NCBI GenBank assembly: GCA_964016885.1
Contig: OZ024757.1
Span: 6,758,001 to 6,822,000 of the forward strand
Reading direction: 5' to 3'
From: Eledone cirrhosa
Lineage: Eukaryota
DNA length: 64,000 nucleotides
In this document: positions 1 to 64,000 of the stretch, piece by piece
Layout: the number at the start of each line of letters is the position of its first letter
How positions within the stretch are numbered: the first letter of the stretch is position 1
Made by a program: the position numbers and the translations under genes
Notes under the pieces: generated by a model
Told to the model about the DNA's origin: nothing
Databases searched by the model: none
The model's input: only the letters and a program-made list of their open reading frames with translations

Positions 1-2348
1 ATGGCTGTGGAGGCACTCCTAGTCAAACGTAAACAAGGTATGGAGCGTTTACGCTTCGCGATTTTGTTTACGTTTGACTAGGTGTGCCTCCACAGCCACA
101 ACTCTTGATGTTACGGAGATATCTTGCTGAAATTCATACCACCCACAGCCAATGAGTGTCCGCACATGTACTTCTAATTACACATCGATCCGTCAACATC
201 CGGCCGGCCCACGATCGACGCATAGGGCCGGATGGCCCGTTTTCAGTGAATTTTCACCGGAATCGATCTGTAATTACTGGTACATGTGCGGACACTCATT
301 GGCTGTGTGTGGTGTGATTTTCGAGAAAAACTGCCCATGCTAAATGAGGCAGCTGAAGTCCGCCGGCGAATGGTGTGCTTCGAAGAAAACGAATTCGAAA
401 ATGACTATTTGCCGGCGGAATCACCTTTTCGGTCCTGGTCCGGCCGGATCTTGCCGGATCGATCGGAAATTTGTGGACCATGTTCGGAAGGCCATTGTGC
501 ATGTGTCGTGAAAAAAAGATGTGTCGAAATCTTCTCGGAAAATTACGGATCGCCGGCGGAGATTGCCATTTCGATCGTGGGCCGGCCGGATCTTGTCGGA
601 TCGATTCGGACATATGTGCATCGTGTTCGCAAGGCCCTTGTCTATGTGTGGTGTGATTTTCATAAAGAAATTCCGAAAAACCCAGTTTTAAATCTGATTT
701 CGCCAAAGAATTTTGGGTAGCAGATCGGGTTGAAAGGTATCGTTTCAAGTCGATCTGAAAGTCTAAAATGGAATTCACTCGGTTAGCTAACTTTTGATAT
801 ATCGGAGATATCTTTCTGAAAATCACACCACACACTCCCAATGAGTGTCTGCACATGTACCAGTAATTACAGATGGATCCCACCACGGGCGGCTGGCCCA
901 CGATCGAAAAGGTTACTCCGCCTGCAAACGGTCATTTTCGAATTCGTTTTCTTCGAAGCACACCATTCGCCGGCGGACTTCAGCTGCCTCATTTAGCATG
1001 GGCAGCTTTTCTCGAAAATCACACCACACACAGCCAATGAGTGTCCGCACATGTACCAGTAATTACAGATGGATCACACCACGGGCGGCTGGCCCACGAT
1101 CGAAAAGGTTACTCCGCCTGCAAACGGTCATTTTCGAATTCGTTTTCTTCGAAGCACAACATTCACCGGCGGACTTCAGCTTCCTCATTTAGCATGGGCA
1201 GTTTTTCTCGAAAATCACACCACACACAGCAAATCTGTGTCCGCACATGTACCAGTAATTACAGATCGATTCCGGTGAAAATTCACCGAAAACGGGCCAT
1301 TCGGTCCTGTGCGTCGATCGTGGGCCGGCCGGATGTTGACGGATCGATGTGTAATTAGAAGTATATGTGCGGACACTCATTGGCTGTGCGTGGTATGCAT
1401 TTCAGCAAGATATCTCCGTAACATCAAGAGTTATGGCTGTGGAGGCACACCTAGTCAAACGTAAACAAGGTATGGAGCGTTTACGCTTCGCGATTTTGTT
1501 TACGTTTGACTAGGTGTGCCTCCACAGTCACAACTCTTGATGTTACGGAGATATCTTGCTGAAATTCATACCACCCACAGCCAATGAGTGTCCGCACATG
1601 TACCTCTAATTACACATCGATCCGTCAACATCCGGCCGGCCCACGATCGACGCATAGGGCCGGATGGCCCGTTTTCAGTGAATTTTCACCGGAATCGATC
1701 TGTAATTACTGGTACATGTGCGGACACTCATTGGCTGTGTGTGGTGTGATTTTCGAGAAAAACTGCCCATGCTAAATGAGGCAGCTGAAGTCCGCCGGCG
1801 AATCGTGTGCTTCGAAGAAAACTAATTCGAAAATGACCGCTTGCAGGCGGAGTAACCTTTTCGATCGTGGGCCAGCCGCCCGTGGTGGGATCCATCTGTA
1901 ATTACTGGTACATGTACGGACACTCATTGCCTGTGTGTGGTGTGATTTTCGAGAAAAACTGCCCATGCTAAATGAGGCAGCTGAAGTCCGCCGGCGAATG
2001 GTGTGCTTCGAAGAAAACGAATTCGAAAATGACTATTTGCCGGCGGAATCACCTTTTCGGTCCTGGTCCGGCCGGATCTTGCCGGATCGATCGGAAATTT
2101 GTGGACCATGTTCGGAAGGCCATTGTGCATGTGTGGTGAAAAAAAGTTGTGTCGAAATCTTCTCGGAAAATAACGGATCGCCGGCGGAGATTGCCATTTC
2201 GATCGTGGGCCGGCCGGATCTTGTCGGATCGATTCGGACATATGTGCATCGTGTTCGCAAGGCCCTTGTCTATGTGTGGTGTGATTTTCATAAAGAAATT
2301 CCGAAAAACCCAGTTTTAAATCTGATATCGCCAAAGAATTTTGGGTAT

Positions 2349-2385
2349 CAGATCGGGTTGAAAGGTATGGTTTCAAGTCGATCTG
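2349..2385. other. Hairpin at the outer (inter-unit) symmetry axis
   Basis: CAGATCGGGTTGAAA-GGTATGG-TTTCAAGTCGATCTG: 15-bp stem with 13 Watson-Crick pairs and a 7-nt loop, present at each inter-unit junction. Confidence 0.85.
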
Positions 2386-2468
2386 AAAGTCTAAAATGGA
2401 ATTCACTCGGTTAGCTAACTTTTGATATATCGGAGATATCTTTCTGAAAATCACACCACACACTCCCA

Positions 2469-2620
2469 ATGAGTGTCTGCACATGTACCAGTAATTACAG
2501 ATGGATCCCACCACGGGCGGCCGGCCCACGATCGAAAAGGTTACTCCGAAGCACACCATTCGCCGGCGGACTTCATTTAGCATGGGCAGTTTTTCTTGAA
2601 GATCACACCACACACAGCCA
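2469..2620 (+). repeat. 152-bp deletion derivative of the 196-bp monomer
   Basis: Lacks 35 bp (TTACTCCG^AAGCAC) and 9 bp (GACTTCA^TTTAG) relative to the 196-mer; 196-44=152. Confidence 0.95.
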
Positions 2621-3012
2621 ATGAGTGTCCGCACATGTACCAGTAATTACAGATGGATCCCACTACGGGCGGCTGGCCCACGATCGAAAAGGTTACTCCG
2701 CCTGCAAACGGTCATTTTCGAATTCGTTTTCTTCGAAGCACACCATTCGCCGGCGGACTTCAGCTGCCTCATTTAGCATGGGCAGCTTTTCTCGAAAATC
2801 ACACCACAAACAGCCAATGAGTGTCCGCACATGTACCAGTAATTACAGATGGATCACACCACGGGCGGCTGGCCCACGATCGAAAAGGTTACTCCGCCTG
2901 CAAACGGTCATTTTCGAATTCGTTTTCTTCGAAGCACACCATTCGCCGGCGGACTTCAGCTTCCTCATTTAGCATGGGCAGTTTTTCTCGAAAATCACAC
3001 CACACACTGCAA
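2621..3012 (+). repeat. Two 196-bp sub-repeat monomers, left arm
   Basis: The core ATGAGTGTCCGCACATGTACCAGTAATTACAG recurs at 2621 and 2817, and as a variant at 3013, giving a period of 196. Confidence 0.97.
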
Positions 3013-3183
3013 ATCTGTGTCCGCACATGTACCAGTAATTACAGACCGATTCCGGTGAAAATTCACCGAAAACGGGCCATTCGGTCCTGTGCGTCGATCG
3101 TGGGCCGGCCGGATGTTGACGGATCGATGTGTAATTAGAAGTACATGTGCGGACACTCATTGGCTGTGCGTGGTATGCATTTC
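2990..3183. repeat. Nested imperfect inverted repeat within each arm (~65-bp stems, ~65-bp loop)
   Basis: GAAAATCACACCAC...TGTCCGCACATGTACCAGTAATTACAG...TCCG (2990-3054) pairs with CGGATCGATGTGTAATTAGAAGTACATGTGCGGACA...GTGGTATGCATTTC (3120-3183). The mirror copy lies at about 3341-3534. The 5' side of the loop holds CGGTGAA-AA-TTCACCG. Confidence 0.9.
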
Positions 3184-3248
3184 AGCAAGATATCTCCGTA
3201 ACATCAAGAGTTATGGCTGTGGAGGCACACCTAGTCAAACGTAAACAA

Positions 3249-3275
3249 GGTATGGAGCGTTTACGCTTCGCGATT
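3249..3275 (+). other. 27-bp asymmetric central spacer containing a mini-hairpin
   Basis: GGTATGGAGCGTTTACGCTTCGCGATT contains AGCGT-TT-ACGCT, almost coaxial with the large palindrome. It has the same orientation in all 38 units. Confidence 0.95.
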
Positions 3276-3511
3276 TTGTTTACGTTTGACTAGGTGTGCC
3301 TCCACAGTCACAACTCTTGATGTTACGGAGATATCTTGCTGAAATTCATACCACCCACAGCCAATGAGTGTCCGCACATGTACCTCTAATTACACATCGA
3401 TCCGTCAACATCCGGCCGGCCCACGATCGACGCATAGGGCCGGATGGCCCGTTTTCAGTGAATTTTCACCGGAATCGATCTGTAATTACTGGTACATGTG
3501 CGGACACTCAT

Positions 3512-3707
3512 TGGCTGTGTGTGGTGTGATTTTCGAGAAAAACTGCCCATGCTAAATGAGGCAGCTGAAGTCCGCCGGCGAATCGTGTGCTTCGAAGAAA
3601 ACTAATTCGAAAATGACCGCTTGCAGGCGGAGTAACCTTTTCGATCGTGGGCCAGCCGCCCGTGGTGGGATCCATCTGTAATTACTGGTACATGTACGGA
3701 CACTCAT
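3512..3707 (-). repeat. 196-bp monomer, right arm (inverted); 0-2 copies per unit
   Basis: Reverse complement of the left-arm monomer with the arm-specific variant AAAACTAATTCG. Two copies after the axes at 6822, 10578, 37674, 39453, 41232, 48546, 50174, 55318, 57098, 58878 and 62438; none after e.g. 50, 15739 and 52150. Confidence 0.93.
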
Positions 3708-4046
3708 TGCCTGTGTGTGGTGTGATTTTCGAGAAAAACTGCCCATGCTAAATGAGGCAGCTGAAGTCCGCCGGCGAATGGTGTGCTTCGAAGAAAACGA
3801 ATTCGAAAATGACTATTTGCCGGCGGAATCACCTTTTCGGTCCTGGTCCGGCCGGATCTTGCCGGATCGATCGGAAATTTGTGGACCATGTTCGGAAGGC
3901 CATTGTGCATGTGTGGTGAAAAAAAGTTGTGTCGAAATCTTCTCGGAAAATAACGGATCGCCGGCGGAGATTGCCATTTCGATCGTGGGCCGGCCGGATC
4001 TTGTCGGATCGATTCGGACATATGTGCATCGTGTTCGCAAGGCTCT
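3708..4046 (-). repeat. Old diverged monomers (196 bp + 143 bp) ending the right arm
   Basis: GGCCGGATCTTGCCGGATCGATCGG...TGTTCGGAAGGCCATTGTGCATGTGTGGTG is repeated about 143 bp later as GGCCGGATCTTGTCGGATCGATTCGG...TGTTCGCAAGGC(T/C)CTTGTCTATGTGTGGTG. Both align to the monomer motifs GGCGGAG..TTTCGATCGTGGGCC and CATTGGCTGTGTGTGGTGTG. Confidence 0.85.
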
Positions 4047-4399
4047 TGTCTATGTGTGGTGTGATTTTCATAAAGAAATTCCGAAAAACCCAGTTTTAAA
4101 TCTGATATCGCCAAAGAATTTTGGGTATCAGATCGGGTTGAAAGGTATGGTTTCAAGTCGATCTGAAAGTCTAAAATGGAATTCACTCGGTTAGCTAACT
4201 TTTGATATATCGGAGATATCTTTCTGAAAATCACACCACACACTCCCAATGAGTGTCTGCACATGTACCAGTAATTACAGATGGATCCCACCACGGGCGG
4301 CCGGCCCACGATCGAAAAGGTTACTCCGAAGCACACCATTCGCCGGCGGACTTCATTTAGCATGGGCAGTTTTTCTTGAAGATCACACCACACACAGCC

Positions 4400-7300
4400 A
4401 ATGAGTGTCCGCACATGTACCAGTAATTACAGATGGATCCCACTACGGGCGGCTGGCCCACGATCGAAAAGGTTACTCCGCCTGCAAACGGTCATTTTCG
4501 AATTCGTTTTCTTCGAAGCACACCATTCGCCGGCGGACTTCAGCTGCCTCATTTAGCATGGGCAGCTTTTCTCGAAAATCACACCACAAACAGCCAATGA
4601 GTGTCCGCACATGTACCAGTAATTACAGATGGATCACACCACGGGCGGCTGGCCCACGATCGAAAAGGTTACTCCGCCTGCAAACGGTCATTTTCGAATT
4701 CGTTTTCTTCGAAGCACACCATTCGCCGGCGGACTTCAGCTTCCTCATTTAGCATGGGCAGTTTTTCTCGAAAATCACACCACACACAGCAAATCTGTGT
4801 CCGCACATGTACCAGTAATTACAGACCGATTCCGGTGAAAATTCACCGAAAACGGGCCATTCGGTCCTGTGCGTCGATCGTGGGCCGGCCGGATGTTGAC
4901 GGATCGATGTGTAATTAGAAGTACATGTGCGGACACTCATTGGCTGTGCGTGGTATGCATTTCAGCAAGATATCTCCGTAACATCAAGAGTTATGGCTGT
5001 GGAGGCACACCTAGTCAAACGTAAACAAGGTATGGAGCGTTTACGCTTCGCGATTTTGTTTACGTTTGACTAGGTGTGCCTCCACAGCCACAACTCTTGA
5101 TGTTACGGAGATATCTTGCTGAAATGCATACCACGCACAGCCAATGAGTGTCCGCACATGTACCAGTAATTACACATCGATCCGTCAACATGCGGCCGGC
5201 CTACGATCGACGCATAGGGCCGGATGGCCCGTTTTCGGTGAATTTTCACCGGAATCGATCTGTAATTACTGGTACATGTGCGGACACTCATTTGCTGTGT
5301 GTGGTGTGATTTTCAAGAAAAACTGCCCATGCTAAATGAGGAAGCTGAAGTCCGCCGGCGAATGGTGTGCTTCGAAGAAAACTAATTCGAAAATGACCGT
5401 TTGCAGGCGGAGTAACCTTTTCGATCGTGGGCCAGCCGCCCCTGGTGGGATCCATCTGTAATTACTGGTACATGTGCGGACACACATTTGCTGTGTGTGT
5501 TGTGATTTTCAAGAAAAACTGCCCATGATAAATGAGGAAGCTGAAGTCCGCCGGCGAATGGTGTGCTTCGAAGAAAACGAATTCGAAAATGACTATTTGC
5601 CGGCGGAATCACCTTTTCGGTCCTGGTCCGGCCGGATCTTGCCGGATCGATCGGAAATTTGTGGACCATGTTCGGAAGGCCATTGTGCATGTGTGGTGAA
5701 AAAAAGTTGTGTCGAAATCTTCTCGGAAAATAACGGATCGCCGGCGGAGATTGCCATTTCGATCGTGGGCCGGCCGGATCTTGTCGGATCGATTCGCACA
5801 TATGTGCATCGTGTTCGCAAGGCCATTGTCTATGTGTGGTGTGATTTTCATAAAGAAATTCCGAAAAACCCAGTTTTAAATCTGATTTCGCCAAAGAATT
5901 TTGGCTATCAGATCGGGTTGAAAGGTATGGTTTCAAGTCGATCTGAAAGTCTAAAATGGAATTCACTCGGTTAGCTAACTTTTGATATATCGGAGATATC
6001 TTTCTGAAAATCACACCACACACTCCCAATGAGTGTCTGCACATGTACCAGTAATTACAGATGGATCCCACGACGGGCGGCCGGCCCACGATCGAAAAGG
6101 TTACTCCGAAGCACACCATTCGCCGGCGGACTTCATTTAGCATGGGCAGTTTTTCTTGAAGATCACACCACACACAGCCAATGAGTGTCCGCACATGTAC
6201 CAGTAATTACAGATGGATCCCACTACGGGCGGCTGGCCCACGATCGAAAAGGTTACTCCGCCTGCAAACGGTCATTTTCGAATTCGTTTTCTTCGAAGCA
6301 CACCATTCGCCGGCGGACTTCAGCTGCCTCATTTAGCATGGGCAGCTTTTCTCGAAAATCACACCACACACAGCCAATGAGTGTCCGCACATGTACCAGT
6401 AATTACAGATAGATCACACCACGGGCGGCTGGCCCACGATCGAAAAGGTTACTCCGCCTGCAAACGGTCATTTTCGAATTCGTTTTCTTCGAAGCACACC
6501 ATTCGCCGGCGGACTTCAGCTTCCTCATTTAGCATGGGCAGTTTTTCTCGAAAATCACACCACACACAGCAAATCTGTGTCCGCACATGTACCAGTAATT
6601 ACAGATCGATTCCGGTGAAAATTCACCGAAAACGGGCCATTCGGCCCTGTGCGTCGATCGTGGGCCGGCCGGATGTTGACGGATCGATGTGTAATTTGAA
6701 GTATATGTGCGGACACTCATTGGCTGTGCGTGGTATGCATTTCAGCAAGATATCTCCGTAACATCAAGAGTTATGGCTGTGGAGGCACACCTAGTCAAAC
6801 GTAAACAAGGTATGGAGCGTTTACGCTTCGCGATTTTGTTTACGTTTGACTAGGTGTGCCTCCACAGCCACAACTCTTGATGTTACGGAGATATCTTGCT
6901 GAAATTCATACCACCCACAGCCAATGAGTGTCCGCACATGTACTTCTAATTACACATCGATCCGTCAACATCCGGCCGGCCCACGATCGACGCATAGGGC
7001 CGGATGGCCCGTTTTCAGTGAATTTTCACCGGAATCGATCTGTAATTACTGGTACTTGTGCGGACACTCATTGGCTGTGTGTGGTGTGATTTTCGAGAAA
7101 AACTGCCCATGCTAAATGAGGAAGCTGAAGTCCGCCGGCGAATGGTGTGCTTCGAAGAAAACTAATTCGAAAATGACCGCTTGCAGGCGGAGTAACCTTT
7201 TCGATCGTGGGCCAGCCGCCCGTGTTGGGATCCATCTGTAATTACTGGTACATGTACGGACACTCATTGCCTGTGTGTGGTGTGATTTTCGAGAAAAACT

Positions 7301-10300
7301 GCCCATGCTAAATGAGGCAGCTGAAGTCCGCCGGCGAATCGTGTGCTTCGAAGAAAACTAATTCGAAAATGACCGCTTGCAGGCGGAGTAACCTTTTCGA
7401 TCGTGGGCCAGCCGCCCGTGGTGGGATCCATCTGTAATTACTGGTACATGTACGGACACTCATTGCCTGTGTGTGGTGTGATTTTCGAGAAAAACTGCCC
7501 ATGCTAAATGAGGCAGCTGAAGTCCGCCGGCGAATGGTGTGCTTCGAAGAAAACGAATTCGAAAATGACTATTTGCCGGCGGAATCACCTTTTCGGTCCT
7601 GGTCCGGCCGGATCTTGCCGGATCGATCGGAAATTTGTGGACCATGTTCGGAAGGCCATTGTGCATGTGTGGTGAAAAAAAGTTGTGTCGAAATCCTCTC
7701 GGAAAATAACGGATCGCCGGCGGAGATTGCCATTTCGATCGTGGGCCGGCCGGATCTTGTCGGATCGATTCGGACATATGTGCATCGTGTTCGCAAGGCC
7801 CTTGTCTATGTGTGGTGTGATTTTCATAAAGAAATTCCGAAAAACCCAGTTTTAAATCTGATATCGCCAAAGAATTTTGGGTATCAGATCGGGTTGAAAG
7901 GTATGGTTTCAAGTCGATCTGAAAGTCTAAAATGGAATTCACTCGGTTAGCTAACTTTTGATATATCGGAGATATCTTTCTGAAAATCACACCACACACT
8001 CCCAATGAGTGTCTGCACATGTACCAGTAATTACAGATGGATCCCACCACGGGCGGCCGGCCCACGATCGAAAAGGTTACTCCGAAGCACACCATTCGCC
8101 GGCGGACTTCATTTAGCATGGGCAGTTTTTCTTGAAGATCACACCACACACAGCCAATGAGTGTCCGCACATGTACCAGTAATTACAGATGGATCCCACT
8201 ACGGGCGGCTGGCCCACGATCGAAAAGGTTACTCCGCCTGCAAACGGTCATTTTCGAATTCGTTTTCTTCGAAGCACACCATTCGCCGGCGGACTTCAGC
8301 TGCCTCATTTAGCATGGGCAGCTTTTCTCGAAAATCACACCACAAACAGCCAATGAGTGTCCGCACATGTACCAGTAATTACAGATGGATCACACCACGG
8401 GCGGCTGGCCCACGATCGAAAAGGTTACTCCGCCTGCAAACGGTCATTTTCGAATTCGTTTTCTTCGAAGCACACCATTCGCCGGCGGACTTCAGCTTCC
8501 TCATTTAGCATGGGCAGTTTTTCTCGAAAATCACACCACACACAGCAAATCTGTGTCCGCACATGTACCAGTAATTACAGACCGATTCCGGTGAAAATTC
8601 ACCGAAAACGGGCCATTCGGTCCTGTGCGTCGATCGTGGGCCGGCCGGATGTTGACGGATCGATGTGTAATTAGAAGTACATGTGCGGACACTCATTGGC
8701 TGTGCGTGGTATGCATTTCAGCAAGATATCTCCGTAACATCAAGAGTTATGGCTGTGGAGGCACACCTAGTCAAACGTAAACAAGGTATGGAGCGTTTAC
8801 GCTTCGCGATTTTGTTTACGTTTGACTAGGTGTGCCTCCACAGCCACAACTCTTGATGTTACGGAGATATCTTGCTGAAATGCATACCACGCACAGCCAA
8901 TGAGTGTCCGCACATGTACCAGTAATTACACATCGATCCGTCAACATGCGGCCGGCCTACGATCGACGCATAGGGCCGGATGGCCCGTTTTCGGTGAATT
9001 TTCACCGGAATCGATCTGTAATTACTGGTACATGTGCGGACACTCATTTGCTGTGTGTGGTGTGATTTTCAAGAAAAACTGCCCATGCTAAATGAGGAAG
9101 CTGAAGTCCGCCGGCGAATGGTGTGCTTCGAAGAAAACTAATTCGAAAATGACCGTTTGCAGGCGGAGTAACCTTTTCGATCGTGGGCCAGCCGCCCCTG
9201 GTGGGATCCATCTGTAATTACTGGTACATGTGCGGACACACATTTGCTGTGTGTGGTGTGATTTTCAAGAAAAACTGCCCATGATAAATGAGGAAGCTGA
9301 AGTCCGCCGGCGAATGGTGTGCTTCGAAGAAAACGAATTCGAAAATGACTATTTGCCGGCGGAATCACCTTTTCGGTCCTGGTCCGGCCGGATCTTGCCG
9401 GATCGATCGGAAATTTGTGGACCATGTTCGGAAGGCCATTGTGCATGTGTGGTGAAAAAAAGTTGTGTCGAAATCTTCTCGGAAAATAACGGATCGCCGG
9501 CGGAGATTGCCATTTCGATCGTGGGCCGGCCGGATCTTGTCGGATCGATTCGGACATATGTGCATCGTGTTCGCAAGGCCATTGTCTATGTGTGGTGTGA
9601 TTTTCATAAAGAAATTCCGAAAAACCCAGTTTTAAATCTGATTTCGCCAAAGAATTTTGGCTATCAGATCGGGTTGAAAGGTATGGTTTCAAGTCGATCT
9701 GAAAGTCTAAAATGGAATTCACTCGGTTAGCTAACTTTTGATATATCGGAGATATCTTTCTGAAAATCACACCACACACTCCCAATGAGTGTCTGCACAT
9801 GTACCAGTAATTACAGATGGATCCCACGACGGGCGGCCGGCCCACGATCGAAAAGGTTACTCCGAAGCACACCATTCGCCGGCGGACTTCATTTAGCATG
9901 GGCAGTTTTTCTTGAAGATCACACCACACACAGCCAATGAGTGTCCGCACATGTACCAGTAATTACAGATGGATCCCACTACGGGCGGCTGGCCCACGAT
10001 CGAAAAGGTTACTCCGCCTGCAAACGGTCATTTTCGAATTCGTTTTCTTCGAAGCACACCATTCGCCGGCGGACTTCAGCTGCCTCATTTAGCATGGGCA
10101 GCTTTTCTCGAAAATCACACCACACACAGCCAATGAGTGTCCGCACATGTACCAGTAATTACAGATAGATCACACCACGGGCGGCTGGCCCACGATCGAA
10201 AAGGTTACTCCGCCTGCAAACGGTCATTTTCGAATTCGTTTTCTTCGAAGCACACCATTCGCCGGCGGACTTCAGCTTCCTCATTTAGCATGGGCAGTTT

Positions 10301-12300
10301 TTCTCGAAAATCACACCACACACAGCAAATCTGTGTCCGCACATGTACCAGTAATTACAGATCGATTCCGGTGAAAATTCACCGAAAACGGGCCATTCGG
10401 CCCTGTGCGTCGATCGTGGGCCGGCCGGATGTTGACGGATCGATGTGTAATTTGAAGTATATGTGCGGACACTCATTGGCTGTGCGTGGTATGCATTTCA
10501 GCAAGATATCTCCGTAACATCAAGAGTTATGGCTGTGGAGGCACACCTAGTCAAACGTAAACAAGGTATGGAGCGTTTACGCTTCGCGATTTTGTTTACG
10601 TTTGACTAGGTGTGCCTCCACAGCCACAACTCTTGATGTTACGGAGATATCTTGCTGAAATTCATACCACCCACAGCCAATGAGTGTCCGCACATGTACT
10701 TCTAATTACACATCGATCCGTCAACATCCGGCCGGCCCACGATCGACGCATAGGGCCGGATGGCCCGTTTTCAGTGAATTTTCACCGGAATCGATCTGTA
10801 ATTACTGGTACTTGTGCGGACACTCATTGGCTGTGTGTGGTGTGATTTTCGAGAAAAACTGCCCATGCTAAATGAGGAAGCTGAAGTCCGCCGGCGAATG
10901 GTGTGCTTCGAAGAAAACTAATTCGAAAATGACCGCTTGCAGGCGGAGTAACCTTTTCGATCGTGGGCCAGCCGCCCGTGTTGGGATCCATCTGTAATTA
11001 CTGGTACATGTACGGACACTCATTGCCTGTGTGTGGTGTGATTTTCGAGAAAAACTGCCCATGCTAAATGAGGCAGCTGAAGTCCGCCGGCGAATCGTGT
11101 GCTTCGAAGAAAACTAATTCGAAAATGACCGCTTGCAGGCGGAGTAACCTTTTCGATCGTGGGCCAGCCGCCCGTGGTGGGATCCATCTGTAATTACTGG
11201 TACATGTACGGACACTCATTGCCTGTGTGTGGTGTGATTTTCGAGAAAAACTGCCCATGCTAAATGAGGCAGCTGAAGTCCGCCGGCGAATGGTGTGCTT
11301 CGAAGAAAACGAATTCGAAAATGACTATTTGCCGGCGGAATCACCTTTTCGGTCCTGGTCCGGCCGGATCTTGCCGGATCGATCGGAAATTTGTGGACCA
11401 TGTTCGGAAGGCCATTGTGCATGTGTGGTGAAAAAAAGTTGTGTCGAAATCTTCTCGGAAAATAACGGATCGCCGGCGGAGATTGCCATTTCGATCGTGG
11501 GCCGGCCGGATCTTGTCGGATCGATTCGGACATATGTGCATCGTGTTCGCAAGGCCCTTGTCTATGTGTGGTGTGATTTTCATAAAGAAATTCCGAAAAA
11601 CCCAGTTTTAAATCTGATATCGCCAAAGAATTTTGGGTATCAGATCGGGTTGAAAGGTATGGTTTCAAGTCGATCTGAAAGTCTAAAATGGAATTCACTC
11701 GGTTAGCTAACTTTTGATATATCGGAGATATCTTTCTGAAAATCACACCACACACTCCCAATGAGTGTCTGCACATGTACCAGTAATTACAGATGGATCC
11801 CACCACGGGCGGCCGGCCCACGATCGAAAAGGTTACTCCGAAGCACACCATTCGCCGGCGGACTTCATTTAGCATGGGCAGTTTTTCTTGAAGATCACAC
11901 CACACACAGCCAATGAGTGTCCGCACATGTACCAGTAATTACAGATGGATCCCACTACGGGCGGCTGGCCCACGATCGAAAAGGTTACTCCGCCTGCAAA
12001 CGGTCATTTTCGAATTCGTTTTCTTCGAAGCACACCATTCGCCGGCGGACTTCAGCTGCCTCATTTAGCATGGGCAGCTTTTCTCGAAAATCACACCACA
12101 AACAGCCAATGAGTGTCCGCACATGTACCAGTAATTACAGATGGATCACACCACGGGCGGCTGGCCCACGATCGAAAAGGTTACTCCGCCTGCAAACGGT
12201 CATTTTCGAATTCGTTTTCTTCGAAGCACACCATTCGCCGGCGGACTTCAGCTTCCTCATTTAGCATGGGCAGTTTTTCTCGAAAATCACACCACACACA
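4400..12300. repeat. Higher-order repeat, 3756-bp dimer (1780+1976), about 2 copies
   Basis: Private variants recur at exactly +3756: ATGATAAATG 5528/9284, AGATAGATC 6411/10167, GGTACTTGTG 7056/10812. Boundaries are approximate. Confidence 0.92.
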
Positions 12301-14333
12301 GCAAATCTGTGTCCGCACATGTACCAGTAATTACAGATCGATTCCGGTGAAAATTCACCGAAAACGGGCCATTCGGCCCTGTGCGTCGATCGTGGGCCGG
12401 CCGGATGTTGACGGATCGATGTGTAATTAGAAGTATATGTGCGGACACTCATTGGCTGTGCGTGGTATGCATTTCAGCAAGATATCTCCGTAACATCAAG
12501 AGTTATGGCTGTGGAGGCACACCTAGTCAAACGTAAACAAGGTATGGAGCGTTTACGCTTCGCGATTTTGTTTACGTTTGACTAGGTGTGCCTCCACAGC
12601 CACAACTCTTGATGTTACGGAGATATCTTGCTGAAATTCATACCACCCACAGCCAATGAGTGTCCGCACATGTACTTCTAATTACACGTCGATCCGTCAA
12701 CATCCGGCCGGCCCACGATCGACGCATAGGGCCGGATGGCCCGTTTTCAGTGAATTTTCACCGGAAACGATCTGTAATTACTGGTACATGTGCGGACACT
12801 CATTGGCTGTGTGTGGTGTGATTTTCGAGAAAAACTGCCCATGCTAAATGAGGAAGCTGAAGTCCGCCGGCGAATGGTGTGCTTCGAAGAAAACTAATTC
12901 GAAAATGACCGCTTGCAGGCGGAGTAACCTTTTCGATCGTGGGCCAGCCGCCCGTGTTGGGATCCATCTGTAATTACTGGTACATGTGCGGACACACATT
13001 TGCTGTGTGTGGTGTGATTTTCAAGAAAAACTGCCCATGCTAAATGAGGAAGCTGAAGTCCGCCGGCGAATGGTGTGCTTCGAAGAAAACGAATTCGAAA
13101 ATGACTATTTGCCGGCGGAATCACCTTTTCGGTCCTGGTCCGGCCGGATCTTGCCGGATCGATCGGAAATTTGTGGACCATGTTCGGAAGGCCATTGTGC
13201 ATGTGTGGTGAAAAAAAGTTGTGTCGAAATCTTCTCGGAAAATAACGGATCGCCGGCGGAGATTGCCATTTCGATCGTGGGCCGGCCGGATCTTGTCGGA
13301 TCGATTCGGACATATGTGCATCGTGTTCGCAAGGCCATTGTCTATGTGTGGTGTGACTTTCATAAAGAAATTCCGAAAAACCCAGTTTTAAATCTGATTT
13401 CGCCAAAGAATTTTGGCTATCAGATCGGGTTGAAAGGTATGGTTTCAAGTCGATCTGAAAGTCTAAAATGGAATTCACTCGGTTAGCTAACTTTTGATAT
13501 ATCGGAGATATCTTTCTGAAAATCACACCACACACTCCCAATGAGTGTCTGCACATGTACCAGTAATTACAGATGGATCCCACCACGGGCGGCCGGCCCA
13601 CGATCGAAAAGGTTACTCCGAAGCACACCATTCGCCGGCGGACTTCATTTAGCATGGGCAGTTTTTCTTGAAGATCACACCACACACAGCCAATGAGTGT
13701 CCGCACATGTACCAGTAATTACAGATGGATCCCACTACGGGCGGCTGGCCCACGATCGAAAAGGTTACTCCGCCTGCAAACGGTCATTTTCGAATTCGTT
13801 TTCTTCGAAGCACACCATTCGCCGGCGGACTTCAGCTGCCTCATTTAGCATGGGCAGCTTTTCTCGAAAATCACACCACACACAGCCAATGAGTGTCCGC
13901 ACATGTACCAGTAATTACAGATGGATCACACCACGGGCGGCTGGCCCACGATCGAAAAGGTTACTCCGCCTGCAAACGGTCATTTTCGAATTCGTTTTCT
14001 TCGAAGCACACCATTCGCCGGCGGACTTCAGCTTCCTCATTTAGCATGGGCAGTTTTTCTCGAAAATCACACCACACACAGCAAATCTGTGTCCGCACAT
14101 GTACCAGTAATTACAGATCGATTCCGGTGAAAATTCACCGAAAACGGGCCATTCGGCCCTGTGCGTCGATCGTGGGCCGGCCGGATGTTGACGGATCGAT
14201 GTGTAATTAGAAGTATATGTGCGGACACTCATTGGCTGTGCGTGGTATGCATTTCAGCAAGATATCTCCGTAACATCAAGAGTTATGGCTGTGGAGGCAC
14301 ACCTAGTCAAACGTAAACAAGGTATGGAGCGTT

Positions 14334-17300
14334 TACGCTTCGCGATTTTGTTTACGTTTGACTAGGTGTGCCTCCACAGCCACAACTCTTGATGTTACGG
14401 AGATATCTTGCTGAAATTCATACCACCCACAGCCAATGAGTGTCCGCACATGTACTTCTAATTACACATCGATCCGTCAACATCCGGCCGGCCCACGATC
14501 GACGCATAGGGCCGGATGGCCCGTTTTCAGTGAATTTTCACCGGAATCGATCTGTAATTACTGGTACATGTGCGGACACTCATTGGCTGTGTGTGGTGTG
14601 ATTTTCGAGAAAAACTGCCCATGCTAAATGAGGAAGCTGAAGTCCGCCGGCGAATGGTGTGCTTCGAAGAAAACTAATTCGAAAATGACCGCTTGCAGGC
14701 GGAGTAACCTTTTCGATCGTGGGCCAGCCGCCCGTGTTGGGATCCATCTGTAATTACTGGTACATGTGCGGACACACATTTGCTGTGTGTGGTGTGATTT
14801 TCAAGAAAAACTGCCCATGCTAAATGAGGAAGCTGAAGTCCGCCGGCGAATGGTGTGCTTCGAAGAAAACGAATTCGAAAATGACTATTTGCCGGCGGAA
14901 TCACCTTTTCGGTCCTGGTCCGGCCGGATCTTGCCGGATCGATCGGAAATTTGTGGACCATGTTCGGAAGGCCATTGTGCATGTGTGGTGAAAAAAAGTT
15001 GTGTCGAAATCTTCTCGGAAAATAACGGATCGCCGGCGGAGATTGCCATTTCGATCGTGGGCCGGCCGGATCTTGTCGGATCGATTCGGACATATGTGCA
15101 TCGTGTTCGCAAGGCCATTGTCTATGTGTGGTGTGATTTTCATAAAGAAATTCCGAAAAACCCAGTTTTAAATCTGATTTCGCCAAAGAATTTTGGCTAT
15201 CAGATCGGGTTGAAAGGTATGGTTTCAAGTCGATCTGAAAGTCTAAAATGGAATTCACTCGGTTAGCTAACTTTTGATATATCGGAGATATCTTTCTGAA
15301 AATCACACCACACACTCCCAATGAGTGTCTGCACATGTACCAGTAATTACAGATGGATCCCACCACGGGCGGCCGGCCCACGATCGAAAAGGTTACTCCG
15401 CCTGCAAACGGTCATTTTCGAATTCGTTTTCTTCAGCTTCCTCATTTAGCATGGGCAGTTTTTCTCGAAAATCACACCACACACAGCAAATCTGTGTCCG
15501 CACATGTACCAGTAATTACAGACCGATTCCGGTGAAAATTCACCGAAAACGGGCCATTCGGTCCTGTGCGTCGATCGTGGGCCGGCCGGATGTTGACGGA
15601 TCGATGTGTAATTAGAAGTACATGTGCGGACACTCATTGGCTGTGCGTGGTATGCATTTCAGCAAGATATCTCCGTAACATCAAGAGTTATGGCTGTGGA
15701 GGCACACCTAGTCAAACGTAAACAAGGTATGGAGCGTTTACGCTTCGCGATTTTGTTTACGTTTGACTAGGTGTGCCTCCACAGCCACAACTCTTGATGT
15801 TACGGAGATATCTTGCTGAAATGCATACCACGCACAGCCAATGAGTGTCCGCACATGTACCAGTAATTACACATCGATCCGTCAACATGCGGCCGGCCTA
15901 CGATCGACGCATAGGGCCGGATGGCCCGTTTTCGGTGAATTTTCACCGGAATCGATCTGTAATTACTGGTACATGTGCGGACACTCATTTGCTGTGTGTG
16001 GTGTGATTTTCAAGAAAAACTGCCCATGCTAAATGAGGAAGCTGAAGTCCGCCGGCGAATGGTGTATTCGAAGAAAACGAATTCGAAAATGACTATTTGC
16101 CGGCGGAATCACCTTTTCGGTCCTGGTCCGGCCGGATCTTGCCGGATCGATCGGAAATTTATGGACCATGTTCGGAAGGCCATTGTGCATGTGTGGTGAA
16201 AAAAAGTTGTGTCGAAATCTTCTCGGAAAATAACGGATCGCCGGCGGAGATTGCCATTTCGATCGTGGGCCGGCCGGATCTTGTCGGATCGATTCGGACA
16301 TATGTGCATCGTGTTCGCAAGGCCCTTGTCTATGTGTGGTGTGATTTTCATAAAGAAATTCCGAAAAACCCAGTTTTAAATCTGATATCGCCAAAGAATT
16401 TTGGGTATCAGATCGGGTTGAAAGGTATGGTTTCAAGTCGATCTGAAAGTCTAAAATGGAATTCACTCGGTTAGCTAACTTTTGATATATCGGAGATATC
16501 TTTCTGAAAATCACACCACACACTCCCAATGAGTGTCTGCACATGTACCAGTAATTACAGATGGATCCCACCACGGGCGGCCGGCCCACGATCGAAAAGG
16601 TTACTCCGAAGCACACCATTCGCCGGCGGACTTCATTTAGCATGGGCAGTTTTTCTTGAAGATCACACCACACACAGCCAATGAGTGTCCGCACATGTAC
16701 CAGTAATTACAGATGGATCCCACTACGGGCGGCTGGCCCACGATCGAAAAGGTTACTCCGCCTGCAAACGGTCATTTTCGAATTCGTTTTCTTCGAAGCA
16801 CACCATTCGCCGGCGGACTTCAGCTGCCTCATTTAGCATGGGCAGCTTTTCTCGAAAATCACACCACAAACAGCCAATGAGTGTCCGCACATGTACCAGT
16901 AATTACAGATGGATCACACCACGGGCGGCTGGCCCACGATCGAAAAGGTTACTCCGCCTGCAAACGGTCATTTTCGAATTCGTTTTCTTCGAAGCACACC
17001 ATTCGCCGGCGGACTTCAGCTTCCTCATTTAGCATGGGCAGTTTTTCTCGAAAATCACACCACACACAGCAAATCTGTGTCCGCACATGTACCAGTAATT
17101 ACAGATCGATTCCGGTGAAAATTCACCGAAAACGGGCCATTCGGCCCTGTGCGTCGATCGTGGGCCGGCCGGATGTTGACGGATCGATGTGTAATTAGAA
17201 GTATATGTGCGGACACTCATTGGCTGTGCGTGGTATGCATTTCAGCAAGATATCTCCGTAACATCAAGAGTTATGGCTGTGGAGGCACACCTAGTCAAAC

Positions 17301-20300
17301 GTAAACAAGGTATGGAGCGTTTACGCTTCGCGATTTTGTTTACGTTTGACTAGGTGTGCCTCCACAGCCACAACTCTTGATGTTACGGAGATATCTTGCT
17401 GAAATTCATACCACCCACAGCCAATGAGTGTCCGCATATGTACTTCTAATTACACATCGATCCGTCAACATCCGGCCGGCCCACGATCGACGCATAGGGC
17501 CGGATGGCCCGTTTTCAGTGAATTTTCACCGGAATCGATCTGTAATTACTGGTACATGTGCGGACACTCATTGGCTGTGTGTGGTGTGATTTTCGAGAAA
17601 AACTGCCCATGCTAAATGAGGAAGCTGAAGTCCGCCGGCGAATGGTGTGCTTCGAAGAAAACTAATTCGAAAATGACCGCTTGCAGGCGGAGTAACCTTT
17701 TCGATCGTGGGCCAGCCGCCCGTGTTGGGATCCATCTGTAATTACTGGTACATGTGCGGACACACATTTGCTGTGTGTGGTGTGATTTTCAAGAAAAACT
17801 GCCCATGCTAAATGAGGAAGCTGAAGTCCGCCGGCGAATGGTGTGCTTCGAAGAAAACGAATTCGAAAATGACTATTTGCCGGCGGAATCACCTTTTCGG
17901 TCCTGGTCCGGCCGGATCTTGCCGGATCGATCGGAAATTTGTGGACCATGTTCGGAAGGCCATTGTGCATGTGTGGTGAAAAAAAGTTGTGTCGAAATCT
18001 TCTCGGAAAATAACGGATCGCCGGCGGAGATTGCCATTTCGATCGTGGGCCGGCCGGATCTTGTCGGATCGATTCGGACATATGTGCATCGTGTTCGCAA
18101 GGCCATTGTCTATGTGTGGTGTGATTTTCATAAAGAAATTCCGAAAAACCCAGTTTTAAATCTGATTTCGCCAAAGAATTTTGGCTATCAGATCGGGTTG
18201 AAAGGTATGGTTTCAAGTCGATCTGAAAGTCTAAAATGGAATTCACTCGGTTAGCTAACTTTTGATATATCGGAGATATCTTTCTGAAAATCACACCACA
18301 CACTCCCAATGAGTGTCTGCACATGTACCAGTAATTACAGATGGATCCCACCACGGGCGGCCGGCCCACGATCGAAAAGGTTACTCCGAAGCACACCATT
18401 CGCCGGCGGACTTCATTTAGCATGGGCAGTTTTTCTTGAAGATCACACCACACACAGCCAATGAGTGTCCGCACATGTACCAGTAATTACAGATGGATCC
18501 CACTACGGGCGGCTGGCCCACGATCGAAAAGGTTACTCCGCCTGCAAACGGTCATTTTCGAATTCGTTTTCTTCAGCTTCCTCATTTAGCATGGGCAGTT
18601 TTTCTCGAAAATCACACCACACACAGCAAATCTGTGTCCGCACATGTACCAGTAATTACAGACCGATTCCGGTGAAAATTCACCGAAAACGGGCCATTCG
18701 GTCCTGTGCGTCGATCGTGGGCCGGCCGGATGTTGACGGATCGATGTGTAATTAAAAGTACATGTGCGGACACCCATTGGCTGTGCGTGGTATGCATTTC
18801 AGCAAGATATCTCCGTAACATCAAGAGTTATGGCTGTGGAGGCACACCTAGTCAAACGTAAACAAGGTATGGAGCGTTTACGCTTCGCGATTTTGTTTAC
18901 GTTTGACTAGGTGTGCCTCCACAGCCACAACTCTTGATGTTACGGAGATATCTTGCTGAAATGCATACCACGCACAGCCAATGAGTGTCCGCACATGTAC
19001 CAGTAATTACACATCGATCCGTCAACATGCGGCCGGCCTACGATCGACGCATAGGGCCGGATGGCCCGTTTTCGGTGAATTTTCACCGGAATCGATCTGT
19101 AATTACTGGTACATGTGCGGACACTCATTTGCTGTGTGTGGTGTGATTTTCAAGAAAAACTGCCCATGCTAAATGAGGAAGCTGAAGTCCGCCGGCGAAT
19201 GGTGTATTCGAAGAAAACGAATTCGAAAATGACTATTTGCCGGCGGAATCACCTTTTCGGTCCTGGTCCGGCCGGATCTTGCCGGATCGATCGGAAATTT
19301 ATGGACCATGTTCGGAAGGCCATTGTGCATGTGTGGTGAAAAAAAGTTGTGTCGAAATCTTCTCGGAAAATAACGGATCGCCGGCGGAGATTGCCATTTC
19401 CATCGTGGGCCGGCCGGATCTTGTCGGATCGATTCGGACATATGTGCATCGTGTTCGCAAGGCCCTTGTCTATGTGTGGTGTGATTTTCATAAAGAAATT
19501 CCGAAAAACCCAGTTTTAAATCTGATATCGCCAAAGAATTTTGGGTATCAGATCGGGTTGAAAGGTATGGTTTCAAGTCGATCTGAAAGTCTAAAATGGA
19601 ATTCACTCGGTTAGCTAACTTTTGATATATCGGAGATATCTTTCTGAAAATCACACCACACACTCCCAATGAGTGTCTGCACATGTACCAGTAATTACAG
19701 ATGGATCCCACCACGGGCGGCCGGCCCACGATCGAAAAGGTTACTCCGAAGCACACCATTCGCCGGCGGACTTCATTTAGCATGGGCAGTTTTTCTTGAA
19801 GATCACACCACACACAGCCAATGAGTGTCCGCACATGTACCAGTAATTACAGATGGATCCCACTACGGGCGGCTGGCCCACGATCGAAAAGGTTACTCCG
19901 CCTGCAAACGGTCATTTTCGAATTCGTTTTCTTCGAAGCACACCATTCGCCGGCGGACTTCAGCTGCCTCATTTAGCATGGGCAGCTTTTCTCGAAAATC
20001 ACACCACAAACAGCCAATGAGTGTCCGCACATGTACCAGTAATTACAGATGGATCACACCACGGGCGGCTGGCCCACGATCGAAAAGGTTACTCCGCCTG
20101 CAAACGGTCATTTTCGAATTCGTTTTCTTCGAAGCACACCATTCGCCGGCGGACTTCAGCTTCCTCATTTAGCATGGGCAGTTTTTCTCGAAAATCACAC
20201 CACACACAGCAAATCTGTGTCCGCACATGTACCAGTAATTACAGATCGATTCCGGTGAGAATTCACCGAAAACGGGCCATTCGGCCCTGTGCGTCGATCG

Positions 20301-23300
20301 TGGGCCGGCCGGATGTTGACGGATCGATGTGTAATTAGAAGTATATGTGCGGACACTCATTGGCTGTGCGTGGTATGCATTTCAGCAAGATATCTCCGTA
20401 ACATCAAGAGTTATGGCTGTGGAGGCACACCTAGTCAAACGTAAACAAGGTATGGAGCGTTTACGCTTCGCGATTTTGTTTACGTTTGACTAGGTGTGCC
20501 TCCACAGCCACCACTCTTGATGTTACGGAGATATCTTGCTGAAATTCATACCACCCACAGCCAATGAGTGTCCGCACATGTACTTCTAATTACACATCGA
20601 TCCGTCAACATCCGGCCGGCCCACGATCGACGCATAGGGCCGGATGGCCCGTTTTCAGTGAATTTTCACCGGAATCGATCTGTAATTACTGGTACATGTG
20701 CGGACACTCATTGGCTGTGTGTGGTGTGATTTTCGAGAAAAACTGCCCATGCTAAATGAGGAAGCTGAAGTCCGCCGGCGAATGGTGTGCTTCGAAGAAA
20801 ACTAATTCGAAAATGACCGCTTGCAGGCGGAGTAACCTTTTCGATCGTGGGCCAGCCGCCCGTGTTGGGATCCATCTGTAATTACTGGTACATGTGCGGA
20901 CACACATTTGCTGTGTGTGGTGTGATTTTCAAGAAAAACTGCCCATGCTAAATGAGGAAGCTGAAGTCCGCCGGCGAATGGTGTGCTTCGAAGAAAACGA
21001 ATTCGAAAATGACTATTTGCCGGCGGAATCACCTTTTCGGTCCTGGTCCGGCCGGATCTTGCCGGATCGATCGGAAATTTGTGGACCATGTTCGGAAGGC
21101 CATTGTGCATGTGTGGTGAAAAAAAGTTGTGTCGAAATCTTCTCGGAAAATAACGGATCGCCGGCGGAGATTGCCATTTCGATCGTGGGCCGGCCGGATC
21201 TTGTCGGATCGATTCGGACATATGTGCATCGTGTTCGCAAGGCCATTGTCTATGTGTGGTGTGATTTTCATAAAGAAATTCCGAAAAACCCAGTTTTAAA
21301 TCTGATTTCGCCAAAGAATTTTGGCTATCAGATCGGGTTGAAAGGTATGGTTTCAAGTCGATCTGAAAGTCTAAAATGGAATTCACTCGGTTAGCTAACT
21401 TTTGATATATCGGAGATATCTTTCTGAAAATCACACCACACACTCCCAATGAGTGTCTGCACATGTACCAGTAATTACAGATGGATCCCACCACGGGCGG
21501 CCGGCCCACGATCGAAAAGGTTACTCCGCCTGCAAACGGTCATTTTCGAATTCGTTTTCTTCAGCTTCCTCATTTAGCATGGGCAGTTTTTCTCGAAAAT
21601 CACACCACACACAGCAAATCTGTGTCCGCACATGTACCAGTAATTACAGACCGATTCCGGTGAAAATTCACCGAAAACGGGCCATTCGGTCCTGTGCGTC
21701 GATCGTGGGCCGGCCGGATGTTGACGGATCGATGTGTAATTAAAAGTACATGTGCGGACACTCATTGGCTGTGCGTGGTATGCATTTCAGCAAGATATCT
21801 CCGTAACATCAAGAGTTATGGCTGTGGAGGCACACCTAGTCAAACGTAAACAAGGTATGGAGCGTTTACGCTTCGCGATTTTGTTTACGTTTGACTAGGT
21901 GTGCCTCCACAGCCACAACTCTTGATGTTACGGAGATATCTTGCTGAAATGCATACCACGCACAGCCAATGAGTGTCCGCACATGTACCAGTAATTACAC
22001 ATCGATCCGTCAACATGCGGCCGGCCTACGATCGACGCATAGGGCCGGATGGCCCGTTTTCGGTGAATTTTCCCCGGAATCGATCTGTAATTACTGGTAC
22101 ATGTGCGGACACTCATTTGCTGTGTGTGGTGTGATTTTCAAGAAAAACTGCCCATGCTAAATGAGGAAGCTGAAGTCCGCCGGCGAATGGTGTATTCGAA
22201 GAAAACGAATTCGAAAATGACTATTTGCCGGCGGAATCACCTTTTCGGTCCTGGTCCGGCCGGATCTTGCCGGATCGATCGGAAATTTATGGACCATGTT
22301 CGGAAGGCCATTGTGCATGTGTGGTGAAAAAAAGTTGTGTCGAAATCTTCTCGGAAAATAACGGATCGCCGGCGGAGATTGCCATTTCGATCGTGGGCCG
22401 GCCGGATCTTGTCGGATCGATTCGGACATATGTGCATCGTGTTCGCAAGGCCCTTGTCTATGTGTGGTGTGATTTTCATAAAGAAATTCCGAAAAACCCA
22501 GTTTTAAATCTGATATCGCCAAAGAATTTTGGGTATCAGATCGGGTTGAAAGGTATGGTTTCAAGTCGATCTGAAAGTCTAAAATGGAATTCACTCGGTT
22601 AGCTAACTTTTGATATATCGGAGATATCTTTCTGAAAATCACACCACACACTCCCAATGAGTGTCTGCACATGTACCAGTAATTACAGATGGATCCCACC
22701 ACGGGCGGCCGGCCCACGATCGAAAAGGTTACTCCGAAGCACACCACTCGCCGGCGGACTTCATTTAGCATGGGCAGTTTTTCTTGAAGATCACACCACA
22801 CACAGCCAATGAGTGTCCGCACATGTACCAGTAATTACAGATGGATCCCACTACGGGCGGCTGGCCCACGATCGAAAAGGTTACTCCGCCTGCAAACGGT
22901 CATTTTCGAATTCGTTTTCTTCGAAGCACACCATTCGCCGGCGGACTTCAGCTGCCTCATTTAGCATGGGCAGCTTTTCTCGAAAATCACACCACAAACA
23001 GCCAATGAGTGTCCGCACATGTACCAGTAATTACAGATGGATCACACCACGGGCGGCTGGCCCACGATCGAAAAGGTTACTCCGCCTGCAAACGGTCATT
23101 TTCGAATTCGTTTTCTTCGAAGCACACCATTCGCCGGCGGACTTCAGCTTCCTCATTTAGCATGGGCAGTTTTTCTCGAAAATCACACCACACACAGCAA
23201 ATCTGTGTCCGCACATGTACCAGTAATTACAGATCGATTCCGGTGAAAATTCACCGAAAACGGGCCATTCGGCCCTGTGCGTCGATCGTGGGCCGGCCGG

Positions 23301-26300
23301 ATGTTGACGGATCGATGTGTAATTAGAAGTATATGTGCGGACACTCATTGGCTGTGCGTGGTATGCATTTCAGCAAGATATCTCCGTAACATCAAGAGTT
23401 ATGGCTGTGGAGGCACACCTAGTCAAACGTAAACAAGGTATGGAGCGTTTACGCTTCGCGATTTTGTTTACGTTTGACTAGGTGTGCCTCCACAGCCACA
23501 ACTCTTGATGTTACGGAGATATCTTGCTGAAATTCATACCACCCACAGCCAATGAGTGTCCGCATATGTACTTCTAATTACACATCGATCCGTCAACATC
23601 CGGCCGGCCCACGATCGACGCATAGGGCCGGATGGCCCGTTTTCAGTGAATTTTCACCGGAATCGATCTGTAATTACTGGTACATGTGCGGACACTCATT
23701 GGCTGTGTGTGGTGTGATTTTCGAGAAAAACTGCCCATGCTAAATGAGGAAGCTGAAGTCCGCCGGCGAATGGTGTGCTTCGAAGAAAACTAATTCGAAA
23801 ATGACCGCTTGCAGGCGGAGTAACCTTTTCGATCGTGGGCCAGCCGCCCGTGTTGGGATCCATCTGTAATTACTGGTACATGTGCGGACACACATTTGCT
23901 GTGTGTGGTGTGATTTTCAAGAAAAACTGCCCATGCTAAATGAGGAAGCTGAAGTCCGCCGGCGAATGGTGTGCTTCGAAGAAAACGAATTCGAAAATGA
24001 CTATTTGCCGGCGGAATCACCTTTTCGGTCCTGGTCCGGCCGGATCTTGCCGGATCGATCGGAAATTTGTGGACCATGTTCGGAAGGCCATTGTGCATGT
24101 GTGGTGAAAAAAAGTTGTGTCGAAATCTTCTCGGAAAATAACGGATCGCCGGCGGAGATTGCCATTTCGATCGTGGGCCGGCCGGATCTTGTCGGATCGA
24201 TTCGGACATATGTGCATCGTGTTCGCAAGGCCATTGTCTATGTGTGGTGTGATTTTCATAAAGAAATTCCGAAAAACCCAGTTTTAAATCTGATTTCGCC
24301 AAAGAATTTTGGCTATCAGATCGGGTTGAAAGGTATGGTTTCAAGTCGATCTGAAAGTCTAAAATGGAATTCACTCGGTTAGCTAACTTTTGATATATCG
24401 GAGATATCTTTCTGAAAATCACACCACACACTCCCAATGAGTGTCTGCACATGTACCAGTAATTACAGATGGATCCCACCACGGGCGGCCGGCCCACGAT
24501 CGAAAAGGTTACTCCGAAGCACACCATTCGCCGGCGGACTTCATTTAGCATGGGCAGTTTTTCTTGAAGATCACACCACACACAGCCAATGAGTGTCCGC
24601 ACATGTACCAGTAATTACAGATGGATCCCACTACGGGCGGCTGGCCCACGATCGAAAAGGTTACTCCGCCTGCAAACGGTCATTTTCGAATTCGTTTTCT
24701 TCAGCTTCCTCATTTAGCATGGGCAGTTTTTCTCGAAAATCACACCACACACAGCAAATCTGTGTCCGCACATGTACCAGTAATTACAGACCGATTCCGG
24801 TGAAAATTCACCGAAAACGGGCCATTCGGTCCTGTGCGTCGATCGTGGGCCGGCCGGATGTTGACGGATCGATGTGTAATTAAAAGTACATGTGCGGACA
24901 CTCATTGGCTGTGCGTGGTATGCATTTCAGCAAGATATCTCCGTAACATCAAGAGTTATGGCTGTGGAGGCACACCTAGTCAAACGTAAACAAGGTATGG
25001 AGCGTTTACGCTTCGCGATTTTGTTTACGTTTGACTAGGTGTGCCTCCACAGCCACAACTCTTGATGTTACGGAGATATCTTGCTGAAATGCATACCACG
25101 CACAGCCAATGAGTGTCCGCACATGTACCAGTAATTACACATCGATCCGTCAACATGCGGCCGGCCTACGATCGACGCATAGGGCCGGATGGCCCGTTTT
25201 CGGTGAATTTTCCCCGGAATCGATCTGTAATTACTGGTACATGTGCGGACACTCATTTGCTGTGTGTGGTGTGATTTTCAAGAAAAACTGCCCATGCTAA
25301 ATGAGGAAGCTGAAGTCCGCCGGCGAATGGTGTATTCGAAGAAAACGAATTCGAAAATGACTATTTGCCGGCGGAATCACCTTTTCGGTCCTGGTCCGGC
25401 CGGATCTTGCCGGATCGATCGGAAATTTATGGACCATGTTCGGAAGGCCATTGTGCATGTGTGGTGAAAAAAAGTTGTGTCGAAATCTTCTCGGAAAATA
25501 ACGGATCGCCGGCGGAGATTGCCATTTCGATCGTGGGCCGGCCGGATCTTGTCGGATCGATTCGGACATATGTGCATCGTGTTCGCAAGGCCCTTGTCTA
25601 TGTGTGGTGTGATTTTCATAAAGAAATTCCGAAAAACCCAGTTTTAAATCTGATATCGCCAAAGAATTTTGGCTATCAGATCGGGTTGAAAGGTATGGTT
25701 TCAAGTCGATCTGAAAGTCTAAAATGGAATTCACTCGGTTAGCTAACTTTTGATATATCGGAGATATCTTTCTGAAAATCACACCACACACTCCCAATGA
25801 GTGTCTGCACATGTACCAGTAATTACAGATGGATCCCACCACGGGCGGCCGGCCCACGATCGAAAAGGTTACTCCGAAGCACACCACTCGCCGGCGGACT
25901 TCATTTAGCATGGGCAGTTTTTCTTGAAGATCACACCACACACAGCCAATGAGTGTCCGCACATGTACCAGTAATTACAGATGGATCCCACTACGGGCGG
26001 CTGGCCCACGATCGAAAAGGTTACTCCGCCTGCAAACGGTCATTTTCGAATTCGTTTTCTTCGAAGCACACCATTCGCCGGCGGACTTCAGCTGCCTCAT
26101 TTAGCATGGGCAGCTTTTCTCGAAAATCACACCACAAACAGCCAATGAGTGTCCGCACATGTACCAGTAATTACAGATGGATCACACCACGGGCGGCTGG
26201 CCCACGATCGAAAAGGTTACTCCGCCTGCAAACGGTCATTTTCGAATTCGTTTTCTTCGAAGCACACCATTCGCCGGCGGACTTCAGCTTCCTCATTTAG

Positions 26301-29300
26301 CATGGGCAGTTTTTCTCGAAAATCACACCACACACAGCAAATCTGTGTCCGCACATGTACCAGTAATTACAGATCGATTCCGGTGAAAATTCACCGAAAA
26401 CGGGCCATTCGGCCCTGTGCGTCGATCGTGGGCCGGCCGGATGTTGACGGATCGATGTGTAATTAGAAGTATATGTGCGGACACTCATTGGCTGTGCGTG
26501 GTATGCATTTCAGCAAGATATCTCCGTAACATCAAGAGTTATGGCTGTGGAGGCACACCTAGTCAAACGTAAACAAGGTATGGAGCGTTTACGCTTCGCG
26601 ATTTTGTTTACGTTTGACTAGGTGTGCCTCCACAGCCACAACTCTTGATGTTACGGAGATATCTTGCTGAAATTCATACCACCCACAGCCAATGAGTGTC
26701 CGCATATGTACTTCTAATTACACATCGATCCGTCAACATCCGGCCGGCCCACGATCGACGCATAGGGCCGGATGGCCCGTTTTCAGTGAATTTTCACCGG
26801 AATCGATCTGTAATTACTGGTACATGTGCGGACACTCATTGGCTGTGTGTGGTGTGATTTTCGAGAAAAACTGCCCATGCTAAATGAGGAAGCTGAAGTC
26901 CGCCGGCGAATGGTGTGCTTCGAAGAAAACTAATTCGAAAATGACCGCTTGCAGGCGGAGTAACCTTTTCGATCGTGGGCCAGCCGCCCGTGTTGGGATC
27001 CATCTGTAATTACTGGTACATGTGCGGACACACATTTGCTGTGTGTGGTGTGATTTTCAAGAAAAACTGCCCATGCTAAATGAGGAAGCTGAAGTCCGCC
27101 GGCGAATGGTGTGCTTCGAAGAAAACGAATTCGAAAATGACTATTTGCCGGCGGAATCACCTTTTCGGTCCTGGTCCGGCCGGATCTTGCCGGATCGATC
27201 GGAAATTTGTGGACCATGTTCGGAAGGCCATTGTGCATGTGTGGTGAAAAAAAGTTGTGTCGAAATCTTCTCGGAAAATAACGGATCGCCGGCGGAGATT
27301 GCCATTTCGATCGTGGGCCGGCCGGATCTTGTCGGATCGATTCGGACATATGTGCATCGTGTTCGCAAGGCCATTGTCTATGTGTGGTGTGATTTTCATA
27401 AAGAAATTCCGAAAAACCCAGTTTTAAATCTGATTTCGCCAAAGAATTTTGGCTATCAGATCGGGTTGAAAGGTATGGTTTCAAGTCGATCTGAAAGTCT
27501 AAAATGGAATTCACTCGGTTAGCTAACTTTTGATATATCGGAGATATCTTTCTGAAAATCACACCACACACTCCCAATGAGTGTCTGCACATGTACCAGT
27601 AATTACAGATGGATCCCACCACGGGCGGCCGGCCCACGATCGAAAAGGTTACTCCGAAGCACACCATTCGCCGGCGGACTTCATTTAGCATGGGCAGTTT
27701 TTCTTGAAGATCACACCACACACAGCCAATGAGTGTCCGCACATGTACCAGTAATTACAGATGGATCCCACTACGGGCGGCTGGCCCACGATCGAAAAGG
27801 TTACTCCGCCTGCAAACGGTCATTTTCGAATTCGTTTTCTTCAGCTTCCTCATTTAGCATGGGCAGTTTTTCTCGAAAATCACACCACACACAGCAAATC
27901 TGTGTCCGCACATGTACCAGTAATTACAGACCGATTCCGGTGAAAATTCACCGAAAACGGGCCATTCGGTCCTGTGCGTCGATCGTGGGCCGGCCGGATG
28001 TTGACGGATCGATGTGTAATTAAAAGTACATGTGCGGACACTCATTGGCTGTGCGTGGTATGCATTTCAGCAAGATATCTCCGTAACATCAAGAGTTATG
28101 GCTGTGGAGGCACACCTAGTCAAACGTAAACAAGGTATGGAGCGTTTACGCTTCGCGATTTTGTTTACGTTTGACTAGGTGTGCCTCCACAGCCACAACT
28201 CTTGATGTTACGGAGATATCTTGCTGAAATGCATACCACGCACAGCCAATGAGTGTCCGCACATGTACCAGTAATTACACATCGATCCGTCAACATGCGG
28301 CCGGCCTACGATCGACGCATAGGGCCGGATGGCCCGTTTTCGGTGAATTTTCACCGGAATCGATCTGTAATTACTGGTACATGTGCGGACACTCATTTGC
28401 TGTGTGTGGTGTGATTTTCAAGAAAAACTGCCCATGCTAAATGAGGAAGCTGAAGTCCGCCGGCGAATGGTGTATTCGAAGAAAACGAATTCGAAAATGA
28501 CTATTTGCCGGCGGAATCACCTTTTCGGTCCTGGTCCGGCCGGATCTTGCCGGATCGATCGGAAATTTATGGACCATGTTCGGAAGGCCATTGTGCATGT
28601 GTGGTGAAAAAAAGTTGTGTCGAAATCTTCTCGGAAAATAACGGATCGCCGGCGGAGATTGCCATTTCGATCGTGGGCCGGCCGGATCTTGTCGGATCGA
28701 TTCGGACATATGTGCATCGTGTTCGCAAGGCCCTTGTCTATGTGTGGTGTGATTTTCATAAAGAAATTCCGAAAAACCCAGTTTTAAATCTGATATCGCC
28801 AAAGAATTTTGGCTATCAGATCGGGTTGAAAGGTATGGTTTCAAGTCGATCTGAAAGTCTAAAATGGAATTCACTCGGTTAGCTAACTTTTGATATATCG
28901 GAGATATCTTTCTGAAAATCACACCACACACTCCCAATGAGTGTCTGCACATGTACCAGTAATTACAGATGGATCCCACCACGGGCGGCCGGCCCACGAT
29001 CGAAAAGGTTACTCCGAAGCACACCATTCGCCGGCGGACTTCATTTAGCATGGGCAGTTTTTCTTGAAGATCACACCACACACAGCCAATGAGTGTCCGC
29101 ACATGTACCAGTAATTACAGATGGATCCCACTACGGGCGGCTGGCCCACGATCCAAAAGGTTACTCCGCCTGCAAACGGTCATTTTCGAATTCGTTTTCT
29201 TCGAAGCACACCATTCGCCGGCGGACTTCAGCTGCCTCATTTAGCATGGGCAGCTTTTCTCGAAAATCACACCACAAACAGCCAATGAGTGTCCGCACAT

Positions 29301-32300
29301 GTACCAGTAATTACAGATGGATCACACCACGGGCGGCTGGCCCACGATCGAAAAGGTTACTCCGCCTGCAAACGGTCATTTTCGAATTCGTTTTCTTCGA
29401 AGCACACCATTCGCCGGCGGACTTCAGCTTCCTCATTTAGCATGGGCAGTTTTTCTCGAAAATCACACCACACACAGCAAATCTGTGTCCGCACATGTAC
29501 CAGTAATTACAGACCGATTCCGGTGAAAATTCACCGAAAACGGGCCATTCGGTCCTGTGCGTCGATCGTGGGCCGGCCGGATGTTGACGGATCGATGTGT
29601 AATTAGAAGTACATGTGCGGACACTCATTGGCTGTGCGTGGTATGCATTTCAGCAAGATATCTCCGTAACATCAAGAGTTATGGCTGTGGAGGCACACCT
29701 AGTCAAACGTAAACAAGGTATGGAGCGTTTACGCTTCGCGATTTTGTTTACGTTTGACTAGGTGTGCCTCCACAGCCACAACTCTTGATGTTACGGAGAT
29801 ATCTTGCTGAAATTCATACCACCCACAGCCAATGAGTGTCCGCACATGTACTTCTAATTACACATCGATCCGTCAACATCCGGCCGGCCCACGATCGACG
29901 CATAGGGCCGGATGGCCCGTTTTCAGTGAATTTTCACCGGAATCGATCTGTAATTACTGGTACATGTGCGGACACTCATTGGCTGTGTGTGGTGTGATTT
30001 TCGAGAAAAACTGCCCATGCTAAATGAGGCAGCTGAAGTCCGCCGGCGAATCGTGTGCTTCGAAGAAAACTAATTCGAAAATGACCGCTTGCAGGCGGAG
30101 TAACCTTTTCGATCGTGGGCCAGCCGCCCCTGTTGGGATCCATCTGTAATTACTGGTACATGTGCGGACACACATTTGCTGTGTGTGGTGTGATTTTCAT
30201 AAAGAAATTCCGAAAAACCCAGTTTTAAATCTGATTTCGCCAAAGAATTTTGGCTATCAGATCGGGTTGAAAGGTATGGTTTCAGGTCGATCTGAAAGTC
30301 TAAAATGGAATTCACTCGGTTAGCTAACTTTTGATATATCGGAGATATCTTTCTGAAAATCACACCACACACTCCCAATGAGTGTCTGCACATGTACCAG
30401 TAATTACAGATGGATCCCACCACGGGCGGCCGGCCCACGATCGAAAAGGTTACTCCGAAGCACACCATTCGCCGGCGGACTTCATTTAGCATGGGCAGTT
30501 TTTCTTGAAGATCACACCACACACAGCCAATGAGTGTCCGCACATGTACCAGTAATTACAGATGGATCCCACTACGGGCGGCTGGCCCACGATCGAAAAG
30601 GTTACTCCGCCTGCAAACGGTCATTTTCGAATTCGTTTTCTTCGAAGCACACCATTCGCCGGCGGACTTCAGCTGCCTCATTTAGCATGGGCAGCTTTTC
30701 TCAAAAATCACACCACACACAGCCAATGAGTGTCCGCACATGTACCAGTAATTACAGATGGATCACACCACGGGCGGCTGGCCCACGATCGAAAAGGTTA
30801 CTCCGCCTGCAAACGGTCATTTTCGAATTCGTTTTCTTCGAAGCACACCATTCGCCGGCGGACTTCAGCTTCCTCATTTAGCATGGGCAGTTTTTCTCGA
30901 AAATCACACCACACACAGCAAATCTGTGTCCGCACATGTACCAGTAATTACAGATCGATTCCGGTGAAAATTCACCGAAAACGGGCCATTCGGCCCTGTG
31001 CGTCGATCGTGGGCCGGCCGGATGTTGACGGATCGATGTGTAATTAGAAGTATATGTGCGGACACTCATTGGCTGTGCGTGGTATGCATTTCAGCAAGAT
31101 ATCTCCGTAACATCAAGAGTTATGGCTGTGGAGGCACACCTAGTCAAACGTAAACAAGGTATGGAGCGTTTACGCTTCGCGATTTTGTTTACGTTTGACT
31201 AGGTGTGCCTCCACAGCCACAACTCTTGATGTTACGGAGATATCTTGCTGAAATTCATACCACCCACAGCCAATGAGTGTCCGCATATGTACTTCTAATT
31301 ACACATCGATCCGTCAACATCCGGCCGGCCCACGATCGACGCATAGGGCCGGATGGCCCGTTTTCAGTGAATTTTCACCGGAATCGATCTGTAATTACTG
31401 GTACATGTGCGGACACTCATTGGCTGTGTGTGGTGTGATTTTCGAGAAAAACTGCCCATGCTAAATGAGGAAGCTGAAGTCCGCCGGCGAATGGTGTGCT
31501 TCGAAGAAAACTAATTCGAAAATGACCGCTTGCAGGCGGAGTAACCTTTTCGATCGTGGGCCAGCCGCCCGTGTTGGGATCCATCTGTAATTACTGGTAC
31601 ATGTGCGGACACACATTTGCTGTGTGTGGTGTGATTTTCAAGAAAAACTGCCCATGCTAAATGAGGAAGCTGAAGTCCGCCGGCGAATGGTGTGCTTCGA
31701 AGAAAACGAATTCGAAAATGACTATTTGCCGGCGGAATCACCTTTTCGGTCCTGGTCCGGCCGGATCTTGCCGGATCGATCGGAAATTTGTGGACCATGT
31801 TCGGAAGGCCATTGTGCATGTGTGGTGAAAAAAAGTTGTGTCGAAATCTTCTCGGAAAATAACGGATCGCCGGCGGAGATTGCCATTTCGATCGTGGGCC
31901 GGCCGGATCTTGTCGGATCGATTCGGACATATGTGCATCGTGTTCGCAAGGCCATTGTCTATGTGTGGTGTGATTTTCATAAAGAAATTCCGAAAAACCC
32001 AGTTTTAAATCTGATTTCGCCAAAGAATTTTGGCTATCAGATCGGGTTGAAAGGTATGGTTTCAAGTCGATCTGAAAGTCTAAAATGGAATTCACTCGGT
32101 TAGCTAACTTTTGATATATCGGAGATATCTTTCTGAAAATCACACCACACACTCCCAATGAGTGTCTGCACATGTACCAGTAATTACAGATGGATCCCAC
32201 GACGGGCGGCCGGCCCACGATCGAAAAGGTTACTCCGAAGCACACCATTCGCCGGCGGACTTCATTTAGCATGGGCAGTTTTTCTTGAAGATCACACCAC

Positions 32301-34311
32301 ACACAGCCAATGAGTGTCCGCACATGTACCAGTAATTACAGATGGATCCCACTACGGGCGGCTGGCCCACGATCGAAAAGGTTACTCCGCCTGCAAACGG
32401 TCATTTTCGAATTCGTTTTCTTCAGCTTCCTCATTTAGCATGGGCAGTTTTTCTCGAAAATCACACCACACACAGCAAATCTGTGTCCGCACATGTACCA
32501 GTAATTACAGACCGATTCCGGTGAAAATTCACCGAAAACGGGCCATTCGGTCCTGTGCGTCGATCGTGGGCCGGCCGGATGTTGACGGATCGATGTGTAA
32601 TTAAAAGTACATGTGCGGACACTCATTGGCTGTGCGTGGTATGCATTTCAGCAAGATATCTCCGTAACATCAAGAGTTATGGCTGTGGAGGCACACCTAG
32701 TCAAACGTAAACAAGGTATGGAGCGTTTACGCTTCGCGATTTTGTTTACGTTTGACTAGGTGTGCCTCCACAGCCACAACTCTTGATGTTACGGAGATAT
32801 CTTGCTGAAATGCATACCACGCACAGCCAATGAGTGTCCGCACATGTACCAGTAATTACACATCGATCCGTCAACATGCGGCCGGCCTACGATCGACGCA
32901 TAGGGCCGGATGGCCCGTTTTCGGTGAATTTTCACCGGAATCGATCTGTAATTACTGGTACATGTGCGGACACTCATTTGCTGTGTGTGGTGTGATTTTC
33001 AAGAAAAACTGCCCATGCTAAATGAGGAAGCTGAAGTCCGCCGGCGAATGGTGTATTCGAAGAAAACGAATTCGAAAATGACTATTTGCCGGCGGAATCA
33101 CCTTTTCGGTCCTGGTCCGGCCGGATCTTGCCGGATCGATCGGAAATTTATGGACCATGTTCGGAAGGCCATTGTGCATGTGTGGTGAAAAAAAGTTGTG
33201 TCGAAATCTTCTCGGAAAATAACGGATCGCCGGCGGAGATTGCCATTTCGATCGTGGGCCGGCCGGATCTTGTCGGATCGATTCGGACATATGTGCATCG
33301 TGTTCGCAAGGCCCTTGTCTATGTGTGGTGTGATTTTCATAAAGAAATTCCGAAAAACCCAGTTTTAAATCTGATATCGCCAAAGAATTTTGGTTATCAG
33401 ATCGGGTTGAAAGGTATGGTTTCAAGTCGATCTGAAAGTCTAAAATGGAATTCACTCGGTTAGCTAACTTTTGATATATCGGAGATATCTTTCTGAAAAT
33501 CACACCACACACTCCCAATGAGTGTCTGCACATGTACCAGTAATTACAGATGGATCCCACCACGGGCGGCCGGCCCACGATCGAAAAGGTTACTCCGAAG
33601 CACACCATTCGCCGGCGGACTTCATTTAGCATGGGCAGTTTTTCTTGAAGATCACACCACACACAGCCAATGAGTGTCCGCACATGTACCAGTAATTACA
33701 GATGGATCCCACTACGGGCGGCTGGCCCACGATCCAAAAGGTTACTCCGCCTGCAAACGGTCATTTTCGAATTCGTTTTCTTCGAAGCACACCATTCGCC
33801 GGCGGACTTCAGCTGCCTCATTTAGCATGGGCAGCTTTTCTCGAAAATCACACCACAAACAGCCAATGAGTGTCCGCACATGTACCAGTAATTACAGATG
33901 GATCACACCACGGGCGGCTGGCCCACGATCGAAAAGGTTACTCCGCCTGCAAACGGTCATTTTCGAATTCGTTTTCTTCGAAGCACACCATTCGCCGGCG
34001 GACTTCAGCTTCCTCATTTAGCATGGGCAGTTTTTCTCGAAAATCACACCACACACAGCAAATCTGTGTCCGCACATGTACCAGTAATTACAGACCGATT
34101 CCGGTGAAAATTCACCGAAAACGGGCCATTCGGTCCTGTGCGTCGATCGTGGGCCGGCCGGATGTTGACGGATCGATGTGTAATTAGAAGTACATGTGCG
34201 GACACTCATTGGCTGTGCGTGGTATGCATTTCAGCAAGATATCTCCGTAACATCAAGAGTTATGGCTGTGGAGGCACACCTAGTCAAACGTAAACAAGGT
34301 ATGGAGCGTTT
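14334..34311. repeat. Block of shortened units forming nested higher-order repeats (about 3140, 6128 and 4581 bp)
   Basis: Spacings are 1405,1583,1557,1583,1405,1583,1557,1583,1557,1583,1441,1557,1583. A 169-bp monomer (TTTTCTTC^AGCTTCC) and a 1-bp-deleted GTGTATTCG flank alternate axes. The variant CACGATCCAAAAG occurs at ~29154 and ~33735 (+4581). Confidence 0.92.
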
Positions 34312-37099
34312 ACGCTTCGCGATTTTGTTTACGTTTGACTAGGTGTGCCTCCACAGCCACAACTCTTGATGTTACGGAGATATCTTGCTGAAATTCATAC
34401 CACCCACAGCCAATGAGTGTCCGCACATGTACTTCTAATTACACATCGATCCGTCAACATCCGGCCGGCCCACGATCGACGCATAGGGCCGGATGGCCCG
34501 TTTTCAGTGAATTTTCACTGGAATCGATCTGTAATTACTGGTACATGTGCGGACACTCATTGGCTGTGTGTGGTGTGATTTTCGAGAAAAACTGCCCATG
34601 CTAAATGAGGAAGCTGAAGTCCGCCGGCGAATGGTGTGCTTCGAAGAAAACTAATTCGAAAATGACCGCTTGCAGGCGGAGTAACCTTTTCGATCGTGGG
34701 CCAGCCGCCCGTGTTGGGATCCATCTGTAATTACTGGTACATGTGCGGACACACATTTGCTGTGTGTGGTGTGATTTTCAAGAAAAACTGCCCATGCTAA
34801 ATGAGGAAGCTGAAGTCCGCCGGCGAATGGTGTGCTTCGAAGAAAACGAATTCGAAAATGACTATTTGCCGGCGGAATCACCTTTTCGGTCCTGGTCCGG
34901 CCGGATCTTGCCGGATCGATCGGAAATTTGTGGACCATGTTCGGAAGGCCATTGTGCATGTGTGGTGATAAAAGTTGTGTCGAAATCTTCTCGGAAAATA
35001 ACGGATCGCCGGCGGAGATTGCCATTTCGATCGTGGGCCGGCCGGATCTTGTCGGATCGATTCGGACATATGTGCATCGTGTTCGCAAGGCCATTGTCTA
35101 TGTGTGGTGTGATTTTCATAAAGAAATTCCGAAAAACCCAGTTTTAAATCTGATTTCGCCAAAGAATTTTGGCTATCAGATCGGGTTGAAAGGTATGGTT
35201 TCACGTCGATCTGAAAGTCTAAAATGGAATTCACTCGGTTAGCTAACTTTTGATATATCGGAGATATCTTTCTGAAAATCACACCACACACTCCCAATGA
35301 GTGTCTGCACATGTACCAGTAATTACAGATGGATCCCACCACGGGCGGCCGGCCCACGATCGAAAAGGTTACTCCGAAGCACACCATTCGCCGGCGGACT
35401 TCATTTAGCATGGGCAATTTTTCTTGAAGATCACACCACACACAGCCAATGAGTGTCCGCACATGTACCAGTAATTACAGATGGATCCCACTACGGGCGG
35501 CTGGCCCACGATCGAAAAGGTTACTCCGCCTGCAAACGGTCATTTTCGAATTCGTTTTCTTCGAAGCACACCATTCGCCGGCGGACTTCAGCTGCCTCAT
35601 TTAGCATGGGCAGCTTTTCTCGAAAATCACACCACACACAGCCAATGAGTGTCCGCACATGTACCAGTAATTACAGATGGATCACACCACGGGCGGCTGG
35701 CCCACGATCGAAAAGGTTACTCCGCCTGCAAACGGTCATTTTCGAATTCGTTTTCTTCGAAGCACACCATTCGCCGGCGGACTTCAGCTTCCTCATTTAG
35801 CATGGGCAGTTTTTCTCGAAAATCACACCACACACAGCAGATCTGTGTCCGCACATGTACCAGTAATTACAGATCGATTCCGGTGAAAATTCACCGAAAA
35901 CGGGCCATTCGGTCCTGTGCGTCGATCGTGGGCCGGCCGGATGTTGACGGATCGATGTGTAATTAGAAGTACATGTGCGGACACTCATTGGCTGTGCGTG
36001 GTATGCATTTCAGCAAGATATCTCCGTAACATCAAGAGTTATGGCTGTGGAGGCACACCTAGTCAAACGTAAACAAGGTATGGAGCGTTTACGCTTCGCG
36101 ATTTTGTTTACGTTTGACTAGGTGTGCCTCCACAGCCACAACTCTTGATGTTACGGAGATATCTTGCTGAAATGCATACCACGCACAGCCAATGAGTGTC
36201 CGCACATGTACCAGTAATTACACATCGATCCGTCAACATGCGGCCGGCCTACGATCGACGCATAGGGCCGGATGGCCCGTTTTCGGTGAATTTTCACCGG
36301 AATCGATCTGTAATTACTGGTACATGTGCGGACACAGATCTGCTGTGTGTGGTGTGATTTTCGAGAAAAACTGCCCATGCTAAATGAGGAAGCTGAAGTC
36401 CGCCGGCGAATGGTGTGCTTCGAAGAAAACGAATTCGAAAATGACCGTTTGCAGGCGGAGTAACCTTTTCGATCGTGGGCCAGCCGCCCGTGGTGTGATC
36501 CATCTGTAATTACTGGTACATGTGCGGACACTCATTGGCTGTGTGTGGTGTGATTTTCGAGAAAAGCTGCCCATGCTAAATGAGGCAGCTGAAGTCCGCC
36601 GGCGAATGGTGTGCTTCGAAGAAAACGAATTCGAAAATGACTATTTGCCGGCGGAATCACCTTTTCGGTCCTGGTCCGGCCGGATCTTGCCGGATCGATC
36701 GGAAATTTGTGGACCATGTTCGGAAGGCCATTGTGCATGTGTCGTGAAAAAAAGATGTGTCGAAATCTTCTCGGAAAATTACGGATCGCCGGCGGAGATT
36801 GCCATTTCGATCGTGGGCCGGCCGGATCTTGTCGGATCGATTCGGACATATGTGCATCGTGTTCGCAAGGCCCTTGTCTATGTGTGGTGTGATTTTCATA
36901 AAGAAATTCCGAAAAACCCAGTTTTAAATCTGATTTCGCCAAAGAATTTTGGGTAGCAGATCGGGTTGAAAGGTATGGTTTCAAGTCGATCTGAAAGTCT
37001 AAAATGGAATTCACTCGGTTAGCTAACTTTTGATATATCGGAGATATCTTTCTGAAAATCACACCACACACTCCCAATGAGTGTCTGCACATGTACCAG

Positions 37100-40000
37100 T
37101 AATTACAGATGGATCCCACCACGGGCGGCCGGCCCACGATCGAAAAGGTTACTCCGAAGCACACCATTCGCCGGCGGACTTCATTTAGCATGGGCAGTTT
37201 TTCTTGAAGATCACACCACACACAGCCAATGAGTGTCCGCACATGTACCAGTAATTACAGATGGATCCCACCACGGGCGGCTGGCCCACGATCGAAAAGG
37301 TTACTCCGCCTGCAAACGGTCATTTTCGAATTCGTTTTCTTCGAAGCACACCATTCGCCGGCGGACTTCAGCTTGCTCATTTAGCATGGGCAGTTTTTCT
37401 TGAAAATCACACCACACACAGCAAATGTGTGTCCGCACATGTACCAGTAATTACAGATCGATTCCGGTGAAAATTCACTGAAAACGGGCCATTCGGCCCT
37501 GTGCGTCGATCGTGGGCCGGCCGGATGTTGACGGATCGATGTGTACTTAGAAGTACATGTGCGGACACTCATTGGCTGTGCGTGGTATGCATTTCAGCAA
37601 GATATCTCCGTAACATCAAGAGTTATGGCTGTGGAGGCACACCTAGTCAAACGTAAACAAGGTCTGGAGCGTTTACGCTTCGCGATTTTGTTTACGTTTG
37701 ACTAGGTGTGCCTCCACATCCACAACTCTTGATGTTACGGAGATATCTTGCTGAAATGCATACCACGCACAGCCAATGAGTGTCCGCACATGTACCAGTA
37801 ATTACACATCGATCCGTCAACATGCGGCCGGCCTACGATCGACGCATAGGGCCGGATGGCCCGTTTTCGGTGAATTTTCACCGGAATCGATCTGTAATTA
37901 CTGGTACATGTGCGGACACTCATTTGCTGTGTGTGGTGTGATTTTCAAGAAAAACTGCCCATGCTAAATGAGGAAGCTGAAGTCCGCCGGCGAATGGTGT
38001 GCTTCGAAGAAAACTAATTCGAAAATGACCGTTTGCAGGCGGAGTAACCTTTTCGATCGTGGGCCAGCCGCCCGTGGTGGGATCCATCTGTAATTACTGG
38101 TACATGTGCGGACACTCATTGGCTGTGTGTGGTGTGATTTTCGAGAAAAACTGCCCATGCTAAATGAGGAAGCTGAAGTCCGCCGGCGAATGGTGTGCTT
38201 CGAAGAAAACTAATTCGAAAATGACCGTTTGCAGGCGGAGTAACCTTTTCGATCGTGGGCCAGCCGCCCCTGGTGGGATCCATCTGGAATTACTGGTACA
38301 TGTGCGGACACACATTTGCTGTGTGTGGTGTGATTTTCAAGAAAAACTGCCCATGCTAAATGAGGAAGCTGAAGTCCGCCGGCGAATGGTGTATTCGAAG
38401 AAAACGAATTCGAAAATGACTATTTGCCGGCGGAATCACCTTTTCGGTCCTGGTCCGGCCGGATCTTGCCGGATCGATCGGAAATTTATGGACCATGTTC
38501 GGAAGGCCATTGTGCATGTGTGGTGAAAAAAAGTTGTGTCGAAATCTTCTCGGAAAATAACGGATCGCCGGCGGAGATTGCCATTTCGATCGTGGGCCGG
38601 CCGGATCTTGTCGGATCGATTCGGACATATGTGCATCGTGTTCGCAAGGCCCTTGTCTATGTGTGGTGTGATTTTCATAAAGAAATTCCGAAAAACCCAG
38701 TTTTAAATCTGATTTCGCCAAAGAATTTTGGGTATCAGATCGGGTTGAAAGGTATGGTTTCAAGTCGATCTGAAAGTCTAAAATGGAATTCACTCGGTTA
38801 GCTAACTTTTGATATATCGGAGATATCTTTCTGAAAATCACACCACACACTCCCAATGAGTGTCTGCACATGTACCAGTAATTACAGATGGATCCCACCA
38901 CGGGCGGCCGGCCCACGATCGAAAAGGTTACTCCGAAGCACACCATTCGCCGGCGGACTTCATTTAGCATGGGCAGTTTTTCTTGAAGATCACACCACAC
39001 ACAGCCAATGAGTGTCCGCACATGTACCAGTAATTACAGATGGATCCCACCACGGGCGGCTGGCCCACGATCGAAAAGGTTACTCCGCCTGCAAACGGTC
39101 ATTTTCGAATTCGTTTTCTTCGAAGCACACCATTCGCCGGCGGACTTCAGCTTGCTCATTTAGCATGGGCAGTTTTTCTTGAAAATCACACCACACACAG
39201 CAAATGTGTGTCCGCACATGTACCAGTAATTACAGATCGATTCCGGTGAAAATTCACTGAAAACGGGCCATTCGGCCCTGTGCGTCGATCGTGGGCCGGC
39301 CGGATGTTGACGGATCGATGTGTACTTAGAAGTACATGTGCGGACACTCATTGGCTGTGCGTGGTATGCATTTCAGCAAGATATCTCCGTAACATCAAGA
39401 GTTATGGCTGTGGAGGCACACCTAGTCAAACGTAAACAAGGTCTGGAGCGTTTACGCTTCGCGATTTTGTTTACGTTTGACTAGGTGTGCCTCCACATCC
39501 ACAACTCTTGATGTTACGGAGATATCTTGCTGAAATGCATACCACGCACAGCCAATGAGTGTCCGCACATGTACCAGTAATTACACATCGATCCGTCAAC
39601 ATGCGGCCGGCCTACGATCGACGCATAGGGCCGGATGGCCCGTTTTCGGTGAATTTTCACCGGAATCGATCTGTAATTACTGGTACATGTGCGGACACTC
39701 ATTTGCTGTGTGTGGTGTGATTTTCAAGAAAAACTGCCCATGCTAAATGAGGAAGCTGAAGTCCGCCGGCGAATGGTGTGCTTCGAAGAAAACTAATTCG
39801 AAAATGACCGTTTGCAGGCGGAGTAACCTTTTCGATCGTGGGCCAGCCGCCCGTGGTGGGATCCATCTGTAATTACTGGTACATGTGCGGACACTCATTG
39901 GCTGTGTGTGGTGTGATTTTCGAGAAAAACTGCCCATGCTAAATGAGGAAGCTGAAGTCCGCCGGCGAATGGTGTGCTTCGAAGAAAACTAATTCGAAAA

Positions 40001-43000
40001 TGACCGTTTGCAGGCGGAGTAACCTTTTCGATCGTGGGCCAGCCGCCCCTGGTGGGATCCATCTGGAATTACTGGTACATGTGCGGACACACATTTGCTG
40101 TGTGTGGTGTGATTTTCAAGAAAAACTGCCCATGCTAAATGAGGAAGCTGAAGTCCGCCGGCGAATGGTGTATTCGAAGAAAACGAATTCGAAAATGACT
40201 ATTTGCCGGCGGAATCACCTTTTCGGTCCTGGTCCGGCCGGATCTTGCCGGATCGATCGGAAATTTATGGACCATGTTCGGAAGGCCATTGTGCATGTGT
40301 GGTGAAAAAAAGTTGTGTCGAAATCTTCTCGGAAAATAACGGATCGCCGGCGGAGATTGCCATTTCGATCGTGGGCCGGCCGGATCTTGTCGGATCGATT
40401 CGGACATATGTGCATCGTGTTCGCAAGGCCCTTGTCTATGTGTGGTGTGATTTTCATAAAGAAATTCCGAAAAACCCAGTTTTAAATCTGATTTCGCCAA
40501 AGAATTTTGGGTATCAGATCGGGTTGAAAGGTATGGTTTCAAGTCGATCTGAAAGTCTAAAATGGAATTCACTCGGTTAGCTAACTTTTGATATATCGGA
40601 GATATCTTTCTGAAAATCACACCACACACTCCCAATGAGTGTCTGCACATGTACCAGTAATTACAGATGGATCCCACCACGGGCGGCCGGCCCACGATCG
40701 AAAAGGTTACTCCGAAGCACACCATTCGCCGGCGGACTTCATTTAGCATGGGCAGTTTTTCTTGAAGATCACACCACACACAGCCAATGAGTGTCCGCAC
40801 ATGTACCAGTAATTACAGATGGATCCCACCACGGGCGGCTGGCCCACGATCGAAAAGGTTACTCCGCCTGCAAACGGTCATTTTCGAATTCGTTTTCTTC
40901 GAAGCACACCATTCGCCGGCGGACTTCAGCTTGCTCATTTAGCATGGGCAGTTTTTCTTGAAAATCACACCACACACAGCAAATGTGTGTCCGCACATGT
41001 ACCAGTAATTACAGATCGATTCCGGTGAAAATTCACTGAAAACGGGCCATTCGGCCCTGTGCGTCGATCGTGGGCCGGCCGGATGTTGACGGATCGATGT
41101 GTACTTAGAAGTACATGTGCGGACACTCATTGGCTGTGCGTGGTATGCATTTCAGCAAGATATCTCCGTAACATCAAGAGTTATGGCTGTGGAGGCACAC
41201 CTAGTCAAACGTAAACAAGGTCTGGAGCGTTTACGCTTCGCGATTTTGTTTACGTTTGACTAGGTGTGCCTCCACATCCACAACTCTTGATGTTACGGAG
41301 ATATCTTGCTGAAATGCATACCACGCACAGCCAATGAGTGTCCGCACATGTACCAGTAATTACACATCGATCCGTCAACATGCGGCCGGCCTACGATCGA
41401 CGCATAGGGCCGGATGGCCCGTTTTCGGTGAATTTTCACCGGAATCGATCTGTAATTACTGGTACATGTGCGGACACTCATTTGCTGTGTGTGGTGTGAT
41501 TTTCAAGAAAAACTGCCCATGCTAAATGAGGAAGCTGAAGTCCGCCGGCGAATGGTGTGCTTCGAAGAAAACTAATTCGAAAATGACCGTTTGCAGGCGG
41601 AGTAACCTTTTCGATCGTGGGCCAGCCGCCCGTGGTGGGATCCATCTGTAATTACTGGTACATGTGCGGACACTCATTGGCTGTGTGTGGTGTGATTTTC
41701 GAGAAAAACTGCCCATGCTAAATGAGGAAGCTGAAGTCCGCCGGCGAATGGTGTGCTTCGAAGAAAACTAATTCGAAAATGACCGTTTGCAGGCGGAGTA
41801 ACCTTTTCGATCGTGGGCCAGCCGCCCCTGGTGGGATCCATCTGGAATTACTGGTACATGTGCGGACACACATTTGCTGTGTGTGGTGTGATTTTCAAGA
41901 AAAACTGCCCATGCTAAATGAGGAAGCTGAAGTCCGCCGGCGAATGGTGTATTCGAAGAAAACGAATTCGAAAATGACTATTTGCCGGCGGAATCACCTT
42001 TTCGGTCCTGGTCCGGCCGGATCTTGCCGGATCGATCGGAAATTTATGGACCATGTTCGGAAGGCCATTGTGCATGTGTGGTGAAAAAAAGTTGTGTCGA
42101 AATCTTCTCGGAAAATAACGGATCGCCGGCGGAGATTGCCATTTCGATCGTGGGCCGGCCGGATCTTGTCGGATCGATTCGGACATATGTGCATCGTGTT
42201 CGCAAGGCCCTTGTCTATGTGTGGTGTGATTTTCATAAAGAAATTCCGAAAAACCCAGTTTTAAATCTGATTTCGCCAAAGAATTTTGGGTATCAGATCG
42301 GGTTGAAAGGTATGGTTTCAAGTCGATCTGAAAGTCTAAAATGGAATTCACTCGGTTAGCTAACTTTTGATATATCGGAGATATCTTTCTGAAAATCACA
42401 CCACACACTCCCAATGAGTGTCTGCACATGTACCAGTAATTACAGATGGATCCCACCACGGGCGGCCGGCCCACGATCGAAAAGGTTACTCCGAAGCACA
42501 CCATTCGCCGGCGGACTTCATTTAGCATGGGCAGTTTTTCTTGAAGATCACACCACACACAGCCAATGAGTGTCCGCACATGTACCAGTAATTACAGATG
42601 GATCCCACTACGGGCGGCTGGCCCACGATCGAAAAGGTTACTCTGCCTGCAAACGGTCATTTTCGAATTCGTTTTCTTCGAAGCACACCATTCGCCGGCG
42701 GACTTCAGCTGCCTCATTTAGCATGGGCAGCTTTTCTGAAAATCACACCACAAACAGCCAATGAGTGTCCGCACATGTACCAGTAATTACAGATGGATCA
42801 CACCACGGGCGGCTGGCCCACGATCGAAAAGGTTACTCCGCCTGCAAACGGTCATTTTCGAATTCGTTTTCTTCGAAGCACACCATTCGCCGGCGGACTT
42901 CAGCTTCCTCATTTAGCATGGGCAGTTTTTCTCGAAAATCACACCACATACAGCAAATCTGTGTCCGCACATGTACCAGTAATTACAGATCGATTCCGGT

Positions 43001-46000
43001 GAAAATTCACCGAAAACGGGCCATTCGGTCCTGTGCGTCGATCGTGGGCCGGCCGGATGTTGACGGATCGATGTGTAATTAGAAGTACATGTGCGGACAC
43101 TCATTGGCTGTGCGTGGTATGCATTTCAGCAAGATATCTCCGTAACATCAAGAGTTATGGCTGTGGAGGCACACCTAGTCAAACGTAAACAAGGTATGGA
43201 GCGTTTACGCTTCGCGATTTTGTTTACGTTTGACTAGGTGTGCCTCCACATCGACAACTCTTGATGTTACGGAGATATCTTGCTGAAATTCATACCACCC
43301 ACAGCCAATGAGTGTCCGCACATGTACTTCTAATTACACATCGATCCGTCAACATCCGGCCGGCCCACGATCGACGCATAGGGCCGGATGGCCCGTTTTC
43401 AGTGAATTTTCACCGGAATCGATCTGTAATTACTGGTACATGTGCGGACACTCATTGGCTGTGTGTGGTGTGATTTTCGAGAAAAACTGCCCATGCTAAA
43501 TGAGGCAGCTGAAGTCCGCCGGCGAATCGTGTGCTTCGAAGAAAACTAATTCGAAAATGACCGCTTGCAGGCGGAGTAACCTTTTCGATCGTGGGCCAGC
43601 CGCCCCTGTTGGGATCCATCTGTAATTACTGGTACATGTGCGGACACACATTTGCTGTGTGTGGTGTGATTTTCAAGAAAAACTGCCCATGCTAAATGAG
43701 GAAGCTGAAGTCCGCCGGCGAATGGTGTGCTTCGAAGAAAACGAATTCGAAAATGACTATTTGCCGGCGGAATCACCTTTTCGGTCCTGGTCCGGCCGGA
43801 TCTTGCCGGATCGATCGGAAATTTGTGGACCATGTTCGGAAGGCCATTGTGCATATGTGGTGAAAAAAAGTTGTGTCGAAATCTTCTCGGAAAATAACGG
43901 ATCGCCGGCGGAGATTGCCATTTCGATCGTGGGCCGGCCGGATCTTGTCGGATCGATTCGGACATATGTGCATCGTGTTCGCAAGGCCCTTGTCTATGTG
44001 TGGTGTGATTTTCATAAAGAAATTCCGAAAAACCCAGTTTTAAATCTGATTTCGCCAAAGAATTTTGGGTATCAGATCGGGTTGAAAGGTATGGTTTCAA
44101 GTCGATCTGAAAGTCTAAAATGGAATTCACTCGGTTAGCTAACTTTTGATATATCGGAGATATCTTTCTGAAAATCACACCACACACTCCCAATGAGTGT
44201 CTGCACATGTACCAGTAATTACAGATGGATCCCACCACGGGCGGCCGGCCCACGATCGAAAAGGTTACTCCGAAGCACACCATTCGCCGGCGGACTTCAT
44301 TTAGCATGGGCAGTTTTTCTTGAAGATCACACCACACACAGCCAATGAGTGTCCGCACATGTACCAGTAATTACAGATGGATCCCACTACGGGTGGCTGG
44401 CCCACGATCGAAAAGGTTACTCCGCCTGCAAACGGTCATTTTCGAATTCGTTTTCTTCGAAGCACACCATTCGCCGGCGGACTTCAGCTGCCTCATTTAG
44501 CATGGGCAGTTTTTCTCGAAAATCACACCACACACAGCCAATGAGTGTCCGCACATGTACCAGTAATTACAGATGGATCCCACCACGGGCGGCTGGCCCA
44601 CGATCGAAAAGGTTACTCCGCCTGCAAACGGTCATTTTCGAATTCGTTTTCTTCGAAGCACACCATTCGCCGGCGGACTTCAGCTTCCTCATTTAGCATG
44701 GGCAGTTTTTCTTGAAAATCACACCACACACAGCAAATGTGTGTCCGCACATGTACCAGTAATTACAGATCGATTCCGGTGAGAATACACTGAAAACGGG
44801 CCATTCGGCCCTGTGCGTCGATCGTGGGCCGGCCGGATGTTGACGGATCGATGTGTACTTAGAAGTACATGTGCGGACACTCATTGGCTGTGCGTGGTAT
44901 GCATTTCAGCAAGATATCTCCGTAACATCAAGAGTTATGGCTGTGGAGGCACACCTAGTCAAACGTAAACAAGGTCTGGAGCGTTTACGCTTCGCGATTT
45001 TGTTTACGTTTGACTAGGTGTGCCTCCACATCGACAACTCTTGATGTTACGGAGATATCTTGCTGAAATGCATACCACGCACAGCCAATGAGTGTCCGCA
45101 CATGTACTTCTAATTACACATCGATCCGTCAACATCCGGCCGGCCCACGATCGACGCATAGGGCCGGATGGCCCGTTTTCAGTGAATTTTCACCGGAATC
45201 GATCTGTAATTACTGGTACATGTGCGGACACTCATTGGCTGTGTGTGGTGTGATTTTCGAGAAAAACTGCCCATGCTAAATGAGGCAGCTGAAGTCCGCC
45301 GGCGAATCGTGTGCTTCGAAGAAAACTAATTCGAAAATGACCGCTTGCAGGCGGAGTAACCTTTTCGATCGTGGGCCAGCCGCCCCTGTTGGGATCCATC
45401 TGTAATTACTGGTACATGTGCGGACACACATTTGCTGTGTGTGGTGTGATTTTCAAGAAAAACTGCCCATGCTAAATGAGGACGCTGAAGTCCGCCGGCG
45501 AATGGTGTGCTTCGAAGAAAACGAATTCGAAAATGACTATTTGCCGGCGGAATCACCTTTTCGGTCCTGGTCCGGCCAGATCTTGCCGGATCGATCGGAA
45601 ATTTGTGGACCATGTTCGGAAGGACATTGTGCATATGTGGTGAAAAAAAGTTGTGTCGAAATCTTCTCGGAAAATAACGGATCGCCGGCGGAGATTGCCA
45701 TTTCGATCGTGGGCCGGCCGGATCTTGTCGGATCGATTCGGACATATGTACATCGTGTTCGCAAGGCCCTTGTCTATGTGTGGTGTGATTTTCATAAAGA
45801 AATTCCGAAAAACCCAGTTTTAAATCTGATTTCGCCAAAGAATTTTGGCTATCAGATCGGGTTGAAAGGTATGGTTTCAAGTCGATCTGAAAGTCTAAAA
45901 TGGAATTCACTCGGTTAGCTAACTTTTGATATATCGGAGATATCTTTCTGAAAATCACACCACACACTCCCAATGAGTGTCTGCACATGTACCAGTAATT

Positions 46001-49000
46001 ACAGATGGATCCCACCACGGGCGGCCGGCCCACGATCGAAAAGGTTACTCCGAAGCACACCATTCGCCGGCGGACTTCATTTAGCATTTGCAGTTTTTCT
46101 TGAAGATCACACCACACACAGCCAATGAGTGTCCGCACATGTACCAGTAATTACAGATGGATCCCACTACGGGCGGCTGGCCCACGATCGAAAAGGTTAC
46201 TCCGCCTGCAAACGGTCATTTTCGAATTCGTTTTCTTCGAAGCACACCATTCGCCGGCGGACTTCAGCTGCCTCATTTAGCATGGGCAGCTTTTCTCGAA
46301 AATCACACCACACACAGCCAATGAGTGTCCGCACATCTACCAGTAATTACAGATGGATCACACCACGGGCGGCTGGCCAACGATCGAAAAGGTTACTCCG
46401 CCTGCAAACGGTCATTTTCGAATTCGTTTTCTTCGAAGCACACCATTCGCCGGCGGACTTCAGCTTCCTCATTTAGCATGGGCAGTTTTTCTTGAAAATC
46501 ACACCACACACAGCAAATGTGTGTCCGCACATGTACCAGTAATTACAGATCGATTCCGGTGAAAATACACTGAAAACGGGCCATTCGGCCCTGTGCGTCG
46601 ATCGTGGGCCGGCCGGATGTTGACGGATCGATGTGTACTTAGAAGTACATGTGCGGACACTCATTGGCTGTGCGTGGTATGCATTTCAGCAAGATATCTC
46701 CGTAACATCAAGAGTTATGGCTGTGGAGGCACACCTAGTCAAACGTAAACAAGGTCTGGAGCGTTTACGCTTCGCGATTTTGTTTACGTTTGACTAGGTG
46801 TGCCTCCACATCGACAACTCTTGATGTTACGGAGATATCTTGCTGAAATGCATACCACGCACAGCCAATGAGTGTCCGCACATGTACTTCTAATTACACA
46901 TCGATCCGTCAACATCCGGCCGGCCCACGATCGACGCATAGGGCCGGATGGCCCGTTTTCAGTGAATTTTCACCGGAATCGATCTGTAATTACTGGTACA
47001 TGTGCGGACACTCATTGGCTGTGTGTGGTGTGATTTTCGAGAAAAACTGCCCATGCTAAATGAGGCAGCTGAAGTCCGCCGGCGAATCGTGTGCTTCGAA
47101 GAAAACTAATTCGAAAATGACCGCTTGCAGGCGGAGTAACCTTTTCGATCGTGGGCCAGCCGCCCCTGTTGGGATCCATCTGTAATTACTGGTACATGTG
47201 CGGACACACATTTGCTGTGTGTGGTGTGATTTTCAAGAAAAACTGCCCATGCTAAATGAGGACGCTGAAGTCCGCCGGCGAATGGTGTGCTTCGAAGAAA
47301 ACGAATTCGAAAATGACTATTTGCCGGCGGAATCACCTTTTCGGTCCTGGTCCGGCCAGATCTTGCCGGATCGATCGGAAATTTGTGGACCATGTTCGGA
47401 AGGACATTGTGCATATGTGGTGAAAAAAAGTTGTGTCGAAATCTTCTCGGAAAATAACGGATCGCCGGCGGAGATTGCCATTTCGATCGTGGGCCGGCCG
47501 GATCTTGTCGGATCGATTCGGACATATGTACATCGTGTTCGCAAGGCCCTTGTCTATGTGTGGTGTGATTTTCATAAAGAAATTCCGAAAAACCCAGTTT
47601 TAAATCTGATTTCGCCAAAGAATTTTGGCTATCAGATCGGGTTGAAAGGTATGGTTTCAAGTCGATCTGAAAGTCTAAAATGGAATTCACTCGGTTAGCT
47701 AACTTTTGATATATCGGAGATATCTTTCTGAAAATCACACCACACACTCCCAATGAGTGTCTGCACATGTACCAGTAATTACAGATGGATCCCACCACGG
47801 GCGGCCGGCCCACGATCGAAAAGGTTACTCCGAAGCACACCATTCGCCGGCGGACTTCATTTAGCATTTGCAGTTTTTATTGAAGATCACACCACACACA
47901 GCCAATGAGTGTCCGCACATGTACCAGTAATTACAGATGGATCCCACTACGGGCGGCTGGCCCACGATCGAAAAGGTTACTCCGCCTGCAAACGGTCATT
48001 TTCGAATTCGTTTTCTTCGAAGCACACCATTCGCCGGCGGACTTCAGCTGCCTCATTTAGCATGGGCAGCTTTTCTCGAAAATCACACCACACACAGCCA
48101 ATGAGTGTCCGCACATCTACCAGTAATTACAGATGGATCACACCACGGGCGGCTGGCCAACGATCGAAAAGGTTACTCCGCCTGCAAACGGTCATTTTCG
48201 AATTCGTTTTCTTCGAAGCACACCATTCGCCGGCGGACTTCAGCTTCCTCATTTAGCATGGGCAGTTTTTCTCGAAAATCACACCACACACAACAAATGT
48301 GTGTCCGCACATGTACCAGTAATTACAGATCGATTCCGGTGAAAATTCACTGAAAACGGGCCATTCGGCCCTGTGCGTCGATCGTGGGCCGGCCGGATGT
48401 TGACGGATCGATGTGTACTTAGAAGTACATGTGCGGACACTCATTGGCTGTGCGTGGTATGCATTTCAGCAAGATATCTCCGTAACATCAAGAGTTATGG
48501 CTGTGGAGGCACACCTAGTCAAACGTAAACAAGGTCTGGAGCGTTTACGCTTCGCGATTTTGTTTACGTTTGACTAGGTGTGCCTCCACATCCACAACTC
48601 TTGATGTTACGGAGATATCTTGCTGAAATGCATACCATGCACAGCCAATGAGTGTCCGCACATGTACCAGTAATTACACATCGATCCGTCAACATGCGGC
48701 CGGCCTACGATCGACGCATAGGGCCGGATGGCCCGTTTTCGGTGAATTTTCACCGGAATCGATCTGTAATTACTGGTACATGTGCGGACACTCATTTGCT
48801 GTGTGTGGTGTGATTTTCAAGAAAAACTGCCCATGCTAAATGAGGAAGCTGAAGTCCGCCGGCGAATGGTGTGCTTCGAAGAAAACTAATTCGAAAATGA
48901 CCGTTTGCAGGCGGAGTAACCTTTTCGATCGTGGGCCAGCCGCCCGTGGTGGCATCCATCTGTAATTACTGGTACATGTGCGGACACTCATTGGCTGTGT

Positions 49001-52000
49001 GTGGTGTGATTTTCGAGAAAAACTGCCCATGCTAAATGAGGAAGCTGAAGTCCGCCGGCGAATGGTGTGCTTCGAAGAAAACTAATTCGAAAATGACCGT
49101 TTGCAGGCGGAGTAACCTTTTCGATCGTGGGCCAGCCGCCCGTGGTGGGATCCATCTGTAATTACTGGTACATGTGCGGACACTCATTGGCTGTGTGTGG
49201 TGTGATTTTCAAGAAAAACTGCCCATGCTAAATGAGGAAGCTGAAGTCCGCCGGCGAATGGTGTGCTTCGAAGAAAACGAATTCGAAAATGACTATTTGC
49301 CGGCGGAATCACCTTTTCGGTCCTGGTCCGGCCGGATCTTGCCGGATCGATCGGAAATTTGTGGACCATGTTCGGAAGGCCATTGTGCATGTGTGGTGAA
49401 AAAAAGTTGTGTCGAAATCTTCTCGGAAAATAACGGATCGCCGGCGGAGATTGCCATTTCGATCGTGGGCCGGCCGGATCTTGTCGGATCGATTCGGACA
49501 TATGTGCATCGTGTTCGCAAGGCCCTTGACTATGTGTGGTGTGATTTTCATAAAGAAATTCCGAAAAACCCAGTTTTAAATCTGATTTCGCCAAAGAATT
49601 TTGGGTATCAGATCGGGTTGAAAGGTATGGTTTCAAGTCGATCTGAAAGTCTAAAATGGAATTCACTCGGTTAGCTAACTTTTGATATATCGGAGATATC
49701 TTTCTGAAAATCACACCACACACTCCCAATGAGTGTCTGCACATCTACCAGTAATTACAGATGGATCACACCACGGGCGGCTGGCCAACGATCGAAAAGG
49801 TTACTCCGCCTGCAAACGGTCATTTTCGAATTCGTTTTCTTCGAAGCACACCATTCGCCGGCGGACTTCAGCTTCCTCATTTAGCATGGGCAGTTTTTCT
49901 CGAAAATCACACCACACACAACAAATGTGTGTCCGCACATGTACCAGTAATTACAGATCGATTCCGGTGAAAATTCACTGAAAACGGGCCATTCGGCCCT
50001 GTGCGTCGATCGTGGGCCGGCCGGATGTTGACGGATCGATGTGTACTTAGAAGTACATGTGCGGACACTCATTGGCTGTGCGTGGTATGCATTTCAGCAA
50101 GATATCTCCGTAACATCAAGAGTTATGGCTGTGGAGGCACACCTAGTCAAACGTAAACAAGGTCTGGAGCGTTTACGCTTCGCGATTTTGTTTACGTTTG
50201 ACTAGGTGTGCCTCCACATCCACAACTCTTGATGTTACGGAGATATCTTGCTGAAATGCATACCATGCACAGCCAATGAGTGTCCGCACATGTACCAGTA
50301 ATTACACATCGATCCGTCAACATGCGGCCGGCCTACGATCGACGCATAGGGCCGGATGGCCCGTTTTCGGTGAATTTTCACCGGAATCGATCTGTAATTA
50401 CTGGTACATGTGCGGACACTCATTTGCTGTGTGTGGTGTGATTTTCAAGAAAAACTGCCCATGCTAAATGAGGAAGCTGAAGTCCGCCGGCGAATGGTGT
50501 GCTTCGAAGAAAACTAATTCGAAAATGACCGTTTGCAGGCGGAGTAACCTTTTCGATCGTGGGCCAGCCGCCCGTGGTGGCATCCATCTGTAATTACTGG
50601 TACATGTGCGGACACTCATTGGCTGTGTGTGGTGTGATTTTCGAGAAAAACTGCCCATGCTAAATGAGGAAGCTGAAGTCCGCCGGCGAATGGTGTGCTT
50701 CGAAGAAAACTAATTCGAAAATGACCGTTTGCAGGCGGAGTAACCTTTTCGATCGTGGGCCAGCCGCCCGTGGTGGGATCCATCTGTAATTACTGGTACA
50801 TGTGCGGACACTCATTGGCTGTGTGTGGTGTGATTTTCAAGAAAAACTGCCCATGCTAAATGAGGAAGCTGAAGTCCGCCGGCGAATGGTGTGCTTCGAA
50901 GAAAACGAATTCGAAAATGACTATTTGCCGGCGGAATCACCTTTTCGGTCCTGGTCCGGCCGGATCTTGCCGGATCGATCGGAAATTTGTGGACCATGTT
51001 CGGAAGGCCATTGTGCATGTGTGGTGAAAAAAAGTTGTGTCGAAATCTTCTCGGAAAATAACGGATCGCCGGCGGAGATTGCCATTTCGATCGTGGGCCG
51101 GCCGGATCTTGTCGGATCGATTCGGACATATGTGCATCGTGTTCGCAAGGCCCTTGACTATGTGTGGTGTGATTTTCATAAAGAAATTCCGAAAAACCCA
51201 GTTTTAAATCTGATTTCGCCAAAGAATTTTGGGTATCAGATCGGGTTGAAAGGTATGGTTTCAAGTCGATCTGAAAGTCTAAAATGGAATTCACTCGGTT
51301 AGCTAACTTTTGATATATCGGAGATATCTTTCTGAAAATCACACCACACACTCCCAATGAGTGTCTGCACATGTACCAGTAATTACAGATGGATCCCACC
51401 ACGGGCGGCCGGCCCACGATCGAAAAGGTTACTCCGAAGCACACCATTCGCCGGCGGACTTCATTTAGCATGGGCAGTTTTTCTTGAAGATCACACCACA
51501 CACAGCCAATGAGTGTCCGCACATGTACCAGTAATTACAGATGGATCCCACTACGGGCGGCTGGCCCACGATCGAAAAGGTTACTCCGCCTGCAAACGGT
51601 CATTTTCGAATTCGTTTTCTTCGAAGCACACCATTCGCCGGCGGACTTCAGCTGCCTCATTTAGCATGGGCAGCTTTTCTCGAAAATCACACCACAAACA
51701 GCCAATGAGTGTCCGCACATGTACCAGTAATTACAGATGGATCCCACCACGGGCGGCTGGCCCACGATCGAAAAGGTTACTCCGCCTGCAAACGGTCATT
51801 TTCGAATTCGTTTTCTTCGAAGCACACCATTCGCCGGCGGACTTCAGCTTCCTCATTTAGCATGGGCAGTTTTTCTTGAAAATCACACCACACACAGCAA
51901 ATGTGTGTCCGCACATGTACCAGTAATTACAGATCGATTCCGGTGAAAATTCACTGAAAACGGGCCATTCGGCCCTGTGCGTCGATCGTGGGCCGGCCGG

Positions 52001-55000
52001 ATGTTGACGGATCGATGTGTACTTAGAAGTACATGTGCGGACACTCATTGGCTGTGCGTGGTATGCATTTCAGCAAGATATCTCCGTAACATCAAGAGTT
52101 ATGGCTGTGGAGGCACACCTAGTCAAACGTAAACAAGGTCTGGAGCGTTTACGCTTCGCGATTTTGTTTACGTTTGACTAGGTGTGCCTCCACATCCACA
52201 ACTCTTGATGTTACGGAGATATCTTGCTGAAATGCATACCACGCACAGCCAATGAGTGTCCGCACATGTACCAGTAATTACACATCGATCCGTCAACATG
52301 CGGCCGGCCTACAATCGACGCATAGGGCCGGATGGCCCGTTTTCGGTGAATTTTCACCGGAATCGATCTGTAATTACTGGTACATGTGCGGACACTCATT
52401 TGCTGTGTGTGGTGTGATTTTCAAGAAAAACTGCCCATGCTAAATGAGGAAGCTGAAGTCCGCCGGCGAATGGTGTGCTTCGAAGAAAACGAATTCGAAA
52501 ATGACTATTTGCCGGCGGAATCACCTTTTCGGTCCTGGTCCGGCCGGATCTTGCCGGATCGATCGGAAATTTGTGGACCATGTTCGGAAGGCCATTGTGC
52601 ATGTGTGGTGAAAAAAAGTTGTGTCGAAATCTTCTCGGAAAATAACGGATCGCCGGCGGAGATTGCCATTTCGATCGTGGGCCGGCCGGATCTTGTCGGA
52701 TCGATTCGGACATATGTGCATCGTGTTCGCAAGGCCCTTGTCTATGTGTGGTGTGATTTTCATAAAGAAATTCCGAAAAACCCAGTTTTAAATCTGATTT
52801 CGCCAAAGAATTTTGGCTATCAGATCGGGTTGAAAGGTATGGTTTCAAGTCGATCTGAAAGTCTAAAATGGAATTCACTCGGTTAGCTAACTTTTGATAT
52901 ATCGGAGATATCTTTCTGAAAATCACACCACACACTCCCAATGAGTGTCTGCACATGTACCAGTAATTACAGATGGATCCCACCACGGGCGGCCGGCCCA
53001 CGATCGAAAAGGTTACTCCGAAGCACACCATTCGCCGGCGGACTTCATTTAGCATGGGCAGTTTTTCTTGAAGATCACACCACACACAGCCAATGAGTGT
53101 CCGCACATGTACCAGTAATTACAGATGGATCCCACTACGGGCGGCTGGCCCACGATCGAAAAGGTTACTCCGCCTGCAAACGGTCATTTTCGAATTCGTT
53201 TTCTTCGAAGCACACCATTCGCCGGCGGACTTCAGCTGCCTCATTTAGCATGGGCAGCTTTTCTCGAAAATCACACCACACACAGCCAATGAGTGTCCGC
53301 ACATGTACCAGTAATTACAGATGGATCACACCACGGGCGGCTGGCCCACGATCGAAAAGGTTACTCCGCCTGCAAACGGTCATTTTCGAATTCGTTTTCT
53401 GCGAAGCACACCATTCGCCGGCGGACTTCAGCTTCCTCATTTAGCATGGGCAGTTTTTCTCGAAAATCACACCACACACAGCAAATCTGTGTCCGCACAT
53501 GTACCAGTAATTAAAGATCGATTCCGGTGAAAATTCACCGAAAACGGGCCATTCGGCCCTGTGCGTCGATCGTGGGCCGGCCGGATGTTGACGGATCGAT
53601 GTGTAATTAGAAGTACATGTGCGGACACTCATTGGCTGTGCGTGGTATGCATTTCAGCAAGATATCTCCGTAACATCAAGAGTTATGGCTGTGGAGGCAC
53701 ACCTAGTCAAACGTAAACAAGGTATGGAGCGTTTACGCTTCGCGATTTTGTTTACGTTTGACTAGGTGTGCCTCCACAGCCACAACTCTTGATGTTACGG
53801 AGATATCTTGCTGAAAATCATACCACCCACAGCCAATGAGTGTCCGCACATGCACTTCTAATTACACATCGATCCGTCAACATCCGGCCGGCCCACGATC
53901 GACGCATAGGGCCGGATGGCCCGTTTTCAGTGAATTTTCACCGGAATCGATCTGTAATTACTGGTACATGTGCGGACACTCATTGGCTGTGTGTGGTGTG
54001 ATTTTCGAGAAAAACTGCCCATGCTAAATGAGGCAGCTGAAGTCCGCCGGCGAATCGTGTGCTTCGAAGAAAACTAATTCGAAAATGACCGCTTGCAGGC
54101 GGAGTAACCTTTTCGATCGTGGGCCAGCCGCCCGTGGTGGGATCCATCTGTAATTACTGGTACATGTGCGGACACTCATTGCCTGTGTGTGGTGTGATTT
54201 TCGAGAAACACTGCCCATGCTAAATGAGGCAGCTGAAGTCCGCCGGCGAATGGTGTGCTTCGAAGAAAACGAATTCGAAAATGACTATTTGCCGGCGGAA
54301 TCACCTTTTCGGTCCTGGTCCGGCCGGATCTTGCCGGATCGATCGGAAATTTGTGGACCATGTTCGGAAGGCCATTGTGCATGTGTCGTGAAAAAAAGAT
54401 ATGTCGAAATCTTCTCGGAAAATTACGGATCGCCGGCGGAGATTGCCATTTCGATCGTGGGCCGGCCGGATCTTGTCGGATCGATTCGCACATATGTGCA
54501 TCGTGTTCGCAAGGCCCTTGTCTATGTGTGGTGTGATTTTCATAAAGAAATTCCGAAAAACCCAGTTTTAAATCTGATTTCGCCAAAGAATTTTGGGTAT
54601 CAGATCGGGTTGAAAGGTATGGTTTCAAGTCGATCTGAAAGTCTAAAATGGAATTCACTCGGTTAGCTAACTTTTGATATATCGGAGATATCTTTCTGAA
54701 AATCACACCACACACTCCCAATGAGTGTCTGCACATGTACCAGTAATTACAGATGGATCCCACCACGGGCGGCCGGCCCACGATCGAAAAGGTTACTCCG
54801 AAGCACACCATTCGCCGGCGGACTTCATTTAGCATGGGCAGTTTTTCTTGAAGATCACACCACACACAGCCAATGAGTGTCCGCACATGTACCAGTAATT
54901 ACAGATGGATCCCACTACGGGCGGCTGGCCCACGATCGAAAAGGTAACTCCGCCTGCAAACGGTCATTTTCGAATTCGTTTTCTTCGAAGCACACCATTC

Positions 55001-58000
55001 GCCGGCGGACTTCAGCTGCCTCATTTAGCATGGGCAGTTTTTCTCGAAAATCACACCACACACAGCCAATGAGTGTCCGCACATGTACCAGTAATTACAG
55101 ATCGATTCCGGTGAGAATTCACTGAAAACGGGCCATTCGGCCCTGTGCGTCGATCGTGGGCCGGCCGGATGTTGACGGATCGATGTGTACTTAGAAGTAC
55201 ATGTGCGGACACTCATTGGCTGTGCGTGGTATGCATTTGAGCAAGATATCTCCGTAACATGAAGAGTTATGGCTGTGGAGGCACACCTAGTCAAACGTAA
55301 ACAAGGTCTGGAGCGTTTACGCTTCGCGATTTTGTTTACGTTTGACTAGGTGTGCCTCCACATCCACAACTCTTGATGTTACGGAGATATCTTGCTGAAA
55401 TGCATACCACGCACAGCCAATGAGTGTCCGCACATGTACCAGTAAGTACACATCGATCCGTCAACATGCGGCCGGCCTACGATCGACGCATAGGGCCGGA
55501 TGGCCCGTTTTCGGTGAATTTTCACCGGAATCGATCTGTAATTACTGGTACATGTGCGGACACTCATTTGCTGTGTGTGGTGTGATTTTCAAGAAAAACT
55601 GCCCATGCTAAATGAGGAAGCTGAAGTCCGCCGGCGAATGGTGTGCTTCGAAGAAAACTAATTCGAAAATGACCGTTTGCAGGCGGAGTAACTTTTTCGA
55701 TCGTGGGCCAGCCGCCCGTGGTGGGATTCATCTGTAATTACTGGTACATGTGCGGACACTCATTGGCTGTGTGTGGTGTGATTTTCGAGAAAAACTGCCC
55801 ATGCTAAATGAGGCAGCTGAAGTCCGCCGGCGAATCGTGTGCTTCGAAGAAAACTAATTCGAAAATGACCGCTTGCAGGCGGAGTAACCTTTTCGATCGT
55901 GGGCCAGCCGCCCCTGTTGGGATCCATCTGTAATTACTGGTACATGTGCGGACACACATTTGCTGTGTGTGGTGTGATTTTCAAGAAAAACTGCCCATGC
56001 TAAATGAGGAAGCTGAAGTCCGCCGGCGAATGGTGTGCTTCGAAGAAAACGAATTCGAAAATGACTATTTGCCGGCGGAATCACCTTTTCGGTCCTGGTC
56101 CGGCCGGATCTTGCCGGATCGATCGGAAATTTGTGGACCATGTTCGGAAGGCCATTGTGCATGTGTGGTGAAAAAACGTTGTGTCGAAATCTTCTCGGAA
56201 AATAACGGATCGACGGCGGAGATTGCCATTTCGATCGTGGGCCGGCCGGATCTTGTCGGATCGATTCGGACATATGTGCATCGTGTTCGCAAGGCCCTTG
56301 TCTATGTGTGGTGTGATTTTCATAAAGAAATTCCGAAAAACCCAGTTTTAAATCTGATTTCGCCAAAGAATTTTGGCTATCAGATCGGGTTGAAAGGTAT
56401 GGTTTCAAGTCGATCTGAAAGTCTAAAATGGAATTCACTCGGTTAGCTAACTTTTGATATATCGGAGATATCTTTCTGAAAATCACACCACACACTCCCA
56501 ATGAGTGTCTGCACATGTACCAGTAATTACATATGGATCCCACTACGGGCGGCCGGCCCACGATCGAAAAGGTTACTCCGAAGCACACCATTCGCCGGCG
56601 GACTTCATTTAGCATGGGCAGTTTTTCTTGAAGATCACACCACACACAGCCAATGAGTGTCCGCAAATGTACCAGTAATTACAGATGGATCCCACTACGG
56701 GCGGCTGGCCCACGATCGAAAAGGTTACTCCGCCTGCAAACGGTCATTTTCGAATTCGTTTTCTTCGAAGCACACCATTCGCCGGCGGACTTCAGCTGCC
56801 TCATTTAGCATGGGCAGTTTTTCTCGAAAATCACACCACACACAGCCAATGAGTGTCCGCACATGTACCAGTAATTACAGATCGATTCCGGTGAAAATTC
56901 ACTGAAAACGGGCCATTCGGCCCTGTGCGTCGATCGTGGGCCGGCCGGATGTTGACGGATCGATGTGTACTTAGAAGTACATGTGCGGACACTCATTGGC
57001 TGTGCGTGGTATGCATTTGAGCAAGATATCTCCGTAACATGAAGAGTTATGGCTGTGGAGGCACACCTAGTCAAACGTAAACAAGGTCTGGAGCGTTTAC
57101 GCTTCGCGATTTTGTTTACGTTTGACTAGGTGTGCCTCCACATCCACAACTCTTGATGTTACGGAGATATCTTGCTGAAATGCATACCACGCACAGCCAA
57201 TGAGTGTCCGCACATGTACCAGTAAGTACACATCGATCCGTCAACATGCGGCCGGCCTACGATCGACGCATAGGGCCGGATGGCCCGTTTTCGGTGAATT
57301 TTCACCGGAATCGATCTGTAATTACTGGTACATGTGCGGACACTCATTTGCTGTGTGTGGTGTGATTTTCAAGAAAAACTGCCCATGCTAAATGAGGAAG
57401 CTGAAGTCCGCCGGCGAATGGTGTGCTTCGAAGAAAACTAATTCGAAAATGACCGTTTGCAGGCGGAGTAACTTTTTCGATCGTGGGTCAGCCGCCCGTG
57501 GTGGGATCCATCTGTAATTACTGGTACATGTGCGGACACTCATTGGCTGTGTGTGGTGTGATTTTCGAGAAAAACTGCCCATGCTAAATGAGGCAGCTGA
57601 AGTCCGCCGGCGAATCGTGTGCTTCGAAGAAAACTAATTCGAAAATGACCGCTTGCAGGCGGAGTAACCTTTTCGATCGTGGGCCAGCCGCCCCTGTTGG
57701 GATCCATCTGTAATTACTGGTACATGTGCGGACACACATTTGCTGTGTGTGGTGTGATTTTCAAGAAAAACTGCCCATGCTAAATGAGGAAGCTGAAGTC
57801 CGCCGGCGAATGGTGTGCTTCGAAGAAAACGAATTCGAAAATGACTATTTGCCGGCGGAATCACCTTTTCGGTCCTGGTCCGGCCGGATCTTGCCGGATC
57901 GATCGGAAATTTGTGGACCATGTTCGGAAGGCCATTGTGCATGTGTGGTGAAAAAACGTTGTGTCGAAATCTTCTCGGAAAATAACGGATCGACGGCGGA

Positions 58001-61000
58001 GATTGCCATTTCGATCGTGGGCCGGCCGGATCTTGTCGGATCGATTCGGACATATGTGCATCGTGTTCGCAAGGCCCTTGTCTATGTGTGGTGTGATTTT
58101 CATAAAGAAATTCCGAAAAACCCAGTTTTAAATCTGATTTCGCCAAAGAATTTTGGCTATCAGATCGGGTTGAAAGGTATGGTTTCAAGTCGATCTGAAA
58201 GTCTAAAATGGAATTCACTCGGTTAGCTAACTTTTGATATATCGGAGATATCTTTCTGAAAATCACACCACACACTCCCAATGAGTGTCTGCACATGTAC
58301 CAGTAATTACAGATGGATCCCACCACGGGCGGCCGGCCCACGATCGAAAAGGTTACTCCGAAGCACACCATTCGCCGGCGGACTTCATTTAGCATGGGCA
58401 GTTTTTCTTGAAGATCACACCACACACAGCCAATGAGTGTCCGCACATGTACCAGTAATTACAGATGGATCCCACTACGGGCGGCTGGCCCACGATCGAA
58501 AAGGTAACTCCGCCTGCAAACGGTCATTTTCGAATTCGTTTTCTTCGAAGCACACCATTCGCCGGCGGACTTCAGCTGCCTCATTTAGCATGGGCAGTTT
58601 TTCTCGAAAATCACACCACACACAGCCAATGAGTGTCCGCACATGTACCAGTAATTACAGATCGATTCCGGTGAAAATTCACTGAAAACGGGCCATTCGG
58701 CCCTGTGCGTCGATCGTGGGCCGGCCGGATGTTGACGGATCGATGTGTACTTAGAAGTACATGTGCGGACACTCATTGGCTGTGCGTGGTATGCATTTGA
58801 GCAAGATATCTCCGTAACATGAAGAGTTATGGCTGTGGAGGCACACCTAGTCAAACGTAAACAAGGTCTGGAGCGTTTACGCTTCGCGATTTTGTTTACG
58901 TTTGACTAGGTGTGCCTCCACATCCACAACTCTTGATGTTACGGAGATATCTTGCTGAAATGCATACCACGCACAGCCAATGAGTGTCCGCACATGTACC
59001 AGTAAGTACACATCGATCCGTCAACATGCGGCCGGCCTACGATCGACGCATAGGGCCGGATGGCCCGTTTTCGGTGAATTTTCACCGGAATCGATCTGTA
59101 ATTACTGGTACATGTGCGGACACTCATTTGCTGTGTGTGGTGTGATTTTCAAGAAAAACTGCCCATGCTAAATGAGGAAGCTGAAGTCCGCCGGCGAATG
59201 GTGTGCTTCGAAGAAAACTAATTCGAAAATGACCGTTTGCAGGCGGAGTAACTTTTTCGATCGTGGGCCAGCCGCCCGTGGTGGGATCCATCTGTAATTA
59301 CTGGTACATGTGCGGACACTCATTGGCTGTGTGTGGTGTGATTTTCGAGAAAAACTGCCCATGCTAAATGAGGCAGCTGAAGTCCGCCGGCGAATCGTGT
59401 GCTTCGAAGAAAACTAATTCGAAAATGACCGCTTGCAGGCGGAGTAACCTTTTCGATCGTGGGCCAGCCGCCCCTGTTGGGATCCATCTGTAATTACTGG
59501 TACATGTGCGGACACACATTTGCTGTGTGTGGTGTGATTTTCAAGAAAAACTGCCCATGCTAAATGAGGAAGCTGAAGTCCGCCGGCGAATGGTGTGCTT
59601 CGAAGAAAACGAATTCGAAAATGACTATTTGCCGGCGGAATCACCTTTTCGGTCCTGGTCCGGCCGGATCTTGCCGGATCGATCGGAAATTTGTGGACCA
59701 TGTTCGGAAGGCCATTGTGCATGTGTGGTGAAAAAACGTTGTGTCGAAATCTTCTCGGAAAATAACGGATCGACGGCGGAGATTGCCATTTCGATCGTGG
59801 GCCGGCCGGATCTTGTCGGATCGATTCGGACATATGTGCATCGTGTTCGCAAGGCCCTTGTCTATGTGTGGTGTGATTTTCATAAAGAAATTCCGAAAAA
59901 CCCAGTTTTAAATCTGATTTCGCCAAAGAATTTTGGCTATCAGATCGGGTTGAAAGGTATGGTTTCAAGTCGATCTGAAAGTCTAAAATGGAATTCACTC
60001 GGTTAGCTAACTTTTGATATATCGGAGATATCTTTCTGAAAATCACACCACACACTCCCAATGAGTGTCTGCACATGTACCAGTAATTACAGATGGATCC
60101 CACCACGGGCGGCCGGCCCACGATCGAAAAGGTTACTCCGAAGCACACCATTCGCCGGCGGACTTCATTTAGCATGGGCAGTTTTTCTTGAAGATCACAC
60201 CACACACAGCCAATGAGTGTCCGCAAATGTACCAGTAATTACAGATGGATCCCACTACGGGCGGCTGGCCCACGATCGAAAAGGTTACTCCGCCTGCAAA
60301 CGGTCATTTTCGAATTCGTTTTCTTCGAAGCACACCATTCGCCGGCGGACTTCAGCTGCCTCATTTAGCATGGGCAGTTTTTCTCGAAAATCACACCACA
60401 CACAGCCAATGAGTGTCCGCACATGTACCAGTAATTACAGATGGATCCCACCACGGGCGGCTGGCCCACGATCGAAAAGGTTACTCCGCCTGCAAACGGT
60501 CATTTTCGAATTCGTTTTCTTCGAAGCACACCATTCGCCGGCGGACTTCAGCTTCCTCATTTAGCATGGGCAGTTTTTCTCGAAAATCACACCACACACA
60601 GCAAATATGTGTCCGCACATGTACCAGTAATTACAGATCGATTCCGGTGAAAATTCACCGAAAACGGGCCATTCGGCCCTGTGCGTCGATCGTGGGCCGG
60701 CCGGAAGTTGACGGATCGATGTGTAATTAGAAGTACATGTGCGGACACTCATTGGCTGTGCGTGGTATGCATTTCAGCAAGATATCTCCGTAACATCAAG
60801 AGTTATGGCTGTGGAGGCACACCTAGTCAAACGTAAACAAGGTATGGAGCGTTTACGCTTCGCGATTTTGTTTACGTTTGACTAGGTGTGCCTCCACAGC
60901 CACAACTCTTGATGTTACGGAGATATCTTGCTGAAATTCATACCACCCACAGCCAATGAGTGTCCGCACATGTACTTCTAATTACACATCGATCCGTCAA

Positions 61001-64000
61001 CATCCGGCCGGCCCACGATCGACGCATAGGGCCGGATGGCCCGTTTTCAGTGAATTTTCACCGGAATCGATCTGTAATTACTGGTACATGTGCGGACACT
61101 CATTGGCTGTGTGTGGTGTGATTTTCGAGAAAAACTGCCCATGCTAAATGAGGCAGCTGAAGTCCGCCGGCGAATCGTGTGCTTCGAAGAAAACTAATTC
61201 GAAAATGACCGCTTGCAGGCGGAGTAACCTTTTCGATCGTGGGCCAGCCGCCCCTGTTGGGATCCATCTGTAATTACTGGTACATGTGCGGACACACATT
61301 TGCTGTGTGTGGTGTGATTTTCAAGAAAAACTGCCCATGCTAAATGAGGAAGCTGAAGTCCGCCGGCGAATGGTGTGCTTCGAAGAAAACGAATTCGAAA
61401 ATGACTATTTGCCGGCGGAATCACCTTTTCGGTCCTGGTCCGGCCGGATCTTGCCGGATCGATCGGAAATTTGTGGACCATGTTCGGAAGGCCATTGTGC
61501 ATGTGTGGTGAAAAAAATTTGTGTCGAAATCTTCTCGGAAAATAACGGATCGCCGGCGGAGATTGCCATTTCGATCGTGGGCCGGCCGGATCTTGTCGGA
61601 TCGATTCGGACATATGTGCATCGTGTTCGCAAGGCCCTTGTCTATGTGTGGTGTGATTTTCATAAAGAAATTCCGAAAAACCCAGTTTTAAATCTGATTT
61701 CGCCAAAGAATTTTGGCTATCAGATCGGGTTGAAAGGTATGGTTTCAGGTCGATCTGAAAGTCTAAAATGGAATTCACTCGGTTAGCTAACTTTTGATAT
61801 ATCGGAGATATCTTTCTGAAAATCACACCACACACTCCCAATGAGTGTCTGCACATGTACCAGTAATTACAGATGGATCCCACCACGGGCGGCCGGCCCA
61901 CGATCGAAAAGGTTACTCCGAAGCACACCATTCGCCGGCGGACTTCATTTAGCATGGGCAGTTTTTCTTGAAGATCACACCACACACAGCCAATGAGTGT
62001 CCGCACATGTACCAGTAATTACAGATGGATCCCACTACGGGCGGCTGGCCCACGATCGAAAAGGTAACTCCGCCTGCAAACGGTCATTTTCGAATTCGTT
62101 TTCTTCGAAGCACACCATTCGCCGGCGGACTTCAGCTGCCTCATTTAGCATGGGCAGTTTTTCTCGAAAATCACACCACACACAGCCAATGAGTGTCCGC
62201 ACATGTACCAGTAATTACAGATCGATTCCGGTGAAAATTCACTGAAAACGGGCCATTCGGCCCTGTGCGTCGATCGTGGGCCGGCCGGATGTTGACGGAT
62301 CGATGTGTACTTAGAAGTACATGTGCGGACACTCATTGGCTGTGCGTGGTATGCATTTGAGCAAGATATCTCCGTAACATGAAGAGTTATGGCTGTGGAG
62401 GCACACCTAGTCAAACGTAAACAAGGTCTGGAGCGTTTACGCTTCGCGATTTTGTTTACGTTTGACTAGGTGTGCCTCCACATCCACAACTCTTGATGTT
62501 ACGGAGATATCTTGCTGAAATGCATACCACGCACAGCCAATGAGTGTCCGCACATGTACCAGTAAGTACACATCGATCCGTCAACATGCGGCCGGCCTAC
62601 GATCGACGCATAGGGCCGGATGGCCCGTTTTCGGTGAATTTTCACCGGAATCGATCTGTAATTACTGGTACATGTGCGGACACTCATTTGCTGTGTGTGG
62701 TGTGATTTTCAAGAAAAACTGCCCATGCTAAATGAGGAAGCTGAAGTCCGCCGGCGAATGGTGTGCTTCGAAGAAAACTAATTCGAAAATGACCGTTTGC
62801 AGGCGGAGTAACTTTTTCGATCGTGGGCCAGCCGCCCGTGGTGGGATCCATCTGTAATTACTGGTACATGTGCGGACACTCATTGGCTGTGTGTGGTGTG
62901 ATTTTCGAGAAAAACTGCCCATGCTAAATGAGGCAGCTGAAGTCCGCCGGCGAATCGTGTGCTTCGAAGAAAACTAATTCGAAAATGACCGCTTGCAGGC
63001 GGAGTAACCTTTTCGAATCATGGGCCAGCCGCCCCTGTTGGGATCCATCTGTAATTACTGGTACATGTGCGGACACACATTTGCTGTGTGTGGTGTGATT
63101 TTCAAGAAAAACTGCCCATGCTAAATGAGGAAGCTGAAGTCCGCCGGCGAATGGTGTGCTTCGAAGAAAACGAATTCGAAAATGACTATTTGCCGGCGGA
63201 ATCACCTTTTCGGTCCTGGTCCGGCCGGATCTTGCCGGATCGATCGGAAATTTGTGGACCATGTTCGGAAGGCCATTGTGCATGTGTGGTGAAAAAACGT
63301 TGTGTCGAAATCTTCTCGGAAAATAACGGATCGACGGCGGAGATTGCCATTTCGATCGTGGGCCGGCCGGATCTTGTCGGATCGATTCGGACATATGTGC
63401 ATCGTGTTCGCAAGGCCCTTGTCTATGTGTGGTGTGATTTTCATAAAGAAATTCCGAAAAACCCAGTTTTAAATCTGATTTCGCCAAAGAATTTTGGCTA
63501 TCAGATCGGGTTGAAAGGTATGGTTTCTAGTCGATCTGAAAGTCTAAAATGGAATTCACTCGGTTAGCTAACTTTTGATATATCGGAGATATCTTTCTAA
63601 AAATCACACCATACACTCCCAATGAGTGTCTGCACATGTACCAGTAATGACAGATGGATCCCACCAAGGGCGGCCGGCCCACGATCGAAAAGGTTACTCC
63701 GAAGCACACCATTCGCCGGCGGACTTCATTTAACATGGGCAGTTTTTCTTGAAGATCACACCACACACAGCCAATGAGTGTCCGCAAATGTACCAGTAAT
63801 TACAGATGGATCCCACTACGGGCGGCTGGCCCACGATCGAAAAGGTAACTCCGCCTGCAAACGGTCATTTTCGAATTCGTTTTCTTCGAAGCACACCATT
63901 CGCCGGCGGACTACAGCTGCCTCATTTAGCATGGGCAGTTTTTCTCGAAAATCACACCACACACAGCCAATGAGTGTCCGCACATGTACCAGTAATTACA
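37100..64000. repeat. Second sequence sub-family domain of the array
   Basis: Spacer GGTCTGG with left-arm GTGTACTTAG and CACTGAAA at 12 of the last 15 axes (exceptions 43206, 53734, 60854). Never seen in the first 23 axes. Confidence 0.88.

What the first reader, a model, noticed from the sequence alone, without database searches (positions are those of the whole stretch)
1..64000. A macrosatellite whose every unit is a kilobase-scale palindrome (concatemer of foldback units)
Seen: 38 consecutive inverted repeats, with arms of about 540 bp in the standard unit and only a 27-bp spacer, so the 196-bp satellite monomers switch strand every few copies. Known: ordinary satellites are head-to-tail over long tracts, and long short-spacer palindromes are unstable because they form hairpins or cruciforms cleaved by Mre11/SbcCD-type nucleases. 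Inference: dozens kept in tandem suggest active maintenance or function, such as a dyad-rich centromeric or heterochromatic domain, or an amplified foldback transposon in transition to satellite DNA.
Basis: partly seen in the sequence, partly recalled or inferred. Interest (0 to 1): 0.8.

Follow-up and report, generated by a model that had tools for sequence, protein, structure and literature searches.

The report
Satellite DNA built of nested palindromes
This is a real tandem array of 1.4-2.0-kb repeat units, each a roughly 96%-perfect kilobase palindrome with three older mirror points inside it, likely built by repeated fold-back of an ordinary ~227-bp satellite; such palindromic satellites are known from flour beetles, and here one palindrome appears to have recently copied one arm onto the other.

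Summary
Observation confirmed: 38 dyads with a 27-bp spacer. Arms are 95-98% complementary over 538 bp at the 20 of 37 centres that stay in register that far, and shorter elsewhere. Two public runs from other studies hold arm-spacer-arm, so the junction is no assembly chimera.

The units are head-to-tail (38 of 38 spacers and linkers on +, ~98% alike): one ancestral palindrome copied many times, not 38 inversions. Each unit has four symmetry axes of different decay. Public contigs join the arm end directly to the 196-bp subrepeat core in a deeper-covered family. The arm end is therefore likely internal to a ~227-bp parent satellite, not a transposon terminus; no target-site duplication is seen.

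Arms do not generally co-evolve within a palindrome. One centre (36077) shows a 370-bp in-register arm-to-arm copy with a private allele.

The architecture is known from Tribolium (T. brevicornis 1061-bp satellite, TmSat2, TAUD2); no sequence match was found. Spacer and mismatches would blunt instability, so no function is needed to explain persistence. Centromere role is untested and the organism is unknown. Verdict: new variant of a known kind.

The parts
1..64000 (+). Head-to-tail array, 37 complete spacer-to-spacer units of 1405-1976 bp (1780 modal, 10 of 37) plus two partial ends; open at both window edges
   Evidence: a 677-bp core is 98.1% identical between units
1469..3248 (+). Model 1780-bp unit (spacer to next spacer)
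1469..1495 (+). 27-bp spacer at the main dyad; weakly self-complementary (4-6-bp stem, 4-nt loop); cut once per unit by NruI/BstUI
1496..2033 (+). Right arm, high-identity part (538 bp); continues at about 70% identity to 2138
1496..1594 (+). Block B (arm end); in a deeper-covered family of public contigs its start is joined directly to the end of block A
   Evidence: tables 5, 7, 8
1561..1754 (.). Secondary convergent dyad, axis about 1657.5, about 70% self-complementary; mirrored in the left arm (axis 3086.5)
1691..2233 (-). 196-bp subrepeats on the minus strand, increasingly diverged outwards; copy number varies between units
2234..2479 (+). Linker: a decayed palindrome, axis 2367, with diverged block-B-like flanks facing outwards
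   Evidence: 75 of 131 columns match own reverse complement; 0 of 500 shuffles
2348..2386 (.). 16-bp stem (2 mismatches), 7-nt loop, exactly on the linker axis
2480..3053 (+). 196-bp subrepeats on the plus strand (block A 2632-2760 plus block C 2761-2827), the first with an internal deletion
2711..3248 (-). Left arm of the next dyad, high-identity part (538 bp)
35539..35908 (-). Left (donor-type) tract of the 370-bp perfect arm match at centre 36077
36272..36641 (+). Right tract carrying left-arm alleles and the allele private to its partner: likely conversion recipient
14321..34297 (+). Second-order repeats: 3140-bp unit pairs (1557+1583) differing by 2-6 bases, and a 6128-bp four-unit block duplicated with 10 differences

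Best explanation
The window is a head-to-tail satellite array whose 1.4-2.0-kb unit has four symmetry axes and was likely assembled by successive fold-back (inverted) duplications of a ~227-bp parent satellite, then likely amplified as a block by unequal exchange or rolling-circle copying. Steps: (1) SHOWN: every part of the unit except the spacer, the ~45-bp tail of the inner arm and the linker core is a piece of blocks A, B or C, in either orientation. (2) INFERRED: in the parent family B follows A head-to-tail (A 129 + B ~98 bp); the 196-bp subrepeat is a derivative in which most of B is replaced. (3) SHOWN: both arms contain the same internal convergent dyad. INFERRED: that inversion came first and the kilobase palindrome arose later by fold-back near the A/B boundary, leaving a relic hairpin as the 'spacer'; the linker is an older, more decayed fold-back. 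(4) SHOWN: units are copied head-to-tail, singly and as two- and four-unit blocks, with gain or loss of 196-bp subrepeats. (5) INFERRED: the 27-bp asymmetric centre and about 4-5% arm mismatch make cruciform breakage rare enough for passive persistence, while occasional fold-back pairing lets one arm overwrite the other (one clear case), slowing arm divergence but leaving the centre free to decay.
For: Four dyad axes are the top four of an ungapped 100-pair scan over one unit: 87, 65, 58 and 46 pairs of 100 against a mean of 24.9, sd 4.7. Block map of all 37 units. X7 contig 23 joins window 3384->3275 (minus) straight into 3766 onward (plus), and X1 loose ends agree; 3764-3798 is the reverse complement of the A end, 35 of 35. 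Variants of that family have summed depth about 3-11 times that of the linker (X1 240,582 vs 73,468; X4 375 vs 33; X7 37.7 vs 5.6; rough, not copy number). Left-left 4.5, right-right 6.5, partner 12.0, non-partner 11.9 differences per 250 bp; permutation 3086 of 5000. Block duplications. Conversion: the arms at centre 36077 match perfectly over positions 169-538, where the other 19 in-register centres differ at 12-19 sites. That right tract differs by 0 from its partner, by at least 1 from any other left arm and by at least 9 from any other right arm, and shares one allele with its partner alone; 0 of 1369 non-partner pairs reach 370 bp. In block B the arms differ by 2.7 of 99, against 8 of 84 and 15 of 110 for the related family. 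A spacer variant in X1 and X4 (T>A at 3261) makes its centre a perfect 12-bp palindrome. T. freemani inversion points are likewise truncated monomers back to back with 9-27-bp loops (PMC12581902).
Against: Long arrays of the parent monomer were not seen; its length and tandem order rest on one listed 149-bp contig plus loose ends. The spacer's self-complementarity is weak (131 and 640 of 5000 shuffles as good; folding z -0.3 to -1.0), and its likeness to the A end is marginal (132-598 of 3000 shuffles). Conversion is clear at only 1 of 30 in-register centres, there is no array-wide partner signal, three left/right differences are fixed in the inner 250 bp, and a read or consensus artefact mirroring one arm cannot be excluded. 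Other mosaic arms (units 23-31, 33-37) could come from any 196-bp copy. Array ends, chromosome position and organism are unknown. The instability figures are from yeast Alu repeats.
Confidence: 0.7

Rival explanations
1. The unit, read from spacer to spacer, is a non-autonomous foldback (Mutator-like) transposon: long terminal inverted repeats with an outer unique domain and a variable number of internal ~200-bp repeats around a middle domain. Tandem copies put the tail repeat of one next to the head repeat of the next, with 27 bp of flank between.
For: The layout matches Tetris: flanking domain, variable ~220-bp tandem repeats partly homologous to it, middle domain, no ORF (PMC4079207; here). 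Subrepeat number varies per arm. Tandem transposons can seed satellites (PMC5932611).
Against: The would-be terminus is joined to the repeat core in a deeper-covered family. No 2-11-bp direct repeat flanks the element, and 27 bp exceeds the 8-10-bp duplications of Tetris and the 8 bp between tandem P or hobo elements. The 'middle domain' is itself a decayed palindrome of the same blocks. No transposase trace: 0 Pfam hits in the 4 open frames tested of the 16 listed.
Confidence: 0.15
2. The dyads are kept by selection because hairpins or cruciforms at the strand switches help specify or package centromeric or pericentromeric chromatin, as proposed for Tribolium macro-dyads. This is compatible with the origin given above and differs in why the array persists.
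For: Same proposal, untested, for T. madens and T. freemani. All 38 centres are intact, the 31-35 bp next to the spacer are perfectly paired, and spacer length is 27 in all window copies and in X4 and X7. The unit derives from what is likely a major satellite.
Against: The spacer (diversity 0.016) and the first 35 bp of the right arm (0.020) are no more conserved than the linker (0.009) or the arms (0.018-0.026); only the first 35 bp of the left arm are invariant. A 31-35-bp run without mismatch is unremarkable at about 5% divergence (roughly 0.2 by simple arithmetic). Arm lengths are freely broken by deletions (295-676 bp). Recent block duplication explains the uniformity.
Confidence: 0.12
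3. The alternating orientation is an artefact of whole-genome amplification, fold-back long reads or assembly.
For: Raw long reads were not examined. Hairpin templates can produce chimeric reads (general knowledge).
Against: Arms carry fixed left/right differences and class-specific haplotypes, which chimeric copying would not give. The arm-spacer-arm junction and a 446-bp linker piece at 99% identity occur in X4 and X7 from other studies, with their own spacer alleles.
Confidence: 0.03

Closest known systems
Tribolium brevicornis 1061-bp major satellite (Mravinac et al. 2005; seen only as cited in PMC13081366 and PMC12581902)
   Same: Kilobase monomer repeated in tandem, made of two long (~470 bp) inversely oriented subunits.
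   Different: Here the arms are 540-680 bp and are themselves built of 196-bp subrepeats, with four symmetry axes per unit. Its sequence was not compared.
Tribolium madens TmSat2/MAD2 (704 bp) with its parent TmSat1 (225 bp) (PMC13081366: passages, section 7 part 1, supplement search)
   Same: A minor complex satellite made wholly of subunits related to a major ~225-bp satellite, with ~300-bp imperfect inverted repeats giving a ~600-bp palindrome-like monomer.
   Different: TmSat1 consensus is strongly A+T-rich and none of 5 window 12-mers occurs in the one supplementary file held; this window is 48-49% G+C. TmSat2 subunits are 50-93% alike; these arms are 95-98%.
Tribolium audax TAUD2 and T. 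freemani TfSat01/TfSat03 inversion points (PMC12581902, passages)
   Same: About 700-bp inverted subrepeats (TAUD2); conserved inversion points made of truncated monomers back to back with 9-27-bp loops; a degenerate but conserved central region.
   Different: In T. freemani the inverted subarrays are kilobases long and irregular; here the switch is fixed into a regular 1.8-kb higher-order unit.
Tetris foldback transposon and TIR-220 satellite, Drosophila virilis (PMC4079207, passages)
   Same: Long inverted repeats holding a variable number of ~200-bp tandem repeats, no ORF.
   Different: Tetris copies are dispersed with 8-10-bp target-site duplications and the internal repeat is what amplified; here whole units are tandem and the arm end is internal to a related repeat.
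Human Y-chromosome palindromes P1-P8 (PMC7999016, passages)
   Same: Gene conversion between palindrome arms.
   Different: Those are large gene-bearing segmental duplications; here the palindrome is about 1.1-1.4 kb, non-coding and tandemly multiplied, and conversion is sporadic.

Membership tests
Complex satellites with long inverted subunits (TBREV / TmSat2 / TAUD2 type) | Long head-to-tail array of a large monomer | tested here: met
   37 complete units, 38 of 38 spacers and linkers on +
Complex satellites with long inverted subunits (TBREV / TmSat2 / TAUD2 type) | Monomer holds inverted subunits of several hundred bp | tested here: met
Complex satellites with long inverted subunits (TBREV / TmSat2 / TAUD2 type) | Monomer built from subunits related to a simpler, more abundant satellite | tested here: inconclusive
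   Subunit make-up shown; parent family inferred from contig joints and depth; its arrays not seen
Complex satellites with long inverted subunits (TBREV / TmSat2 / TAUD2 type) | (Peri)centromeric location | not testable with these tools
   No genome held; no ChIP or FISH data
Tribolium madens TmSat families (sequence membership) | Sequence similarity to the published consensus repeats | tested here: not met
   0 of 5 window 12-mers in the one supplementary file held; TmSat1 is A+T-rich. Other Tribolium species not compared
Foldback / Mutator-like transposons (Tetris, Galileo type) | Long modular terminal inverted repeats with internal tandem repeats around a middle domain | tested here: met
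   Unit read from spacer to spacer
Foldback / Mutator-like transposons (Tetris, Galileo type) | Target-site duplication of 8-11 bp | tested here: inconclusive
   No 2-11-bp direct repeat at the two spacer edges, but only tandem junctions are available; a double insertion leaves one copy of the site, and 27 bp is too long for that
Foldback / Mutator-like transposons (Tetris, Galileo type) | Arm end is a true terminus abutting varied flanks | tested here: not met
   In a related, deeper-covered family the arm end continues into block A. 9 of 42 loose ends were shown, so dispersed copies are not excluded
Foldback / Mutator-like transposons (Tetris, Galileo type) | Dispersed copies or an autonomous partner with transposase | not testable with these tools
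   No genome held; 0 Pfam hits in 4 frames
Known RNA families / hairpin RNA genes | Rfam match above gathering score | tested here: not met
   1400-5100: only MIR8562 at 21.7 bits against 211, E 0.68

The most novel reading that the evidence does not exclude
A satellite array that keeps its own symmetry: kilobase palindromes in every unit fold back often enough for arm-to-arm conversion, as on the Y chromosome, to hold the arms near 96% while the unpairable centre decays. Together with its ~227-bp parent the array would form dyad-rich (peri)centromeric chromatin in a G+C-rich, apparently non-Tribolium lineage. That would carry the macro-dyad idea beyond one beetle genus and give a defined locus, with a once-per-unit cutter, on which to test whether satellite hairpins form in vivo.
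Probability: 0.2. Interest if true: 0.7.

Novelty: new variant of a known kind. Interest (0 to 1): 0.42.

Why it matters
Long intra-monomer palindromes are called uncommon in satellites, with the main examples in Tribolium (PMC13081366). This is a further, sequence-unmatched case with high arm identity and a readable history of nested fold-backs. The converted arm at 36077, if confirmed in reads, is sequence evidence that opposite-strand copies in a satellite exchange in register across a dyad; one literature search for arm-to-arm conversion with satellite monomers listed only a Y-chromosome paper. It would not by itself show function. If only passive amplification is at work, the value is modest: a well-dissected example of how inversion points become fixed in higher-order repeats.

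Tried and rejected
No whole genome is held, so dispersed copies, array ends and parent arrays could not be searched. Pattern scans: genome contigs 1 hit, viral contigs 1 hit, metagenome contigs 0 then 12 hits; all 14 loci align only over the 19-43-bp seed region and are chance. No blastn match in phages or plasmids. Rfam: nothing real. Pfam: 0 of 4 frames; open frames are not conserved in length between units. No RNA holder was listed among runs; this says nothing on expression. Attempts to match a described satellite failed: six 14-mers in 0 papers, 'CEN237' (a recalled name) in 0 papers, Vaccinium VaccSat2 primers unlike the unit by eye only, cichlid 237-bp satellite 37.6% G+C and organised around 15-kb elements, Salicaceae and Meloidogyne passages not relevant, T. 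madens supplement. The distance table at the end used a faulty gap cost and was replaced; the mean monomer distances include out-of-register copies and were not used. Array-wide co-evolution of partner arms: rejected. A G.T bias suggesting an RNA hairpin on one strand: not seen in the arms (13 G.T/T.G against 9 A.C/C.A distinct sites). Methylation-type decay: not seen. Earlier findings of this scan: none by sequence, place or first word search; the 8 listed are short bacterial hairpins and do not bear on this.
Full report
Observation. The whole window is one uniform repeat of 47-49% G+C. A de novo search for inverted 16-mers finds 38 centres with a 27-nt gap. The spacer is present 38 times on the plus strand and never on the minus, in two alleles (26 and 12), and a linker probe hits 38 times, all plus. 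The 37 spacer-to-spacer units are 1405-1976 bp, 1780 in 10 of 37. Arms pair without gaps for 295-676 bp; at the 20 of 37 centres in register to position 538 they are 95.4-98.3% complementary, then usually fall to about 70%. Perfect pairing beside the spacer is 31-35 bp.

Not an artefact. One unit was found in 20 listed runs from 17 studies; I laid four. X4 and X7, from different studies, each hold an 87-bp contig made of 30 bp of arm, the spacer and 30 bp of the other arm, and a linker piece of 446 bp with 4-5 differences. X1 covers all 30 bins. X23 had no reads and is no test. Depth in X4 and X7 is low (33 and 5.6 on the linker), so these may be traces of the host's DNA in samples of other organisms or low-copy relatives; I cannot tell, and the many organism labels do not show wide distribution. 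Contigs prove the junction, not the long-range order. Fixed left/right differences at arm positions 36, 160 and 168 also argue against chimeric copying.

Anatomy. Using three blocks cut from the window (A 2632-2760, C 2761-2827, B 3276-3374), every unit reads: spacer, B>, partial A>, then <A<C subrepeats, linker, A>C> subrepeats, partial <A, <B. So orientation switches four times. An ungapped symmetry scan over one unit returns these four axes as its best four: 1482 (87 of 100 pairs), 1657.5 (65), 3086.5 (58) and 2367 (46), against 24.9 +/- 4.7. The linker aligns to its own reverse complement at 75 of 131 columns (0 of 500 shuffles) and carries a 16-bp stem with a 7-nt loop exactly on its axis. 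The two convergent axes are mirror copies of one junction, so that inversion predates the kilobase palindrome (inference). The unit is a palindrome of palindromes, with axes of different decay.

Parent satellite. One search shows variants with several times the summed depth of the linker. In that family the arm end differs in its outer ~25 bp, and an X7 contig of 149 bp runs from window 3384 down to 3275 and then straight into 3766 onward on the other strand; X1 loose ends at 3764 and 3223 agree. Window 3764-3798 is the reverse complement of the end of block A (35 of 35). So in that family A is followed directly by B, and B by A as in the inner arm: a circularly permuted monomer of about 227 bp (inference; its arrays were not seen; the tool warns that depth is no copy number). 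The arm end is thus internal to a related repeat and is unlikely to be a transposon end. The spacer may be a relic fold-back point: it is weakly self-complementary (131 and 640 of 5000 shuffles), a variant in X1 and X4 makes its centre a perfect 12-bp palindrome, and its halves faintly resemble the A end (132-598 of 3000 shuffles). This step is weakly supported. Short inverted repeats of 5-9 bp with 3-12-bp spacers can seed palindromic duplications in Mre11- or Sae2-deficient yeast (PMC7999016, passages).

How the array evolves. Over the inner 250 bp, left arms differ from each other by 4.5, right arms by 6.5, partners by 12.0 and non-partner left-right pairs by 11.9 (permutation 3086 of 5000). 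Units share a 677-bp core at 98.1%, change by whole 196-bp subrepeats or by deletions, and are duplicated in pairs and fours with 2-10 differences over 3.0-6.1 kb. This is ordinary head-to-tail turnover of one ancestral palindrome. The exception is centre 36077: its arms are identical over positions 169-538 (35539-35908 and 36272-36641), where the 19 other in-register centres differ at 12-19 sites. The right tract has the left-arm haplotype, matches its own partner exactly, differs from every other left arm by at least 1 and every other right arm by at least 9, and shares one allele with its partner alone, while its inner 168 bp are an ordinary right-arm type. I read this as in-register arm-to-arm gene conversion, 1 of 30 centres in register to position 446. 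Other mosaic arms hint at older exchange both ways but could come from any subrepeat. A read or consensus artefact is not excluded. In block B the arms differ by 2.7 of 99 but by 10-14% from the related family, which fits either a young inversion or an old one kept alike by conversion.

Is persistence a paradox? In yeast, widening the spacer of an Alu inverted repeat from 12 to 20 bp lowers recombination about 40-fold, and 94% identity lowers rearrangements about 15-fold (PMC10164571, passages). With 27 bp and about 4-5% mismatch these dyads would be far less fragile than perfect palindromes (inference across species). The spacer and adjacent right arm are no more conserved than the linker, and arms are broken by deletions without loss of the unit. 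Nothing here requires selection, though nothing excludes it.

Comparison with what is known. T. brevicornis has a 1061-bp satellite with ~470-bp inverted subunits, T. madens TmSat2 a ~600-bp palindrome-like monomer built from subunits related to the 225-bp major satellite, and T. audax TAUD2 ~700-bp inverted subrepeats; T. freemani inversion points are truncated monomers back to back with 9-27-bp loops (PMC13081366: passages, section 7 part 1 and a search of the one supplementary file held; PMC12581902: passages; the original T. brevicornis and T. audax papers were not read). Function there is hypothesised, not shown. The window works like these but is not a T. madens family by sequence. It resembles the foldback element Tetris in layout (PMC4079207, passages) but fails the terminus test and shows no target-site duplication; dispersed copies could not be sought. 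Also seen as passages only: PMC5932611, PMC8122249, PMC13652916, PMC7290377, PMC12046899, PMC13404089. Ten literature searches found no description of this sequence; the library lacks most subscription papers, and repeat databases and most supplements were not searchable, so it may be catalogued elsewhere.

Verdict. Real, and more intricate than reported, but of a known kind. Best reading (0.7): nested fold-back higher-order satellite, passively amplified, with sporadic arm-to-arm conversion. Rivals: tandem foldback transposon (0.15), selected centromeric dyads (0.12), artefact (0.03). The organism is unknown; a flowering-plant origin is only my impression from recalled motif style and is not supported by any search. 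Interest 0.42.

Noticed in passing
window 2364-2370 and 1469-1475: The 7-nt loop of the linker hairpin is the same as the first 7 bases of the commoner spacer allele in the window; the laid runs X1, X4 and X7 show only the other base at that position, so the match may be chance or a local conversion.
   Followed up: partly
window 3249-3275 in runs X1, X4, X7: At least three spacer alleles exist, all 27 bp. Spacer depth is about a third to a half of linker depth in X1 and a fifth in X4, which could be hairpin drop-out or units with other centres.
   Followed up: partly
whole window: CpG observed/expected is 1.16 and only 5 of 14 C>T polymorphisms lie at CG or CHG, against 146 of 300 available cytosines: no sign of methylation-driven decay, unusual if this were a heavily methylated satellite; numbers are small.
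   Followed up: partly
window 37661-62451: The C spacer allele (12 copies) is confined to units from 37661 onward and travels with its own arm haplotypes: a regional subfamily that begins one unit after the converted palindrome at 36077.
   Followed up: partly
window 29717-31157: A 1441-bp unit with a rearranged right arm that lacks the outer diverged subrepeats and carries a longer reversed block-B piece before the linker.
   Followed up: no
window 1675-1692 and its left-arm mirror: A short hairpin (5-7-bp stem depending on the copy, 2-nt loop) sits about 26 bp off the convergent dyad axis, at the point where the subrepeats reverse; read by eye.
   Followed up: no
one search run list: Parts of the unit occur in runs under 17 coded organism labels plus a wastewater metagenome, often at small share; either a genus-wide satellite or carry-over of a very abundant repeat.
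   Followed up: partly

Follow-up and report, generated by a model that had tools for sequence, protein, structure and literature searches.

One monomer of a palindromic satellite array, unit 22 of the 64-kb stretch of DNA analyzed here (the window), carries a right arm that mirrors its own left arm perfectly over a segment in which the arms of comparable units differ. A recent one-way transfer, in which the left arm was copied onto its partner in the same unit, is well supported and probably genuine. As its most likely cause we favor, with moderate confidence, a template switch by fold-back, for which the intact inner hairpin of the unit would have served as primer. Unit 22 alone is one event, of a mechanism whose class is known and whose setting (a satellite monomer) and length are new, and with it the arm-to-arm self-copying documented for short-loop palindromes reaches several hundred bases in length.

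Array architecture and the symmetric tract of unit 22

The array occupies the full window, with no array edge inside it. The loop motif is present 38 times, in + orientation in 38 of 38 cases, and the units are spaced 1405-1976 bp apart with none missing (commonest spacing 1780). Every unit, approximately 1.78 kb in length, is an imperfect palindrome. Positions within a unit are given as d, the distance from the palindrome axis, which for unit 22 lies at 36090. The arms extend over d14-551 (538 bp) on either side of the 27-nt loop, with arm-specific tails beyond, and each combines a single-copy inner part with a variable number of 196-bp sub-repeats. Left and right arms are about 96% alike; among the 19 other units of standard structure they diverge by 4.3% in d14-181 and by 4.0% in d182-551. 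The right arm of unit 22 has the commonest right-arm length, 895. Fourteen open reading frames of 61-236 aa lie over the unit, and an Rfam search over 34300-38000 returned no match.

Table 1. Features of the array, of unit 22 and of one further candidate exchange (positions in the window)
Feature	Position	Strand	Remarks
Satellite array	1..64000		38 palindromic units; arms with a variable number of 196-bp sub-repeats
Probable donor segment, unit 22 left arm	35539..35908	+	First 196-bp sub-repeat and most of the second
Private allele G, unit 22 left arm	35840	+	In 0/36 other left arms
Small internal hairpin, d194-210	36284..36300, mirror 35880-35896		Within the interval where the tract begins
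Inner uncopied palindrome	35909..36271		Flanks the loop with d14-181 on either side, 9 mismatches; predicted to form the priming hairpin
Asymmetric 27-nt loop of unit 22	36077..36103	+	Orientation constant in all 38 units
Probable recipient segment, unit 22 right arm, maximal 370 bp	36272..36641	+	Identical only to own left arm
Minimal tract attributed to copying	36336..36566	+	Left-arm alleles at 36336, 36337, 36340, 36431, 36496, 36566
Mirrored private allele C, unit 22 right arm	36340	+	d250; in 0/37 other right arms
Right-arm-specific tail	36642..36985	+	Past the homology boundary; nearest tails are those of units 0 and 32
Candidate older micro-tract, right arm of unit 33	55443..55467	+	25 bp or less, one site, G at d128

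The two segments named donor and recipient in Table 1 are perfect reverse complements, with 0 mismatches over 370 bp (d182-551), and the inner arms (d14-181) of the same unit differ at nine positions, in keeping with the sequence-only reading that the arms still differ closer to the axis. In the other 37 units the longest perfect in-register run is 123 bp, and when the right arm of unit 22 is left out the best left-right match in any register, among 868 distinct haplotype pairs, is 174 bp. All 19 of the other standard-structure units carry 12-19 mismatches in d182-551 (mean 14.8); the Poisson chance of finding none is 4e-7, a value to be read in the knowledge that the units are non-independent and that the interval was chosen after the fact. 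The copied tract measures at least 231 bp (d246-476) and at most 370 bp (d182-551), so that the length of at least 230 bp first put forward is correct as a minimum. The maximal tract stops at d551, and in each of the six units checked arm homology also stops there.

The recipient segment shows 13-14 differences from R05 and R03, right arms of the same inner type, and inside d181 the right half of unit 22 is identical to eight other type-B right arms. As single-stranded DNA the inner palindrome folds at -213.4 kcal/mol, and a slightly longer stretch has a fold z of -46. Hairpin folds of the whole unit reach -676 to -682 kcal/mol in three ordinary units versus -738 in unit 22. Around the small internal hairpin, 7 of the 23 positions in d194-216 are variable, versus 46 of 319 elsewhere (p = 0.066, with the interval chosen after the fact), and right arm 21 has a private T at d208 (34519), also a CpG site, that restores pairing with A195. 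In its right tail unit 22 carries three alleles common only to units 0 and 32 and one common only to unit 0, and this tail is unlike those of the type-B units matched by its inner part.

The private single-nucleotide variant of the left arm that had first drawn attention to the unit is mirrored exactly on the right arm, private here meaning private within the 64-kb window. On the + strand, CAGCAGATCT occurs a single time in 64 kb, at 35835, as does AGATCTGCTG, at 36336. There are 22 singleton alleles in the array, and only that at d250 is mirrored, the remaining 21 being unmirrored. Of 37 other right arms, 0 carry the allele that the unit 22 right arm has at d246, at d247 or at d250; of the 28 other right arms with a homologous site, 0 carry its allele at d406 or at d476. 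These five diagnostic alleles are thus absent from all other right arms, and right arms of this kind are not common elsewhere in the window.

It is very improbable that no arm-to-arm copying took place, and that the pattern instead reflects recurrent mutation, the retention of ancestral alleles, or exchange between the right arm's own 196-bp sub-repeats. Two of the six alleles in the tract speak for such an origin, as the d341 allele is also found in 8 of 37 other right arms and A246 also in the last right-arm sub-repeat. Because d341 and d246 occur in other right-arm sub-repeats, the case for copying rests on d247, d250, d406 and d476. The contexts of d247, d406 and d476 occur once each on the + strand versus 24, 19 and 21 times on the - strand, and that of d250 only once on each strand, all of which argues against an origin without copying. 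The left-diagnostic states claimed for the right arm fared accordingly: those at 36496 (d406) and 36566 (d476) stand, and that at 36431 (d341), with AAAACGAATTCG, proved not to be left-specific. GTGTGATCC has one occurrence on the + strand versus 19 reverse complements, and AAAAGCTGCC one versus 21; AAAACGAATTCG is part of the last right-arm sub-repeat and for that reason occurs 38 times on the + strand. At 36337 the left-type allele makes up about 1% of depth in one of the sequencing runs considered below (X9), and is therefore likely to be derived rather than ancestral. A reciprocal double crossover between sisters was set aside, as it requires two exchanges within 370 bp.

Donor, direction and related sequence

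Among 74 other arms, the left arm of unit 22 is the only one identical to the right arm over the tract. Both sub-repeats of the tract match the left arm's own in register, and over d182-490 the right arm shows 0 differences from that arm, against 3 and 9 from the left arms of units 21 and 23, respectively. The left arm carries no right-arm alleles. It differs from the left-arm majority at three sites, one private and two common among left arms, and within d182-551 it departs only at d250 and d453. Since the left arm is unchanged and without right-arm imports, the transfer was one-way, from left to right.

Trees built by interval, a check proposed with the original claim, place the tract with its own left arm. 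They contain 51 standard-structure arms (24 of 75 arms, with sub-repeat deletions, being omitted), and from them we use only the placement of the unit 22 right arm, as the clade test left identical rows free; the bootstrap values are not fully settled. Over d14-181 this arm groups with the type-B right arms (97/96), and over d182-551 it is identical to its own left arm and lies inside a left-arm clade (96/94). Trees and donor identity agree, and at the level of sequence they support a copy that ran one way, from the left arm to its own right arm, with the donor lying across the loop and not in a neighboring unit.

Sequence related to the array was found in public sequencing runs. Eighteen runs, among which no reads of the individual assembled here were found, were compared by shared words; the best share was 0.53, and runs under six organism labels contain 0.40-0.53 of the words of the unit. 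Four of the 18 (X1, X9, X12 and X16) were aligned, over 36240-36495 only, and six rows at 0.05-0.12 and one at 0.00 were left unused. At 36340 these runs have T in 98-100% of depth (494,830 of 495,133 in X9; 1218 of 1234 and 1554 of 1590 reads in X16; all in X1 and X12). They carry the left-type letter at 36250 and at 36263, the latter in 99% of X9 and in 109/109 and 164/165 of X16. T at 36340 combined with left-type letters at 36250 and 36263 indicates that the runs represent related arrays and not the haplotype of unit 22, and they neither confirm nor refute the copy. The non-T remainder at 36340 could include the private allele, so this allele may not be private beyond the window. In searches of metagenome contigs, neither the hybrid-junction pattern, present once in the window, nor the loop pattern had a match (0 each).

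The runs also bear on the wider family. In X9 the depth is about 1.96 million over the 196-bp sub-repeat versus 14-51 thousand over the single-copy inner arm (36240-36266), and head-to-tail sub-repeat joints of 193-194 bases are present; in the organism of that run the sub-repeat family may form a plain satellite of far greater size. Record 9 of X12, under another organism label, is a 232-base contig with the layout of the inner left arm, including a short internal inversion.

An artefact of amplification, consensus or polishing, in which a fold-back chimera or reverse-mapped reads overwrote the right arm, is improbable. The four runs compared carry other alleles and no listed piece spans the stretch, and strand-displacement amplification is described as making chimeric reads (PMC9484634), both of which leave some room for such an origin. 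Against it, the 21 of 22 singletons elsewhere that are unmirrored show that there was no general overwriting, and reads with the private allele would be expected to map best to their own left arm. A chimera would also need two switches with an in-register return, and long stretches of sibling units agree base for base, as they would if the assembly is accurate.

Proposed fold-back synthesis and competing routes

The copy leaves the inner 168 bp and the loop unchanged, the arm length unaltered and the loop uninverted. In the fold-back route, left-to-right synthesis, during replication restart or break repair, would displace the new strand in single-stranded form and would stop at d182-245 of the right arm. 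The new strand would then snap into a hairpin on the inner stem, and the polymerase would lengthen it on the left-arm template as far as d476-551, close to or at the limit of arm homology. The extended strand would re-anneal in register to the original template, the mismatched duplex would be fixed by repair or the next replication, and later unit-to-unit turnover could spread or erase the copied arm. These polymerase steps are proposed from geometry only. Retention of the nine inner mismatches suits a primer stem that had already been made from the right-arm template.

The main rival is break-induced ectopic gene conversion without hairpin priming, the mechanism proposed for Y palindromes, in which a double-strand break in the right arm would be repaired by strand invasion of a nearby left arm on the same or the sister chromatid; we consider it a serious alternative, though an unlikely one. 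A one-way continuous tract of a few hundred bases with an uninverted loop is what non-crossover repair produces, and conversions are reported to far exceed inversions in human palindrome P6 (PMC3723533). However, break repair with a free choice of donor could have drawn, within the window alone, on 37 right arms in the same orientation and on the left arms of 36 other units. Right arms are closer to one another than to left arms (mean differences over d14-355 of 8.3 right-right versus 14.0 left-right) and are the donors that would be expected, and this route gives no reason for the sparing of the inner stem. With fold-back priming, the partner arm would be the very donor that a hairpin puts in register.

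Fold-back synthesis has precedents in part. Two-switch homogenization of arms is described as established for short repeats (PMC8604942), and in yeast break repair the arm copied first is reported to act as template (bioRxiv 10.1101/2023.08.09.552703). Weighing against it, the tract of 231-370 bp is far longer than the catalogued short-range switches, which in apes have a reported median of 12 and a maximum of 128 nt (PMC7954356), and fold-back would require several hundred bases of the new strand to come free. Proximity alone could favor the partner arm, and there is a single clear event. From sequence alone, fold-back would look the same as invasion of the left arm of the sister chromatid, or as repair of a full hairpin by a patch begun at the base.

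A composite at an array junction, in which a strand folded back and returned to a different unit so that the tract patches the join of two blocks, is a further route that we rate as quite improbable. The inner right arm matches type-B arms that all lie to the left (units 3-20), the units with the nearest tails are both of type A, and the left-right differentiation of the window is highest at the cut after unit 22 (0.331). That peak, however, belongs to a plateau of 0.25-0.33 over cuts 20-33, and just two other units have the tail of unit 22. Two other tail alleles are common to type-A and type-B units, which argues that shuffling between inner part and tail is common without any fold-back.

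Among known systems, quasi-palindrome template switching (the Ripley model; the four-point model) works much like the fold-back route: within an imperfect inverted repeat, one arm templates its partner, which is overwritten in a continuous segment with two switches and an in-register return (PMC8604942, PMC7954356). The return in unit 22 was likewise in register, given the 0 mismatches over the tract, the normal tail and the arm length of 895. Unit 22 differs in falling outside the short-range class of tens of bases (231-370 bp versus a maximum of 128 nt described for apes), in having an inner stem that stays imperfect, and in its tandem setting, in which turnover of the array can amplify what was copied. 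Quasi-palindrome arms in yeast genes are reported to measure 7-16 bp.

The mammalian Y and X palindromes also show non-reciprocal transfer between arms without inversion of the spacer, and in this respect the analogy with primate Y palindromes first suggested for unit 22 fits, though only loosely. It fails in degree and scale, as Y-palindrome arms are described as more than 99.9% identical versus about 96% here, and P6 is reported to have arms of about 100 kb, a 46-kb spacer and conversion tracts with a mean of 2068 bp (PMC3723533), versus arms of 538 bp, about 200 times shorter, and a 27-nt loop in the satellite. With so short a loop a direct hairpin is possible, unlike in Y palindromes, and many same-orientation donors compete in a satellite array.

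Satellites with a dyad inside the monomer share the head-to-tail arrangement of monomers with long inverted segments. In the 1061-bp satellite of Tribolium brevicornis and in TmSat2 of T. madens the tandem monomers are described as large imperfect palindromes (PMC13081366). The arms here measure 538 bp, versus the approximately 470 bp reported there as "most prominent" (PMC13081366), and the word "conversion" is absent from the main text of that paper. Read from one right arm to the next left arm, the unit also resembles the foldback transposon Tetris, whose layout is described as running from a unique outer domain through ~200-bp tandem repeats in variable number and a middle part to the inverted copy (PMC4079207); the long repeats of another such element, Galileo, have been proposed to attract conversion (PMC3573991). 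The likeness is one of layout; here whole units are in tandem, and the donor in unit 22 is the arm across the 27-nt linker rather than an arm of the same would-be element. Among the titles and opening parts of abstracts listed from open PubMed Central and bioRxiv text, we found neither arm-to-arm copying inside a satellite monomer nor a description of the satellite of this window.

Copying, turnover and the symmetry of the array

Few satellite monomers are both long and symmetric, and in those that are, the symmetry is often taken as a sign of selection for centromeric hairpins or cruciforms. Unit 22 offers a dated, phased example of a neutral process able to restore symmetry, with donor, recipient and limits readable. 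It had been suggested that such copying could be how symmetry is maintained, and this part of the sequence-only reading is no more than a possibility. It is compatible with a rate estimated from one event: one long tract versus 22 singletons corresponds to 10.5-16.8 copied sites per mutation, from which a formula of our own gives an equilibrium arm divergence of 6-9.5%, close to the 4% seen. With one event, the 95% range extends from about 1% divergence to no maintenance at all, and the rate is biased upward by the choice of a window for its event, and downward if the singletons include errors. On the other side, the mean left-right distance is the same within units as between them (14.06 versus 13.97), and three sites in d14-355 are fixed differences between left and right arms, from which it follows that arm-to-arm copying is slower than unit-to-unit turnover. 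The data are matched equally well by a young palindrome in slow decay.

A broader proposal, that palindromic satellite monomers repair their own symmetry through long hairpin-primed fold-back at about 10-17 times the point-mutation rate per site, with turnover spreading the result, is tentative and in our estimate rather doubtful. If true, fold-back copying would suffice for the arm identity of about 96%, and symmetry would arise without selection for hairpins. The array would also be a natural multi-copy reporter, from which the direction, tract ends and rate of fold-back could be read in one assembly.

Other candidate exchanges in the array are smaller or ambiguous. G at d128 is present in the right arms of units 33, 34, 35 and 37 (55446, 57226, 59006 and 62566), 4 of 38 right arms, and in 12 of 37 left arms, including all four partner arms of these units. 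It is a possible older left-to-right micro-copy; at a single site, recurrent mutation is also possible. Matches of up to 174 bp between right arm 0 and the left arms of units 33-35 and 37 were rejected as cases of conversion, because one sub-repeat is missing from these left arms and the alleles are present in the second sub-repeats of left arms. In the left arms of units 23-25, 27, 28 and 31 (axes 37674, 39453, 41232, 44986, 46766 and 52150) the first sub-repeat has C247 and A273, alleles also found in the last sub-repeats of right arms; for units 27, 28 and 31 its match to the last right-arm sub-repeat extends, out of register, over 140 bp. Whether this is an older right-to-left copy or an ancestral state is ambiguous, because in run X9 they are the dominant alleles at both sites, and they may be ancestral.

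The array also has structure above the level of the unit. Positions 14300-34300 form a higher-order block in which full units alternate with deleted units, with periods of 2988, 3140 and 4581. The deleted units have left arms of 495 or 647, right arms of 698 and a common 27-bp deletion. Unit 22 (35210-36990) lies at the edge of a homogenized block: one loop variant and three left-arm alleles are confined to 12 units to its right, and G216 and A118 are confined to units on its left.
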